Shown: positions 1 to 64,000, counted from the stretch's first letter. The stretch is 64,000 nt of DNA from Candidatus Poribacteria bacterium (GCA_965242965.1 OZ251518.1:1600001-1664000), one strand, 5' to 3'. Numbers and translations: made by a program. Notes: generated from the sequence alone by a model not told the origin.

Positions 1-192
1 ACGCGGACCTGGCAAAACCTATTAAGGACCTAAAGGCCCTTAGTGTTCTTCGCGGGCGTGCGTGCTATAGACATTAAGGTCCTACGGACCTAAGAGACGT
101 TTTTTCATCGAGACCAAGAGGCTCTCCCACGGGCACATCGCTTGCATCGGGACCGGAAGGGCTCTCCGAAACGGAGTTATGAAACACCCTCA
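1..192. mobile_element. Right part of a REP/MITE cassette ending in the terminal inverted repeat TTATGAAACACCCTC
   Basis: AGGTCC-N3/4-GGACCT/CTATAGACAT module plus GAGACC-type REP, ending in gagttatgaaacaccctca (174-192). The left part is off-window. Confidence 0.75.
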
Positions 193-234
193 TGTTGACT
201 TGTCAATGGACAATATGTGAGGAGAATATGTGAT

Positions 235-1131
235 ATGAAAAATTGCAAACTCAGTTACTTCTGCCTTACCCTCGGCCTGGCCGTTTTCATCGTTGCGTGC
301 GGCACGCAAAACGAAAATCTCTCCAAAGGGAAGGAGTTGCTTAAGTCCGATAAACGGCGAAAAGAGGAGCGCGCCGTGCGAGAATTTAAATTGGCTGTCC
401 AACAACAGCCGGCTATCGCCGAAGCGCACTATCTGCTCGGTTTTTACGACTCACAGGAGTTTTATGAATCGGGGACATCGGCGTGGGAGAAAGCCTCGAT
501 TGCGGCACGCGGCAACCACATGTTCCGGGCATATCAAGCGGAGCAGCGTAAATACCTTGAGATGCTCATCTTTGAGACGCTCCGAGACGATGACCTGGAT
601 GTTCAGAACGCCGCGCTGGTGGCACTCCAGCAGGTATACCGCAAAGGGGACCGGAACCGACTCCTCAGCCAACTCGAAAAAGCGATGAAATCTAATGACA
701 ACCGCGACCGGCACGATGCACACTGGGTGCTAGGCCACCTCGGCAAGGAGGACCCGGGCACGCTCGTCCCCATCTTGGTGAAACTGCTGGACCACGGTAG
801 AATGGAAACCCGCCTGAACGCCGTTAAAGCACTCGGCGAAGTCGGAAGCGAACAGGCAATTCCTGCACTCGCCGCGCTGATCGAATCGGGTTCGGCGAGA
901 TGGGCACGGGACCGGGAGGAGCCTGAGGTGCGGCAGCTCGCCGTGGCGGCACTCGGCAAAATCGGCGGGGCTGCGGTGCCGGAACTCGTCAAAATTGTGA
1001 AGAATAAAGGTTCGTCTTTACGTGTTGATGCCATCCGCGCCTTGTCCACCCTCGGCGATGAAAAAGCGGTGGTGCCGTTATTAGATGCACTAAAGGCGCA
1101 GAGCAGCCGGGAAGTCGTGGTTCCGAAATAA
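235..1131 (+). CDS. HEAT-repeat lipoprotein with N-terminal TPR-like segment
   Basis: RBS gaggag; lipobox IVAC; repeated 'R..AV.ALG.IG...AVP.L...L' HEAT units. Confidence 0.8.
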   Translation: MKNCKLSYFCLTLGLAVFIVACGTQNENLSKGKELLKSDKRRKEERAVREFKLAVQQQPAIAEAHYLLGFYDSQEFYESGTSAWEKASIAARGNHMFRAYQAEQRKYLEMLIFETLRDDDLDVQNAALVALQQVYRKGDRNRLLSQLEKAMKSNDNRDRHDAHWVLGHLGKEDPGTLVPILVKLLDHGRMETRLNAVKALGEVGSEQAIPALAALIESGSARWARDREEPEVRQLAVAALGKIGGAAVPELVKIVKNKGSSLRVDAIRALSTLGDEKAVVPLLDALKAQSSREVVVPK

Positions 1132-1139
1132 TGAAGCGG

Positions 1140-1275
1140 TATCGTGCTGTAGGCGAGACCTCCTGGTCTCGATGCAACGTAGGCATCGCGCACCGCGATA
1201 TCGGGACAGGGATGTCCCTCCTACCGGGAGTGCGGTATTGGGCTGTAGGCGAGACCTCCTGGTCTCGATGCACAC
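1140..1275. repeat. REP cluster (two GTAG-GCGAGACC-TCCT-GGTCTCG units plus one GGGACA-GGAT-GTCCC-TCCTAC unit)
   Basis: Same palindromes recur throughout the window. Confidence 0.8.
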
Positions 1276-1282
1276 GCCGGGG

Positions 1283-1541
1283 GAATCGCGCATTCTCCTA
1301 TCGGCATAAGAAGAATACACTCACGTTATCGGAACGTGAGTATCACTGCGGTGCTTGTGGTTTACGGGTAGCCCGAGACCTGAACGCCGCTATGAACTTG
1401 AACCCCGTCGCCGCTGGTTTGACGGAGACATAAAACGACTGTGGAGCGAAGGTAAGCCCGCGCTTGGCTGCCCGCAGTAACTTCAGAAATCGGACAGATT
1501 CTCGTAGATTGGACGAGATATATCTAGATTTCAGGGAACAG
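1283..1541 (+). pseudogene. tnpB: IS605/IS607-family TnpB C-terminal zinc-ribbon remnant plus probable right end / omegaRNA region
   Basis: HKKNTLTLSEREYHCGACGLRVARDLNAAMNL matches the TnpB C-terminus (CxxCG...RDxNAA). It is followed by aaacgactgtggag and AGAT-rich subterminal repeats. No N-terminus present. Confidence 0.75.
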
Positions 1542-1546
1542 TTTCT

Positions 1547-2998
1547 ATGCTAAAAACATTTGCGTCCCGAAATCCAAACGCCTATTTTCAGGGATTTATT
1601 TTGCCGTTCTTCTTTCTCGCGCTTGTCTTCGGGCTCGGATGCGACAACCGCTATTACGACGAACGCATGCAAATGGAAGTTCAGCAACTTGACAGCGACC
1701 TCGAGAACCGCTGGTCTACTAGTGGTGTCGTCGTTTTGGCGACTACCGCGAACGGTCCGGCCGCCAAAGCGAATTTGGAGGTAGGCGAGCTCATCTCCTA
1801 TGTCATTGCGGAATATCCCATCCGAAGTGCCGGGGATTTCAACAGCGCGGTGAAAAAGGCGATCGATGATGATAATAACCTGGTCCTCTATATCAAGGAC
1901 AAACCGCCGATTCGCTTGGCTGTCCGCCGGCTTGGGGATAAGATTGGGTTGAAAGTTGAGGGGAGCGGCACTGTTCGCGTTACAGAGATTGAACATGGCA
2001 CTCCCGCCGCAAACTTGGCTATCCAGGTAGGCGACGTTATCGAAAAAGTGGTCGATGAACGGAAAATCTATAGTCTTGCCGACTATAAGAAAACGCTCGG
2101 TGACTTTTCAAAACTGCAGGTGACTTTCCGCACTTCGGAGCTCATCGGTGTGAAAATCGCCGCTGTCACCGCGCTCGGTGAGTTGGGGGATATGCGCGCT
2201 GTTGAGCCGCTGATGGATATCTTCACAAACAGTTCGGAACTCTCGCTCCGCAAAGCGGCTGTGAGCAGTTTAGAACGGCTTGTGGAATTGAGCGCGCTCA
2301 ATGAACTTTTCCAGCAATTCCAGACCGCGGATGTCAACCAACTTCCAGCGGATAGTCTGCAGATACAGGCACTTGAATCTGCTGCGATTTTGGGATTGCT
2401 CACCTTCGATCTTGCCGAAAACACGGCGACGCTGAAGGCACCCTTCGGCACGCAATTTCGGCATCGCGCCGCGGCACTCCATAAGAAAATCAACGAGGGA
2501 GACTTGGTGGAACTGACGCAGCGGTATATCCAACGGGAGATGGAGCCGGAACAGGAAATTCGGCGGGCATGCCTCTCCATGCTCGGTGTCCTGAAACCGG
2601 TATCCGCGATTGACGCGCTTGTCGCTGTCCTCAAAAACGCGGAGGAGGTTCCCGGTATCCGTTTCCAAGCGGGATTGGCACTTAGCCAGATCGGGGAGCC
2701 GGCTGTTGACGCGCTGATCGCTGCATTTGCAGGTGCAGACCCGAGCACGAAGGACATCGCTGTTTCTGCGCTCGGCGGTATCGGTAGCACGAAGGCACGC
2801 AACTTGCTTATTAACGCGCTAGAATCCGCCGAGGAACCGGCAATCCAGCTCACACTCGTTGATGCCATCGCAAAAATCGGCGATGCGCAGTCAGTGGAGG
2901 CATTGGAACGCCAGCGCGCCCGGTTCCAAGAAGACGACACCGGCATTCGCATCTTTCTGGACGAAGTTTTCAGGAATTTAGCGCGCAAGTCAATGTAA
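1547..2998 (+). CDS. Lipoprotein with two PDZ-like domains and HEAT repeats
   Basis: Lipobox LGC; 'GVVV....NGPAAKANLEVGELI' and 'VTEIEHGTPAANLAIQVGDVI' PDZ motifs; HEAT units in the C-terminal half. Confidence 0.8.
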   Translation: MLKTFASRNPNAYFQGFILPFFFLALVFGLGCDNRYYDERMQMEVQQLDSDLENRWSTSGVVVLATTANGPAAKANLEVGELISYVIAEYPIRSAGDFNSAVKKAIDDDNNLVLYIKDKPPIRLAVRRLGDKIGLKVEGSGTVRVTEIEHGTPAANLAIQVGDVIEKVVDERKIYSLADYKKTLGDFSKLQVTFRTSELIGVKIAAVTALGELGDMRAVEPLMDIFTNSSELSLRKAAVSSLERLVELSALNELFQQFQTADVNQLPADSLQIQALESAAILGLLTFDLAENTATLKAPFGTQFRHRAAALHKKINEGDLVELTQRYIQREMEPEQEIRRACLSMLGVLKPVSAIDALVAVLKNAEEVPGIRFQAGLALSQIGEPAVDALIAAFAGADPSTKDIAVSALGGIGSTKARNLLINALESAEEPAIQLTLVDAIAKIGDAQSVEALERQRARFQEDDTGIRIFLDEVFRNLARKSM

Positions 2999-3002
2999 TC
3001 CA

Positions 3003-3875
3003 GTGAAAATTGGACTCATTTCTGACCTGCACACGGACGCAACACCGCGCAATAAGGCACTCGTGCCGCATCTCATTAACGCCGTGAAAGCCGCTGAACT
3101 TGACGTGTTCGTCCTCGCCGGTGACCTGGCACGGCATCTCACGGAACTTTCGGAAACCCTCAACGCCTTTCATGAGGCTGAGTTGCCGTGTGAGAAGGTG
3201 TTCGTCCCTGGCAATCACGACATCTGGGCAATTGAGACACCGAATGTCACCAGCACGCAGAAGTGCCAGATTATCTCAAACCTCTGTCGTGAATGCGGGT
3301 TTCATCCGCTCATGGCGGCACCGTTTGTGAAAACAGAGAACGCGGGGTTACAAACGCTATCTACTGATGAGGCAGTTGGCTTCTGTGGCACTATCGGTTG
3401 GTATGATTATTCGTTTGCGCCGGAAGGTTACGACTTCGCCGATGCGCAATATGCCGAAAAACAACTGATGGGTGCTGTCTGGAATGATAAGCGATATGCG
3501 AAGTGGGGATACACCGATCTCGCCGTAACGCGCCGATTTGCAGAAAAACTGCGCAAACAGATTGCGGCTATCCGCGGGGAGGTATCGCGCCTCATCGTCG
3601 TTATGCATCACGTGCCGTTTCGGGAGTGCATCCGATACCAAAGGAAATTACCGTGGGACTTTTTCCGCGCGTTCATGGGAAGCGTGCGGTTCGGCGAAAT
3701 CTGCTTGCAGGAACCGCTTGTCACGCATGTCCTCTTTGGGCATACGCATCGGGCTATTGACATGCAGATTGGCAGTGTCAGGGCACTTTGCGCGCCGATC
3801 GGTTACCTGCACGAAGAACCGCCATCTGGATTGCAGGCGTATGCTGAAAGTCGGCTGACCTGTTTCTCGGTTTGA
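3003..3875 (+). CDS. Calcineurin-like metallophosphoesterase
   Basis: SDLH, AGD, GNHD, HH and GHTH motifs. Confidence 0.9.
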   Translation: MKIGLISDLHTDATPRNKALVPHLINAVKAAELDVFVLAGDLARHLTELSETLNAFHEAELPCEKVFVPGNHDIWAIETPNVTSTQKCQIISNLCRECGFHPLMAAPFVKTENAGLQTLSTDEAVGFCGTIGWYDYSFAPEGYDFADAQYAEKQLMGAVWNDKRYAKWGYTDLAVTRRFAEKLRKQIAAIRGEVSRLIVVMHHVPFRECIRYQRKLPWDFFRAFMGSVRFGEICLQEPLVTHVLFGHTHRAIDMQIGSVRALCAPIGYLHEEPPSGLQAYAESRLTCFSV

Positions 3876-3925
3876 GTTCGCGCTGCGCGCGTAGCGGGTT
3901 CGCCGCCGTAAAAAGGAGAAAAAAT

Positions 3926-4285
3926 ATGGAGATAACCTTAACCAATAGTAACGAAGCCGGTGCCCTTGAATTTCCGTGGGGTGCGATCAAATGGCTTTGC
4001 AATGACCAGATCGATCCGGACGCTGCGATGACCTTCGGGATTGTTTACATTAACGCAGGTGAAGGTAATCCGACGCATTACCACCCTAATTGTGAGGAGC
4101 TCATCTACGTCCTCTCCGGCGAGTGTGACCACAAGTTGGGAGACGAAGTTATCCCGCTTAAACCGGGGATGATGTTGCGAATTCCGCGCAACGTCAAACA
4201 CAACGCTGTCAATACCGGATGGCAACCAGTCACGATGATTATCTGCTATTCGGATGCCGACCGGCAGACTATCTTCTGCGAGTAG
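3926..4285 (+). CDS. Cupin domain protein
   Basis: RBS aaggag; HYHPNCEELIYVLSG and PRNVKH cupin motifs. Confidence 0.88.
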   Translation: MEITLTNSNEAGALEFPWGAIKWLCNDQIDPDAAMTFGIVYINAGEGNPTHYHPNCEELIYVLSGECDHKLGDEVIPLKPGMMLRIPRNVKHNAVNTGWQPVTMIICYSDADRQTIFCE

Positions 4286-4626
4286 GCGCGGCTCTCGGGC
4301 TCGCTGTGCGTATCGGGACAAGGATGTCCCTCCTACCCGAAACGAGGCACACCCGTAGGAGAGACCTCGGGGCTCGATGCAATAGCCCTCCCGGTCTTGA
4401 TGTGCGTATCGGGACAAGGATGTCCCTCCTACCCGAAACGATGCACACCCGTAGGAGAGACCTCCTGGTCTCGATTCCCCGCATTTCGGTTATATTCGGT
4501 GCGTGGCGAGGGACAGGCCCTCGCCCTACGGTATATTGGCATGGCGCGGGAAAGGCGTTGGGGAAACGGAATCGTTCCGGGTATCATGAAACCATTTTGA
4601 CAACAATGAGTTAGGAAACACCCTCA
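4283..4626. mobile_element. REP cassette with internal ~78-bp tandem duplication, ending in a long-form right terminal repeat
   Basis: Duplicated gtgcgtatcgggacaaggatgtccctcctacccgaaacga; terminal ~66 bp (4561-4626) matches 63206-63271 and the reverse complement of 58503-58568. Confidence 0.75.
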
Positions 4627-4645
4627 TAAAATTAGGATTTTAGAC

Positions 4646-5335
4646 ATGTCCAAAAAGACACGATGCCGCGTCAAAATCTGCGGCATCACCTCAGTCCATG
4701 ATGCACACCTCGCCGCCGATGCCGGTGCCGATTACGCCGGTGTGCTTGTCGATGTAGCGGCCTCAGAACGCTCCCGGTCCGCAGCGCAAGCCGTGGAAAT
4801 TGCCAAAGGGAGCCCGATTCCGACGGTGCTTTTACTCTTCAATCGCACTACGGCGGACATCTGCGATGCCGTGTCGCGGATTAACCCGTTCGCTGTGCAA
4901 CTCCTTGCGCAGGAATCGCCACAACAGGTTGAGACGTTGAAACGCAAGGTGGAGTGCCAGCTCTGGAAATCTGTCTATCTCCCCGCGGGCAGTCGAGAGA
5001 ACGTGGATGTCCGCGCCGTTCGCGCCGAGATGGCCGCCTATCGCGATGCAGGTGCCGATTTCCTGCTCTTTGACACCGTGGATATGAGTCTTGAGAAGCC
5101 GCGATACGGCGGCACCGGCAAAACCTGTGATTGGCACGTTGCAGGTGAACTTATCGCGGAGAGCCCGCTGCCTGTTTTCTTCGCCGGCGGTATTCGTCCG
5201 GAGAATGTCAGCGCGGCGATTGAGACGATCCGGCCGCACGGCATCGACCTCTGCTCCGGTGTAGAGGCATCGAAAGGCGTTAAAGATAAGGCGAAATTGG
5301 AGAAGTTGATGGCGGCGGTGCAAAAAACTTCTTGA
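4646..5335 (+). CDS. trpF: Phosphoribosylanthranilate isomerase
   Basis: VKICGIT, GGTGKTCDW, FAGGIRPENV and DLCSGVE motifs. Confidence 0.88.
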   Translation: MSKKTRCRVKICGITSVHDAHLAADAGADYAGVLVDVAASERSRSAAQAVEIAKGSPIPTVLLLFNRTTADICDAVSRINPFAVQLLAQESPQQVETLKRKVECQLWKSVYLPAGSRENVDVRAVRAEMAAYRDAGADFLLFDTVDMSLEKPRYGGTGKTCDWHVAGELIAESPLPVFFAGGIRPENVSAAIETIRPHGIDLCSGVEASKGVKDKAKLEKLMAAVQKTS

Positions 5336-5360
5336 ATTTTCTCACAATTTTTGTTATCAT
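5332..5360 (+). promoter_or_regulatory. sigma70-type promoter for the 5570 gene
   Basis: TTGAAT-17 nt-TATCAT with extended TG; imperfect palindrome ttttaacttgt...acatgttaaaa just downstream (5377-5405). Confidence 0.45.
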
Positions 5361-5569
5361 TATTCCAGAGAAATCGTTTTTAACTTGTGTCATAACATGT
5401 TAAAAGCACTTGCGCAGAAAACCGGCGTAAGCGCGGTTCATGAAGTTTCAGGAACGAATGCAGGCGTTCTCGGCAGGCGGATGTCTCTGAGCTGCCTTGG
5501 TATCTCTTGAGTCTTCACAAACTGCGCCTCCGGGCTGTGCGTCAACTTTGGCAAAAAAAGGAGATTAAT

Positions 5570-6304
5570 ATGAAAATCAACGTGCATTGGTTAACCACTC
5601 TTTTGGTAATCGTATGTATCATGTCCGTTTCGGGTTTTTCGGTGGCTTTCGCGGATGGCCATGAGGCGGCTGAAGAAAGTCACGCCGAGCACGAAGAGAG
5701 TGCAGAGGCGGAGGAAAAGTCCAGCATTCCTGGCTGGTTCCGCGTGGATACCGATTCGCTGGGGACGAACTTCCTCATCGGTGCCACGCATGTTGTTGGC
5801 GGTATCCCGCTGGCTTCTACTATCTACATTGGCGAAACGCGTGGCGAGTATGACCTCGGTGTTGTCGTTCCGGTTGTGAAAGGCGAAAGCACGAGTCTCA
5901 CCCTGCTGCCGACGCTCGGTGTTGGGTTTGACTATTCCGGCGCGAACGGCCCCTCGACACTCTTTCCGCAGATGTTTGTTTTCCTCCCTGCAGGGAAACT
6001 CTATTTCCAATCGTGGACGATCGCGACGTTGTTTCTACCGTCTTACTCAGAAGACGCAACAAACACGATTTATTTCCGGAACCGGCTCACCTATCGGATT
6101 AACGATACCGTAGATCTTGGCCCGCAAGCCGAGGCAGTTTACCTTTTTGACGGTATTGGGGTAGTCAGTTTCATCATCGGCGGGCGAATTAACATCGCTT
6201 ACGGTGAAAACAACACCCTCGGAGTCCTTGTCGGCTATGATCTTGAAAAAGGCGATGACGACACCGGGATTACGGGTAGGTTAAGTTTCACCCGCACGTG
6301 GTAG
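5570..6304 (+). CDS. Putative outer-membrane beta-barrel protein, paralog of 8740-9459
   Basis: RBS aaggag; signal peptide ending AFA-DGHE; acidic linker; amphipathic beta-strands; C-terminal FTRTW. Confidence 0.7.
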   Translation: MKINVHWLTTLLVIVCIMSVSGFSVAFADGHEAAEESHAEHEESAEAEEKSSIPGWFRVDTDSLGTNFLIGATHVVGGIPLASTIYIGETRGEYDLGVVVPVVKGESTSLTLLPTLGVGFDYSGANGPSTLFPQMFVFLPAGKLYFQSWTIATLFLPSYSEDATNTIYFRNRLTYRINDTVDLGPQAEAVYLFDGIGVVSFIIGGRINIAYGENNTLGVLVGYDLEKGDDDTGITGRLSFTRTW

Positions 6305-6330
6305 TCTCGTTGGACTTCCGCATATCTGTA

Positions 6331-6359
6331 AGGCGAGGGCATCAGCCCTCGCCTTTTTT
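6331..6359 (+). terminator. Intrinsic terminator
   Basis: aggcgagggc-atca-gccctcgcct followed by a T-tract. Confidence 0.8.
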
Positions 6360-6404
6360 GGTATTGGCACTTATAGGCAAGCGTGCATGCGCTTAATCCG
6401 TTCG

Positions 6405-6840
6405 GAATCGTAGGGCGAGGGCCTGTCCCTCGCCATGCCAAGCGGTGCCTGCTCCCGACATCGTAGGGTGAGGGCCTGTCCCTCGCCATGCCAAGTACGT
6501 GGGGCAAGACATGAGCAGGATTTCCACGATTTCCAAGATTAGCAAGATTATAGGGATTGGGGAAACTGCAATGTGATGAGCACGGCCGCCGCATCTACCG
6601 TAGCGCGGGGGCCTGTCCCCCGCGATCGCGCTCACCTACCGTAGCGCGGGGGCCTGTCCCCCGCGATCTCTCGCGTGCCCCAGGGCCTGGCGAGGGACAG
6701 GCACGCGTCCGTGAAAAACACGGTATTGCATCGAGACCGGGAGGTCTCTCCTACCGGACCGTTCGCCACCGCTGTCCGGCACGGCGAGAAAGCAACTGTA
6801 GTTCGGGAGCACCTGCACCCGAACGGACAAGCGCAGAAAC
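6405..6840. repeat. REP cluster with several GTAG families plus 9-bp (caagattag/caggatt) repeats
   Basis: gtagggcgagggcctgtccctcgcc x2, gtagcgcgggggcctgtcccccgcg x2, gtagttcgggagcacc.. Confidence 0.85.
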
Positions 6841-6843
6841 GCC

Positions 6844-8373
6844 TTACTCCAACAAATAGAGGTGAATCGTCCGGTCTTTCGCCCGAGAGAAGGTCGCGAA
6901 CGTATGAACTATCCGTCCGCGCTGCCGAATCCACTCACGCACTTTCTTTTTCGCATCGAACACGTTGAAACTCCCCGCGTCCACGACGAACCACAAGCGA
7001 TGTTCACTAGATACCCACCGCCTCTCAAACGCTTCCACGTCTTTTAGCATTTCGCTGATGTGAATCGCTTCCAATTCGGGGAGGTAATATGTCCCCATCT
7101 CTGGTTCTGAAATCACCATTTTATCGGTAGGCATTTGATGTGTGCGGATAACATCAAACGTCTCTCGCCATCTGGGTCTGCCGCCGTTTTCAAGGTTAAA
7201 ATAGAGATAGACGTGCGCTGCCAAGTTCATCATCAGGATGCATGGCAGGAGCGCGCTAAGGAACGTGCTTCCCAATTTGGTATAGAACCGTTCACACGCG
7301 ACCGCGGCAAGGAGGAAATACGCCGGGGTTGTCCAAAACAGATAGTAGCCCGCGACATTTTGGAACTGTGCGGCAATCAAAAAGAGCAGCAGCGGCACAC
7401 CGGCATAACAGACCAGAAACCGAGTAGGACGATGAGACAGGGCGGCAACGCCTCCAAAGAAACCGGTAACAGGCGGCCCCTCCTGTCCCGATGTTCCGGT
7501 AGGAGAGACCTCCCGGTCTCGATTCTTTCCCGTAGGAGAGACCTCCCGGTCTCGACATCCCCCGCAACCTACGACACCTCCAAAGAAAGCGGCAACAGCT
7601 ACCGGAACACTCACGCCTTGGACAAGCGTCAGCACAATGTAGAGCGGACTGCGACTCCATTCGTTGAGCCCCCAACCGGAGAAGAGGTACCCGTGAATTT
7701 TCGGGTGCGCGAGTGCCAGCACAGGGATAGCAAACGGCGCGAAAAAAAGGAGCAGATTGAGACTAGTTTTCCTACTGTTGAGGCGCGAACGGCGGGACAG
7801 CACTGCATAAACCGCTAACGCTGGCACCATAAACGCCGCGAGGAGATGCGATAGGATTAGACAGATACAGGTGAGAAGCGCGCCTAATGTCAACAGCGTG
7901 GAATGCCGTTCTAGCGAGAGATAGAAGAGCCACGCCGTTAACGCCGCGAAAAAAAATGTCCAGATGTAGGAACAACGCGCGTTCTGTGTCCAAAACAGAT
8001 GCCAACTGGAGAGTGCCACCAACGCCGCTGCTAGAAGCCCAACCCGCCTATTGAAGAGCGTCCTTCCCAAACCGAAAATGACAGGAATGGAGAGGATACC
8101 TACCATGCAAGGAATGAGGCGACTTCCCCATTCGCTATCGCCTGCAAGGACGATGGAGAGCTTTACCGCCAGATACGGAATCGGATTAATCGGCGAGTTG
8201 ACTAGCGTGAATTGCTGTGCATCCAACACCATGAAGACTTCGTCTTTCCAGAAACTCCACTCGCCTAGATTCCAGAAGCGGAGCAGCGCGCCGATGATAA
8301 CTACGGTGCTTAACAGCGGCGCGGCTAGCAATTGCAAGTTTTTTTGGCAATGTTTTGATGAAAATTTCAGCAT
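6844..8373 (-). CDS. GT-C fold (GT39/ArnT-like) membrane glycosyltransferase carrying a 42-aa REP-derived insertion; start uncertain
   Basis: LLRFWNLGEWSFWKDE motif, SEWGSRL, multiple TM helices. Confidence 0.82.
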   Translation of the reverse strand: MLKFSSKHCQKNLQLLAAPLLSTVVIIGALLRFWNLGEWSFWKDEVFMVLDAQQFTLVNSPINPIPYLAVKLSIVLAGDSEWGSRLIPCMVGILSIPVIFGLGRTLFNRRVGLLAAALVALSSWHLFWTQNARCSYIWTFFFAALTAWLFYLSLERHSTLLTLGALLTCICLILSHLLAAFMVPALAVYAVLSRRSRLNSRKTSLNLLLFFAPFAIPVLALAHPKIHGYLFSGWGLNEWSRSPLYIVLTLVQGVSVPVAVAAFFGGVVGCGGCRDREVSPTGKNRDREVSPTGTSGQEGPPVTGFFGGVAALSHRPTRFLVCYAGVPLLLFLIAAQFQNVAGYYLFWTTPAYFLLAAVACERFYTKLGSTFLSALLPCILMMNLAAHVYLYFNLENGGRPRWRETFDVIRTHQMPTDKMVISEPEMGTYYLPELEAIHISEMLKDVEAFERRWVSSEHRLWFVVDAGSFNVFDAKKKVREWIRQRGRIVHTFATFSRAKDRTIHLYLLE

Positions 8374-8482
8374 TTTTAACTGTAGTTTGTCTCTTTTGAG
8401 TGACGATGCGCATCGGCGATTTTTTAGAAAACCCGACAGCTGCAAGCATCTCAGCACGTATTTCCATCCTCGCAACGGTAAT

Positions 8483-8498
8483 TGGCATACATTTTGCT
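8483..8498 (+). promoter_or_regulatory. sigma54 (-24/-12) promoter upstream of the beta-barrel/amt operon
   Basis: TGGCAT-ACATT-TTGCT, with exact GG-N10-GC spacing. Confidence 0.6.
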
Positions 8499-8739
8499 TA
8501 AACAGCAATAGGTGCTATTAGTCCTAGAAACATTTAGTTTTCGATTTTGGCTTCCGAAACGAAAAAAAAGATGAGAACTGAATCGTTCTGCTATTAGTGC
8601 CGTCTAGATTGAAATATATCACAAATTGGTGCCGGTATCAAGACAAATCTGGCACATTTTCGTTCAACGCGCATCGGCGCGCTTTTGGACGCTATTAACG
8701 GGCAAGGGAGTTACCTCTGCCCCATAAAAGGAGAATTTA

Positions 8740-9459
8740 ATGAAAAGTAAAGCGTTTGGGTTAACCCAATTGTTGGCAATCGTATGCATGTTGGCAGTCG
8801 TCTGCATCCCCCCTGTCTACGCAGACGGCCACGAAATGGGGGAAGAGATGGAAGCGGCAGAGGCAGAAGAATCAAGCACTTCCGGCTGGTTCCGCATTGA
8901 TACGGACGGCTTGGCGACGCAATTCTGGTTCGGTGCCAGCCACTCCCTCGGCAGTATTTCGCTGGATAGCGATATTTACGTCGTGGATACCTTCGGTGAA
9001 TTTGACATCGGACTCGGCATTCCTGTGGTTGACAGCGATGACATGTCGCTGAGCCTCTTGCCCATGGTAGGCATAGGCTTTGACTACACCTCGCCGAACG
9101 GGCCTTCTTCGCTTATCGCGCCACAGTTGTTTACGTATCTCACTGCCGGTTCTATCTATTTTGAATCGTGGATTCAGGGGTTCTTCAATTCCCCATTTGA
9201 TGAGGAGGCGACAGATGCGCTGTATACGCGCGATTTTATCCTCTATTCGATTAACGACACCGTCGCCATCGGCCCGCAAGTGGAATTAACGTTTGATTTA
9301 GGCGATGACAGTGGGCTCGGCAGTTTGATTGCCGGCGGCCGCCTTAACCTCGGCTATGGCGAAAATAACACCCTCGGGCTGTTCGTCGGGTATGAAACGC
9401 AAAAAGAGGACGAGGATACCGGGCTGACCGGGCGGATGACGTTCGTCCGCACGTGGTAG
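8740..9459 (+). CDS. Putative outer-membrane beta-barrel protein co-transcribed with amt
   Basis: RBS aaggag; signal peptide VYA-DGHE; C-terminal FVRTW; 16 bp upstream of amt. Confidence 0.7.
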   Translation: MKSKAFGLTQLLAIVCMLAVVCIPPVYADGHEMGEEMEAAEAEESSTSGWFRIDTDGLATQFWFGASHSLGSISLDSDIYVVDTFGEFDIGLGIPVVDSDDMSLSLLPMVGIGFDYTSPNGPSSLIAPQLFTYLTAGSIYFESWIQGFFNSPFDEEATDALYTRDFILYSINDTVAIGPQVELTFDLGDDSGLGSLIAGGRLNLGYGENNTLGLFVGYETQKEDEDTGLTGRMTFVRTW

Positions 9460-9475
9460 CAAGGAGATATCTAAC

Positions 9476-10843
9476 ATGGAAAAGGTTCCACGAAGTTTCT
9501 ATCAAGGTATCGTTGTCCTGCTGGCTTTCATCTTCCTGCTGAGCGCGAACGCCTTCGCCCTAGATGGAGAAGTTGAAGGCGAGAAAGTCTCAGAGGCGAA
9601 GTATATGGCGGATACACTGTGGGTGCTTCTCGCGGCGTTCCTCGTCTTCTTTATGCAGGCGGGTTTCGCCATGGTTGAGTCCGGCTTCACCCGTGCCAAA
9701 AACGCCGTGAATATCCTGATGAAGAACCTGATGGATTTCTCGATGGGCTCCATCTCTTATTGGGCAATCGGGTTCGCGCTGATGTTCGGCGCGGGGAACG
9801 CGTTCATGGGAACAAGCGGCTGGTTTGTCCCCGCAGATTCTGACGCGTTCGGTTCATTGGAATGGAGTTCCGTGCCGACTTATGCGGCGTGGCTTTTCCA
9901 GCTCGTTTTCGCCGCAACTGCCGCCACTATCGTGTCAGGTGCGATGGCGGAGCGCACGCAGTTCAAAAGTTACCTGATTTATAGCATTTTTATTACCGGT
10001 ATTATCTATCCCATCGTCGGGCATTGGATTTGGGGCGGCGGGTGGTTATCAAACCTGGGAATGCTTGACTTCGCCGGCTCAACGGTTGTCCATTCCACAG
10101 GCGGCTGGCTGGCACTTACCGGGGCTATCGTCTTAGGGCCCCGCATTGGCAAATTCGATAGCCAGGGTAAACCGCGGCCGATTGCGGGACACAACCTCCC
10201 GCTCGCCGCGCTCGGTGTTTTTATCCTTTGGCTCGGTTGGTTCGGGTTTAACCCCGGCAGCCAGATGGGCGCAGACGCACCCGATATCGCTCTCATCGCG
10301 GTAACCACGAACATCGCCGCCGCCGCTGGCGCGATTGGCGCGATGATCGTCGCATGGATAGCACTTGGAAAACCGGATGCTGGTATGTCACTCAACGGCG
10401 CGCTCGCCGGATTGGTGGCAATTACTGCACCTTGTGCGTTCGTTACCCCGGCTTCCGCCGCACTTATCGGCTTACTCGGTGGTATTGTCGTCGTCCTGAG
10501 CGTGCTATTGCTTGAACGCCTTCACATCGATGACCCGGTTGGGGCAGTCTCTGTGCATGGTGTGTGTGGTGCGTTAGGCACGCTCCTCCTCGGGTTCTTC
10601 CATAAAGAGCAGGGCGTTTTCTTCGCCGCCGATAAAGGGGCCGCCTTTGGATTCCTCTGGGCACAGTTCGTCGGAGTCATCGCCGTTCTCGGATGGTGTC
10701 TGCTGACCGGCTTCGTGCTGTTCTATGGCATCAAAACCATCACCGGTTTGCGTGTCAGCGAGGAAGAAGAGATGCGCGGACTTGACTTTGAAGAACACGG
10801 TGCAAATGCGTATCCGGACTTCAACGTCTCCGCACTCCGGTAG
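9476..10843 (+). CDS. amt: Ammonium transporter
   Basis: FFMQAGFAMVESG, DFAGSTVVH, WFGFNPGS, DDPVGAVSVHG and GLDFEEHG motifs. Confidence 0.97.
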   Translation: MEKVPRSFYQGIVVLLAFIFLLSANAFALDGEVEGEKVSEAKYMADTLWVLLAAFLVFFMQAGFAMVESGFTRAKNAVNILMKNLMDFSMGSISYWAIGFALMFGAGNAFMGTSGWFVPADSDAFGSLEWSSVPTYAAWLFQLVFAATAATIVSGAMAERTQFKSYLIYSIFITGIIYPIVGHWIWGGGWLSNLGMLDFAGSTVVHSTGGWLALTGAIVLGPRIGKFDSQGKPRPIAGHNLPLAALGVFILWLGWFGFNPGSQMGADAPDIALIAVTTNIAAAAGAIGAMIVAWIALGKPDAGMSLNGALAGLVAITAPCAFVTPASAALIGLLGGIVVVLSVLLLERLHIDDPVGAVSVHGVCGALGTLLLGFFHKEQGVFFAADKGAAFGFLWAQFVGVIAVLGWCLLTGFVLFYGIKTITGLRVSEEEEMRGLDFEEHGANAYPDFNVSALR

Positions 10844-10931
10844 GCATGCTTTTCCTAACTTGTGGCGCGGGAGTATCTGCTCTCGTGCCACGATTTCATT
10901 TTCCTTCCACTGAAAAGCAAGATAATTCAGT

Positions 10932-11342
10932 GAGGGTGTTTCATAAATCCGTGTAGGAGGGCCTTCCCGGTCTCGATGCCAGCGATGTCCCGGTAGGAGA
11001 GACCTCCCGGTCTCGATGCAATAGGGCTGCGCGCCCACCGGGGCCGCGGCGGCAGAAAGCCCCTCTTCATCGTAGGGCGAGGGCCTGTCCCTCGCCATCG
11101 TTCGCGCAATCCAACGCTCGCGGGGGAAACCCGCTCGGATGCGCGTATGGCATCCGAGGGCCCACGCGCTACGATAAAAAACGGTTCTTGAGCCATCGCG
11201 GGGGCAACCCGCTCGGATGTGCGTGTGGCATCCGAGGCCCCTGCGCTACGGGAACATCGAGACCGGGAGGGCTCGCCTACCGGAAGCAATCAAGACCAGG
11301 AGGGCTCTCCTACGGGTGTGCATCGAGTTATGAAACACTCTC
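10932..11342. mobile_element. TIR-bounded REP cassette (MITE-like)
   Basis: gagggtgtttcataa ... ttatgaaacactctc enclosing about 7 REP units arranged roughly as a mirror. Confidence 0.8.
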
Positions 11343-11375
11343 AACTAAATGGCTCTGGGACCGGAAAAAATCCTC

Positions 11376-11404
11376 TTGCACTAAATTTAACATCTTGCTA
11401 TAAT
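11376..11404 (+). promoter_or_regulatory. sigma70 promoter of the second amt
   Basis: TTGCAC-17 nt-TATAAT with extended TG. Confidence 0.7.
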
Positions 11405-11512
11405 TAATTTGAAAATAATTGATGGACGAAACCTTTGTGGCCTCGTCCATAAAAAATAAGTGGATAGGCGGCCAAAAAGGCTGCCTTGACAAAACGTATA
11501 TGGAGGATTCAG

Positions 11513-12922
11513 ATGCAACAACGATGTGCATCACAATTTGCAAAGAAGCGAACTGTTTTTGAACGAATTGGCACGCTGTTCGGGTGTCGCGGCTTCCGTG
11601 TCGCGATGCAGTTGATTGTCGTGCTATTAATCTTTGGTGTGCCAAGCCTCGCGCTTGCACAGGATACGGCTTCGCACGATTCCGGTGACACCGCTTGGCT
11701 CCTCACCGCCACTGCCCTTGTGCTGTTTATGACTATCCCCGGGCTCGCCCTCTTTTACGGCGGGTTAGTGCGCGTCCAAAACGTGCTGTCCGTGCTGATG
11801 CAGTGCTTTGTGCTGACAGGTGTTGTCACTGTCCTTTGGGTTATCTGTGGCTATAGCCTGGCTTTCAATACGGATGGCATGGCGGCAGGAGTCACCAATT
11901 TCAACTCCTTTGTCGGTGGGCTTGGGACGATGTTCCTGCGGGGTGTCGGCGTGGATAGTCTCAGCGGGACTATTCCTGAAACCGTCTTTATCACCTTCCA
12001 ATTGACGTTTGCGATTATCACGCCTGCGCTTATCGTCGGTGCTTTCGCTGAGCGGATGAAATTCTCAGCGATGCTCATCTTCTCCGCGGTCTGGGCGATA
12101 GTTGCATACACGCCTATCTGCCACATGGCGTGGGCAGGTGATGGCGCGCTATTTCACACCCTCGGCGTTCTCGATTTCGCGGGTGGAACTGTCGTGCACG
12201 TCAATGCCGGCGTTGCTGCGTTAGTCGCGGCGATATTAGTCGGAAAACGCCTTGGTTATCCGATGACGGCGATGCAGCCGCACAGTTTGCCGCTTACCGT
12301 AGTCGGAGCATCAATGCTCTGGGTAGGTTGGTTCGGATTCAATGCAGGCAGTGCGGTTGCAGCAGACGGTTCTGCTGGCATGGCGATGCTCGTCACACAG
12401 ATTTCCACCGCGACCGCCGCCATCACTTGGATGTTTATTGAGTGGATGCGGCACGGCAAACCCGGCACCTTGGGTATTGCTACTGGGGCGGTTGCTGGGT
12501 TAGTGGCTATCACGCCTGCATCCGGTTCAGTCGGGCCGATGGGCGCGCTGGTTATCGGGTTCGTCTCCGGTATCGTCTGTTTCTGGGGTGCCACCAGTCT
12601 GAAGCAGAAGATGGGTTACGACGATTCATTGGACGCTTTCGGCGTTCACGGGGTCGGCGGGATTGTCGGCGCGCTGTTGACAGGCGTTTTCGCCGCAGAA
12701 TCACTTGGCGGCGTTGGGCTGGCAGATGGCATGAACATCGGCTCGCAAGTGTGGGCGCAGTTCATCAGCATCGTTATCACGGTGGTGTGGAGTGGTGTGA
12801 TTTCGTTTATCACGCTCAAAATCTTGGATGCCGTCATCGGCTTACGCGTCGAAACGGATGAAGAGCGCATGGGGTTGGACCTCTCCGAGCACAACGAACG
12901 TGGTTACAACCTACAAGCGTAG
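11513..12922 (+). CDS. amtB: Ammonium transporter AmtB-type
   Basis: RBS ggagg; DSGDTAW, PGLALFYGG, DFAGGTVVH, YDDSLDAFGVHG and GLDLSEH motifs. Confidence 0.96.
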   Translation: MQQRCASQFAKKRTVFERIGTLFGCRGFRVAMQLIVVLLIFGVPSLALAQDTASHDSGDTAWLLTATALVLFMTIPGLALFYGGLVRVQNVLSVLMQCFVLTGVVTVLWVICGYSLAFNTDGMAAGVTNFNSFVGGLGTMFLRGVGVDSLSGTIPETVFITFQLTFAIITPALIVGAFAERMKFSAMLIFSAVWAIVAYTPICHMAWAGDGALFHTLGVLDFAGGTVVHVNAGVAALVAAILVGKRLGYPMTAMQPHSLPLTVVGASMLWVGWFGFNAGSAVAADGSAGMAMLVTQISTATAAITWMFIEWMRHGKPGTLGIATGAVAGLVAITPASGSVGPMGALVIGFVSGIVCFWGATSLKQKMGYDDSLDAFGVHGVGGIVGALLTGVFAAESLGGVGLADGMNIGSQVWAQFISIVITVVWSGVISFITLKILDAVIGLRVETDEERMGLDLSEHNERGYNLQA

Positions 12923-13013
12923 GCGAATTTCCGGTAGGCACGCTTTGCAAGTGTGCTTCCTTGAGTTTCGGGTAGGCGCGCTTTACAAGCGCGCTCCCGT
13001 TTGACAGAACGGT

Positions 13014-13047
13014 AAGGGCGGCTATGGATATTTTCATAGCCGCCCTT
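13014..13047 (+). terminator. Stem-loop after amtB
   Basis: aagggcggctatg...catagccgccctt. Confidence 0.6.
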
Positions 13048-13065
13048 GTCGTCATCTAATTTCCT

Positions 13066-13393
13066 GAGGGTGTTTCATAACTCCGTTTCGGTCCTCTTGG
13101 AGAGCGGGCGACTCCCGCTCCCTCTTGGTAGGAGAGACCTCCTGGTCTCGATGCATCGCGCATGCGAGAGACCGTAGTTCGGGAGCACCCGCTCCCGAAC
13201 GGGTCAGGATCGTTTGGCAAGCATGCCAGAGCTTCAGATGATCTTGCCCTACAGAGGAGGGCGGCTCGGTCACCGTAGGGCGAGGGCCTGTCCCTCGCCA
13301 TCGTTCGCACACCCCAACGATCGCGGGGGACAGGCCCCCGCGCTACGGTGAAAAAAACGCCGCCCCTTGTTGAGCGATTTATGAAACACCCTC
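13066..13393. mobile_element. TIR-bounded REP cassette (MITE-like)
   Basis: Perfect 15-bp TIRs; atctaatttcct repeated at 13054-13065 and 13400-13411. Confidence 0.82.
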
Positions 13394-13401
13394 ATCTAAA
13401 T

Positions 13402-15423
13402 CTAATTTCCTATCAACCTCGCGACGACTTCACGTTCTGACAACATCCCCTTTTCTACAAGCAGCTGCTGCGACGCGCCGAGGTGCCGATAGACATCGGC
13501 AATCCACGTCGTATCAAATCCCTCACCCGTATTATAGAGCGTCAGCGGGCGTGGTGCGAGGAGCGTCCCTGCTGTCCGAAAATCCCCGGCTCGGCGGAGA
13601 CTCGGTATCGGCAACATCTCTAAATAGCCAACGTCCATGTCGTTATCAAATTGTGCCGTGTCGGCGACAACGCTTGCAACATCGGCGAATCCCGCCGCAA
13701 GCATCGTCCACAACCCGGCTTCGCCGAGCCCGATGAGATTCACCACCGAAACGTCATCTCGGTTTGCAGCATAGCGCAGTGCTGTCACAATGTCTTGGAC
13801 GCGCAACGCCGCTGTTGTCCGATTGTAGGTGGTGAAGTAGGTGGTATCCTCCTGTCGCCGGTAGTCGCCGTGTTCTCCCGTGGCGAAGACATCAATGAGG
13901 AGCACTTTGTGCGCCGCGTCAAGCAGAGAGGTGATGAGTGGCGAGGGTTCGCCTGTCTCTGCATCGCTCAGTTTCGCCTTGCCATCAGGGTGAACGATAA
14001 GCGTTACTGGCGAATGCTCTACATGCGGCTCTGGACGCAACAGCAGTGCAGGAGTCGCATCGCCGATGTTCTTTCTACCGAGGACGAGGTGTTGCACAGA
14101 AAAATTATCGCGATAGGTAACCGAGAACACACCCTCAGGTTCACTGCACGTTATCTCCTCGCTTTCCGGTAGTTGGAGCCCGAGCGCGTGTTGTAGGACG
14201 CTCCCCATCGCATCGCGGAACGTTTCAAGTTCGACTGGATTCTTCGGTTTTCGGTTTTCGAGTGCTTTTTTCGCGCGGTTCACCCACGTTGGCAGAAATT
14301 CGTCCTGTTTCAGAGCGCGCGCCGGCATGTCGTTCTTCGAGAATACCAAGAGGGCATCGTCAGGTTCTACCTGATACGCTACCTCTTTGAACGCTTGCGG
14401 TTCCTCGGCATCTAATAACCACTTTGCGAACCATGCGTAAACCGCCTCGCGACTCTCGCGGTTATAGTTATGCTCGGCATCTACCTGAACGTGATGCACC
14501 CGTTCTTCCGCGTTATAGTGCGAATAGATGCTTCGGATAGCCGGATATTCAACCGTCGGTGTGTTTACCGTCCAGTCTCCTGTCGCCGATACGAGCAGGA
14601 GTGGCCGCGGTGCCATCAACGCGCCTATTTCGATGTTGCTGACATCTAACCGCAGATTCGGGGCATTTTCACAAAGGCAGCCGCCCTGCATGGTGCCGGA
14701 AATCATATTGACAGGGGCGGATACCTTGATGCGTTCATCAATCGCAGTTAAGAGAAAGGTTTGCGTTCCGCCACCGGAAGCACCGGTGCATCCGATGCGT
14801 TCACTATCCACATCCGGCAGGCTTTGCAAAAAATCGAGCGCGCCGATGCCGTTGAGAAGTTGCAGTCCCATCGCGCTCAAACCCCACAAGCCTTCGCGCG
14901 CACCACCGTATCGATGCTCTATCTGTTTGCCGCTGTCATTGTAACCGAGCATGTCATAGGCGAAGATAACGTAACCCTGCTTGGCAAAGTTGATACAGCG
15001 CGCCGGAATAGAACCACGCGCAATGTCCTCAAGGCGGCCGCGGGTCCAATGTCCGTGTGGACTCACAATGCCGGGAAACGGCCCCGGTTTGCCTTTCGGA
15101 CGATAGAGGTTGCCTGTCGTGAAGAAGCCGGGGAACGGTTCAAAATGGACTTTTTCTACCGTGTAATCTTCGCGTGCCACTTTTCCGAAGACATTGGCGT
15201 TCAGGGGAGTCGGTTCCTGGCTAGGCAACAAGCCGTTCGCGACACGAATCTGTTGGCGCAAGGATGCTGCCCGTTTCTCCCATGCCGCTTTTGAGTATCC
15301 CGGAAAAGTATAGGGTGTGCTCAGTTCTCGGGGAGTTTCACCGCGTGCATCGGCAACACGTTGCCGAGCATCTGCAAAGATGGCGGTGAGTTCGTGATGG
15401 TGTCCAGCGAGTGGCGTAAACAT
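13402..15423 (-). CDS. Acetylxylan-esterase-like tandem alpha/beta hydrolase
   Basis: GCTGASGGG nucleophile elbow, HGH motif, EHNY catalytic His; degenerate second hydrolase domain. Confidence 0.8.
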   Translation of the reverse strand: MFTPLAGHHHELTAIFADARQRVADARGETPRELSTPYTFPGYSKAAWEKRAASLRQQIRVANGLLPSQEPTPLNANVFGKVAREDYTVEKVHFEPFPGFFTTGNLYRPKGKPGPFPGIVSPHGHWTRGRLEDIARGSIPARCINFAKQGYVIFAYDMLGYNDSGKQIEHRYGGAREGLWGLSAMGLQLLNGIGALDFLQSLPDVDSERIGCTGASGGGTQTFLLTAIDERIKVSAPVNMISGTMQGGCLCENAPNLRLDVSNIEIGALMAPRPLLLVSATGDWTVNTPTVEYPAIRSIYSHYNAEERVHHVQVDAEHNYNRESREAVYAWFAKWLLDAEEPQAFKEVAYQVEPDDALLVFSKNDMPARALKQDEFLPTWVNRAKKALENRKPKNPVELETFRDAMGSVLQHALGLQLPESEEITCSEPEGVFSVTYRDNFSVQHLVLGRKNIGDATPALLLRPEPHVEHSPVTLIVHPDGKAKLSDAETGEPSPLITSLLDAAHKVLLIDVFATGEHGDYRRQEDTTYFTTYNRTTAALRVQDIVTALRYAANRDDVSVVNLIGLGEAGLWTMLAAGFADVASVVADTAQFDNDMDVGYLEMLPIPSLRRAGDFRTAGTLLAPRPLTLYNTGEGFDTTWIADVYRHLGASQQLLVEKGMLSEREVVARLIGN

Positions 15424-15434
15424 AGTTTCTCCTG

Positions 15435-16091
15435 TTACACTGCGAGTTGCTTTGCGACGATAAATTTCAGCAATTGGACGATGTGTTCCGCGTCCGCGAT
15501 GCCGTCGTAGACGGACGAAAATTCAGCTGCGAGTGTTGGTTTCTCAGTCTCAATGTCAGTGACGAGCCCTCGGACGAAAACCCAAATGTCATTCACAGTA
15601 TAGCATCCGAAGATTTCTTGTTCGGTGTTAGTATCGCTTTGCCAATTGAGCCAAGCGGCGGCAAGCATCTCACCATAAAGTTGATAGTGCGGGTCTGCGG
15701 CTTTAATACCGCGCTTCGCTTCGTGCACAATGAGATACGGCGGTCGGATTCTCCCAGCGACAGCAGGTGCGAGCGCACCATCTGCCTCGCCTTCTAATTT
15801 AAACGTCGGATACTCGGCCTTGAGAGAGACGCTGCTCCACGCTTGAACACTGCCTTGTTCGGCAAGTACCAACATCGGATAAATTGCACGCGCCCAAAGC
15901 GTAGCTTCGTTCATACCGAGTAGGTTTCGGCGGTGCAAAGTTGTTTTGAGATCGTTGAGTCGTCTCACTTCGTCTGCTGTGAGGGCGATCTGCCTCTTCT
16001 CCCACACTTCCGGGGGACCGTCTTCTTCATGCAGGGTCACAAGTGCCTTGAGTGTGGGTTCTGATAGTTGCGAGAATGTATACGTGCACAT
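15435..16091 (-). CDS. PD-(D/E)XK-like hypothetical protein, paralog of the 48-50 kb array
   Basis: GEADG...HEAKRG...QLYGEMLAA...IFGCYT..W motifs. Confidence 0.7.
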   Translation of the reverse strand: MCTYTFSQLSEPTLKALVTLHEEDGPPEVWEKRQIALTADEVRRLNDLKTTLHRRNLLGMNEATLWARAIYPMLVLAEQGSVQAWSSVSLKAEYPTFKLEGEADGALAPAVAGRIRPPYLIVHEAKRGIKAADPHYQLYGEMLAAAWLNWQSDTNTEQEIFGCYTVNDIWVFVRGLVTDIETEKPTLAAEFSSVYDGIADAEHIVQLLKFIVAKQLAV

Positions 16092-16234
16092 CGTTCAAAA
16101 CCTCCTGCATTCAGTTTAACACACCCGTAACTATTTTTCAAATGAATTTCCTTGATTTTTCTCAAACGGTGTGGTATCCTATTCTTAAAAAGGATTTTCA
16201 TAGGAATTGCCAATTCCATTTTACGGTAAAAAAC

Positions 16235-17515
16235 ATGAACATTTTGGTTATCGGACAGGGTGGACGCGAACATACGCTCGTCTGGAAACTCGCGCAAAGC
16301 CCACTCGTTGATAAAATGTATTGCGCGCCCGGCAACGCCGGCATCGCCGAGATAGCAGAATGCCTCACACTACCCCTTGACAATGGGTTTGCCGAACTCG
16401 TAGCGTGGGCAGAATCCGCGGACATCGGCCTCACCGTCGTCGGACCGGAGGCACCTTTGGCGGCTGGCATCGTCGATGCATTTCGCGCCCGCGGGTTGAA
16501 AGCGTTCGGGCCGGATAAACGCGCCGCGCAACTTGAAGCAAGCAAAGATTTCGCCAAACAACTGATGCTAAAAAATGGCATCCCCACGGCGGCATACCGA
16601 ACGTATGTGGACGCGGACGAAGCGATTGCGGACATCAAAGCGCGCAATGCACCCGTTTTTGTCAAGGCCAACGGGCTCGCCGCTGGCAAAGGGGTTATCC
16701 CGGGGCGCACCGTCGCCGAAGCGACGCAAGCGGTGAAAACGATTTTAGTGGACAAGGCGTTCGGGGAGGCAGGCGACAGCGTCGTCATTGAAGAGGAACT
16801 CATTGGCGAAGAGGCATCTTTTACCGTGCTTACCGATGGGGATACATGCGTACCCTTCGTTAGTTCGCAAGACCACAAGATGTCCCACGATGGCGACACG
16901 GGCAAGAATACCGGCGGAATGGGCGCGTATTCGCCTGCGCCGGTGATTACCCCCGAACTGCACGACTACGCGATGGAGCGCGTCGTTTATCCTACGATTA
17001 ACGGCATGGCGGACATCGGATGTCCCTTTAAAGGGGTGTTATATGTCGGTTTGATGATAACCGAAGCAGGGCCAAGGGTGTTGGAATTCAACTGCCGTTT
17101 CGGAGACCCGGAGGCACAAGTGCTTTTACCGCGCCTTAAAAGCGATTTGGTTCCGATGCTGCTCGCGTGTGTTGATGGCACGCTCAACGATTACGCTGAG
17201 CCTGAATGGCATGCAGGCGCAGCGGCGTGTGTTGCCATGGCTTCGGGCGGCTATCCAGACGCTTATGAAACCGGGCAGGTGATTAACGGCTTAGCGGAAG
17301 CGGAGACTCTTGAGGGTGTCACTGTTTTTCACGCCGGCACAAAACGTGATAACGGACAGGTGCTAACCGATGGTGGGCGCGTGCTAGGAGTCACCGCCGT
17401 TGCGGACGGTTTGGCATCGGCGATTCAGCAAGCGTATCGTGGCGTTGCCAAGATCAAGTTCGCCGATGCACATTTCCGCAGCGACATCGGGTATCGGGCA
17501 TTGGGGCGAAATTGA
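16235..17515 (+). CDS. purD: Phosphoribosylamine--glycine ligase
   Basis: IGQGGREH, VVGPEAPL, GLAAGKGV, NTGGMGAYSP and EFNCRFGDPE motifs. Confidence 0.97.
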   Translation: MNILVIGQGGREHTLVWKLAQSPLVDKMYCAPGNAGIAEIAECLTLPLDNGFAELVAWAESADIGLTVVGPEAPLAAGIVDAFRARGLKAFGPDKRAAQLEASKDFAKQLMLKNGIPTAAYRTYVDADEAIADIKARNAPVFVKANGLAAGKGVIPGRTVAEATQAVKTILVDKAFGEAGDSVVIEEELIGEEASFTVLTDGDTCVPFVSSQDHKMSHDGDTGKNTGGMGAYSPAPVITPELHDYAMERVVYPTINGMADIGCPFKGVLYVGLMITEAGPRVLEFNCRFGDPEAQVLLPRLKSDLVPMLLACVDGTLNDYAEPEWHAGAAACVAMASGGYPDAYETGQVINGLAEAETLEGVTVFHAGTKRDNGQVLTDGGRVLGVTAVADGLASAIQQAYRGVAKIKFADAHFRSDIGYRALGRN

Positions 17516-17605
17516 AAGGCTTGGAAATAGGATGAGTTAGGAGGCACGCGTTTTTTCTTGACAGCCTCTCCAAAATTATGGTAAAATTTCCTCAACTACC
17601 TTTTA

Positions 17606-17794
17606 GTGAACGGGGTCCGGCGGCCCTCGGGTCGCGAATTGTTGCGTTTGCAAGGCTTCCCTGAAGATTTCAAAATCGTGGGTGGCTTGATGCAATTGAG
17701 AAAGCAGATTGGTAATAGCGTCGCGATACCGGTTATTCACGCTATTGCAGAGAACATGTTGCAGGCTTTGCGGCAGCGAAAACCGATAAAATGA
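17606..17794 (+). pseudogene. C-terminal remnant of a C5-cytosine DNA methyltransferase
   Basis: RELLRLQGFPEDF (motif IX) and QIGNSV (motif X) only. The stop codon overlaps the adjacent TIR. Confidence 0.8.
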
Positions 17795-18392
17795 GGGTGT
17801 TTCATAACTCTGTAGTTCGGGAGCACCCGCTCCCGAACAGGTCAGGATCGTTTGGCAAATATGCCAGAACTTCAGACGATCCTGACCTACAGAGGTGAGG
17901 AGTCTGACTCTCCTACGGCGCACCATCGGCCGTTCGCGGAGGAATCGAGACCGGGAGGTCTCTCCTACCGGGACGCTCGCGGGGGACAGGCCCCCGCGCT
18001 ACGGTAACCGGACGGTTTCTTCACTCGCGGGGGACAGGCCCCCGCGCTACGGTAACCGGACGGTTTCTTGGCTGCAGCACGGCCCTCTTCATCGTAGGGC
18101 GAGGGACAGGCCCTCGCCGTGCTGCGGTCTATCAAACCGCTCTTTTAGGTCCGTAGGACCTGAATGTCTATAGAAAAACGTGCCGCACCCTAGCAAGGTC
18201 CGTCGGACCTTAATAAGGTTTATAGCGTTGCATCAAGACCGGGAGGTCTTTCCTACGGTTCGCCATCGGACAGTCGCGGGGAACAGGTACCGGTGTCGCA
18301 TCGAGACTGGGAGAGCTCTCCTACCAAGAGGACGCGGTATTCGCCCGCCCCCAAGGGGGATAACTACCGAAACGGAGTTATGAAACACCCTC
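17793..18392. mobile_element. 600-bp TIR-bounded REP cassette with 8-bp target-site duplication
   Basis: GATAAAAT|GAGGGTGTTTCATAA ... TTATGAAACACCCTC|GATAAAAT. Confidence 0.88.
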
Positions 18393-18398
18393 GATAAA

Positions 18399-18914
18399 AT
18401 GCTAACTGAACTCACCTATAACATCGCCAAATGTTGCGCGCCGCAACCGGAAACCCCAGTCATCGGCTATTTCAAAGAAGACGGCACCATCACCGTCCAT
18501 CACGCCGAGTGCGGCGCGGTGCAAGGTTTGCGAGAGGAGCGGTTACTCAAAGTATCGTGGCAGGAAATTCAGGATGCCGAAGTGCCGCAAGAGGTGCCCC
18601 TCGCGCCGGAATTCGCCGAGTTAGACGACACTGACTATTTTGTCCTCAAGCATCACCAAGAGTTCGGCATGGACTATTCCATCGTCGTTGCAGAGACGCT
18701 GCAAATTCCTTTAGAGGAGATGCATCGGCGGCACCGGAAGTTAAGAACACTCGGCGGATTGAAGCGGGTGGAAGGACGCATCATCCACTACCGAAAAAAT
18801 ATCGTCAAAGGGAAGTGGATCAAGCATCGCAACCACACCTACTATGAACTTACACCCAAAGGCAAAACGTGGATTGAGGCGTTTGAAAAATTATCTTCGG
18901 AAACTTCAATATAG
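18399..18914 (+). CDS. RelA/SpoT zinc-finger(RIS)-like domain fused to a DUF2250-like winged helix
   Basis: AKCCAPQP...IGY...ITVHHAEC; C-terminal KHRNHTYYELT. Confidence 0.65.
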   Translation: MLTELTYNIAKCCAPQPETPVIGYFKEDGTITVHHAECGAVQGLREERLLKVSWQEIQDAEVPQEVPLAPEFAELDDTDYFVLKHHQEFGMDYSIVVAETLQIPLEEMHRRHRKLRTLGGLKRVEGRIIHYRKNIVKGKWIKHRNHTYYELTPKGKTWIEAFEKLSSETSI

Positions 18915-18979
18915 CATCGGCGCAGAACGGCTTGTGTTCGGTGTCGTCGGTGGATGGGCCGCTCATAGGAGTAGAACTA

Positions 18980-20188
18980 ATGTTAACGACTCAATTGACA
19001 AATTGGCGCATCAAGGCAGAGCGTCGGAAAACCCGCGTCCGTTCTGTCATCTTGCTCTCCCTGATTTTACACATGGTGGTGGCAATCGTTTACCTCTTTC
19101 TGCCGATGAACCAGTTGGTAGAAGAGCAGGCGGATGCCTTCGCCGTTGACCTGGTGAGTGACGCGGATGCACCTAAGAAACGACGCGAAAGACCGAAACC
19201 GCCGCTGACGAAAAAATTGTATGACCCGAGCGAAGCCCTCGCGCGGAACGCAATGCAAAAGAAAATCGAGACAGCTCGGAACAAACAGGACGAAGTGATT
19301 AAATTCAGCCCGCGCGTGGTGCTCGAAGATGTGGAACTCAACAATGCACCCCTGAGTGAAACCCTTCCTGACGTAATGACCGCGGCGCAATTGCGCGATG
19401 CCGAGGCTTCAAACCTCAGTCGCCTGGTCCGGCAACCGGGCCGCACCGATGGCCGCGGCATTGTTACCGGCAGAGTCCGAGCCCGCGGCGATGGTATGGG
19501 GAGATTCCGCGGCCATCAACAGGATGGCAGTGACGGTGGACTCCTCGGCGGCGGTGGGAAAGACGGAGCCACCCGAGACAGACTCGGTATCATCGATTTC
19601 CTGAACGAGTTTGAAGGGCCCCAAAACGTCGTCTACTGCCTTGACATCTCCGCCAGCATGCAGGCAGCCGGGCTGAAAAAGTTGGAATTGGCCGTCAACT
19701 CCATCAAAGATTCTGTGATGAACCTTGGCAGCGATGATGCGTTGAACATTGTAGCGTTTTCTACAACAGCGAAAGCGATGAGCAAAAACATGCTTCCCGC
19801 GAACGCCAAAAACATAAAACGGACATCGAAATATCTGGATAGTTTCACACCAAAGCGCATTGAGGGCAACACTGGGACTAACATTCTTGAGGCACTTGAT
19901 GCGTCTTTCAAACTAGATGCTTCTGTCGTTGTTTTGGTGACAGATGGGTTACCTGTCGCGATTAAGGAGTACCCGATTGAGACAGATACCCAGAAGATTC
20001 TTGAGGTAATCCGGAAAAAGAATCTGAACAACGCGCGCATCTATGTCGTCGCGCTTGAAATCGATGTCAAACATTCCCCAGGGGCCGAGTTGCTCGTCTC
20101 TCTTGCCGAGCAACACAACGGCAAACTGAAGGTGATTAATAGCGAACTGTTGGTAGAATATGCAGACCCGGACGAACCGCTGCCGTAA
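18980..20188 (+). CDS. Membrane-anchored vWA domain protein
   Basis: N-terminal SLILH TM anchor; DISASM MIDAS, GTN and VTDG motifs. Confidence 0.82.
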   Translation: MLTTQLTNWRIKAERRKTRVRSVILLSLILHMVVAIVYLFLPMNQLVEEQADAFAVDLVSDADAPKKRRERPKPPLTKKLYDPSEALARNAMQKKIETARNKQDEVIKFSPRVVLEDVELNNAPLSETLPDVMTAAQLRDAEASNLSRLVRQPGRTDGRGIVTGRVRARGDGMGRFRGHQQDGSDGGLLGGGGKDGATRDRLGIIDFLNEFEGPQNVVYCLDISASMQAAGLKKLELAVNSIKDSVMNLGSDDALNIVAFSTTAKAMSKNMLPANAKNIKRTSKYLDSFTPKRIEGNTGTNILEALDASFKLDASVVVLVTDGLPVAIKEYPIETDTQKILEVIRKKNLNNARIYVVALEIDVKHSPGAELLVSLAEQHNGKLKVINSELLVEYADPDEPLP

Positions 20189-20209
20189 GGTTATCCGTGA
20201 TACCCTTCC

Positions 20210-20334
20210 AACAGGATTCGTAGTGCGTGGGTCTGTCCCACGTGACTGTCTATTCTAACAGGATTTGTAGCGTGGACTTGTCCCACGTTACCATCTGTTT
20301 CAACAGGATTCGTAATGCGTGGGCCTGTCCCACG
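20210..20334 (+). repeat. Three tandem 45-47-bp repeats (aacaggatt-GTAG-cgtggg-ctgt-cccacg)
   Basis: Units start at 20210, 20257 and 20302. Confidence 0.75.
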
Positions 20335-20359
20335 CTATGTCTGGACCTTAAAAATAAAA

Positions 20360-21169
20360 ATGATAAATCAAAAATCCGCAACAGGCATCATCCAACAATT
20401 TCGGTTGGATGGCAAAGTGAGCATCGTCACCGGAGCGAGCCGCGGCATTGGCCGGGCGATGGCAGAAGGGCTCGCCGGGGCAGGCTCAACACTCGTCATC
20501 GTCGGCAGGAAAATGGAGACGTTGCAACCGGTCGCCGAACAGATTGTCAAAGAGACTGAACAGAACGTCCTGCCTATCCAGGCCGATGTGAGCAATCTCA
20601 ATGAAATTGAGGCACTTGTTTCGCAAACCGTGGCGCGATTCGGTAGACTTGACATCCTTGTCAACAACGCCGGTGTCAACATTCGGAATCCGGCATTGGA
20701 ATTCACCGAGGCAGACTGGGATTTCGTCACGGATGTCAACTTAAAGGGCGCGTTCTTTCTGGCACAAGCCTGCGGCAAAGTGATGCAGGAGCAGAAAGCC
20801 GGCAAGGTGATTAACACCCTCTCGCTCACCTCCGCAATTGGCTTGCCGACGAGCGTCGCCTACACCGCTGCGAAGGGAGGCTTGCTCCAGTTAACGAAAC
20901 TCCTCGCTGTTGAGTGGGCAGAGCATAACATTCAAGTGAACGGCATTGCTCCCGGTTTCATCCGCACCGAGATGACGGCTCCCGCGCGCGAAGATAACCG
21001 TAACGAATGGATACTCAACCGCACCCCTGCATATCGCTGGGGAGAACCGGAGGATTTGGCGGGGTTGACGATATTCTTCGCCTCCGATGCATCTGACTTC
21101 GTGACAGGACAGATGGTATTCGTTGATGGCGGGTTCATGGCAGGTAGCGACTGGAGGCGGCGTTCATAA
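20360..21169 (+). CDS. Short-chain dehydrogenase (gluconate 5-dehydrogenase/KduD-like)
   Basis: TGASRGIG, NNAG, YTAAK and VDGG motifs. Confidence 0.9.
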   Translation: MINQKSATGIIQQFRLDGKVSIVTGASRGIGRAMAEGLAGAGSTLVIVGRKMETLQPVAEQIVKETEQNVLPIQADVSNLNEIEALVSQTVARFGRLDILVNNAGVNIRNPALEFTEADWDFVTDVNLKGAFFLAQACGKVMQEQKAGKVINTLSLTSAIGLPTSVAYTAAKGGLLQLTKLLAVEWAEHNIQVNGIAPGFIRTEMTAPAREDNRNEWILNRTPAYRWGEPEDLAGLTIFFASDASDFVTGQMVFVDGGFMAGSDWRRRS

Positions 21170-21170
21170 A

Positions 21171-21404
21171 ATGGAAAAGCAACAGAATCCCGCTGCCTTC
21201 GCGACTATCCACGAAATCCTCGCCGAGTTTCAGATTGAAGACGCGGTCCTCTTCGATCATACCCCTGTCTTGCGAATACAGGTATCAGAACCGCAATTCG
21301 CGCGCGCAATTGGCTTGCGCGAGACTTTGGTGGAACGGATAAAACCGCTTGGGTATCGGTTTATCGCGTTGGATTTGGAGTTTGCGAGCGGTCTTGAAAA
21401 CTAA
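21171..21404 (+). CDS. Small protein resembling the LarE C-terminal domain
   Basis: RIQV...LVERIKPLGYRFIALDLE; starts 1 bp after the SDR stop. Confidence 0.5.
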   Translation: MEKQQNPAAFATIHEILAEFQIEDAVLFDHTPVLRIQVSEPQFARAIGLRETLVERIKPLGYRFIALDLEFASGLEN

Positions 21405-21406
21405 TT

Positions 21407-22012
21407 GAGGGTGTTTCATAACTCGCTCCACGTCGCGGTGATAGCCCTCCGCGCTACGGTGAAAAAACGTGCCGATTACCGTAGGGCTTGGGCCCTCGCA
21501 TGCCACACGCGCATGCGAGCGGGTTTCCCTCGCCGTGCCTCGATCGAGAGGGAACGGCCTTGGCCTGCGTGCGTTTTTCGCGTAGGTCGAACGCTCGCGG
21601 GGCAAGACCGTCTCCCTTCACCGTAGGGCGAGGGCCTGTCCCTCGCCGTGCCTCGATCGGGGAAACGGCCTTGGTCTGCGTTCGTTTTTCGCGCGGATCG
21701 AACGCTCGCGGGGGACAGGCCCCCGCGCTACGGGCCAAGAAGGGTTTTAGGTCCGTAGGACCTTAATGTCTATAGCACGCGCAGGCCTCCAAGGCCTCAA
21801 GGTCCTTTAGGACCTTAATGTTTTCTGCTGCAGATTAAGGACCTAAAGGACCTTAGTGTTTTTTTTCGATCAGCGGATACTATAGACATGCAGGACCTAA
21901 AGGACCTGAAGAGGTTTTTTCATGCGAGTGCTCGCGGGGGACAGGCCCCCGCGCTACGGTTGGTGAGACGGCCTTGCCTAGACCCATTAGGGATCAGGCG
22001 ATCCCGAACTAC
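21407..22012. mobile_element. REP cassette starting with a left TIR
   Basis: gagggtgtttcataa at 21407; GTAG REPs plus an AGGTCC/CTATAG module. Confidence 0.78.
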
Positions 22013-22036
22013 AATTTTTTTATTCGCATTTTTAAT

Positions 22037-22065
22037 TTGACAAAAACGTTAAAAAATGGTATAAT
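22037..22065 (+). promoter_or_regulatory. Consensus sigma70 promoter
   Basis: TTGACA-17 nt-TATAAT with extended TG. Confidence 0.8.
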
Positions 22066-22121
22066 TAAGACAGTGTTTAATTTTCAATCATTTTTTCATC
22101 AATTTAAAGGAGAAAAAACTA

Positions 22122-25100
22122 ATGAGAATCCTATTCTCTCTCATTTTCGCGGGCATTGCTGTCCGCTTGAAACCCACCGTCACCGCGTTATTGCAGCACC
22201 CGCTGCAAAGATGCCGCGCCCTTGCGCCCGCCGGTGACGCATCCAACCTGAAGACCCCCCCTCTCATCTACGCGCGTTAACTCCTGCGACTCTATGCAGG
22301 AAGGCGCAGAAGGACGGGGGACACCCGCGGTCCGCCGCGCGCATCCATCCCGTTTTGATAGGCTGCCTACTGCTCACATTCGGGCTGCTGACGGTGCTTG
22401 CACCGCCGGGAGAGAGCCACGACACATACACGCAAGCCGATATCGATAATGATCGCAGTGATTTCTTCACTGCGGCGTGGCTGGGCGAGGACTTGGCAGC
22501 CCATGTCTTGCATAAGACAGGGATTCGGCTGCCGAACGATTCGCCACACGGCCACGGCCATTCTACGGGTATTGATGCCTTCTTTGGTGGCGGGTTGACA
22601 GCTATCGCGCCGGATCATTTTGATATTCAGTGGATACGCATCTATAAAAATCCGAAAACCACGAAGCTGGGAGAGCTCACGAAACTGGGAGAGCTGCAGC
22701 AGGTCGGGACCTATACTCGCGGGCCCGGCGGCCCTGAGACGAATCCTGTTGTTACGCCGCCCGGTTTTGAAAAAAGGCGCGCGCGGCTGTTCCCCTCCTT
22801 CTGGAAGGACTATGAGCTGCTCTGGCATGACACAGCGCCAAAGGCATACGAGGCGGACACCTACTTCTGGGTTGATATCGATCCCGGCACCGGGCCCAGC
22901 GATCCGATGAGCGGCGGCCTGCTGGAAGATCCGAACAAACCCGGCAACAGTGGGCTTGTCACCGCCACGGAAAATAATACGGTAGTCCCCGGGGATATCG
23001 TCGCCATTGCCATCAACGTCAAACTTCGCGGCTATAAAGCGGTAAAGGAATTCATAACGCCTGAGCCTGGTGTTGATAGAGACAGTACTGCTACGCCGCC
23101 TCTAGAGTTTCCGCCACTCTTGCATAGCCAGGTTCCCGCCTACCGCAATCCCGTCTCCGGTCCCCGTGCAGTCAACTGGGAGATAAATTATGTGCCATTA
23201 TTGTTCAATGACGGTCAAAAGACGAACCCGGTAGACACTGTCTGGGCGCGCAATTTCGACAGCACCAAGGAAATCGCCGGCGGGGTCCTAATTGCAGCCG
23301 TGGGCATTCAGCATGTCGGGATACTGAATCCCAATTATCCACTGGAACGGATGCAACAGGGTGGCAGCGTCAACTACCTCAATGTCGACTCTGCGGTTAC
23401 CGCTTCGGAGTGGGGGCATCGCTTTGTGGATGGTGGCCCTATGCATGGTTACCACACCATCGTCTACCAATTTACGGTGACAAAGGCGCATGAGTCCTTG
23501 AATGCCTTGGGCAAGTGGTTGGCTGGGACAGGCAATACCGTGGTCCCGTTCAATGTCCAATACCGTACGGGTGCCGGTTTTAATTACGAATACGCTGATT
23601 TCTATGCCGTGCACCCCAAAGGGCCAGGGGAGACCGATGCCCACGGTTACACGTACGAGGACATATACGCTGACATCACAGGCATACGCAATCTGACAAG
23701 CAATCACGTGCGGGAGTTTGGATTCGCCGTGCCATTTAATGCTGATACCGATACCACGGGTAAGCGATGGGCAGATTTTCTGGACGTGTCTGACTTTATA
23801 GCGGGTGCAGCAGGCACTGGTTACATCCCCTACCCAGAGAGCACGGATATGGACAAGAGGACAGAGTATCGTGACCACAGGGTCGAGCATAAGGCTACGG
23901 ATAATCCTGCTCCTCCTGCAAATCAAGTTGGGGTATACAAACGCGGCCATGCGGCTAATGAGCCTTACTACATCACAAAGACAATCCTTGACAGAAACGA
24001 CGACGGTATTCTTGACTACCTTCCAGTAGTTGATGACGGGTTGACGACGGACACCAACTCCCATGGTCAATACGTCTCAGGTGGTCGCGTCCGGCACTAT
24101 ACTGTCTCGGAGGGTTTTTATAAGCAGGCGGGGACGCGGTTCCCTCACCACTTGCCGCCTACGTATGATGGCACTATCGACTATCCGGCGGTAATAACGC
24201 CTGTCGCCGCGATGACAGTGATAGACGTGCCGTCGGGGACACAAACCGGCCCGTTTACGGTGACATTGCGATTCCAGGAAGACTACAGTGCAGCCGGGCA
24301 TGGGCAATCCGCTGCGGCTCATGATTTGACAGACGAAGAGCTTCTCTCGACATTGCAAACTGCGCTGTCGGCAGATGTTGGGGATAGCACGGTGACGGTG
24401 AACCGTCCCGAGGCGGCGGATGCATGGTTGCGGTATCCGGTGAGGGTGGTGCCCGCGCTCGGCTTTAAAGGCGCGCTGACGTTCCAGGTGCCGGAAGATA
24501 CGGTGTTTGCCCACCTTGACCCGCTCGGCAATTTGGCATCGGCGGCTGTCACGGTGCAGGTAGACACGACGCTGCCGGCGTTGGAAGTGGGCGCGCCGGA
24601 GGTTGTTGCTCCCGAATCGGACGTGTATAACGCCGGCGATAAGCTCACCGTTGAGTTACCGTTTGCAACAACCGGTCTGACTTATGAAGGCGAGAATCCG
24701 CCGTATGTGCGGATATATCTCGGCGAACAGGTTGCCGAGAATGCGCGGGATGCCATTTGGCAGCAAGGCGAGGAGCGTTCGGGTTCCACGATTGTGCCGT
24801 TCGTTTATGTTTTGCAAGCGTCGGATGTGGCTATTTTGCAAGCGTTGGATCCGGCGGCTCAAACGGTGCATCCGGAGAGTCGTTTAGGTATTCCTGAAGG
24901 GACGCGGCTAGTGGATCGTGAAGCGGGTCTCGCGCTTCAGGGTAGCGATAGGGTGGCGGTAGGTGCGGGTGTCGTTGCGCCGCCGCTGTCGGATACGGGT
25001 GATGGCGGCTTGTCGCTGCAGGATGCGTCGGGGAGTGAATTGGGGCCCGTTACGCTCGATGTGCCGGTGCCGTCGAAGCCGCAGGTGATTTACCTACCGC

Positions 25101-26803
25101 CGGATGACACTGTCTCAAAGGCGGTTGCATCAACTGTGCCTCGTTCTCCCATCGTTTTCAACGAACTGGGGAATGGCAGTGATGCAGCAAATGACTGGCT
25201 AGAATTCCGCAATGTCACCGGTTCAGATGTCTCCCTAAAAGACTGGGAACTCTCCGTTGTCGCCGATGGCAAAAAGGAAGATACATCCCTCATCGTCTTC
25301 CCGGATGTAAGTGTCCCGGCGAATGGGCTGTTGCTGATTACCAACAGCGCGTCGGACAAAACACCACTCGCCGGTGGACAGAATAAAGGCTTATCGCATG
25401 CATCTATAGTGGATGCGGGCCTCTCGCTGCCCGATGATGGCAAATTCCTGTTAATTCTCCGGAATGCAACGAAGAAACTCGGCTTGGATGAGGCATTCAT
25501 TGATGTCGCCGGTGGCGGCGGCAGTGATACGGATGCATTTATCCGCGATGAAACCGGTGACTATGATACGCATGTCTGGCCCTTGCAGGTCTTGGAATCC
25601 CCCGGTGATGCCACTGAGGACGCGCTCAGTTCAGGTAAAGTCTGGCAGCGCGCGAAAGCGGATCTTATCGGATATCACAGAGATGCCTGGGCAGAAGCCG
25701 CATTTACTGGTATCGGTTATGACAGAAAAGTGACGCAGTCTGCGGCGACAGCCGGCACACCGGGCTATCCGAATGGTGCTGTCAAAACGGAGGCATCTAC
25801 GCCGAAAGGTGCAGTCACCATCAGCGAAATCATGTTTGATTCCGAGGGTGGCACCCTGCCGCAATGGATAGAGTTGTATAACAAATCCAAAACCGAGGCA
25901 CTGAATCTGAATCGCTGGCAGTTGGAGATTCAGAATCGGAATTCGGGAGACCTCATCGGCCGCCCGATCGTGACGTTGACGCTGCAAGAGAAGGTGATTC
26001 AACCGAATCAGACGCTGCTCATCGTGGCCGGCGATGCCCGCGCCTCATCGACAGATGTCTTCCCTGAAGACCGGGTTTACAACCTGCTGAAACTGCACGA
26101 GAAAAATCTGCGCATCAAAACGCCGCGCGATACCTTCTTGAGTGGCGAAGGCTTCTATCTGAAATTATCCGATAGAAACGGCACGAAGATAGACGAAGTC
26201 GGCAACATCGATGACAATCGTCGTACCGATGATGCGCCGGTGTGGGTGTGGCCCACGAATCGTCGGGATGGCGCGCGGAGTTCAGTCGTCCGCCGTTACG
26301 ATAAAGGCGCGGTGGCACGCGATGGGATGTTGAAGTCCAATTGGGCATTAGCGGCGCATTTCAACAAATTCAAAGTTGAATCGCTGCACTACGGCCATGC
26401 CGAGGACATCGGGACACCGGGGTATCGTCAAGGCGGTGCCTTGCCTGTGGAATTATCGAGTTTCACCTTGACACGCACCGATGCCGGTCCGGTTGTTGTT
26501 ACTTGGACAACCGAGTCTGAGGTAGACAATGCCGGTTTCAACCTGCGTCGCAGCCTGAAACGCGAGAGTGGTTTCACGTTGCTGAATCCTGTCTTAATCG
26601 CCGGTGCCGGCACAACAGGCGAACGTCAAACTTACACGTTCACGGATACGTCTGCGAAACCTGGGATTGAATACTACTATCAAATCGAAGAGGTTTCGTT
26701 AGGTGGGCGGCCGGAGACGTTGCGGACGCGTTACTTACCGGGTCCCGTTTCGCCGGCGAATCGTTCGTTGACAACGTTTGGTGAAGTCAAGCAGCGGGAG
26801 TAA
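22122..26803 (+). CDS. Large secreted lamin-tail-domain protein; RBS-linked ATG (22122) is out of frame with the main ORF (22355-26803) at a C7 tract
   Basis: Two LTD-like domains (IVFNELGN..DWLEFRN; ISEIMF...QWIELYN), Ig-like repeats, LPVELSSF...TFGEVK C-terminal module. Confidence 0.75.
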
Positions 26804-26821
26804 TTCGTGCTGTTATTCTTC

Positions 26822-27910
26822 GGAGCGCGGGGGCTTGTCCCCCGCGTTTTTTTCGTCCTGGTCCGTAGCGCGGGGGCCTGTCCCCCGCGTTTTTTTTGAT
26901 GCACCGTAGCGCGGGGGCCTGTCCCCCGCGAGCGCCGACCTGCCGACATCTGTAGTTCGGGAGCGCCCGCTCCCGAACGGATCAAGAGCAGGTGCTCTTG
27001 TCCTACAGTTCTCTCCCTAGGTCCTTTAGGACCTTAATGTCTATAGAACACATAGACTTCCAAGTCCTCAAGGTCCTTTAGGACCTTAATGTTTTCCGGG
27101 GGCGTTGCGTGTGCTGTCTATTAAGGACCTAAAGGACCTTAGGGCTCTTCTCTGTCGGCGGGATACTATAGACATGCAGGTCCTAAAGGACCTGAAGAGG
27201 CGTTTTTTCACGTGAACAATCGCGGGGGACAGGCCCCCGCGCTACGGTAGATGAGGCTGCCTCCCTTTCACCGTAGGGCGAGGGCCTGTCCCTCGCCATG
27301 CCTCGGTCGGGAAAACGGCGTTGGTTGGCGTGCGGTTTTCGCGCGGGTCGGGCGATCGCGGGGGACAGGCCCCCGCGCTACGGGCCAGGAAGGGTTCTCT
27401 CCAAGGTCCTTTAGGACCTTAATGTCTATAGAACCCGTAGATCTCCAAGTCCTCAAGGTCCTTTAGGACCTTAATGTTTTCTGTGACGATGCGTGTGTTG
27501 CAGATTAAGGACCTAAAGGACCTTAGTGCTTTTTTTGGTCGGGGATACTATAGACATGCAGGACCTAAAGGACCTGAAGAGGTGTCGTTTACCGTAGGGC
27601 GAGGGCCTGTCCCTCGCCGTGCCTCGGTCGGGAAAACGGCGTTGGCTGGCGTGCGGTTTTCGCGCGGGTCGAACGATCGCGGGGGACAGGCCCCCGCGCT
27701 ACGGGCCCGGAAGGGGTTCTCCTCGCCATGCACCGTTCGGGATCAGGCGATCCCGAACTACAGTCATTGGGGCACGCGTGCGAACGCGGGGGCCTGTCTC
27801 CCGCGCCAGCGGGTTGGGTTCTGTGTGGGAAAATTCTGCTAGCAAAGAAAAAAGCAATGTGATATACTGTTCATGTCAGGAAACTTCATAACCATTTATG
27901 AAACACCCTC
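26822..27910. repeat. Large REP array ending in a right TIR
   Basis: Two AGGTCC/CTATAG modules, multiple GTAG REPs, ttatgaaacaccctc at 27896-27910. Confidence 0.82.
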
Positions 27911-27942
27911 AACTAAATGGACCTGACCGGGAAAATAAAAAT

Positions 27943-27971
27943 TTGATTTTTACCACGCGATGTGGTATAAT
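27943..27971 (+). promoter_or_regulatory. sigma70 promoter
   Basis: TTGATT-17 nt-TATAAT with extended TG. Confidence 0.65.
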
Positions 27972-28036
27972 TTTAAACCGTTAGTCGTTACGCAATTCCA
28001 AAAGTTGCTACTGAACCTGTTGGATTGAAAACATTT

Positions 28037-29113
28037 ATGTCAACCTTTACGAAACAACTGGGACGAGAACCTTCGGCTACGAAAGGGGTCGTCACCGAAT
28101 ACCTCAGTGATGTCAAGCGCAAGGTGGATGCCTGCATCTTTGACTTTCTGCCGATTGCCCACGCGCACGCCGATGTGCATCAGTTGTATCAGATGATGCT
28201 AGACTATCCGCGCCGCGCGGCGAAAGGCTTACGGCCCGCACTCTGTCTGCTCATCTGTGAGGCATTCGGTGGCAAATCGGAACGCGCCGTCAATACCGCT
28301 GCTGCATTGGAGCTCCTCCAGAATTGGCTCTTGATTCACGATGATATTGAAGACGGTTCTGAACTTCGGCGCGGCGAACCGTGTCTCCACCAAAAGCACG
28401 GGATTCCGATGGCTATCAACGTCGGCGATGCGCTCCACTGCAAAATGTGGGAGATGCTCCACCGAAATACCGAGATTCTCGGAAACGAACTCGCCTTCCG
28501 CATCTTCTCCGAATTCATCCAACTCAGCAACCAAGTCGTTGAAGGACAGCACATTGAACTCAGCTGGGTAGGGAGCAACCGTTGGAATCTGGACGAAGAG
28601 GATTACCTGACGATGTGCGTCCAAAAAACCGCGTGGTATACCTGCATCACGCCGTGCCGCGTCGGTGCTATCATCGGCGGTGCAAACGACGCGGAAGCCG
28701 ATGCATTCATCCAACTTGGCAAAGACCTGGGTGTTGCGTTCCAAATTCAGGACGATGTCCTCAACCTCATCGGCGATGTCGGTAGATACGGAAAGGAAAT
28801 CGCCGGTGACATCAGCGAAGGGAAGCGCACTCTCGTGCTTATCCACCTGTTCAACGCTTGCACACCAACAGAAGCGCAGCATGTCATTGACATCATGGCG
28901 CGCCCTCGCGATGAGAAAACGGAAGCGGATGTCAAAAGTGTGCTTGAATTGATGGCGAAATATGACTCGATTGCCTATGCACAACGCCGCTCCAAGGCAC
29001 TCTTACAGGAAGCGGCCGGACAGTTTACGCATAACTTTTCCCATCTCCCAGATGGCCGGGCAAAGCGGCTGTTTTTGTCGCTGATTGATTTTTTCGTTGA
29101 ACGTGAATACTAA
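28037..29113 (+). CDS. Polyprenyl diphosphate synthase (GGPP synthase-like)
   Basis: KGLRP, LIHDDIED..RRG, GQ, KT and FQIQDD motifs. Confidence 0.93.
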   Translation: MSTFTKQLGREPSATKGVVTEYLSDVKRKVDACIFDFLPIAHAHADVHQLYQMMLDYPRRAAKGLRPALCLLICEAFGGKSERAVNTAAALELLQNWLLIHDDIEDGSELRRGEPCLHQKHGIPMAINVGDALHCKMWEMLHRNTEILGNELAFRIFSEFIQLSNQVVEGQHIELSWVGSNRWNLDEEDYLTMCVQKTAWYTCITPCRVGAIIGGANDAEADAFIQLGKDLGVAFQIQDDVLNLIGDVGRYGKEIAGDISEGKRTLVLIHLFNACTPTEAQHVIDIMARPRDEKTEADVKSVLELMAKYDSIAYAQRRSKALLQEAAGQFTHNFSHLPDGRAKRLFLSLIDFFVEREY

Positions 29114-29323
29114 TTTTCGGGCGGCGTTAGGAATCCGCTCCGACACTAAAACCAAATTCTTGGCTGTAGCGCGGGCTCGTCTGAAGTTCTGGCACGAATG
29201 CGAAACGTTCCCGAACAGGGCTCTTGCCCGACAGAGACGAGACGCATCAACCGATTTGGTATCACAAGGCGGGTAGGCGCGCTTTAGAAGCACGCGACTA
29301 CCCTAATGAAATAGGAGATTTTG

Positions 29324-30388
29324 ATGAACGATATTTCCTCTGGAAAATTGCGCGGCATCGTGAAACTCGCCGATGCGAATGGCCGATTCAAAATGATGGC
29401 GATCGACCAGCGTGGTTCCATGGTGCAGGCTCTCGCGGATGCCTTAAACAAGGAGAAAGCAGATGTCCAGTACGAAGATGTTGCCGCGCTCAAAACGTTG
29501 ATAACCTGCTCGCTTTCGCCGAATGCCACCGCTGTCCTCACGGATCCGATTTACGGGTATCCCTACTCTGTTGCAGAGATTCCGCGGGATGTCGCGTTGC
29601 TGTTAGCTTACGAAGAATCGGGTTATGTCAGCGAAGGCGTTAGCGAGAACGAACGGCTCTCCAATCCGATTGAAAATTGGACTATCGCCAAGGCGCAGCG
29701 TGCCGGTGCCGACGCGATTAAACTCCTCGCCTACTATCATCCCGATGCCTCCGAGGCGACACTCAAGCATCAGCAGGCGTTCGTGCAACACGTCGGCGAT
29801 GAGTGTGAAAAGCACGATTTGCCGTTTCTGTTAGAGTTAGTCAGTTACGCGCTGGAAGGCACCACCAAAAGCGTGGCATTCGCGCGGCAGAAACCGTCTC
29901 TGGTTATCCGCAGCGTTGAGGAATTCACGGCACCACGCTATAAGGTTGACATCCTGAAACTGGAATTCCCCGCCGACCTGAAATACACCGCCGATTATCA
30001 AAACAGGGGTTTCTATGCCGGCGATTCGGCATATACTCTCGCCGAAGTGAAGGATATCTGCCAGCGGTTAGACGCGGCATCGACATTGCCGTGGGTGATT
30101 CTGAGTGCAGGCGTGGATATTGAGGAATTCATCGAAAACGTTCACCTCGCCACCGAAGCGGGCGCGAGCGGATTCCTCTGTGGCAGAGCTATCTGGAAAG
30201 ACGCGGTGCAGTATTACCCCGATACCGAGGCAGTCAACCGCTTCCTCGCAGACGAGGCGACGACGAATTTCACGAACGCGAACGCGGCGGCAGAGAACGC
30301 GCGCCCGTGGTATAACCACCGCCAATTCGGCGGCGCAGAAAACGTGCAAATTGCCAAGCAGTCCGCGACGTGGTATCGGGACTATTAG
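29324..30388 (+). CDS. lacD: Tagatose-1,6-bisphosphate aldolase family (class I)
   Basis: AIDQRGS, KLL.YY, DILKLEFP, LSAGV and GFLCGRAIW motifs. Confidence 0.85.
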   Translation: MNDISSGKLRGIVKLADANGRFKMMAIDQRGSMVQALADALNKEKADVQYEDVAALKTLITCSLSPNATAVLTDPIYGYPYSVAEIPRDVALLLAYEESGYVSEGVSENERLSNPIENWTIAKAQRAGADAIKLLAYYHPDASEATLKHQQAFVQHVGDECEKHDLPFLLELVSYALEGTTKSVAFARQKPSLVIRSVEEFTAPRYKVDILKLEFPADLKYTADYQNRGFYAGDSAYTLAEVKDICQRLDAASTLPWVILSAGVDIEEFIENVHLATEAGASGFLCGRAIWKDAVQYYPDTEAVNRFLADEATTNFTNANAAAENARPWYNHRQFGGAENVQIAKQSATWYRDY

Positions 30389-30438
30389 CCGATTTGTATT
30401 TCCTGGCGGGCGAGGGTTCGTCCCTCGCCTTGCCCCGG

Positions 30439-30930
30439 TTACGAAACCGCTTGCTCAATCTTCTCAAAGATTTTGCGTGCAATGCAGCGCGTTGTTTCCA
30501 CCGGCACCTCGCCGCCGACCTCGGCTACTAACACAACGACGGTATGCTGCACGAACAGGAAATTCGCACCAGCCTGCCAGACTACGTCACCGAGGCCGTG
30601 CTCCGCATTCGGTGCGGGTTGATAGTAGGAACGCTCTCCAGGGCGTGATGCCGATATTGGGGCGGACCGCGTTGAGAGCCGGGCTCTGCCTTCGTCAGCA
30701 GCGGTGCGCGCCGTAGCCGGTGAATCGAAAAACCAATAATGGAGCGCGACCTGCTGTGCAGCCGTGTGGTTTAACCACCATCTATCGCGCCAACCGAATT
30801 CGGCAACGGGCGGCTTGGGGGCCGTTGGAGAATAGAGTTCCTGTGAGGAAGCGAGGCGCGCAGCGAACGCCGATAAGTCAGCTGCCGTGAGTTGAATGGA
30901 TGCTAGCGTAAGGTTCATGTTTTTCATCAT
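30439..30930 (-). CDS. Hypothetical protein
   Basis: 163-codon ORF filling the gap; no recognised motif. Confidence 0.55.
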   Translation of the reverse strand: MMKNMNLTLASIQLTAADLSAFAARLASSQELYSPTAPKPPVAEFGWRDRWWLNHTAAQQVALHYWFFDSPATARTAADEGRARLSTRSAPISASRPGERSYYQPAPNAEHGLGDVVWQAGANFLFVQHTVVVLVAEVGGEVPVETTRCIARKIFEKIEQAVS

Positions 30931-31005
30931 AACACGCTCGCGAGAAAATGTCAAATTAATTTTTTGTGAAGATTCTCGCCGCATCCTCCAACTAACTAAC
31001 TAGCT

Positions 31006-31268
31006 AAGGGTGTTTCATAAATCGATGCACAAAGGTATCGGGCCCACCTCTGTAGTTCGAGATCGCCTGATCTCGAACGGGTCAGGATCAGGCGATCCTG
31101 ACCTACAGGGGTGATGCAGTCTCATAGCAAAACGCATGGCGAGGGACAGGCCCTCGCCCTACGTGAAGGGGCGGCGTTTTTTTCATCGTAGCGCGGGGCC
31201 CCTCGGATGCCACACGCGCATCCGAGCGGGTTTCCCCCGCGCCGTTGAGCGATATATGAAACACCCTC
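31006..31268. mobile_element. TIR-bounded REP cassette
   Basis: aagggtgtttcataa ... atatgaaacaccctc. Confidence 0.8.
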
Positions 31269-31359
31269 AACTAAATAACACGAGTAGTGACATCAAAACC
31301 CCGTAGTCGCGGTTTTTTAACCGCGTGTATGAGGAGGCAGCTGCGCAGCATAAACAGAT

Positions 31360-32598
31360 ATGAAAATTTTAGCACGGTATATACTCAGAGAGTTTTTTCC
31401 ACCTTTTATCATAGCACTCACCTGTTTAACCTTCATCCTCATCTTCAATGACCTTTTTCGGTTGACGCAACTCTTCGTGCAGAAGGAGGTAAATCCGCTT
31501 TACCTCATCGAACTGCTCATCTACGTCATGCCGGCGACGTTAGTGTTGACAATCCCCATGGCGAGTCTCGTCGCAATTCTGCTGGCACTCGGGCGGTTTT
31601 CTACCGATAACGAAATCGTGGCGATGAAGGCGCACGGCATCGGCTTCCATCAGGTAATGATACCGCTGTTAGTTTTGACAGGCGTGTTGAGCATCATTGA
31701 CTTGGGATTGATAGACTACGCGATGCCGCAGGCGAACCGCGCTTACGCCACACTCACGCGCGACATCCGCAGGCACAACCCGGCTGTCGTGCTGGAAGAA
31801 GCCACCGTCATGAAGGAGTTGGAGAGCGAAGGTAAACTCTGGATGTATGAATCCACAGATGCAGTCAGCGGCCGGATGCAGAACGTCAAAATCTGGGACG
31901 GTATCTGGAACGGCAAACCGCGCTTTAGCCACGCACGAGAGGCAGTCCTCGGATTCCAAAGTGGACGAGCGGTGTTGACGCTTTACGATGGACACACTTA
32001 TGAACCCGCCACCGACAATTCGGATAGTTTCCGGGTGACAGCGTTTCAAAAACAAGAACTCGCGCTGCAATTAAAGGAAGACTTGGAACGGGGTGAATTT
32101 CAAAACCAGACACCGCGGACGATGAGTTTATCTCAACTGCAAACGTTTGTCACCGCATTGCAAAAATCGGTGCAAACCAGCGAGAACCCGGCGTATACCC
32201 TCAAGCGACTCCGCGATGCCGAAGTGGAGTATCACAAAAAGTTAGCTATTCCGTTCGCGTGCCTAGCGTTTGGATTAATCGGGGTCCCGCTGGGAATGAT
32301 GGTGAAACGGAGTGGCAAGATGATCGGGTTTGGCATCGGATTAGTGCTGTGTGCCGCCTATTATCTGCTGCTCCAGGTGGGACAGAGCGCGGGGTTGAAC
32401 GGCGTTCTCTCTCCGGTTTTCGCCATGTGGCTGCCGAATATCGTTATCGGCGTGCTCGGCATCGTCCTGAACATCAGCATCATCGGCGAAGGGAAACTCC
32501 GCGCGTGGCGAGAGAAGGATAGCAAAGTGGCTCTGAATCGCGCGTTTCATCCGAGTCATGAAAGCGCGTCGGTGCATACCGGCAATTCACCCGACTAA
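31360..32598 (+). CDS. lptF: LPS export permease LptF
   Basis: ILARYILREF, DNEIVAMKAHG, EYHKKLAIPFAC and AMWLPN motifs. Confidence 0.88.
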   Translation: MKILARYILREFFPPFIIALTCLTFILIFNDLFRLTQLFVQKEVNPLYLIELLIYVMPATLVLTIPMASLVAILLALGRFSTDNEIVAMKAHGIGFHQVMIPLLVLTGVLSIIDLGLIDYAMPQANRAYATLTRDIRRHNPAVVLEEATVMKELESEGKLWMYESTDAVSGRMQNVKIWDGIWNGKPRFSHAREAVLGFQSGRAVLTLYDGHTYEPATDNSDSFRVTAFQKQELALQLKEDLERGEFQNQTPRTMSLSQLQTFVTALQKSVQTSENPAYTLKRLRDAEVEYHKKLAIPFACLAFGLIGVPLGMMVKRSGKMIGFGIGLVLCAAYYLLLQVGQSAGLNGVLSPVFAMWLPNIVIGVLGIVLNISIIGEGKLRAWREKDSKVALNRAFHPSHESASVHTGNSPD

Positions 32599-32646
32599 GA
32601 GTAGGCGCGGTTTGCAACTACGCAAAATTTAAGCACCACGACAAAA

Positions 32647-33714
32647 ATGAACATTTTAGACCGGTACCTGCTTCGGGAATATCTCAAAGCCTTCATGGTG
32701 GCACTCTTGTTCCTCAGCGCGTTGATTGTCCTCGTCCGTTTGTTAGACTATGACATCAAAAAATTTGAGGACGAGATTGACTATGTCACCGCCATCAAAA
32801 TTGTGCTTTATCAAGCACCACGCCGAATCATGGAGATGGTGCCTATCACGGGATTCATCGCTGTCTTTTTTGTGCTAGGCAGAATGGTGCGGAGCAACGA
32901 GTGGACGGCCATGAAGGCAGGCGGCTTGAGCGTTTATCGACTGCTTGCGCCTATCCTCATCGTAACGCTGCTCATCTGTGTGCTTTTCGCGCTCTTCTAC
33001 GATAGGGTTGCGGCACCGGCATTCCATCACGCGCACCTTTTGCAAAACAAGGTGCCGTCTCGCCGCGGCAGAAATATCCTCTTCAAAGGGATGGATGGCC
33101 GCATCTTCTTCTCTCGGCGCATCGATCTGGCATCGCAGAGCATCCATCAGTTAACCATTTACGAATACGACGAAAACAGACAACTCTCCCGCGTCACCTT
33201 TGCCAAGTCGGCGACATGGACACAGCATCCCGCGCAGTGGGACTTAGCCGATGGCTATGTCCGCGAGTTTGAGGCAGGGAAAGAGGTATCGTATGAGACG
33301 TTCACCGCGCGACAGATAGAACGCTACGAGGAACCGTCGCGATTTATCGGTAGTGACAAAGACCCGAGGGCGATGACTATCGCCGAGCTCCGGGAGCAGA
33401 TTGCCTATAAACAGGCCGCCGGTCAGATTTCGCGCCGGGAGCAGGTGAAGTTATATCACAAAACGGCGTATCCGTTCGCGGCGGTTGTTGTCGTCATGCT
33501 CGGCGCGCCGATTGCCATCCGATTCGGCAGAACCGGCTTCTTCGCGGGTTTGGTAATCGCCTTTTTCCTGTCGTTTCTCTACTGGGCCCTCTCCTTCGCG
33601 ACGCTGGAGGGGCTCAGCATAAATGGGAAACTTCATCCCTTTGTGGCGTGTTGGGGAGCGAATATCCTGTATGCGACTGTCGGGAGCCTCCTAATTTGGC
33701 GGACACCGAAATAG
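32647..33714 (+). CDS. lptG: LPS export permease LptG
   Basis: ILDRYLLREY, NEWTAMKAGGLS; tandem with lptF. Confidence 0.88.
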   Translation: MNILDRYLLREYLKAFMVALLFLSALIVLVRLLDYDIKKFEDEIDYVTAIKIVLYQAPRRIMEMVPITGFIAVFFVLGRMVRSNEWTAMKAGGLSVYRLLAPILIVTLLICVLFALFYDRVAAPAFHHAHLLQNKVPSRRGRNILFKGMDGRIFFSRRIDLASQSIHQLTIYEYDENRQLSRVTFAKSATWTQHPAQWDLADGYVREFEAGKEVSYETFTARQIERYEEPSRFIGSDKDPRAMTIAELREQIAYKQAAGQISRREQVKLYHKTAYPFAAVVVVMLGAPIAIRFGRTGFFAGLVIAFFLSFLYWALSFATLEGLSINGKLHPFVACWGANILYATVGSLLIWRTPK

Positions 33715-33715
33715 G

Positions 33716-34005
33716 AGCAGGATTGAGCAAGATTGAGCAGGATTGAGCAAGATTAGCAAGATTGGAGCAGGATTTACACGGTCACGCCAGTCAAGACGAT
33801 CAGGTTTTCCTGATTGTCCCTCTTCCACGATTTACCACGATTATAGAACCTGATGCACCAATGCCCCGTGGCTTGCCACAACCGGGCCGGCGCACCAGAG
33901 CTCTAATCCTGTGAAATCTTGTAAATCGTGCAAATCCTGCTCCTAATCCTGTGCAATCTTGTAAATCGTGCAAATCCTGCTCGGATTTCCAAGATTGAGC
34001 AGGAT
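33716..34005. repeat. Inverted pair of 9-10-bp tandem arrays (gagcaRgatt / aatcYtgY)
   Basis: 33716-33775 and 33904-33982 lie in opposite orientations. Confidence 0.75.
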
Positions 34006-34050
34006 GAGCGCGTGTTTTGGCAGCACCGCAAAAGGCTATTGGCGAATTTC

Positions 34051-34638
34051 ATGGTGATGACAACGAAAACTCTGGGCAATTTTTTCTTCAAAATCCGCAG
34101 TTTCACGCCGATTCCGTTCATCTTCGCGCTGCTCTATTTCGCGAAACCTACATGGCAGACGACAACCCTCGGTCTCGCGTTCATGATTATCGGCGAATTT
34201 TTGCGGATATGGGCTGTCGGTTATGCCGGTGCTTCCACGCGCGCGCGAACCCTCGGTGCCGCGAGAGATTTGGTTACGACAGGGCCTTACGGTTATGTCC
34301 GAAACCCGCTTTATCTCGGCAATTTTTTGCTCAGTTTCGGCGTATGTCTCGTTGCGAATGTCACTTGGCTCATCCCGATTCTTGTCCTTGGATATGTCTT
34401 ACAGTATCTGCCTATCGTCGCCGTTGAGGAGGGGTATCTGTTAGAGGCGTGCGGGGTTGTCTATCAAGCGTATCAGGAGAGAGTGCCGCGGTTTCTGCCG
34501 CGTTTGCAACCTTATCCGCAACCCTCATGCCACGATTTTTCTTGGGCGCGGGCAATCAGCAGTGAAAAACGGACTTTGACAGCGATTATCTGCGTGTTGG
34601 GATTGCTCTTCGCCAAGGCAGCGCTGCATCCCTATTAA
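34051..34638 (+). CDS. Isoprenylcysteine carboxyl methyltransferase/PEMT-family membrane protein
   Basis: LRIWA.G, LVTTGPYGYVRNPLYLGN, EE.YL and Y..RVPRFLP motifs. Confidence 0.85.
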   Translation: MVMTTKTLGNFFFKIRSFTPIPFIFALLYFAKPTWQTTTLGLAFMIIGEFLRIWAVGYAGASTRARTLGAARDLVTTGPYGYVRNPLYLGNFLLSFGVCLVANVTWLIPILVLGYVLQYLPIVAVEEGYLLEACGVVYQAYQERVPRFLPRLQPYPQPSCHDFSWARAISSEKRTLTAIICVLGLLFAKAALHPY

Positions 34639-34641
34639 CCT

Positions 34642-35205
34642 GAAGGTGTTTCATATATCAATGTCTTCCCCGTAGGAGAGCCCTCCCAGTCTCGATGGCT
34701 CCTCGGTAGGAGAGCCCTCTGGTCTCGATGCGTTCGGGGGGGCATAGGGCGCGTGCCTGTCCCTCGCCGAATATGAGCAGGATTTTCAAGATTTGCAAGA
34801 TTAGCAGGATTAGGGGTTTTTATCGCGCCGAAACATCTCTTTAGGTCTGTAAGACCTTAATGTCTATAGCATCCTGCATCGCAAAGCACCCTAAGGTCTG
34901 TAAGACCTTAATGTGCCGCTGCTCACTTGGCTGCCGCTGGATTAAGGTCCTAACGGACCTTGAAAACTACGGAAACCTCGTTTTTCTATAGACATGCAGG
35001 TCCTAACGGACCTGAAGAGCATTCTTTCCTAAAACACCCCGCCTCCCACCGTAGGGCTTGGGCCCTCGCATGCCATACGCGCATGCGAGCGGGTTTCCCT
35101 CGCCATGCCTCGGTCTTAACAGCAAACGTTCGTGGCATCTTGGGCTGCGGAGGTTTCTCGTTTTGGGAGAGATCGCGGGGGACAGGCCCCCGCGCTACGG
35201 TAGCG
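34642..35205. repeat. REP cassette with degenerate left TIR
   Basis: gaaggtgtttcata at 34642; REPs, 9-mer array and AGGTC/CTATAG module. Confidence 0.75.
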
Positions 35206-35231
35206 GCAGCGTTTTTTTTCGCGAAATAACC

Positions 35232-35437
35232 TTGACAAAAAATGCGACATTTGCTAAAATAATATTAGTTTTAAACATTTTTGGCGATTTTTCGCGGGAA
35301 TTTGACTGTTTTCACGATTTTTCCCAGAAAAACGTTGACAAAAAATGCGAAAGTTGCTAAAATAGAACCAGTTTTAACGTTTTTGGCGATTTTCCGCAAA
35401 AAAAATGTTTGACATTTATTGCATGTTCGTGTATCAT
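35232..35437 (+). promoter_or_regulatory. Three tandem sigma70 promoters
   Basis: TTGACA-17-TAAAAT at 35232 and 35335 (duplicated ~64-bp unit); TTGACA-17-TATCAT at 35409. Confidence 0.65.
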
Positions 35438-35991
35438 CAATGCAAACGTGGTGATACGAGCGAAAAAACGTGCCACCGCGAGACCGAAACCGAACACAAG
35501 GAACGATACCGTGAACCAGCGAATTGATTATGCCATTGCGAAAAAGGTCACCGTAGACCTGCTTGGGCATCGAGAGATGCACGTTTGCCGTGCGTCTATG
35601 CCCGTTGTCGCGCCGTCACGACGCGTTCCCGTTCGGCTTAATGCCCGTAGGGGAGGCTCGACCCCCCCCGACACCCACAGGCGTTAAGCAAAGTTTATTC
35701 GCTTGACAGCGGCGATTTTCGTCGTCATTTTGTCATCGACCCCGCACGCATTCTTTGCGTGGCGGGTTATTTTCGTTGCATCGGGACTGGCCCGATGCAT
35801 TTCCCTGCCACATTTCCGGTTACACCGGTTTCCGTTGTTCTTTCCCCTATTTGTTCCAAGGACACTGCGCGCGGCTTTTTGCCGTACAGGATGCCGTCGC
35901 CGCGCTTTTGGGAGGAATGCAGCAAACCGAATGCACTCGGAGCACTTGTGGCAAGTCAAACGGTTTTCATTTCCCTTAGGGAGGGATTACC

Positions 35992-36927
35992 ATGCGTATC
36001 TCAATGAGACTTGGCGTGATGTTGATGATACTACTGGGGCTAGCCTGGCTGGTTCCGGTACCTCTTTCGGTAGTCTCCGCGCACACCGAGGAGGTTGAAC
36101 TCCAACGCCGCGTTGATGAAATCAGACGCGATATAGATGAGAAAGTGGATAATGAGTTTGCGAGAATCAGCGAAGAACTGAAATGGCGGGATACCTCCCT
36201 GAGTTGGCGAGGTAGATCTATTGATAGATGGTTGGTGGTTCTCGGCATCATCATTACCGTTTTCGCCGTGGTGATTGCTGTTCTCGCTGCCTGCGGGTTC
36301 TATGAGTTTCGGAAACTTAGAAACCAGGCTGAAGAAATTACTGATGCCATCAAGGACGCTAAAAGCAAAGCGGATGAAGCCGCGGAGAAGGCCCAGGCAG
36401 CTGCAGAGAGGGCAAATGCAGCGGCCCGGCAATCCTTGTTTGAGAAAAGGGGATCAGACCTCGATCTCTCACGGCGTTCTCCTATAGAGGCGCAAGAAAG
36501 CATCCCGGTTCACAACGCGAGTTCCGATGTTACCGCTAGTCACGAAGCCCAGACGACAGGTTCGCATGAGGCCGATATTTCTTACGAGGAAGCGGTTGCG
36601 AAGTTGACGCACCAGGACTATCGGGGTGCTATTGGTGATTTTGATCGAGTCATTGCTCTCAATCCAGACTACGCTGGAGGTTACAATGGGCGCGGGTTTG
36701 CGCGGAAGATGCTCGGGCAATACTATACAGCCCGAGAGGATTTTGATGCAGCGGTGAGGCGCAACCCGCACTATGTGAGAGCTTACATTAACCGTGGACT
36801 GGCGAATGCCAGCCTAGGCGAGACTGAGGCAGCGAAAGCGGATTGGGGTAAGGCATTAGATTTGGCTGAACAACAAGGCCTCACCGAGCTCATACACTTT
36901 ATTAAGGGGCTACTGCGTGACATTTAG
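35992..36927 (+). CDS. Membrane-anchored coiled-coil TPR protein
   Basis: RBS ggagg; signal peptide, TM helix, coiled coil, three TPR units. Confidence 0.8.
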   Translation: MRISMRLGVMLMILLGLAWLVPVPLSVVSAHTEEVELQRRVDEIRRDIDEKVDNEFARISEELKWRDTSLSWRGRSIDRWLVVLGIIITVFAVVIAVLAACGFYEFRKLRNQAEEITDAIKDAKSKADEAAEKAQAAAERANAAARQSLFEKRGSDLDLSRRSPIEAQESIPVHNASSDVTASHEAQTTGSHEADISYEEAVAKLTHQDYRGAIGDFDRVIALNPDYAGGYNGRGFARKMLGQYYTAREDFDAAVRRNPHYVRAYINRGLANASLGETEAAKADWGKALDLAEQQGLTELIHFIKGLLRDI

Positions 36928-37069
36928 CCATTTTTGCTATCGTAAGTCGGCACCGCGGCCTATTTTGGAACCTTTTCCATATTCGCGGGAGGCACTGCCT
37001 CGCCGAAAGGCGGCTGCAACCTCCCGCCGCAACCCCAGATACGTTATCTGGAGACGAACGACGATTAAT

Positions 37070-37249
37070 TGTCTGAATCAGGATTCACAAGATTATAGGA
37101 TTTACAAAATTAGGAGTCTCTTGTCAGAGAAAACCTGCTGTTCCTAGTGAAGCAATCTCTGGGTCGAAATCTCAAGGGGATGCCCTTTGGATAAGTGGGG
37201 TGCTCATAATCCTGCTAATCCTATAATCCCGTAAATCCTGATTCAGACA
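37070..37249. mobile_element. 180-bp element with 16-bp perfect inverted ends built on 9-bp repeats
   Basis: tgtctgaatcaggatt (37070-37085) / aatcctgattcagaca (37234-37249); the same end occurs at ~40566. Confidence 0.65.
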
Positions 37250-37422
37250 GAAGAATGTGGGCGGATAGCGACACTATTTGCCCTTACCATGCCGACAAGG
37301 CACATACAAACCGGGCGGGCCCTGTGCCCGCCCACACCACAGGGGGAGATATCCCCTTAACGTTAGGGCGGCCCGGGCTGTTTGAGGCCAGAGCCGCCCA
37401 CTTTCAAAAGGAGCAATCTATC

Positions 37423-39015
37423 ATGAAAAAATTGACGCTTTTAACCTTAACATTGGTGTTGACAGCAGCGATGGCACTGACGACCGCCAACGCGCAACAA
37501 TACGTCCGCACCGACACCCTGACAAGACACGCGAAAAGTTTCAATGCGATAGCCTTCAAGGATAACGATACGCTTATCAGTGGGGGTGCAGACAGCACCC
37601 TCCGCGCCTGGGATGTCACCACCGGCAGACAACGCTGGGAAAAGGATGTCGGTAATATAGTCCGCGCCGTCGCGCTGCCCTCGCATAACCCCCACTTCAT
37701 CGCCTATGGTGGGAAGGATAATCATAACATTCGGATGCGCTATAGCGCCGATGGCGACTGGCGCGGCTCGGTGGAGGGGCATACAAAAAGTGTCTATAGC
37801 CTCGCCTTCAAGCCGAACAGTTATCTACTAGCAAGTGGGAGTGGGGACAATACCATCCGGATCTGGGATGTGGGTGATAACACCAACCTGCGGCATGTGC
37901 GCACACTGCGGGGGCATACGGTTGCAGTCAGGTCGGTTGCGTGGAGTCCGGATGGTAGCACGCTGGCGAGTGCGAGTAGTGATGGCACGGTGCGGTTGTG
38001 GAATCCAAACAACGGCATCAACTTTGCCGTGCTGCGGGGGCATACGGACCGAGTCTGGTGCGTGGCGTGGAGTCCGGATGGCCGCATCCTCGCGAGTGGG
38101 AGTCATGACTACACCGTCCGCCTCTGGGATCCGGATACGCACGACATCCGGCGCGTGCTGCGGGGGCATACGAATTATGTCCGTTCCTTAGCGTTCCATC
38201 CAAACGGGGAGACGCTGGCGAGTGGAAGTTCCGACGAGATCCGCTTGTGGAATCCGAACACGGGTGCCCACAAAGCCACGCTCACGGGACACATAGGCAC
38301 GCTCAGCCTCTTAGCATTTTCACCGAATGGGCAGATTCTCGCAGGCAGGGGGACTAATGCTCTAGACATCAATTTGTATCGGTTGCTTACGGTGGATGTG
38401 ACAGGGAATGGTAAAGTTAACGTGAACGATCTGGTTGAGGTAGCAAGAAACTACGGGAAAACCGTCGGTGGTGGTGCAAACCGGAAGGCGGATGTCAACG
38501 GCGATGGCAAGGTGGACATTGACGATCTCATTGCCGTCGCAGAGGCGGTGGATGCTGCAGCTGCACCTGCATTGGCACATGAAGACATTGAGACCGGGAG
38601 TCTACAAGCAGCAGATGTGCAGCGGTGGATTCGCGATGCAAAGGCAGCAAACGCAGACCCGGCGGGGATTGCTGCATTGGAGAGGCTCTTAGCGGCATTA
38701 ACGCGCGTTGAAACACAGCCGAAAGAGACAGTCCTGCTTGCGAATTATCCAAATCCGTTTAACCCAGAAACGTGGATACCGTATGAATTGGCAGAGGCCG
38801 CGGAGGTCACTGTCACTATCCATGCCTCGGACGGAAAACTGGTCCGCACACTGGAGTTCGGGCAGTTACCTGCCGGCATTTACCAAACGAAGAGTCGTGC
38901 GGCGTATTGGGATGGCCGCAATGCACAGGGTGAACCTGTCGCAAGTGGGGTCTATTTCTATACGCTCACGGCGGGAGATTTTTCTGCCACGCGCAAAATG
39001 CTCATCAGAAAATGA
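37423..39015 (+). CDS. Secreted WD40-repeat protein with dockerin-like EF-hands and FlgD/T9SS-like C-terminal domain
   Basis: RBS aaggag; GHT..V.SVAWSPDG..LAS.S.D.TVRLW repeats; DVNGDGKVDIDDL; LLANYPNPFNPETWIPY...YWDGRN..GE.VASGVYFY. Confidence 0.9.
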   Translation: MKKLTLLTLTLVLTAAMALTTANAQQYVRTDTLTRHAKSFNAIAFKDNDTLISGGADSTLRAWDVTTGRQRWEKDVGNIVRAVALPSHNPHFIAYGGKDNHNIRMRYSADGDWRGSVEGHTKSVYSLAFKPNSYLLASGSGDNTIRIWDVGDNTNLRHVRTLRGHTVAVRSVAWSPDGSTLASASSDGTVRLWNPNNGINFAVLRGHTDRVWCVAWSPDGRILASGSHDYTVRLWDPDTHDIRRVLRGHTNYVRSLAFHPNGETLASGSSDEIRLWNPNTGAHKATLTGHIGTLSLLAFSPNGQILAGRGTNALDINLYRLLTVDVTGNGKVNVNDLVEVARNYGKTVGGGANRKADVNGDGKVDIDDLIAVAEAVDAAAAPALAHEDIETGSLQAADVQRWIRDAKAANADPAGIAALERLLAALTRVETQPKETVLLANYPNPFNPETWIPYELAEAAEVTVTIHASDGKLVRTLEFGQLPAGIYQTKSRAAYWDGRNAQGEPVASGVYFYTLTAGDFSATRKMLIRK

Positions 39016-39115
39016 GTCGTTGGGGAGTGGGCGGATTTTTGAATTCGCCCATTTCCTACTAATCCCGCAAATTCTTTAACTTCGTAGATCTTGACTCAAC
39101 AAAGGAGGTTTACCA

Positions 39116-40281
39116 ATGGACATACTAAGCATTGGATCGCTATTGGTAATCGTTATTGGAATTCTCAATTTCGTCTATCGCTTTTTTATCCGCCGTGGAC
39201 CTGGTAAGCGTATTGTGATTGGGATCTTAAATTTCCTCCATCACTTTATTCGCCGTGAACATTCTAACGATAAGGCTGGCAGCGGAGAAGAGTCAAGGAT
39301 AAAAGTATTGGGAATCACCATCGACCCCAGAATAAGCGTTGGATCTCTATTAGCCATTGTCTTTGCAATCTTCACTTTCTGCCATACCGAATTTGTAGGT
39401 AAGGTAAAGAAGGACGAACCGCCGCCAACGAGCTCGGAAGCCAGCCTCCTGCCTCAGGACCCCCGTAAGGAAGAGAAGGGCAAACCGCTGCCAACGGCCC
39501 CTCGTGTTGATATAATTCCGACCGAGAAAAAGATGCCAACTCAACTGTTGACTGGCAAGTCCGGCAGCGGTATCCCTGAGACCGGGGAAGGGACTATTGT
39601 TCTGCAGCCAGCTCCGCAGACTTTCCCCTATCTGTTGGACAGCCCTGGGGTCATTGAAAACGCGGGAGGAGAAGGCACTTTCACCGACAAATATAATTTT
39701 GCTGAAGGTGAGTGTGGCACATCCGGCTTTATCAGCAAAGGGCCAACTGATGTCGTTATATTCACGCTGGAGAACAAATTCACAAACCTCAATGGAGGAA
39801 CCATCGAGGTTTGTGTAACCCCGCATCGCGATCCTAAAGAGGCTCTCCACAACTTCTCCTTACTCAGAATCCCGTCGCACGAGAAAAAAGCAGGGGTTAC
39901 GCTAAAAGTTGTTGGGATTGTAAATAAAGCCCCGGCAATTCGCATGCGAATTGTGATAAACCCTGAAATAGCCAAATCTGTGAGGAGCAGAGGCGTTCTC
40001 GATTGGGAAGTGAAAAAACATTACCATATAGCCGGAACCTGGGGACCCGAGGGGATGTATCTATACATGGCAAAAATGTGGGAGTCAACACCGACTTTAA
40101 AGAGAGCCCTAAAAGTCTTCAAGGGAAACTTGCGATTAATAATGACGGACTCAATGACGGACCTGACGATTCATTTAATAATCCAACTGAATGTGTCATT
40201 AGCAATCTTCAGATTTCCAACTATCAGAAGAGCGCAGAGGAGATCGAGGAGAGTTATCTTAAACTCCATCCAGATCCGTAA
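39116..40281 (+). pseudogene. Frameshifted membrane-anchored LamG/concanavalin-like protein
   Basis: GTIEV, HYHIAGTWG..GMYLY in one frame continue as GKNVG...ISNLQISNYQKSAEEI in another; break near 40066-40070. Confidence 0.65.
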
Positions 40282-40309
40282 TTTCCGAGGCGCATCCGTT
40301 GCCGAAAGT

Positions 40310-40880
40310 CTGTTGAGACCGGGAAGTCTCTCCTACGGGATGCGCGCTGGCCTGTCCCTCGCCATGCCTAAGGTCTTTTAAGTCCTTAATGTCTATAGCC
40401 CTCTTGGCTGCCGCTGGATTAAGATTAAGGTCCTAACGGACCTTGAAAACGGTGGCAGATCTATTTTTCTATAGACATGCAGGTCCTAACGGACCTGAAG
40501 AGGCATCCATTGCAAAAAACGCTAGCGGCGCGGGAGATAATCTTGTAAATCTTGTAAATCCTGCAAATCCTGATTCAGACAATTAGCATCGCGGGGGACA
40601 GGCCCCCGCGCTACGGTACCTAAAACACCCCTTCTCCCACCGTAGGGCGAGGGACAGGCCCTCGCCATGCATCGATCGTGACAGTAAACGTCCATGCCTC
40701 TTGGGCTGCGGACGTTTTTCGTTTCGGCGGAGAGATCGCGGGGGACAGGCCCCCGCGCTACGATAAAAAACGGTTATTGAATCATCGCAGAGGAAACCCG
40801 CTCGGATGCGCGTGTGGCATCCGAGGGCCCCGCGCTACGGTTAAAAACGGTCCCCTTTACCGTAGCGCGACGGCCCTCGC
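40310..40880. repeat. REP cluster
   Basis: AGGTC/CTATAG module, 9-mer array and GTAG REPs; 40590-40760 resembles 35030-35200. Confidence 0.8.
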
Positions 40881-40882
40881 AA

Positions 40883-41830
40883 TTACAACGTCTCCAATCC
40901 CGCGCGGGCACGGAATTGATTAAACGTCTTCAGAATTCCCTGCTCCATCGTGTAAGCAGGCGTGAAACCCATTTCTTCGGCGATGGCGGTTGCATCGTAA
41001 TCCCACGAAATACCGAATACACCCGGCTCCAGCGTAATCTGTGCATCTGGCACCAACGTTTTCAGATACTCGACTCCATCCTTAACGGGCCGGATGCCGC
41101 CCTTCACATTGAAAACGCGCGTCTTCGTGGCCGGACAGGTGCAGGCGAGGACGATGGAGCGCGAGACATCTTCCACGTATTGCCAATCCACGGTATCGTC
41201 ACCGAAGGGACAGGCGTGCGGTTGCCCTAATGCCACCGCCTCAATCAGCTGCGTCGTGAACGAACTCATCCCGCGCGTGCGCCCAACGCCGTAGACAGCC
41301 GTAAACCGAAGTCCGATCGAGTCCACGCCGTATGCATCAAAATAGTGCATTGCGTATCTTTCGTTGAGGGATTTGCACGCGCCGTAGATAAACTTCGGGT
41401 AGTGCGGCGCGTCGTTGAGAATCTGCTGGTGGTTGTAATCCTCCGGCGCGCCGAACACGGCGACGCTACTCGCCCAAACGACGCGCTTGAGGTTGAAAAT
41501 GCGGGCGGCTTCTAGCATATTGATAGTGCCTTCGCACACGATTTTCAACGCCTGCGGCGGGTTCGCATTGCACGCCGGCACCTGCCACGAAGCGAGATGG
41601 ATAACCCGCTCGATCTGGTGTTCTTGGATGGTGCGCAAAACATGCGGCAAATCGGTGATGTCGCCTTGCACGAAGGTGAACGCTTCAAGTTGTTCATCCT
41701 TCAGCACCATCTTCGGAATCGTTAAATCGTAAGCGAAGTCGTAAACCACTACCTTTTCACCGGCGGCGAGCAGGTCGCGAATAACGTAACTACCGATGCA
41801 TCCCATGCCACCGGTGAGCAAATACGCCAT
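40883..41830 (-). CDS. NAD-dependent epimerase/dehydratase
   Basis: RBS aggag; TGGMGCIG, ASS.AV and YGACK motifs. Confidence 0.9.
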   Translation of the reverse strand: MAYLLTGGMGCIGSYVIRDLLAAGEKVVVYDFAYDLTIPKMVLKDEQLEAFTFVQGDITDLPHVLRTIQEHQIERVIHLASWQVPACNANPPQALKIVCEGTINMLEAARIFNLKRVVWASSVAVFGAPEDYNHQQILNDAPHYPKFIYGACKSLNERYAMHYFDAYGVDSIGLRFTAVYGVGRTRGMSSFTTQLIEAVALGQPHACPFGDDTVDWQYVEDVSRSIVLACTCPATKTRVFNVKGGIRPVKDGVEYLKTLVPDAQITLEPGVFGISWDYDATAIAEEMGFTPAYTMEQGILKTFNQFRARAGLETL

Positions 41831-41854
41831 GGTGTTTCTCCTATGAATTGAGGG

Positions 41855-42050
41855 CTTGCGAGGGATAAGCCCGCGCACGACGAGCTGTCGAGACCGGGAG
41901 GTCTCTCCTACCCGAAGAAATCGAGACCGGGAGGTCTCTCCTACCGGCAGAAATCGAGACCAGGAGGTCTCTCCTACTGTCAAGGACGAACGAAACTCGC
42001 GGGGGACAGGCCCCCGCGCTACGGTAGGGAGAGCTCTCCTACTGTCAAGG
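41855..42050. repeat. REP cluster (three tandem gagaccRggaggtctctcctac units)
   Basis: Direct tandem copies at ~33-bp period. Confidence 0.8.
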
Positions 42051-42087
42051 ACGAACCCTGTCTGCCTAAGTGGGCGCGCCCTCGCGT

Positions 42088-42417
42088 CTACGGACTGGCC
42101 GGATTTGGCGCGTCCACATTGACGAGGATGTCGTCACCTTCAACTTTGACAGGATAGGTAGGAAGACTCTCCTCACCCGGCCAGACGCACTTTCCTGTCG
42201 TGACATCAAACTCCCACATGTGCAGCGGACACGTGATACAGGCATCGTCAAGGAAGCCGTAACTCAGCACTCCACCGAGATGCGGACAGATGTTGTTCAT
42301 GGCGTAGTATTCGCCTTTCACGTTATAGATACCGATGAAAACGCCTTCAACTTTCACGCCGACGCATTTACCGGGCTGAACCTGCTCGGTTGTCGCGGCT
42401 TTGACAAATTGTGACAT
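42088..42417 (-). CDS. Rieske [2Fe-2S] ferredoxin
   Basis: CPH...CPLH motifs. Confidence 0.9.
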   Translation of the reverse strand: MSQFVKAATTEQVQPGKCVGVKVEGVFIGIYNVKGEYYAMNNICPHLGGVLSYGFLDDACITCPLHMWEFDVTTGKCVWPGEESLPTYPVKVEGDDILVNVDAPNPASP

Positions 42418-42517
42418 AGTGTCAAGATTCCTCGTGTTTCTTGCGAAATACAAATTAACGGTTATGTCAACGTCATTCTGCGAGAAAAATGCCGAACAAC
42501 GCATTGCGAAATACAAA

Positions 42518-44113
42518 TTAACGGCCTAGGACTTTGCCTTCGCCGCGCGGATCTGTGCCGGCGTGGTGTTTACCATCACCCCATAAGACGATGCCGTGTC
42601 CGGGGCCGCCGATGCCGTCACTTTCCGTAACTTCGTGCCCCAGTTGTCGCAGTGCCTTGAGCGTCGCTTCGCCAGCACGCGACTCTACTTGAATCGGTTC
42701 TGCGCCATCGGTGTGAATGCGCGGTGCATCTAACGCATGCTGAATTGGCACTTGCAAGTCCATCAAGTTGACGCTGATGTTGAGTTGATTGTTCGGAATA
42801 GTGCGCCCGCCGGGGATGCCGTATGTGGCGAACGGTAGTCCATCGCGCAAAGCGAGAAATGGGCCCATGTTATGAAGCGGCCGTTTGCCAGGGCCGATAG
42901 AATTAGCGAGGCCAGGCCTCGGGTCGAAACGGCCGACACCGTGTCCAAAGAGCAAACCGGTGCCCGGCACCGTCACCATTGAACCGAATCCACCCCCGTG
43001 CGTTTGCGTTAACGACACCATATTTCCTTCCGCGTCCGCTGTGGAGATATGGCTCGTGCAATTCATCGGTTCGTGGTAGATAACTTCTCCGGGCTGCGGC
43101 GATGCGAGTCCCGCCTTCAGTTTTTCGCAAAGTACCGCAGTGAAACTATCCGAGAGTTCTTCGGATATGTTTATCTCAACGAAACTCGGGTCACCGAACC
43201 GGCGGAGGCGTTCAGGCCAGCATACCTTCATCGCCTCGGCGAAGAGATGGAAGCGTTCTGCCACGGACATCGCCGCCATATCATACTCCTCAATCAAGCG
43301 GAGCATCTGCAATGTGGTAAGCCCACCCGCGCCGAGGGGTGCAGTGTAAACAGAGTAGCCGCGATAGAAGATTTCATACGGTGCCGCAATGAAGGGACGA
43401 TAGTTCTTCAGATCTTCTGCAGTGAGACATCCTCCCAACTCTTGAATGTGGTTTGCAATTGTCTCCGCGATTTTCCCTTCATAAAACGCTGGTGCACCGC
43501 CTTCGGCTACAGCCTCCAAGGTCTGGGCAAGTTCCGGATTCGTAAGCGTCTCGCCTTTTTGCGGTGGGCTTCCGTTTTTAAGGAAGACGCGTGCAGTTTC
43601 GGGAAATTCCTGTTTCCACCGTTCCGCATTTCCCGCGATGCCGCCGCGGTTCGCGCTGTTCGGCGCGTAGCCGTAGCGCGCCGAACGGATGGCGGGCCGG
43701 AGGACATCGGCGAGGGACATTGTGCCAAATTCTTCCAAGGCTAAACACAAGCCCGCGACGACACCCGGCACACCGATGGACAGCGGGCCGTGGACGTTCA
43801 CGCGTCCCGGCACCCGATAGCCCGCGGGAACGTCTGCTTCTTCAATGGTAAACATATCCGCTGAAGCCGCGGCTGGCGCGGCGGTGTTGTAATCTATCGC
43901 GATGACATCTTGCGTTTTCTTGCGATAGATGAGCACGCACCCGCCGTAACCCGCGATGCCGTTATGCGAAGGCTCAACGACTCCTTCCGCGAAGGCTGCA
44001 GCGACAGCGGCATCCACTGCATTTCCGCCTGCGAGAAGCATATCAAGTCCTGCTTTCGCGGTGCGCGGGTGCGGACCGGCTACAGTTCCGTAGTCTCTCT
44101 CGTTTGAATTCAT
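42518..44113 (-). CDS. ggt: Gamma-glutamyltransferase family protein
   Basis: GGNAVDAAVAAA, VPG.VAG, TSHIS nucleophile Thr, PGKRP and DPRGEG motifs. Confidence 0.92.
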   Translation of the reverse strand: MNSNERDYGTVAGPHPRTAKAGLDMLLAGGNAVDAAVAAAFAEGVVEPSHNGIAGYGGCVLIYRKKTQDVIAIDYNTAAPAAASADMFTIEEADVPAGYRVPGRVNVHGPLSIGVPGVVAGLCLALEEFGTMSLADVLRPAIRSARYGYAPNSANRGGIAGNAERWKQEFPETARVFLKNGSPPQKGETLTNPELAQTLEAVAEGGAPAFYEGKIAETIANHIQELGGCLTAEDLKNYRPFIAAPYEIFYRGYSVYTAPLGAGGLTTLQMLRLIEEYDMAAMSVAERFHLFAEAMKVCWPERLRRFGDPSFVEINISEELSDSFTAVLCEKLKAGLASPQPGEVIYHEPMNCTSHISTADAEGNMVSLTQTHGGGFGSMVTVPGTGLLFGHGVGRFDPRPGLANSIGPGKRPLHNMGPFLALRDGLPFATYGIPGGRTIPNNQLNISVNLMDLQVPIQHALDAPRIHTDGAEPIQVESRAGEATLKALRQLGHEVTESDGIGGPGHGIVLWGDGKHHAGTDPRGEGKVLGR

Positions 44114-44228
44114 ACTCAAATTCCTTTTACTGAAGGCTAATGCATCAAATGTTAAAGGAATTTCACATAATTGTCAAGAATTTTTTTCGCTGCGCAACTT
44201 GTAGCATTTTTGTCTTTACCATTTTTGC

Positions 44229-44257
44229 TTGACACACCGTGGAAAATTGTGTATAAT
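44229..44257 (+). promoter_or_regulatory. Consensus sigma70 promoter of the nusB operon
   Basis: TTGACA-17 nt-TATAAT. Confidence 0.8.
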
Positions 44258-44312
44258 ATAAGCACTAGGTTAACCCTGAAAATTATTCGCACATTCGCAT
44301 AAAGGATACCTT

Positions 44313-44738
44313 ATGTCGTCTCGGAGAAAATCGCGCATCATCGCGGTGCAGCTGTTATATCAGATTCAGTTGACAGATGCAGAGGCAACAGATGTCATCA
44401 AGTTGTATTGGCAGAACCGTGAAACGTCGGCGGAAATTCGACCTTTCGCGGAGATGCTCGTGCAAAATACCACTGCAAATCTGGCGGCGATTGATTCGGT
44501 GATTCAAGCCACATCCAAAAATTGGAAGCTGCACCGGATGCCTGTCGTCGATCTTTCTATTCTGCGCTGCGCGACGTATGAAATCCTCTATTGTGAGGAT
44601 ATTGACGCGGCAACCTCTATCAACGAAGCCGTTGAGATTGCCAAAATTTATAGCACGCCGGATTCACCGAAGTTTATCAACGGGATTCTGGACAACATCC
44701 GAAAACAGCACGCAAAATCTACAAATGGTTCACCTTAA
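44313..44738 (+). CDS. nusB: Transcription antitermination factor NusB
   Basis: RRKSR..AVQLLYQ, W.L.RM..VD..ILR, INEAVEIAK and FINGILD motifs. Confidence 0.95.
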   Translation: MSSRRKSRIIAVQLLYQIQLTDAEATDVIKLYWQNRETSAEIRPFAEMLVQNTTANLAAIDSVIQATSKNWKLHRMPVVDLSILRCATYEILYCEDIDAATSINEAVEIAKIYSTPDSPKFINGILDNIRKQHAKSTNGSP

Positions 44739-46566
44739 AAACTTAACTTTTTTCCTACTCTTCCTCATACCGTTGTGCCTGCATGCCGCGCCAACGTTTG
44801 AGTTCGTCGGTGAATTCGGCGGAAAAGGGGAACAGGAAGGGCAATTCGCAAAGAACGTGTTCATGGCGTTCGGCCCCGATGATGCCGTCTATGTCACGGA
44901 TACCGATAACTATCGCATCCAGAAATTTAGCCGCACCGGCACTTTTATCTTTAGCATCCAGATGGAAGATTCGGCGGCGTTTCGGTTCATTAATCCTAAC
45001 GCTATCGCTATCGGCGAGGATAGTGCCATCTACGTCATGGATTGGATGTTGATGCACATCTCGGAGACGGAGAACCCGAAAATCTTCAACTACGGGCCCT
45101 GTATCCACAAATTTGATGCACAAGGCGCGTTTGTCGCCAGTTATCCGCTCCAAGATATGAGCCAGCGGTTAGGGAATTCTACCCCGGGGCTCGCGATTGA
45201 GGCGGTTGTCCCCGGTGTCGATGCCGAGGGCAAGTCCGCGCTCATCATTCCAAACGGCGATACGAAGCGTGCCTTTCTGCTGAGCGTGGATGCCGAAGGA
45301 AATCTCTATGTCTGTGATAACGGCTTGGTTTACAAACTGGATAGGAACGGTAAATCGCTTGCGCGCTATTCCATTGCGCAACCCGGCGCGGGACAAGTGA
45401 TTCAGCCCGCGGATATGACGGTAGACGCGGCCGGAAACCTCTATATTGTTGACGAGAGGGGACATCGCGTTTTGAAATATGCCCCCGATGGCACATTTGC
45501 ACTCGCTTTTGGCGACTCTGGCGATGCAGATGGACAATTCATCGCACCGTTCCGCATCGCGGCGTTGACAGATGGAACGCTCCTCGTCGCAGATAAGGCG
45601 AAGTATCAGAAGGATTTCGTCTCAACACTACCGCAGCGACTCAACGACCCGAGGCGATTCTTGAACGCGGGCAGCGCGACGGGAAGGATACTCCTACCGG
45701 GAGAAGGACGCACCTTCCGCTATCGCCTCCGACGCTTGCAAACGTTCACGACAGCGGGAGACTTCGCCCAGAAATCGCTCGTCCCCTTCCAGCGAGAACG
45801 GGAAGCGGATGCGGCACTGCTGCTAACGGGAATTGACAAAAAAGGGAATCTCTACTATTTTAACCGTGAGGAGTGCACCTTCCGGAAATATGCGCGGCCG
45901 ACGACGCTGAGGTTTCCCGCGATGTTCCAAACCGAGTTAAAATTGCGTTATACCCGTGACTTGCAGGATGTGGAAATAGACAATCAGGATGATCTGGACG
46001 CGGATTTGTATACCAAAGCCGATTTCGATCAACAGATTATCCGCGACGTGGCCGATGCTAGGTTAACTGTGGCTTACGATTTGAACGAAGATATTCGCCT
46101 CGCGCTCTCAAATCGTCTCGCCTACGTTCGGATGAGCGATACCAACTACTATCGTTCACAAGATTTTGAGGATTTCCGCGGCACCTTCAATCAGGATGAC
46201 AGCGCGACCGAGGCATCATGGGATAACCGAATTCAACTTGACTTAATTTGGGTGCGCAATCATAATATCTACCGTTACCGAGAAGCGCGCGCGTTTGCAT
46301 ATTTTAGCGCGATTCGACTTGATTTTCGGAACGCCGCACTTGACAGTCAAAACTTCCGCGTCTTTGACTTCGGCGCGCATCTATCCGATTGGGGCGGCGG
46401 CATCCACTACGACTTAAGCCGAACGTTCCGCTTAAACTTTGAAATTACGCATTTTTTCGGAGAAAATACCTATACCTATCTTGATGAAACGAACGTTCTC
46501 TACGCAACCGGCTTTCAGGAAGCAAATACCACGCGCGCCGTTCTGTTCATCAATGGCATTTTTTAG
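44725..46566 (+). CDS. Secreted NHL-repeat protein with probable C-terminal beta-barrel
   Basis: Signal peptide; G...GQF, YVTD..N.RIQKF repeats; C-terminal amphipathic strands ending in F. Confidence 0.75.
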   Translation: MVHLKNLTFFLLFLIPLCLHAAPTFEFVGEFGGKGEQEGQFAKNVFMAFGPDDAVYVTDTDNYRIQKFSRTGTFIFSIQMEDSAAFRFINPNAIAIGEDSAIYVMDWMLMHISETENPKIFNYGPCIHKFDAQGAFVASYPLQDMSQRLGNSTPGLAIEAVVPGVDAEGKSALIIPNGDTKRAFLLSVDAEGNLYVCDNGLVYKLDRNGKSLARYSIAQPGAGQVIQPADMTVDAAGNLYIVDERGHRVLKYAPDGTFALAFGDSGDADGQFIAPFRIAALTDGTLLVADKAKYQKDFVSTLPQRLNDPRRFLNAGSATGRILLPGEGRTFRYRLRRLQTFTTAGDFAQKSLVPFQREREADAALLLTGIDKKGNLYYFNREECTFRKYARPTTLRFPAMFQTELKLRYTRDLQDVEIDNQDDLDADLYTKADFDQQIIRDVADARLTVAYDLNEDIRLALSNRLAYVRMSDTNYYRSQDFEDFRGTFNQDDSATEASWDNRIQLDLIWVRNHNIYRYREARAFAYFSAIRLDFRNAALDSQNFRVFDFGAHLSDWGGGIHYDLSRTFRLNFEITHFFGENTYTYLDETNVLYATGFQEANTTRAVLFINGIF

Positions 46567-46581
46567 CGGAGGTTTTGGACG

Positions 46582-48048
46582 ATGCACGCTGCATACGATG
46601 CGGCTTTCATAAACACTTTAAACAAAGGGCGCACGCTCATCCGTGGAGATAACCTTGAGGAGATGCGGAAATGTCCCGATGAGACATTCGACATCATCGC
46701 GACGGATCCGCCGTTCAATTCCAAGCGCGACTATTTCGTGCCGTATCGCGATGAACACGGCAAAGAACCTGATACGCTCGTCAAGGCATTCACCGATACG
46801 TGGACATGGGGGCCGGCGGCGGCGCGCACCTGCGAAGAGCTCATCTGCGATGTGGGCGGCAAAATCGGTGAGGTGATGGAAGGGCTATCGCTGTTTTTGA
46901 AGGATACGCCGATGTTGGCGTATCTGTCGATGATGGCTATCCGGTTGGTAGAGATGCGGCGCATCCTCAAACCCACCGGCTCCATCTATCTCCACTGCGA
47001 TGCAACGGCGAGTCACTACTTGAAACTCATCATGGACGCGGTTTTCGGCCAGACGAATTTCAGAAACGAGATTGTGTGGCATTATCGCAGGTGGACGGCT
47101 GCCTCCAAGCAGTTTCAGAAGATGCACGATGTCATTTTCTGGTATTCAAAAACAGCCCAGTATCTCTTTACGAAACCGTTGCAGGCTTATGCCAACGAGA
47201 AGTATATTGAAGATACGGTTCGCGGTGTCGTTGATGGAAAGGTCGTCCGGTTGAGAGGTGAGGATGGCAACTATATCAAGCGGGAAAGGCAGCGGGAAGG
47301 TGTGTTGATGCACGACGTATGGGAGGACATCAATTTCATTGCGCCGACTGCGAAAGAGCGGGTGGGCTATCCGACGCAGAAGCCGATTGAACTCTATCAG
47401 CGGATTCTCCAAGCCTCTAGCAACGAGGGCGACTTGGTGCTGGATCCTTTCTGCGGGTGCGGCACGACGCTCATCGCCGCCGAGACACTCAACCGCCGCT
47501 GGCTCGGCATTGACTTGACATATCTTGCGACAGGTGCAGTCAAACTCCAAGTGGAGAAATTCTTTCCGCAACTCGCCGACAGCATCGTTCTCACCGGCAC
47601 GCCAGAGAATGCGGACATGGCACTACGGCTGGCGCGCGAGAATCCTCATGGCTTTGAGGCATGGTGTGTGACACATGTCCTGAAATTCAAATCAAACGCG
47701 AAGAAAGGCGCGGATGGTGGCATTGACGGCACCTATCGCTTTCCGATAGGCAAGGTAAAAGGCAGGAATGCCTACGGGAAGATGGTGGCGCAAGTCAAGG
47801 GTGGTAATTTTACGTTGGACCAGGTTCGCGCGTTTCGCACGGCGATGGCAAATACCGGTGCGGAGCTCGGGATATTCGTCGTGACGAAGCCGCCAACGGC
47901 AGGGATGCGGCAGGAGGCCCTCTTAGCCGGGACATGGCAGCATCCGGTGTGGGATATGGAATATCCTCGGCTTCAATTCTATCTGATTCAGGAGCATTTT
48001 GAGGGCCGGCCGCCGCAGATTCCGGTGGGGGAGAGAAAGATTTTGTAA
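46582..48048 (+). CDS. N4/N6 DNA methyltransferase (beta class) fused to an Mrr-like endonuclease-fold domain
   Basis: DPPF, YPTQKP, DPFCGCGT; C-terminal DGGIDG...QVK. Confidence 0.88.
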   Translation: MHAAYDAAFINTLNKGRTLIRGDNLEEMRKCPDETFDIIATDPPFNSKRDYFVPYRDEHGKEPDTLVKAFTDTWTWGPAAARTCEELICDVGGKIGEVMEGLSLFLKDTPMLAYLSMMAIRLVEMRRILKPTGSIYLHCDATASHYLKLIMDAVFGQTNFRNEIVWHYRRWTAASKQFQKMHDVIFWYSKTAQYLFTKPLQAYANEKYIEDTVRGVVDGKVVRLRGEDGNYIKRERQREGVLMHDVWEDINFIAPTAKERVGYPTQKPIELYQRILQASSNEGDLVLDPFCGCGTTLIAAETLNRRWLGIDLTYLATGAVKLQVEKFFPQLADSIVLTGTPENADMALRLARENPHGFEAWCVTHVLKFKSNAKKGADGGIDGTYRFPIGKVKGRNAYGKMVAQVKGGNFTLDQVRAFRTAMANTGAELGIFVVTKPPTAGMRQEALLAGTWQHPVWDMEYPRLQFYLIQEHFEGRPPQIPVGERKIL

Positions 48049-48071
48049 GCCGAAAGGGGAGGTTCTGGACG

Positions 48072-48737
48072 ATGCAAACCTATCGCTTTTCAGAATTGAC
48101 TGAAGAGACGCTTCGGACACTCGTAACCCTTGACGAAGAGGACAGTGCTGCCGAAACGTGGGAGGAAATGCAGGCGACACCTTTGACACCCGAAGAGAGC
48201 GTGCGCCTTGAGTATCTCACGTCCGACATGCACTAACGCCACCTGCCACTGATGAACGAAGCGACAGTCTGGACGCGTGCGATTTATCCGATGTTAAGAC
48301 TGGCTGAACAAGGATGGATTCTCGCGTGGGCAGGCGTTCCGTTGAAAGCCACCTATGCCACATTTAGGCTTGAAGGTGAGGCAGATGGCGCGCTTGCTCC
48401 TTCCGTTGGGGGTAGGATTCAACCGCCGTATCTCATTGTGCATGAGGCAAAAAGGGGTGTCGATGCACCCAATCCGCAATTTCAACTCTACGGCGAAATG
48501 CTCGCCGCGGCATGGCTTAATTGGGAAAGAGACGCTCACACCCAACAAGAGATTTTCGGGTGCTACACCATCGCGGACAACTGGACATTTGTTCAAGGTG
48601 GTGTTAGCGAGATTGTGTCTGAGAAACCGGCGTTCGCTGTCCAACTGTCACGGAGATATAACGGCATCTTTGAGGCAGAACGCATCGTGCAGATTCTGAA
48701 GACTATCGTTGCCAAGCAATTGGTGCCTCGCCAATAA
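48072..48737 (+). pseudogene. PD-(D/E)XK-like paralog 1 with an in-frame stop
   Basis: MQTYRFSELTEETL start; TAA at 48234-48236 where paralog 3 has GAA; the frame continues to 48737. Confidence 0.8.
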
Positions 48738-48754
48738 GTGGGAGGAATTCATCC

Positions 48755-49411
48755 ATGCAAACCTATCGCTTTTCAGAATTAACTGAAGAGACGCTCAGCA
48801 CGCTAGTGTCCCTAAACAAAATCGCCGGCGAATTCGAGGACGAGGCATGGGAGAAAATGCAGATAACCCTCACCGCGGAAGAAGGGAAACGCATTGACGT
48901 TTTTAAGTCGGATTTGAACGCACTTGAGTTAATCGCGATGAACGAGGCGACACTCTGGTCCCGTGTTGTTTATCCGCTTTTAGTCCTTGCGGAACAAGAA
49001 CATATCCGGGCATGGGCGGGCGTTCCCCTCAAAGCCACTTATGCCACCTTTCAACTTGAAGGTGAGGCGGATGGCGCACTCGCTCCGTGCATTTTGGGTA
49101 GGATGCGTCAACCTTATTTTCTTGTGCATGAAACCCAGCCTGGTGTGAATGCGCCGGACCCGCTGTATCACCTTCTCGGCGAGATGCTCGCCGCGGCATG
49201 GCTCAATTGGAAAAAGGATGCCAACCCCGAACCTGAGATTTTCGGGTGTTATACGGTTGCGGCGAGTTGGGCATTCGTTCGCGGAGTTGTCGGCGAGATT
49301 GATTCCGAAAAGCCGACGTTCGCCGTGGAGAAGTCGCGCACGTATGACGGCGTTTCGGATGCGGAACGCATCGTGCAAATCCTCAAGGCTATCGTCGCGA
49401 AGCATTTGTAG
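48755..49411 (+). CDS. PD-(D/E)XK-like paralog 2 (ExK motif altered to ETQ)
   Basis: GEADG...HETQPG; same family motifs. Confidence 0.75.
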   Translation: MQTYRFSELTEETLSTLVSLNKIAGEFEDEAWEKMQITLTAEEGKRIDVFKSDLNALELIAMNEATLWSRVVYPLLVLAEQEHIRAWAGVPLKATYATFQLEGEADGALAPCILGRMRQPYFLVHETQPGVNAPDPLYHLLGEMLAAAWLNWKKDANPEPEIFGCYTVAASWAFVRGVVGEIDSEKPTFAVEKSRTYDGVSDAERIVQILKAIVAKHL

Positions 49412-49438
49412 CCTGCAACAAACGGGAGGTGCTGAATC

Positions 49439-50104
49439 ATGCAAACCTATCGCTTCTCCGAATTGACTGAAGAGACGCTCAGCACGTTAGTGTCCCTAAA
49501 CAAAATCGCTGGCGTGTCTGAAGACTGGGCGAAGATGCAGGAAGTTGCCTTAACTCCCGCTGAACTCGGACAACTTGACTATCTGAAATCCCTTTGGTAT
49601 GAACGTCACTTGAGCGTCATGAACGAGGCCACGGTTTGGGCGCGTGCCATCTATCCGATGTTGGTGCTCGCCGAACAAGGCCCCATTCAAGCCTGGGCAG
49701 GTGTTCCGCTCAAAGCTACCTATGCCAATTTCCACTTGGAAGGTGAGGCAGATGGCGCGCTTGCACTTGACATCGGTGGCAAGATTCATCCGCCGTATCT
49801 CATTGTGCATGAGGCAAAACGCGGTATCAATGCCCCAGACCCCGAGGTACAACTCCTCGGTGAAATGCTCGCCGCCGCATGGCTCAATTGGAAAAAGGAT
49901 GCCAAACCTGAACAAGAAATCTTCGGATGCTATACTATCGCAGACGGTTGGACTTTCATCCAAGGGATTATCGGTGGAATTGAAACCGAAAAACCGACGT
50001 TCACTGTTGAGTTATCAAAGCGATATAACGGTATTTTTGAAGCCGAACGTATCGTGCAACTCCTGAAAACGCTCGTTGCGAAGCAACACAGAAAACACAA
50101 CTAA
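49439..50104 (+). CDS. PD-(D/E)XK-like paralog 3
   Basis: GEADG...HEAKRG...QLLGEMLAA. Confidence 0.75.
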   Translation: MQTYRFSELTEETLSTLVSLNKIAGVSEDWAKMQEVALTPAELGQLDYLKSLWYERHLSVMNEATVWARAIYPMLVLAEQGPIQAWAGVPLKATYANFHLEGEADGALALDIGGKIHPPYLIVHEAKRGINAPDPEVQLLGEMLAAAWLNWKKDAKPEQEIFGCYTIADGWTFIQGIIGGIETEKPTFTVELSKRYNGIFEAERIVQLLKTLVAKQHRKHN

Positions 50105-50123
50105 CCGACAGGAGGCATTGACT

Positions 50124-50972
50124 ATGGCAACTTTCGGAACCGGCGATTACCAATATGAGGTAGTGGAAGGCTGGGGGATGATTCCGCAACTCGGACTCGT
50201 CTCCGGCGTAGCGTGTGACTCAAATGACAGGGTTTACGTCTACAACCGCAGCCCACAACCCGCTATGCTCGTTTTTGAGGCAGACGGCACCCTCGTCGCA
50301 GAATGGGGCAAAGATATTTTCCGGAAACCTCACGGCATCTGGATTAGCCCCGACGATGAAATCTATACCACCGACACGGTAACTCACACCGTCTGCAAGT
50401 TTTCACTTGAGGGGGAACTGCTGCAGACGTTCGGCATCGTCAATCAACCGGGCGCGCCCGGCACACCGTTTAACGAACCGACGCGCGCTGTCCTCTCAAC
50501 ATCCGGTGAGATGTATGTCTCCGATGGTTACGGGCAGTCGCGCGTGCATCGCATGACGGCTGATGGGGAAGTCATCGTTTCGTGGGGCGCGCCGGGCACG
50601 GGGCCCGGTGAATTTAACCTCCCGCACGATGTCACCGTTGATTGCAATGAACGCGTCTATATTCTGGACAGGGGTAACCTCCGATGCCAGATTTTCAACG
50701 CGAACGGCGAATACCTTACGGAATGGCGCGCTCTTCGTTCCCCGAACGATCTGTTTATTGATGCCGATAACGTTATCCACATCGCTGAAGGGGGACAGCG
50801 CATCAGCATCATGACGCTTGATGGCAAAGTCATCGGACGGTGGGGTGAGAAAGGCACCGCCCCAGGGCAATTCAGCGATTCGCCGCACGGCATTTGGATT
50901 GATTCAAAAGGTGACATATACGTCAGCGAAGTTATCGCGGAGAGACGTTTCCAGAAATTCGCGCGTGTTTAG
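50124..50972 (+). CDS. NHL-repeat protein (PAL-like beta-propeller)
   Basis: RBS ggagg; PHGI, VSDGYG..RV and GPGEFNLPH motifs. Confidence 0.85.
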   Translation: MATFGTGDYQYEVVEGWGMIPQLGLVSGVACDSNDRVYVYNRSPQPAMLVFEADGTLVAEWGKDIFRKPHGIWISPDDEIYTTDTVTHTVCKFSLEGELLQTFGIVNQPGAPGTPFNEPTRAVLSTSGEMYVSDGYGQSRVHRMTADGEVIVSWGAPGTGPGEFNLPHDVTVDCNERVYILDRGNLRCQIFNANGEYLTEWRALRSPNDLFIDADNVIHIAEGGQRISIMTLDGKVIGRWGEKGTAPGQFSDSPHGIWIDSKGDIYVSEVIAERRFQKFARV

Positions 50973-50977
50973 CAGTT

Positions 50978-51192
50978 CGTAGCACGGGGGCTCCTGTCCC
51001 CTGCGATGCCACGTGTGAGGCATCCGTAGCGCGGGGGCCTGTCCCCCGCGATGCCCACGTATTAGCATCCGTAGCGCGGGGGACAGGCCCCCGCGGACCT
51101 TCGCACACATCCGTAGCGCGGGGGCCTGTCTCCCGCGAACCTTCGCACACGTAATAGCCCCGTAGCGCGGGGGCCTGTCCCCCGCGAACCTC
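50978..51192 (+). repeat. Five tandem GTAG-CGCGGGGG-(cctgt/acagg)-CCCCCGCG REPs
   Basis: Period 41-49 bp with mutually related spacers. Confidence 0.85.
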
Positions 51193-51208
51193 GCAAAGGA
51201 GTAACATT

Positions 51209-52123
51209 TTGAAGAAACACTCTGCCTGTCTTATCATTCTCGTTCTTGTCACGCTCATGAGCTGCGTTACAGCGTTTGCGGACAGCGGCCACGAACACTC
51301 CGGTGACCGGTTGAAAGAATTTATCACCCAACCGCTCACACTGCAACTTGCCGTTGTCGCCTTAGTTGTCTCATTCGTGCTCGGTGGGTTGCACGCGTTG
51401 ACTCCCGGGCATGGAAAAGCGGTTGTCGCGGCGTATTTAGTCGGCTCTAAAGGCAGGATTATTGACGCAGTTTTCTTGGGACTCGTGGTAACTTTTACGC
51501 ATACCTTCAGCGTCATCGCCCTCGGCATAGTGATGCTGTTGGCGGAGAGTTATCTAGTACCACAGGATATCGTCCCATGGCTCAGCCTATTTTCTGGCGT
51601 GTTGATTGCCGGCATCGGCGCTTGGCTTCTGGCAAAAAATATGAAGCAGTATTATGGCGGGCACGGACACAGTCATTCACATGGGCATTCGCATGGGCAC
51701 TCACATGGGCACTCACATGGGCATTCGCATGGGCATGGACACCACCATCATCACGGCGACGGACACAGCCACTCGCACGCGCCAGCGGAGGTGTCAACGC
51801 GCACCGGTTTCTGGGGCCTGTTATCACTCGGCATCTCCGGTGGTATCGTGCCGTGCGTTGACGCGCTTGTGGGCCTGCTCTTTGCCATCAGCCTCAACAA
51901 ACTCACGTGGGGTATCGTTATCTTGTGTGCGTTTTCGTTAGGGCTCGCCGCCGTGTTAGTCGCCATCGGCGTGTTGATGGTAGTGGCGAAGCCGTTTATT
52001 GAGCGATTCACCGGCGAAGGCATCTGGCTCAAACGATTGCCGATTTTCAGTGCCGCTGTCGTGATTATTCTCGGTGCCGTATTGGTATTCAAAGCACTCA
52101 GCGATGTGGGCATCCAGATTTAG
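51209..52123 (+). CDS. Nickel/cobalt transporter (RcnA/NicO family)
   Basis: [12 protein letters not shown], His-rich loop, GIVPC motifs. Confidence 0.88.
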
Positions 52124-52164
52124 AGGCTCCAAACATTTCGTGTTTAACGGAAGGGATTTTTGAT

Positions 52165-53049
52165 ATGTCGGATACCATTGGAATTTTAAGCCCCGGCGAT
52201 ATGGGGCATACCGTCGGCGATGTCCTGCGTCAAAACGGGGCGCGCGTCATCACCTGTCTGGAGGGGAGAAGTGCTCGCACTCGCGCGCTCGCCGAAAAAG
52301 CAGGAATTATTGATGTGCCGACGTATCGGCAACTCGTCACCGAGTCAGACTTGGTGCTTTCCATCATGGTGCCAGCACAGGCGATGTCCGCTGCAGAAGT
52401 TGTCGCCGATGCACTGCGCGGGACAGATACGCCGCTGACGTATGCCGATTGCAACGCGATTGCGCCACAAACGGTGCGAGCACTCGGAGAGGTTCTCACA
52501 TCGGCAGGCGGCACATTTGTGGATGCCTCAATCATCGGCCCGCCGCCGCGAACCGCGGGCGCGACTCGGTTCTATGCCTCAGGACCGGAACTTGAAACGT
52601 TTTTGATGCTCAACCGATATGGCTTAGACGTGCGTCCCCTCGGCGACGAAATCGGGCTCGCCTCGGCGATGAAGATGTGTTATGCCTCGTTAACGAAAGG
52701 GTTAACTGCACTCTGCACTGAACTCCTGACTGCGGCGGAAGTCTTAGGCGTTTCGGATGCGCTGACAGCGGAGTTTCGGTTAAGTCAATCCGCACTCTTT
52801 GAACGGATGGAAAAAGGGTTGCCGAGTATGCCGCCGAAGGCAAAACGGTGGATCGGCGAGATGGAGGAAATCTCGGCAACCTTTGAGCATGTCGGGTTAA
52901 CTCCGAAAATTCTAGCCGGTGCGGCGGACATGTATCGTCTCGTTGGCGAAACGCCCCTTGCTAACCTGCCGCCGGAAGCACGAGACCGGTTTCCAACGTT
53001 GGCTGAGCTCATCGCGATTTTGGCGGGACAGATTCAACCGCGCACATAA
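52165..53049 (+). CDS. NAD(P)-dependent oxidoreductase (6PGD-like N-terminus, DUF1932-like C-terminus)
   Basis: SPGDMG, DCNAIAP, DASIIGPPP, KMCYAS.TKG and RW.GEMEEI motifs. Confidence 0.85.
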   Translation: MSDTIGILSPGDMGHTVGDVLRQNGARVITCLEGRSARTRALAEKAGIIDVPTYRQLVTESDLVLSIMVPAQAMSAAEVVADALRGTDTPLTYADCNAIAPQTVRALGEVLTSAGGTFVDASIIGPPPRTAGATRFYASGPELETFLMLNRYGLDVRPLGDEIGLASAMKMCYASLTKGLTALCTELLTAAEVLGVSDALTAEFRLSQSALFERMEKGLPSMPPKAKRWIGEMEEISATFEHVGLTPKILAGAADMYRLVGETPLANLPPEARDRFPTLAELIAILAGQIQPRT

Positions 53050-53087
53050 CCTTCCTGGGCCCGTAGGACGGAGGATAGCCTCTCGTC

Positions 53088-53915
53088 CTACGGGCTAGCG
53101 GCGTTTTCTTCCGCTGCCTCACCTTCCGCCGATTCCATAATCCATTTTTCAAACGCGGCGGTATCCTTGAAAAATGAACGCATCAGCGCAAATTCAGCGG
53201 GAGACGCGATGGCGCACCGCAAAAGCCCCTCCGATGCATCGTGCTTCTCTAGACGTTCGCGCCACGCGCGCTGATACACTGCTGTATGCATGGCGGCAAG
53301 TTCATCAGGAATTGCACCTGCCTGTATCATTTTCTGGAAAAACAGCGGAAAAGAGATGCCCTTGAGCTCTGTCTGTATGAATTCGGCATAAGGTTTTGCC
53401 AGATATTCCTTTCTCAGTTCGCTGTGTTCATCCGTGTTAAGGACGGCGAATCCCTTTTCTGCAATCAGATGCCGCACCTTGAAATAGTAACCGACGAAGA
53501 TTTGCAACTCTTTCGCCGATGTCTCCGGTGAAAAGGCATCCTTGAACGCGAATAACACAGCGGTTTTGCGCTTCGGTGTCGGCATCTCGGCAACGTAGGC
53601 AGGAAAATCGGGATAGTCCTTCCCCACCTGCTCCTTCAGATAAGCGAGATAGCGTGCTGTGGACAAACTTGCATCTACCGGAACGCCGCTTTTCAGCAGT
53701 GCCCCGAGCAGTTGTTGTTGCGTCTCGGTTAACGGAGTCCGGGCCAATATCTCTAACGCCGTTTTGCGCTGTGATCCCTTGTCGACGAGTTCTTTCATGT
53801 CCTTCACGATGTCGCCGACTGGGGCTTGTTCTTCCGCGTTTGCTAGACAGAGCGGCAGAACGAGAAAAAGGAACAACATCCCGTTCCCGATTCTTGCGAG
53901 GATGGTTTGTCTCAC
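53088..53915 (-). CDS. Exported hypothetical protein
   Basis: Signal peptide; overlaps the upstream stop. Confidence 0.7.
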   Translation of the reverse strand: MRQTILARIGNGMLFLFLVLPLCLANAEEQAPVGDIVKDMKELVDKGSQRKTALEILARTPLTETQQQLLGALLKSGVPVDASLSTARYLAYLKEQVGKDYPDFPAYVAEMPTPKRKTAVLFAFKDAFSPETSAKELQIFVGYYFKVRHLIAEKGFAVLNTDEHSELRKEYLAKPYAEFIQTELKGISFPLFFQKMIQAGAIPDELAAMHTAVYQRAWRERLEKHDASEGLLRCAIASPAEFALMRSFFKDTAAFEKWIMESAEGEAAEENAASP

Positions 53916-54904
53916 GGTTGCACCTCCGTTGGTAAAGGTTGTTCAATGCGCAGCGTTGCTTCGGATGCTGCAGGCGGCTGTTCATCGGCAACCCAAGCCT
54001 CTATTTCCGCCGATGAACCGAAGCGTTCCAGCAGCCAATTTGCCGCCTCTTCGTCGGTTTCAAGCAGATGCAAGACTCCTTCATCAGTGCCGTGGGAAGA
54101 CAGTGTATCTCGGATAGTTGTTATCCGCGATGCCGACATCGGCGCAGGCGCGTCAGGTTGAGATGCCGCGCTCTCCACAGAGGCGGCCGGCGATGTCAAC
54201 GAAGTTTCTCCCGACACAGCGGGCGCGAAGAGAGACGACATATCTGGTGGAACAGTAAACGGTTCTGCTTCTAATTCGCCAGCGACGAGGATTTGTTCCA
54301 TCAGCCACCCCATTCCCGTGCTGAGGTCCCCTTTGAAGTAGGCCAGGTCCCATAGTAAAAAATCCTGGTCTTCGTGCACGAGTTCCTCGACAACCGTGAG
54401 GACTTCTCGAAAGTCACCAGGGGTCTCAAAGACAATCGCATGAACCTTTGCTGCCATTTCGGGTTCGTAATCCGCCGGATCTCCGCCGGGACCGCGTTCT
54501 TGAAATGCCGCTAGTGCGATTTCCCCAATATCGATGCGCTCTACGCCTTGTGCATCGGCGAAAGTATCAAATATCTCCTGTAAGGAGAAATGGATATCCG
54601 GTCCGTCGGCAAGCGTTTTCCCTTCAAACCGTTGAACGAGTGACTGGTGGAGCTGCTGTTTAACAGCGTCCATTTTCGCCGTCTGTTCGGCAGTTGGAGC
54701 CGGACTCCCTGACTGAGGTGTTTTCACAACTTCCTCAGTGTCGCGCGCAGGGGTTGTGCTGACGGCCGGCTCATCCGTTTGGCGTGTTATGTTCTCTGGC
54801 GCAATCGGGGCCTCCGTTTGGGAACGCGACACCATAAAAAGTGCCACGCCAATCAGGCAAACGAGACAGACACCGAGAACCGTCGAAAAAAAACGGGTTT
54901 TCAT
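53912..54904 (-). CDS. Membrane-anchored hypothetical protein
   Basis: RBS aggagg; N-terminal TM and Pro/Thr linker. Confidence 0.72.
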   Translation of the reverse strand: MKTRFFSTVLGVCLVCLIGVALFMVSRSQTEAPIAPENITRQTDEPAVSTTPARDTEEVVKTPQSGSPAPTAEQTAKMDAVKQQLHQSLVQRFEGKTLADGPDIHFSLQEIFDTFADAQGVERIDIGEIALAAFQERGPGGDPADYEPEMAAKVHAIVFETPGDFREVLTVVEELVHEDQDFLLWDLAYFKGDLSTGMGWLMEQILVAGELEAEPFTVPPDMSSLFAPAVSGETSLTSPAASVESAASQPDAPAPMSASRITTIRDTLSSHGTDEGVLHLLETDEEAANWLLERFGSSAEIEAWVADEQPPAASEATLRIEQPLPTEVQP

Positions 54905-54916
54905 GAGAATCCTCCT

Positions 54917-55621
54917 TTAGCGTTTGCGGAATTCTTGTTCTATCATCTTCCGCCGTTCTGCCGGCGAAGCGTTACGAAACTTCATGGCTTTGCCCGGGTC
55001 CAGTTGAGATTTTCCGGGCTGTCTGTTCGGCTTGTGACTCTCCGCGGCTTTTTCGCCTTCGTTACGCGGTTTGGCATCCACATTTGCGCGCGTCTCAAAA
55101 CCACGGCGCGAACGTGATTGTGTTAGGAATTGCAGCGAACCTGCCTTCAGTGTTATCGCCTTTCCCGCTTCGTCCAAGACAACTTGTTTCGATTGAATAT
55201 CCTTCACCGTTGCGTTGCCTACCTTTTCGCCGATGGTGACGAAGTAATAGCGGTTCGCCCGGGTCTCCTGCAAAATCGCCTGCGCTATCGCCGTGTCGGT
55301 GTCAACAACGGTGCCGAGCAGCCGATACGACGGTGCCTCATTCGGCTTTCTCCAGCCGAGAGGCCGAAAGAGATTGTTGTCGATGATGACGCGATAAAAC
55401 GCTTCGTTCTCGCCGAAGTCGGCTTGACGTTGATGCGCGCGGGCTCGTGCGCGTTGTTGCGTCGCAGTTTTTTGATTCGTCGTCCTAGCCTCAGATTGTG
55501 TGGCGATGGCATCACCCGCGGGTTTCTCTTGCGCATCAGGGGCTCGGATTGCAAGCACCATAAATAGGCACACCACGCATCCGATGCCCACACTGCAGGT
55601 AATCTTCAGCAGTAAGTTCAT
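54917..55621 (-). CDS. GspC/PilP-like type II secretion accessory domain protein
   Basis: N-terminal TM; NLFRPLG...YRLLGTV....AIL.....Y.V.IGEKVG...VKDI....VVL. Confidence 0.55.
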   Translation of the reverse strand: MNLLLKITCSVGIGCVVCLFMVLAIRAPDAQEKPAGDAIATQSEARTTNQKTATQQRARARAHQRQADFGENEAFYRVIIDNNLFRPLGWRKPNEAPSYRLLGTVVDTDTAIAQAILQETRANRYYFVTIGEKVGNATVKDIQSKQVVLDEAGKAITLKAGSLQFLTQSRSRRGFETRANVDAKPRNEGEKAAESHKPNRQPGKSQLDPGKAMKFRNASPAERRKMIEQEFRKR

Positions 55622-55920
55622 GCTTAACCTCCTACTAACATTGTCGGACATTTTTTGCAAAGTGCCCCAACTTTTTGACGATATCCGCGCTTTAACACCT
55701 ATAGACGTGATTTTGAGGCAAAAGGCCCCAAAAAACAGTGAAAAAAAAATGATGCCGAGCCGGAAACCGAAATTTTTCTGCTAAAATCCGGTCGATTTTT
55801 TGAAAAATGTGAAGTCTGAGATGCTGCTGACATATTATATCCAATCGCACCTTTTCGTGCATCTTGAAAACGCTTTTGCCCCTTTTGGGGTAATTTCACT
55901 GATTCGCGGCGGGAATTTAT

Positions 55921-55936
55921 TGGCATAGAATTTGCA
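55921..55936 (+). promoter_or_regulatory. sigma54 promoter of the DUF4159 gene
   Basis: TGGCAT-AGAAT-TTGCA, GG-N10-GC, 70 bp before the ATG. Confidence 0.6.
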
Positions 55937-56005
55937 CGTATCTTTGCAATAAGTTTTGTAACGACGCGCGTTAAGACGCGCAAATATCTTTTGGAGGACG
56001 AAACC

Positions 56006-57478
56006 ATGAGTGCGAAAAGAACTTCAAGCGCGCTGATGACATCACTAGTGCTACACCTCGTCATCGCGCTTATCGCTGGGTTCTACCTCATCAGTCAAAC
56101 GGACTATTTTGAGGCTGTTTTTGATATTGACTTCCTTGACACGGAGCCGCCGAAACCGCCAAGAGTGCGGGAGATTCTCATCCGAAAACCAATTAGGCCG
56201 TCCGCATCGCCGCAGCACACGGTTGTTTCTGAACCTGTTCAGGTGAAACCGCATGTCACGAAGGCATTTGATAAACCTACCGTTTTCCAGCCGCAGCAGG
56301 TGCTGGAATTCACAAATGAGGTTGTCAAGGTAGACGCGCCGATGAACCCGAACGTGCCAAGTGTTGTCGTGTCAAATACGCAACCGCAGGTGTGGACGCA
56401 GGCAGCACTGCCGGTATCCGATGCGCCCGGGGCGTTAGTTTTCTCATCCCCAGTGGCGACTGCACCTTCCGCAGGGCCCGCCCGTGTGAATAGGGGTGCA
56501 GCGGGACATGTCCAACTCAAGGTTACATTTAAGCGGCCGCCGGTACTTGCGATGGTTCAGCACGTCGGTGCTGTGAACAGCGGATTGAATGATGTCGTGA
56601 AAAGCATCTCACTCGGCGGTGAGGACGTGCAACCGCTTGAAAGAGGCAACCCGGGTGGAACAGTTGTCGGTAAAGGCCGCGACATCCGCGGTGTTTTCCG
56701 TTTTACGCGTATTCGTCACAGCCTTTCCGACTGGTGGGCTGATGCGTCTTCGTTGAACGCCTTGACGAAATGGCTCAACGAACGCACGAAGATCAAGACA
56801 GACATGAACGTTGAGGGTGGCGCAGTAAAGTTGACTGATGCCAATCTGTTAAAAATGCCGCTTGCGTTTATGACAGGGCATGATCCTTCGCTTACGCGTT
56901 CCCGGAACTTACTCGGCAGACAGTATGGCGGCGGGAAAATGGATAGCCGATTTTCTGAGGCAGAGGCTGCTGGGCTGCGCCGGTATCTTGTCGAGAAAGG
57001 CGGGTTCCTCGTCTTTGACGACTGCGGTGTGAACGCGCCCGCGCAGGCGATGGTGCGCCTCTTCCTCGCGCAGATGCGTTATGTCATGCCGGAATACCAG
57101 ATCGAACGTATCCCGAATCACCACGAGGTTTACAACAACTTCTATGAAATGGGCGGCCCACCGGTTGGCTTTGACATCTTCTGGTGGGGGACGCGCCCGC
57201 CGAAACGGAACTACCTTGAAGGTATCTCTGTCGGCGAGAAGTTGTCTGTCATCGTCGTCCGTCGCGACTACATGTGCGCGATGGAGTCGGTGAGCCTTCC
57301 GACGCGGAGTGTGCACTATTCGCCGGGTGTGTATCGTTTCATGACGAACGTTGTCGTGTATGCGCTGACACACGGCGGAATTTCGGATTATTCCAATTAT
57401 GTGCCGGCGGATACGTTGGCGAATAAGGAGCTGCCGACGCGTGCGCCGCAAGCGGCGAAGGTAGGTGGTTTTGAATAG
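56006..57478 (+). CDS. Membrane-anchored DUF4159-like protein
   Basis: RBS ggagg; SLVLH TM anchor; P.AFMTGH, LRRYL..GGFL.FDDC and NVVVYALTH motifs. Confidence 0.8.
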   Translation: MSAKRTSSALMTSLVLHLVIALIAGFYLISQTDYFEAVFDIDFLDTEPPKPPRVREILIRKPIRPSASPQHTVVSEPVQVKPHVTKAFDKPTVFQPQQVLEFTNEVVKVDAPMNPNVPSVVVSNTQPQVWTQAALPVSDAPGALVFSSPVATAPSAGPARVNRGAAGHVQLKVTFKRPPVLAMVQHVGAVNSGLNDVVKSISLGGEDVQPLERGNPGGTVVGKGRDIRGVFRFTRIRHSLSDWWADASSLNALTKWLNERTKIKTDMNVEGGAVKLTDANLLKMPLAFMTGHDPSLTRSRNLLGRQYGGGKMDSRFSEAEAAGLRRYLVEKGGFLVFDDCGVNAPAQAMVRLFLAQMRYVMPEYQIERIPNHHEVYNNFYEMGGPPVGFDIFWWGTRPPKRNYLEGISVGEKLSVIVVRRDYMCAMESVSLPTRSVHYSPGVYRFMTNVVVYALTHGGISDYSNYVPADTLANKELPTRAPQAAKVGGFE

Positions 57479-57554
57479 TGAAGGAGACTCGATTCCTCTC
57501 TGTAGCCTTCGTGCTGCAGAGGGGAATTTGGTGTCAATTAGGGATATGTCGCGG

Positions 57555-58376
57555 TTAACCCCTATATAATTCGTTTAAGCATCCAGAAAGTCCTAACAAC
57601 CGGAGCTCTCGCGCAACATAATCGATGACAGCCTTTTCCAGCGCGAAAGGATAATTGTCTCCGTGCTGCTTGGCAATGCCCGGGCCATATCGTTGCATCA
57701 TCGCTGCCAGCCGAAGATGCGCTTTTGCCAGACTTTCTTTCTCTATGCCGTTCATTGTTAACGCCGCCTCAATTTCTTTTCGGTGCTCTTGCGGCAAGAA
57801 AACGTTGACATTTTTCACGCCTCTATCGCGTTGTTTCCCACCGCCGATAATCAGTACTTCCGTAAGCGACATCACCACAAATGTCGTTCCCATGAACCCC
57901 GCGATGTGTTCTTCACGTCCGAGGACTGTAGGCAAAATGGCGAGCAGCCGCCAAAACTCGTTGAAATGCCGCGCTAATTCTGAAGCAACATCTTTCGGTT
58001 CGCTGTTTTCCTGTGCATCCTTGAATTGAATGCTTTCTTGAACTGCATACAACAAGCGAACTGCTGTCCGGTCCCGTAAAATCGTTGTCCCAGAATGCAC
58101 CCAGACATCAAGACGCAGTCCCACCACGGTAATACCGGTTATCATTTGCCCCGGAAATGTCTCCCGAAAAAGGATTAAGGGCTGAATATCGGATAGCCAC
58201 GATTCAAGGCCTTGCTGGAATACCTCCTCATTCTCTGGCGCAACCAAGAGGTGGATATCGATGTCCGAGTATCTATCAGCGGTGTTTTTCGCGAAGCTTC
58301 CTTCAAGCCAAGCTGCTAGCACTCGCGTATCGGAATCGGCTTTGCTTTGGAGGGAATTCAAGTATTCTTGGTGCAT
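57555..58376 (-). CDS. Nucleotidyltransferase-domain protein (aminoglycoside adenylyltransferase-like)
   Basis: LEGSFA...AD.YSDID motif; helical C-terminal domain. Confidence 0.75.
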   Translation of the reverse strand: MHQEYLNSLQSKADSDTRVLAAWLEGSFAKNTADRYSDIDIHLLVAPENEEVFQQGLESWLSDIQPLILFRETFPGQMITGITVVGLRLDVWVHSGTTILRDRTAVRLLYAVQESIQFKDAQENSEPKDVASELARHFNEFWRLLAILPTVLGREEHIAGFMGTTFVVMSLTEVLIIGGGKQRDRGVKNVNVFLPQEHRKEIEAALTMNGIEKESLAKAHLRLAAMMQRYGPGIAKQHGDNYPFALEKAVIDYVARELRLLGLSGCLNELYRG

Positions 58377-58502
58377 TTTTTTTCTCCTAAAAGTTGAATC
58401 TGGTGGCATGCCGCCAATCTCCCCATGTTTCATAAGTTCCTCCGTTCTCTTGTAAGAAAGTATACCAAAATGCGCCGTTTAATGCCACAATGCTAGAAAA
58501 CT

Positions 58503-59067
58503 GAGGGGGTTTCATAACTCGTTGTTGTCAAAATGGTTTCGTGATACCCTGAACGATTCCGTTTCCGCGGTAGGAGAGCCGTCCTGGTCTCAATGCGAGC
58601 GATGCTCCCGTAGGAGAGCCCTCCTGGTCTCCATGCAATTTGTCCTCTGTCCCTCGCCATGCGGCGATCGCGGGGGAAACCCGCTCGGATGCGCGTGTGG
58701 CATCCGAGGGCCCCCGCGCTAGGGGAAAAAACGGCCTCCCTTCACCGTAGGGCGAGGGCCTGTCCCTCGCCGTGCCCGGACCCTATAAAAGACCGTAGTT
58801 CGGGAGCACCCGGTCTTGAACGGGTCGACGGTAAAAAAACGCCCCGGGTTACCGTAGGGCGAGGGCCTGTCCCTCGCCGTGCCTAGACCTTGGAAAAGAC
58901 CGTAGTTCGGGAGCGCCCGCTCCCGAACGGGTCAAGATCAGGCGATCTTGACCTACAGAGGGGGCCTGTCTTACCGTAGGGCGGGGGCCTGTCCCTCGCC
59001 ATGCAACGATCGCGGGGGACAGGCCCCCGCGCTACGGGAAAAAACGGCACTCGTTCTCTTCAGGTCC
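58503..59067. mobile_element. REP cassette beginning with the long-form left terminal repeat
   Basis: gagggggtttcataactcgttgttgtcaaaatgg...; internal ~118-bp duplication. Confidence 0.78.
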
Positions 59068-59293
59068 TTTTTTTATAAAAAAACGCATTTTTCTCCATTT
59101 CGAGCGACCGTTTTCGCGTTTTAAACGTCTTATCTTATGAAAAACGACATCGCGGGCGACCGTTTTCCCGTTTCAAACGTCTTATCAAACAAAGAAACGG
59201 CGCGCGGAAGTCCCCGATTTTGCTTTCAATCTTGTCTGATGTTGTGATATAATACGCGACACGGACGCGAAAAATAGGAGGATACCCACACGT

Positions 59294-59443
59294 ATGTGCT
59301 ACAACCCTGATGAGCCTTTCCTCGACAACGGAGAAACATCTGCAACCGATGCCGAACTCGTCGCGCGCAGCCTGACAGGTGATGACGACGCGCTTGTTGA
59401 GTTGCTCGTCAAATATGAGGCCCTCGTGCGGGAAGTCAGATGA
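59294..59443 (+). pseudogene. Truncated ECF sigma factor N-terminus (49 aa)
   Basis: RBS aggagg; MCYNPDEPFLDNGETSATDAELVARSLTGDDDALVELLVKYEALVREVR* resembles ECF region 1.2/2.1. Confidence 0.6.
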
Positions 59444-59606
59444 ATCGTCCGATGCGTAGGGCACAGCGTTTTTCGTGCTGCATCCGTTTATCTGCTCCTA
59501 TCTGTTTTTAGCAGAAACATCGTTCACGTTCGCGCGAAACGTTCGCGTAGACAGAGATAACGTTTATGAACGGCGCGTCATCAAAAGCGCGCAAGGAGAA
59601 TTTGTA

Positions 59607-60584
59607 ATGAAACCGAAAACGATGGTTATCGCGATTGGCATCCTCATTGCCTTCTGCGCTGGCATCTTCTTTTATGCCGAATGGCAAAAGAAAGCGTTTG
59701 ATGCATCGCTACCACAACCACCGCCTCCGGAACAGGCGGCTCACGCGGATCCCCACGCCGGCCACAACCACGGCCCAGGCGAACACCACGGCAACATGAT
59801 TGAGGTTGAATATCTCGAAGCGCCGCCGGAACAGCTGAGCAACGCAGAAATTGCCTCCCTCCACGCAGGGCTCCCACCTTCATCGGTGCAGGAAGACATT
59901 CCCGAACGCTATCAGCTGCCAAAAGAGTGGAGAAACGTCTATGCATACGAAGCGGGTAAAGAGAGACAAACCAATCCTGACATACCGCTCACCGAGATGC
60001 AAGAGTTTCTCTATCAAGTCACCGTCTATGTGGTTGAAAATCACAACCCGGGACGTCCTATTGCAGAAGTATGGCCCGCCTTCATGGAGGCGGAATTCAT
60101 CTACAACAGCCTCGCCGAACAGGACCTCGGTTTCTTCCCCGGCGAGTATGGCGGCAGCCGCGTCGAATGGGATTATGAGCAGGTTTGGGGGTTCCCAGAA
60201 GTTTACGAACTCGTCCTTAACCATATCAAGGAAGGTTCAAAACCCAATCCGCTCACGTATCTGGTTTACCAAATCGAACTCGGATTAGATTCACCCAATT
60301 GGAATGTTATTCCACTACCAGATGGGCGATCCTTCCGAACACGCCGAAACTACTACTATGAGTTCCGGTACCCTGGTGGTGGATACAGTTGTAACTTCGT
60401 CAGCAAAGAGAAAGCCGAAAGGGTCGTCGTCGTTGACAATATTTTTGAAACCAGCGACGAAGAGCTTGAACGGATTAGTGGATGGGACTACAACATCAAC
60501 CCCTTCACCGGGCGGACAATCAAGCGTTACCGCGCGCAGAGTACCCCTGAACCCGATGGAGAGGTTCACGTTTTCTTTCAATAA
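59607..60584 (+). CDS. Membrane-anchored hypothetical protein
   Basis: RBS aaggag; N-terminal TM, then Pro/His-rich linker. Confidence 0.75.
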   Translation: MKPKTMVIAIGILIAFCAGIFFYAEWQKKAFDASLPQPPPPEQAAHADPHAGHNHGPGEHHGNMIEVEYLEAPPEQLSNAEIASLHAGLPPSSVQEDIPERYQLPKEWRNVYAYEAGKERQTNPDIPLTEMQEFLYQVTVYVVENHNPGRPIAEVWPAFMEAEFIYNSLAEQDLGFFPGEYGGSRVEWDYEQVWGFPEVYELVLNHIKEGSKPNPLTYLVYQIELGLDSPNWNVIPLPDGRSFRTRRNYYYEFRYPGGGYSCNFVSKEKAERVVVVDNIFETSDEELERISGWDYNINPFTGRTIKRYRAQSTPEPDGEVHVFFQ

Positions 60585-60603
60585 CGGAGGATAATTTTAA
60601 AGC

Positions 60604-62118
60604 ATGAAAACGAAACTGATTCTATCCTGGATGCTGCTTGTTATCCTGTTGTGCCCGGCTTCCGAAGGTCGCGAGAAAACAACAGCAGGCACACTCGCTG
60701 TGGACCACGTAGTGGACAGAGACGCGTACACTTACAAGACGGTCAACGGCAAAAAGGTAAAACGTGTTAAGACCCAATGCGTTGCCCTCAAGCGCGTCCG
60801 GTTCAACACGTCTACAGGTTCGGCGTATGCAGCTAGTAGTGTTTTCGTCGGATTCGTCTTAGAAAACGGCGGGGCTGCTGTAGTAAACGGCTACATCCGA
60901 GGCTCCGCTAACCAAGGCGTAACCTATGGCAAGATTAAGGCAAACCCTGTTGTTGAGTCGAAAGATATTCCGGGCAAAAACGACGTACGGAGTAGGTACA
61001 AACTCAACCAATGGACGAAGGATAGCCACCCTAAGAAAGGTAGCGATCCCGGCAGACGTGCCCGAAATGACGTTGCCTACGTCGCCTGGAAGTCACACGA
61101 AGTGAGAAATTCCCGTATGAACCTCAGACCCTCCCAAAACGGCGTGAGGAACTTTAACATGGAGGACCACGGTAACGCCAAGATAACCATACCGAGTGCT
61201 AGACAAGGTAGTTCGAGTTGGCTCAAAGGTGCTTTGAACCCCTTCGCATTTGCTGCAGTGAAGGCAGGAACAAACCAAGGCCACTACATCCCAGAGCTCT
61301 CTGTCAGCACCAATGACCCGAAGACTAACAAGAAAGGGGACGGTAGAGGGACGAGGACAGATAACTCAACGGAGAATGTCTCCAACGATGACTACATCGC
61401 CCCCGAGTCGTTGCCGACTCCCACAACGAGCCCTATCTGTCTGAATTGCGGAGAAGTCGTGAGCACGGATTCAGAGCACCAGAGGACCTGTGCCGGCTGT
61501 GGCACCACCTACTATACGTGCGCTTTACAACGCGTCATCGCCGCCAACAGCGAAGCTGCAGAGACGGATGGATGGGGCAGACACTGGCAGGGCCGTTGTG
61601 TTGATTCAACTTCAATCCTCGATCGTTTTGGAAATTCGATAGAAGGATGTGGTGCACTCATTTGGGCATGCAACAATGGCATCCATGGTCTTGATAAGTG
61701 TGCCAGTTGTAAAGATTGGAAACGTGACTGTCAAACGCATGTCTGTCCCAATAGTGGCAGCGGTAGTGGCAGCAGTGGCGGTGGTGGCGGCAGCAGCACC
61801 CCACCGACAACGACACCCTCGACACCCTCTAGGAGTGATAACGGCCGCAATAGCGGCGACAGCAGCAACCGCGTCCGCTGTGGATACAGCGGATGTAGCC
61901 TCGGCGGGTATGCCTCCAGCCGCACCGCGCATCAGAGCACGTGTCCGCGGGGACATGTCTTCTGGACATGTAAAAGAGGTACCGGCTCTGGCAACGATTG
62001 GCATGGAAACCGCACCTGTATACGCTCAGGATGTGGTGAAACGTTCACGCGGTGCAGCAATGCACACCGTGGCAATAATCCATGCCGATTTAATGGGGGC
62101 GGTTGGCATACCGACTAA
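60604..62118 (+). CDS. Secreted protein with Cys/His-rich C-terminal repeats
   Basis: RBS ggagg; signal peptide; many CxxC / H-x3/4-C units split by a Gly/Ser linker. Confidence 0.75.
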   Translation: MKTKLILSWMLLVILLCPASEGREKTTAGTLAVDHVVDRDAYTYKTVNGKKVKRVKTQCVALKRVRFNTSTGSAYAASSVFVGFVLENGGAAVVNGYIRGSANQGVTYGKIKANPVVESKDIPGKNDVRSRYKLNQWTKDSHPKKGSDPGRRARNDVAYVAWKSHEVRNSRMNLRPSQNGVRNFNMEDHGNAKITIPSARQGSSSWLKGALNPFAFAAVKAGTNQGHYIPELSVSTNDPKTNKKGDGRGTRTDNSTENVSNDDYIAPESLPTPTTSPICLNCGEVVSTDSEHQRTCAGCGTTYYTCALQRVIAANSEAAETDGWGRHWQGRCVDSTSILDRFGNSIEGCGALIWACNNGIHGLDKCASCKDWKRDCQTHVCPNSGSGSGSSGGGGGSSTPPTTTPSTPSRSDNGRNSGDSSNRVRCGYSGCSLGGYASSRTAHQSTCPRGHVFWTCKRGTGSGNDWHGNRTCIRSGCGETFTRCSNAHRGNNPCRFNGGGWHTD

Positions 62119-62304
62119 ACCCGCGCGTCATACACGCGCACAACCCAAAACCTCGCTGTGGATTTTCCGCAGCGGGGTTTCCCCTTTCAAGATAAACCGC
62201 ATCTTCATCAGCGCATGCCTCGCCCCCCCTCATTGCATCCCTCCTCCAACCCGACAGCGGACAAATTCATCCTGCAAAACTGTCAACGCCGACGCTTAAA
62301 AATC

Positions 62305-62333
62305 TTGACAAAACGCAGAAAAATCGGTATACT
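62305..62333 (+). promoter_or_regulatory. sigma70 promoter, probably giving a leaderless transcript
   Basis: TTGACA-17-TATACT, 7 nt before the ATG, with no SD sequence. Confidence 0.6.
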
Positions 62334-62340
62334 AATTGCT

Positions 62341-63003
62341 ATGATGAAACTTTTATCTATCAACGTCTCAAAACCGAAACCTATCCAATACCGTGGCAAA
62401 ACCGTGATGACAGGGATTTTCAAAGAGCCGGTAACCGGTACCGTCATGCTCCGAGAAACAAACATTGATGGCGATGGACAGGGCGATCTTCGCGTCCACG
62501 GCGGCACCTATAAAGCCGTTTATGCTTACCCAAGTGAGCACTACGCACACTGGAAAGAGGTATTGCAGCGAGAGGACTTGTCCCCCGGACAATTTGGCGA
62601 GAACCTGACTGTCGAAGGCTTAGTGGAAGACGCTGTCCACATCGGCGATGTTTTTCATATAGGCGGCGCGGCAAAACTGCAAGTCACGCAGCCGCGCGTT
62701 CCCTGTTTCAAGTTGGAACACAAAATGGGAACGCCGGGTTTCATAAAACAGTTTTTGGAGAGCCGCCGCGTCGGTTTCTACTTTCGGGTGCTTGCGGAGG
62801 GGGACATCACCGCTGGCGATGCTATTCTGCGAATTGAGCGTGCCGCCGAATCGATGAGCGTCACGGAAATCGTGAACCTGCGCTATTTTGATACGGATAA
62901 CCATGCCAAAATCGCAATAGCGCGAAAACTGCCGGCCCTCTCGCCGAGTTGGAAACGCGATTTTACTCGCATGTTATCGAAAACGAGAGATGGCCGTGTG
63001 TAA
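62341..63003 (+). CDS. MOSC domain protein (YiiM-like)
   Basis: TGIFK, GDGQGD..VHGG..KAV, FGENL and QPRVPCFKL motifs. Confidence 0.92.
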   Translation: MMKLLSINVSKPKPIQYRGKTVMTGIFKEPVTGTVMLRETNIDGDGQGDLRVHGGTYKAVYAYPSEHYAHWKEVLQREDLSPGQFGENLTVEGLVEDAVHIGDVFHIGGAAKLQVTQPRVPCFKLEHKMGTPGFIKQFLESRRVGFYFRVLAEGDITAGDAILRIERAAESMSVTEIVNLRYFDTDNHAKIAIARKLPALSPSWKRDFTRMLSKTRDGRV

Positions 63004-63039
63004 AGGTGGCTGTCTATGGTTTCCTCCAGACTGCATCCC

Positions 63040-63271
63040 CCTGTAGTTCAGGATCGCCTGAAGTTCTGGCATATTTGCCAAACGATCCTGAACCGTTCGG
63101 GAGCGGGTGCTCCCGAACTACAGCGGTGGGCCCGATGCCTGCCGGTAGGCGGGACATCCTTGTCCCGAAACCGAACCACATTGAGACCGGGAGGTCTCGC
63201 CTACCGGGGAAACGGAATCGTTCGGGGTGCCCCGAAATCATTTTGACAACAACGAGTTATGAAATACCCGC
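63040..63271. mobile_element. REP cassette ending in the long-form right terminal repeat
   Basis: ...ttttgacaacaacgagttatgaaatacccgc. Confidence 0.72.
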
Positions 63272-63284
63272 AGTAAATTAAACA

Positions 63285-64000
63285 ATGAAAATTTTTAAAG
63301 CGACAACCAAACGCGAAACCAGCGAGGCGGCGGCGCACGCTGCACGCACGAAACTCCAAGCGGCAATTGCCGACAATGGATACGCGAACTTCATCGTCGC
63401 GACGGGTGCCTCGCAGTTCAATTTCCTCGCCGCGCTCACCGCCGATACCGCCATTGACTGGGACAAGACGACGATGTTCCATCTAGACGAATACATCGGG
63501 ATTCCAGAGACGCATCCCGCCAGTTTCCGCAAATATCTGCGGGAACGGCTTGTGAATATCGTGCATCCTGGGACGGTGCATTTCCTGAACGGCGAAACAG
63601 ACAATCCACAAGCGGAGTGCGAACGGCTCAACCAGATCATCGCGCGACACCCGATTGACGTGGCGTTCGTCGGCATCGGCGAAAATGGGCACCTCGCCTT
63701 CAACGATCCGCCTGCTGACTTTGAAACCGACGCGCCCTATATTGTCGTCGAATTGGATGAGGCGTGTCGGCTGCAGCAAGTAGGCGAAGGCTGGTTTTCT
63801 GGACTTGACGAGGTGCCGGTGCAAGCCATCTCAATGTCTATCCGCCAGATTCTGAAGGCGAAGGCGATTATTTGCACAGTCCCCGATGAACGGAAAGCGA
63901 TGGCAGTGCGCGATTGCCTCACCGGGGAAATAACGCCGATGCATCCCGCGTCTATCCTGCAGACGCACGCGGATTGCGCGGTATTTTTGGATGCAGGTTC
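63285..64000 (+). CDS. nagB: Glucosamine-6-phosphate deaminase family protein (runs off the window end)
   Basis: Translated by hand: [33 protein letters not shown] and PASIL motifs. Confidence 0.9.

Follow-up and report, generated by a model that had tools for sequence, protein, structure and literature searches.

A 64,000-nt stretch of a Candidatus Poribacteria genome, referred to here as the window, contains many copies of a 15-bp sequence that closes off arrays of GTAG-tagged hairpins. This arrangement raises the question of whether one kind of mobile element has been packaged inside another and, if so, whether such a system is still at work. A first-pass annotation had proposed two nested mobility chemistries, a shell of terminal inverted repeats (TIRs) carrying shuffled REP cargo. 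The window was therefore analysed together with the whole 5.7-Mb genome (G000) and its relatives.

Terminal ends and their target sites

The 15-bp end GAGGGTGTTTCATAA matches the window 15 times at ≤2 mismatches, as the initial count of about 15 had indicated, where dinucleotide shuffles average 0.04 matches and never exceed 1; the whole-genome search that had been called for recovers 989 ends, 396 of them perfect. Rather than lying in random orientation, neighbouring ends ≤2.5 kb apart face each other (+-) in 298 cases, compared with 98 in the -+, 40 in the ++ and 39 in the -- arrangement, and these 298 inward pairs have TIRs at both ends. Target duplications (TSDs) are enriched as well. Perfect duplications abutting GAGGG were found at 62/298 pairs for 8 bp and 26/298 for 9 bp (shuffles 0.5 and 0.1), and among the 290 inward pairs ≤1 kb, which span 69–948 bp, 87 have a perfect 8- or 9-bp TSD (shuffles 0.65) and 140 a TSD with ≤1 mismatch (shuffles 5.2). 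The two flanks of 121 of these 290 pairs differ by ≥3 mismatches, which counts against the explanation favoured below. Around the ends of G000 the flanks follow a palindromic consensus, A.TTAA.T, which is what a target site should show. The 15-bp ends are true transposon TIRs, paired and bordered by target duplications. Short TIR pairs of 69–163 bp are also present in the genome.

The four complete elements annotated at first were confirmed, coordinates included (Table 1), and the window contains a fifth that reaches across its start: the end at 177–191, originally listed among seven single ends, pairs with a + end upstream. All seven are real, two having been placed one nucleotide off (177–191 instead of 192, 4611–4625 instead of 4626), and the other six are indeed single, no partner appearing up to 1.6 kb away with as many as 5 mismatches allowed.

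Table 1. MITEs and REP arrays in the window
Feature	Position	Size and TIRs	REP modules	Flanks and context
MITE, right part	1..191	whole element ~523 bp; left TIR 331 nt before window start, right TIR 177-191	A+ C+ F- B- G- G+	array scored with two TIR ends
MITE element 1	10932..11342	411 bp; TIRs 15/15 and 14/15	A+ A+ B+ D- D- A- A-	between two ammonium-transporter genes; flanks match at 5/8
MITE element 2	13066..13393	328 bp; TIRs both 15/15	A+ E+ B+ C-	flanks match at 3/8, no clean 8-bp TSD; 12-bp duplication ATCTAATTTCCT offset by 6 bp
MITE element 3	17793..18392	600 bp; TIRs both 15/15	E+ A- C- C- B+/B- A- A-, plus G-type units	perfect 8-bp TSD GATAAAAT
MITE element 4	31006..31268	263 bp; TIRs 14/15 each	F- B- D+	flanks match at 6/8
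One-TIR REP array	4310..4625	TIR 4611-4625	H- H- A+ B-	TIR 20 nt ahead of ATG
One-TIR array	21407..21957	TIR 21407-21421; no right TIR	D+ B+ C- G- G+ G+ C- after TIR	
One-TIR array	26822..27910	TIR 27896-27910	17 REP cores	
TIR and array	34642..35198	TIR 34642-34656 (2 mismatches)	A+ B+ after TIR, then further G+ D+ C- block	TIR 3 nt past gene end
One-TIR array	58503..59035	TIR 58503-58517	9 REP cores after TIR	
One-TIR array	63095..63271	TIR 63257-63271 (2 mismatches)	E- H+ A-	TIR 13 nt ahead of ATG
TIR-less REP array	6410..6824		B+ B+ C+ C+ A- E+	
TIR-less REP array	41887..42022		A- A- A- C-	
TIR-less REP array	51026..51186		tandem C-type units ~50 nt apart, mostly same orientation, not alternating	
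Further TIR-less arrays	1149-1269, 7499-7556, 40312-40445, 40590-40826			

Filled and empty orthologous sites, whose comparison had likewise been proposed, include a precise empty site for element 3: the congener G001 has a single AATAAAAT where G000 reads GATAAAAT-600 bp-GATAAAAT, and the element is also absent from G002. Element 1 is missing from G001, its site measuring 42 nt there versus ~448 nt in G000; element 2 is absent from both congeners (46 nt in G001, 52 nt in G002), and one contig from run X5 (3,060 nt) reads through its site, carrying 38 nt instead of 392. In the reverse case, a MITE of G001 with the TSD AGTTAATT has its empty site in G000. At ≤1 mismatch, 807 ends were counted in G000 versus 0–15 in each of 40 relatives, a 100-fold difference in copy number between congeners.

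Element 3 occupies an overlapping stop/start junction, and the 62-aa ORF upstream now terminates at a TGA composed of the TSD's last T and the TIR's GA. Several TIR ends lie 6–26 nt from start codons, and the TIR itself contains an ATG that faces outward, while a T at position -1, the base preferred there, completes a TGA. Such placement is what might be expected if the motif were a regulatory or structural site beside gene starts and no mobile-element end, an idea to which we attach almost no weight: it is refuted by the target duplications, the empty sites, the copy-number contrast and an autonomous IS with the same ends, described below.

REP cargo inside and outside the TIR shell

The interiors are built from GTAG hairpin families, of which A, B, C, E, F and H were recognised alongside the AGGTCC/CTATAG module (G), in accord with the first estimate of at least six families plus that module; module D is a C or B unit whose loop holds a further hairpin of 30 nt. 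As is characteristic of REP families, they combine a GTAG (or CTAC) tag beside a GC-rich palindrome with high copy number and a mostly extragenic location. Genome-wide, 10077 REP cores in 2043 arrays make up 8.4% of G000, an approximate annotation since core motifs were accepted with ~14% mismatches and some B/C units were called twice. Among the units listed for G001, B(+) and C(-) alternate at ~50-nt spacing. The cargo of element 1 is a module-level palindrome, and as single-stranded DNA this element folds at -126.9 kcal/mol (z -10.8), its ends and A REPs pairing across it; element 4 folds with a z of -11.4.

The statement that all interiors differ is true of the window, where the four complete elements first annotated show four module orders, and fails genome-wide. 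Element 4 belongs to a sibling group of three (the others at C1:394457-394714 and C1:532553-532809), and 79 of the 290 elements have a full-length sibling at 80–96% identity. The sibling groups comprise 25, 13, 6, 4, 4 and 3 members, plus seven groups of 2. In the three largest (44 members) every member has flanks of its own, in most cases with a recognisable 8- or 9-bp duplication, and the same cargo at different sites establishes that REPs moved inside the TIR shell. This exact-cargo evidence covers a minority of elements, given that 211 of 290 are without a full-length sibling. Because even the best siblings are 96% identical, and most 87–92%, the burst would be old, and the MITE/REP system as a whole looks old by this measure. 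Singletons have kept perfect TSDs as often as clustered elements (65/221 versus 22/69) and are thus not visibly older, so slow decay in situ fits less well.

The proposal of a TIR shell carrying REP cargo therefore stands for the composites, which moved as units, but not for the bulk of the REPs: 6267 of the 10077 cores (62%) lie in the 1360 of 2043 arrays that have no TIR, and ~38% in arrays bounded by the DDE-type TIR. Relaxing the TIR to 4 mismatches adds an end to at most 109 of the 1360, compared with 44 in a wrong-orientation control. TIR-less arrays are bigger in G000 than at the corresponding positions of G001 and G002. The array at 41887–42022, with four REPs, corresponds to one REP-like hairpin in G001 and two in G002, and the 5–6 tandem units at 51026–51186 correspond to one REP in G001 and an unrelated hairpin in G002. 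Family A REPs outside TIR-linked arrays number ~983 in G000 versus 81 and 280 in the congeners, and for the B/C pattern the counts are 4435 in G000, 1141 in G001 and 788 in G002, the repeat counts for G001 being lower bounds because its assembly is fragmented (210 contigs, 86% complete); 37 of the other 38 relatives have no B/C pattern and G004 has 3. With non-TIR REPs so far above the level of the congeners, hitch-hiking cannot account for the whole REP expansion. The distribution of the B/C pattern suggests that the REPs are genus-wide and older than the MITE burst, and the counts of ends in the 40 relatives show that the TIR expansion is lineage-specific.

It could be supposed, then, that near-empty MITEs came first and that REPs, attracting further REPs, colonised them in place, most cargo never having travelled. 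The unequal arrays at fixed TIR-less sites, the 233 distinct module orders among 290 elements, the many elements without a full-length sibling, the short pairs noted above and the fact that indels between siblings are whole REP modules would all agree with such colonisation. It does not readily yield sibling groups of 25, 13, 6 and fewer members with the same multi-REP cargo, the three largest with differing flanks, nor the near-restriction of module K to MITEs (TIR-linked in 82 of 83 cases). Between paired TIRs, moreover, 277 of 288 family A REPs point their GTAG outward, versus 502 of 727 in TIR-less arrays, a bias that fits an inherited symmetric architecture better. We consider colonisation in place rather improbable.

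The parent IS, the RAYT and the probable origin of the composites

The autonomous transposase expected to share these ends is found in relatives and is of the DDE type, but G000 retains only a remnant at C1:2371353-2371746; tblastn detected no intact transposase for these ends in G000 (assembly 94.66% complete, 2 contigs) and, with the IS transposase as query, no copy inside the 290 MITE pairs. G022 has seven matches, each 79% identical to the query and with a 353-aa open frame; one copy (L009) is 1107 bp long and has perfect TIRs and a 9-bp TSD. Poribacteria records yielded 66 two-ended copies, 61 of them 1102–1124 bp; 36 have perfect 8-bp TSDs and 3 have TSDs of 9 bp, and a few Chloroflexi-labelled records also carry the IS. 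In the window, ~70 nt inside the TIR of the array at 26822–27910 are similar to the subterminal sequence of the parent IS.

With 39.1 bits, the transposase of this IS passes Pfam DDE_Tnp_1_3 (cut-off 27), and its best NCBIfam family is IS982 (NF033520, transpos_IS982) with 54.9 bits, the equivalog cut-off being 130. Members of the IS982 family are ~1 kb long, have a single ORF and generate target duplications of 3–9 bp. The parent IS resembles them in its length (~1.1 kb), its one DDE transposase ORF of 353 aa and its 8–9-bp TSD, and departs from them in its ends, which start GAGGG, and in its score under the equivalog cut-off. By these sequence criteria the autonomous partner is identified as a 1.1-kb IS982-like DDE element, multicopy in other Poribacteria genomes, and is probably a distant IS982 relative with a lineage of its own. 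The MITE would descend from this IS, which appears to survive intact only in related sponge-symbiont (Poribacteria) genomes.

A single RAYT in G000 (the L002 ORF) exceeds the cut-off of NCBIfam REP_Tyr_transpos (120.6 bits, cut-off 80), no further one doing so, and family E REPs lie on both sides of it. The expectation that each REP family would flank a RAYT gene is thus borne out for E and not for the others: none was found in G000 for families A, B, C and H, a RAYT flanked by A/H REPs turned up in G002 only and was not found in G000, and none was found for B/C. TIRtrons, in which RAYT-like genes are flanked by TIRs belonging to moderately abundant families (Di Nocera et al. 2013, PMC3733652), offer a precedent for ends moved by a tyrosine (RAYT-like, TIRYT) transposase. 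This origin is refuted here, and we accord it a negligible probability: the transposase encoded between these ends is of the DDE type, the duplications are 8–9 bp long, and the RAYT is flanked by REPs, not by the TIR.

The initial view went further, to a combinatorial system that works today, a DDE enzyme moving the shells and RAYTs shuffling each family's cargo. Both element types are present, along with highly diverse cargo and one RAYT, but no transposase for the TIR was found in G000, at least seven families have one RAYT among them (the A/H-flanked RAYT of G002 not being found in G000), sibling identity does not exceed 96% and most REP cores are in arrays without a TIR. A system still at work in this way strikes us as very unlikely.

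The explanation that we favour, and hold to be likely, is that the TIR ends belong to a MITE family mobilised by the Poribacteria IS982-like IS, the REP cargo being copied with the shell. These non-autonomous elements would have been mobilised in trans, as the shared ends and TSDs suggest, by the 1.1-kb DDE element, which would insert where the DNA is AT-rich and fits the palindromic consensus A-n-T-T-A-A-n-T, creating 8-bp, sometimes 9-bp, duplications. MITE and IS have in common only ~17 bp of each end, and the MITE interior consists of GTAG-tagged REP/BIME hairpins, which would already have populated the genus. REPs lodged between two TIRs would have been copied together with the shell in a burst that may have added part of the lineage's extra REPs and left ~990 ends, the autonomous IS being lost afterwards. 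The interiors would then have kept changing as REPs inserted, units were duplicated in tandem, hairpins entered loops, and REPs were deleted or recombined with one another, processes that presumably remodel REP arrays all over G000. This continued remodelling, for which the whole-module indels between siblings and the larger TIR-less arrays also speak, would account for the variety of module orders and the many one-TIR arrays. The composite is real; it looks more like one selfish element riding along in another than like a two-enzyme system at work.

Relation to known mobile repeats

Among bacteria, IS-derived MITEs include the Nezha and Correia elements. The Chunjie MITE of Geobacter uraniireducens is described as 178–235 bp long, with 21-bp TIRs, 9-bp direct repeats and strong folding (Delihas 2011, PMC3184786). 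As far as that description extends, it resembles the G000 elements: it is short and non-coding, has TIRs and TSDs, folds back strongly, inserts where genes meet, fills sites that are empty in relatives, and is related to an autonomous IS. The G000 elements differ in that their interior consists of REPs instead of an IS deletion derivative, in their highly variable module order, and in the lack of the autonomous IS despite ~990 ends.

The cargo aligns with the REP/BIME/REPIN sequences and their RAYTs (Nunvar 2010, PMC2817692; Bertels & Rainey 2011, PMC3116915; Di Nocera 2013, PMC3733652), which are reported in these sources to share with G000 a GTAG tag and GC-rich hairpin, thousands of extragenic copies, a RAYT gene with its REPs on either side, genus-specific families and, perhaps, an alternation of REP orientation within arrays. 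G000 stands apart in having ~38% of its cores in TIR-bounded arrays, one RAYT for at least seven families and an extreme REP density (8.4% of the genome).

Finally, modular small repeats are represented by the BOX elements of pneumococcus. A MITE containing a variable minisatellite is described for Porphyromonas gingivalis (PMC4596501). Like the G000 elements, these are, by the accounts drawn on here, TIR-bounded or modular small elements with a variable number of short inner repeats. Their inner repeats are portrayed as element-specific tandem units, whereas those of G000 are independent, genome-wide REP families with a transposase type of their own. MITEs and REPs are both known kinds of element; the nesting of one in the other at such a scale is unusual.

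Ends, target duplications and empty sites

A search of the window for the 15-bp terminal inverted repeat (TIR) GAGGGTGTTTCATAA, with 2 mismatches allowed, retrieves 15 ends, compared with 0.04 in dinucleotide shuffles. The four complete elements and seven other ends reported in the first-pass annotation were placed correctly, except that two of these ends, real in themselves and lying at 191 and 4625, had been set off by one. Because the first end of the window has its partner, in opposite orientation, 331 nt ahead of the first window base, five complete elements lie wholly or partly in the window, and six ends are truly single. In the whole Poribacteria genome (G000; 5.70 Mb in two contigs, 54% GC; window at C1:1600001-1664000), 989 ends are found at ≤2 mismatches, 396 of them perfect, and they behave as transposon ends, as had been anticipated. 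Neighbouring ends ≤2.5 kb apart face inward in 298 cases, with 98 in the -+, 40 in the ++ and 39 in the -- arrangement, and a perfect target site duplication (TSD) directly abuts GAGGG in many inward pairs (8 bp in 62/298 and 9 bp in 26/298; 0.5 and 0.1 in shuffled flanks). Perfect 7-bp duplications number 3. Among pairs ≤1 kb, the TSD is perfect in 87/290 and has ≤1 mismatch in 140/290 (0.65 and 5.2 in shuffles), and the flanks differ at ≥3 positions in 121/290. The conserved unit at the ends is A.TTAA.T/GAGGGTGTTTCATAAaTCg.T, whose eight positions outside the end form a palindromic consensus, as would be expected from a symmetric target site. Some MITEs carry, in place of a clean 8-bp TSD, a 12-13-bp flank duplication lying 2-6 bp off the end (Table), which may reflect a further event or have been left by repair.

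The window region is syntenic with two congeners, G001 and G002, at a DNA identity of 80-92%, and the comparison of filled and empty orthologous sites advocated at first pass identified a precise empty site. At the element 3 locus, G001 reads ...CCAATAAAATGCTAAC... and G000 reads ...CCGATAAAAT[600 bp]GATAAAATGCTAAC..., the 8-bp target being present once in G001. Short sequences also occupy the sites of element 1 (42 nt in G001), element 2 (46 nt in G001, 52 nt in G002) and, in G002, element 3 (86 nt). The public runs consist of short-read contigs broken at repeats; the sole one used, a 3,060-nt contig of run X5 with ~96% identity, spans the site of element 2, where it has 38 nt instead of 392. 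Among metagenome contigs, the best match to a neighbouring gene has 77% amino-acid identity, and a close strain for comparison is therefore absent from them. The reverse case also exists: for a G001 MITE with the TSD AGTTAATT, G000 shows the empty site and has an insertion of its own ~12 bp beyond. At this insertion hot spot, different MITEs of the two genomes lie ~12 bp apart in one AT-rich spacer, and each genome retains the other's empty site. A further G001 MITE and a G000 one-TIR array have right junctions that are equal bar 1 bp and subterminal types that differ, a pattern that may stem either from in-situ remodelling or from a second hot-spot insertion.

Several insertions touch gene boundaries. 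Element 3 sits in, and has split, a junction at which stop and start overlap. The 62-aa ORF upstream, which from its ...IGNSV... motif reads as the putative C-terminal end of a cytosine-methyltransferase-like protein, now stops at a TGA formed by the last T of the TSD and the GA of the TIR; the DUF2250 gene has its ATG and upstream bases restored by the duplicated GATAAAAT. The TIR itself holds an outward-reading ATG (TTATGAAACACCCTC), and element 1 separates two tandem ammonium-transporter paralogues. Since elements lie at gene junctions and their ends supply TGA and ATG, gene callers can be expected to extend or truncate neighbouring ORFs.

Coordinates of the features discussed, with the REP families of G000 (C1, contig OZ251518.1; L loci, coded loci)
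Feature	Coordinates	Sequence or character	Cores
Element 1	window 10932-11342		
Element 2	window 13066-13393		
Element 3	window 17793-18392		
Element 4	window 31006-31268		
First end of window	window 177-191		
End with longer IS subterminal sequence	window 27896-27910		
Offset flank duplication, element 2 (flank comparison)	window 13054-13065 and 13394-13411	ATCTAATTTCCT	
Offset flank duplication, G001 copy (flank comparison)	L007:3300-3620	CT(G/A)AGGTTCCTCT	
Split junction, element 3	window 17785-17800 and 18385-18402		
Ammonium-transporter paralogues	window 9476-12922		
In-frame A-type REPs	window 7499-7556		
ORF with in-frame REPs	window 6844-8508 (-)	554 aa	
TIR-less array, tandem	window 51026-51186		
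TIR-less array, four REPs	window 41887-42022		
D nested hairpin, examples	window 11130-11180 and 31196-31225		
Insertion hot spot	G000:C1:3012230-3012740; L007:500-1440		
G001 MITE	L007:3323-3585		
G000 one-TIR array	C1:3014258-3015015		
IS remnant	C1:2371353-2371746		
RAYT	C1:3147526-3147930		
L001	G000:C1:3123891-3127127	IS605-type	
G019 tandem REP	L006:2400-2600	...GTCGGAGGTCGCTATGCTCGCTCCGACCTAC	
Family C		GTAGCGCGGGGGCCTGTCCCCCGCG	2775
Family B		GTAGGGCGAGGGCCTGTCCCTCGCC	2613
Family A		GTAGGAGAGACCTCCCGGTCTCGAT	1771
Family G		AGGTCC/CTATAG module	740
Family D		C or B, 30-nt hairpin in loop	605
Family E		GTAG family	559
Family F		GTAG family	547
Family H		GTAG family	384
Family K		MITE-specific hairpin	83

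The parent insertion sequence and the RAYT complement

The ends are those of a MITE family, now orphaned, whose parent is an IS982-like insertion sequence (IS) of Poribacteria. A 1108-bp element with the same ends, its transposase in three pieces, resides in the relative G024, and another relative, G022, has seven matches to this transposase, each of 79% identity and each with 353 aa of uninterrupted frame. The G022 copy at locus L009 is 1107 bp long, with perfect 15-bp ends, the 9-bp duplication AACTAATTT and a single 353-aa ORF. Its transposase scores 39.1 bits against Pfam DDE_Tnp_1_3 (cut-off 27), and its best NCBIfam family is IS982 at 54.9 bits, below the cut-off of 130, for which reason the parent is termed IS982-like and not an IS982 member. 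A scan of species-representative genomes recovered 78 loci, almost every one from a record titled Candidatus Poribacteria; both IS ends could be located in 66, and 61 of these copies have a length of 1102-1124 bp. Copies end in GAGGGTGTTTCATAA or, in a more distant clade, in GAGGGGTGCTCATAA, with perfect TSDs of 8 bp in 36 and 9 bp in 3 of the 66; target sites include AGTTAATT and AATTAAAT.

The autonomous transposase that the first reading had called for thus exists in relatives (G022 and the Poribacteria records) but has no intact copy in G000, where tblastn and blastn searches of the assembly, 94.66% complete, detected only a single remnant adjoining one end. Approximately six G000 ends still have 130-140 bp from the left end of the IS; otherwise MITE and IS have only ~17 bp in common, with slightly more IS subterminal sequence kept at one end in the window (Table). 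An IS256 parent, guessed from the 8-9-bp TSD, was rejected, as PF00872 has no match in G000. A transposase carried within long pairs (n=15, 806-2374 bp) was likewise discarded, their ORFs being ordinary or spurious and without a relative of the IS transposase.

The G000 assembly carries a single RAYT (PF01797 and NF047646; 120.6 bits, cut-off 80), located between family E REP arrays. Of the RAYT genes flanked by each REP family that were to be looked for after the first reading, the one for E is thus present; in G000 none was found beside A/H or B/C REPs. In the congener G002, a RAYT lies between A/H REPs, and the RAYT search disclosed none flanked by B/C. A second PF01797 match, L001, was rejected as another RAYT: it is an IS605-type TnpB, a 408-aa TnpB-like ORF, adjoining a broken TnpA (Y1), of which there is a fragment that two TGA codons break up.

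REP load, packaging and movement

REP cores were called by k-mer extension and motif scans with ~14% mismatches allowed, the resulting counts being approximate and some B/C units double-called. All families together amount to 10,077 cores; they form 2,043 arrays that take up 479 kb, equal to 8.4% of G000. In family D, a 30-nt hairpin (CTCGGATGC...GCATCCGAG) sits exactly in the C/B loop, in ~600 copies genome-wide. The B/C pattern is genus-wide, with 4435 matches in G000, 1141 in G001 and 788 in G002, three in the relative G004 and none in 37 of 38 other relatives; in the same order, the three congeners hold 1690, 81 and 280 of family A and 570, 6 and 0 of family E. The burst of ends is specific to the G000 lineage: at ≤1 mismatch G000 has 807 and the 40 relatives 0-15 (G022 15, G019 10, G002 1 in a 4-contig assembly, and G001 8, a lower bound because that assembly is fragmented into 210 contigs and 86% complete). 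A variant end in G019, of another genus, bounds an AT-rich, IS-like interior without REPs. As side observations, G019 has its own GTAG-type REP, repeated in tandem ahead of a tRNA-like sequence; a window ORF with a PMT_2 glycosyltransferase domain (residues 109-264) contains two in-frame A-type REPs; and no Rfam family matches in the window.

Cores are concentrated on the inner side of ends, with 3829 lying ≤300 nt inside versus 285 ≤300 nt outside. Of the 2,043 arrays, 397 have one TIR, 215 two, 71 an internal TIR and 1360 none (in the window, six, five and eight have one, two and none), and TIR-linked arrays account for 3810 of the 10,077 cores. Family K is nearly always TIR-linked (82/83) and is therefore part of the MITE backbone. 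The nested architecture originally proposed, a TIR shell with shuffled REP cargo, is real, but most REPs reside elsewhere, 6267 cores being in TIR-less arrays, and it is not a working two-enzyme system now. Allowing 3-4 mismatches in the TIR alters this picture little: at most 109 of the 1360 TIR-less arrays gain one, versus 44 in a wrong-orientation control. A second TIR family was also dismissed, the 12-mers enriched in 1716 array flanks being more REP variants, and no other terminal motif closing TIR-less arrays emerged from them. Genome-wide, an unrelated repeat with GCAGGATTTACAAGATT is ~20-fold enriched beside REP arrays, in the flanks of TIR-less ones.

Within TIR pairs, 277/288 family A units are GTAG-outward, versus 502/727 in TIR-less arrays, and A+ is the first module after the end in 376/989 ends. 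The predicted fold of element 1 (A+A+B+D-D-A-A-) is a single long foldback in which the ends pair with each other, as do the A units (z -10.8); for element 4 the predicted fold has a z of -11.4.

For a substantial minority of elements, the cargo moved with the shell. When 290 elements were grouped at coverage ≥90% and identity ≥85%, groups of 25, 13, 6, 4, 4 and 3 members and seven of 2 were obtained, with 221 singletons; under a stricter length criterion, 79/290 have a full-length sibling. The 44 members of the three largest groups have flanks that vary by member, with a recognisable 8- or 9-bp duplication in most, and share the consensus TIR, C or D inverted, B, F/E double hairpin bracketed by CTGTAG...CTACAG, K, TIR. 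Siblings are mostly 87-92% identical (best 96%), so the burst is not recent; this divergence also explains why only 40% of ends are perfect. Siblings differ by whole modules, namely the 30-nt loop hairpin, the 34-nt K hairpin, a 40-nt A REP with TACCG microhomology and blocks of 72-165 nt, and 233 distinct module orders occur across the 290 elements. TIR-less arrays vary too: one has five or six tandem units in G000, one REP in G001 and an unrelated hairpin in G002, and another has four REPs in G000 versus one hairpin in G001. Perfect TSDs are as common in singletons (65/221) as in grouped elements (22/69), and age alone therefore does not separate these classes.

A proposed history and known systems

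REPs and MITEs are usually handled as separate small bacterial repeat classes with different enzymes. In the history we favour, genus-old REPs would have ended up between two TIR ends and been copied along during the lineage-specific burst; the IS would then have been lost from G000, and REP-type turnover would have generated the diversified interiors and one-TIR arrays. Mobilisation in trans, the sequence of capture and how much of the cargo was acquired in situ are our inferences. It is enticing to speculate further, although we consider it rather doubtful, that the DDE shell acted as a second, RAYT-independent REP amplifier with a symmetry rule and a hitch-hiking partnership. A/H and B/C, whose own RAYT was not found in G000, would then have multiplied as MITE cargo, and the near-strict GTAG-outward, concentric order in TIR pairs would constitute a rule, arising either because the apex of the MITE foldback is where REP doublets get in or because only symmetric foldbacks transpose well. 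If so, two unrelated non-autonomous classes would be stable hitch-hiking partners that helped push non-coding repeats above 8% of a bacterial genome.

That REPs were demonstrably carried inside MITEs many times offers a concrete route for their spread or persistence without a transposase of their own. The load in G000 is exceptional, at ~990 MITE ends and ~10,000 REP cores; the genome has a single RAYT and, for these ends, no DDE transposase. The low-copy congeners make this a natural system for studying how a repeat burst starts and stops and how intergenic regions are reshaped in a symbiont genome.

In the literature searched, no description of REP-filled MITEs or of these Poribacteria repeats was found. 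Earlier reports describe a MITE with a minisatellite inside in P. gingivalis (PMC4596501) and bacterial MITEs such as Chunjie (PMC3184786). The G000 shell fits the Chunjie type of bacterial MITE (PMC3184786), and its cargo fits the GTAG REP/BIME/REPIN systems with RAYT (PMC3733652, PMC2817692, PMC3116915).
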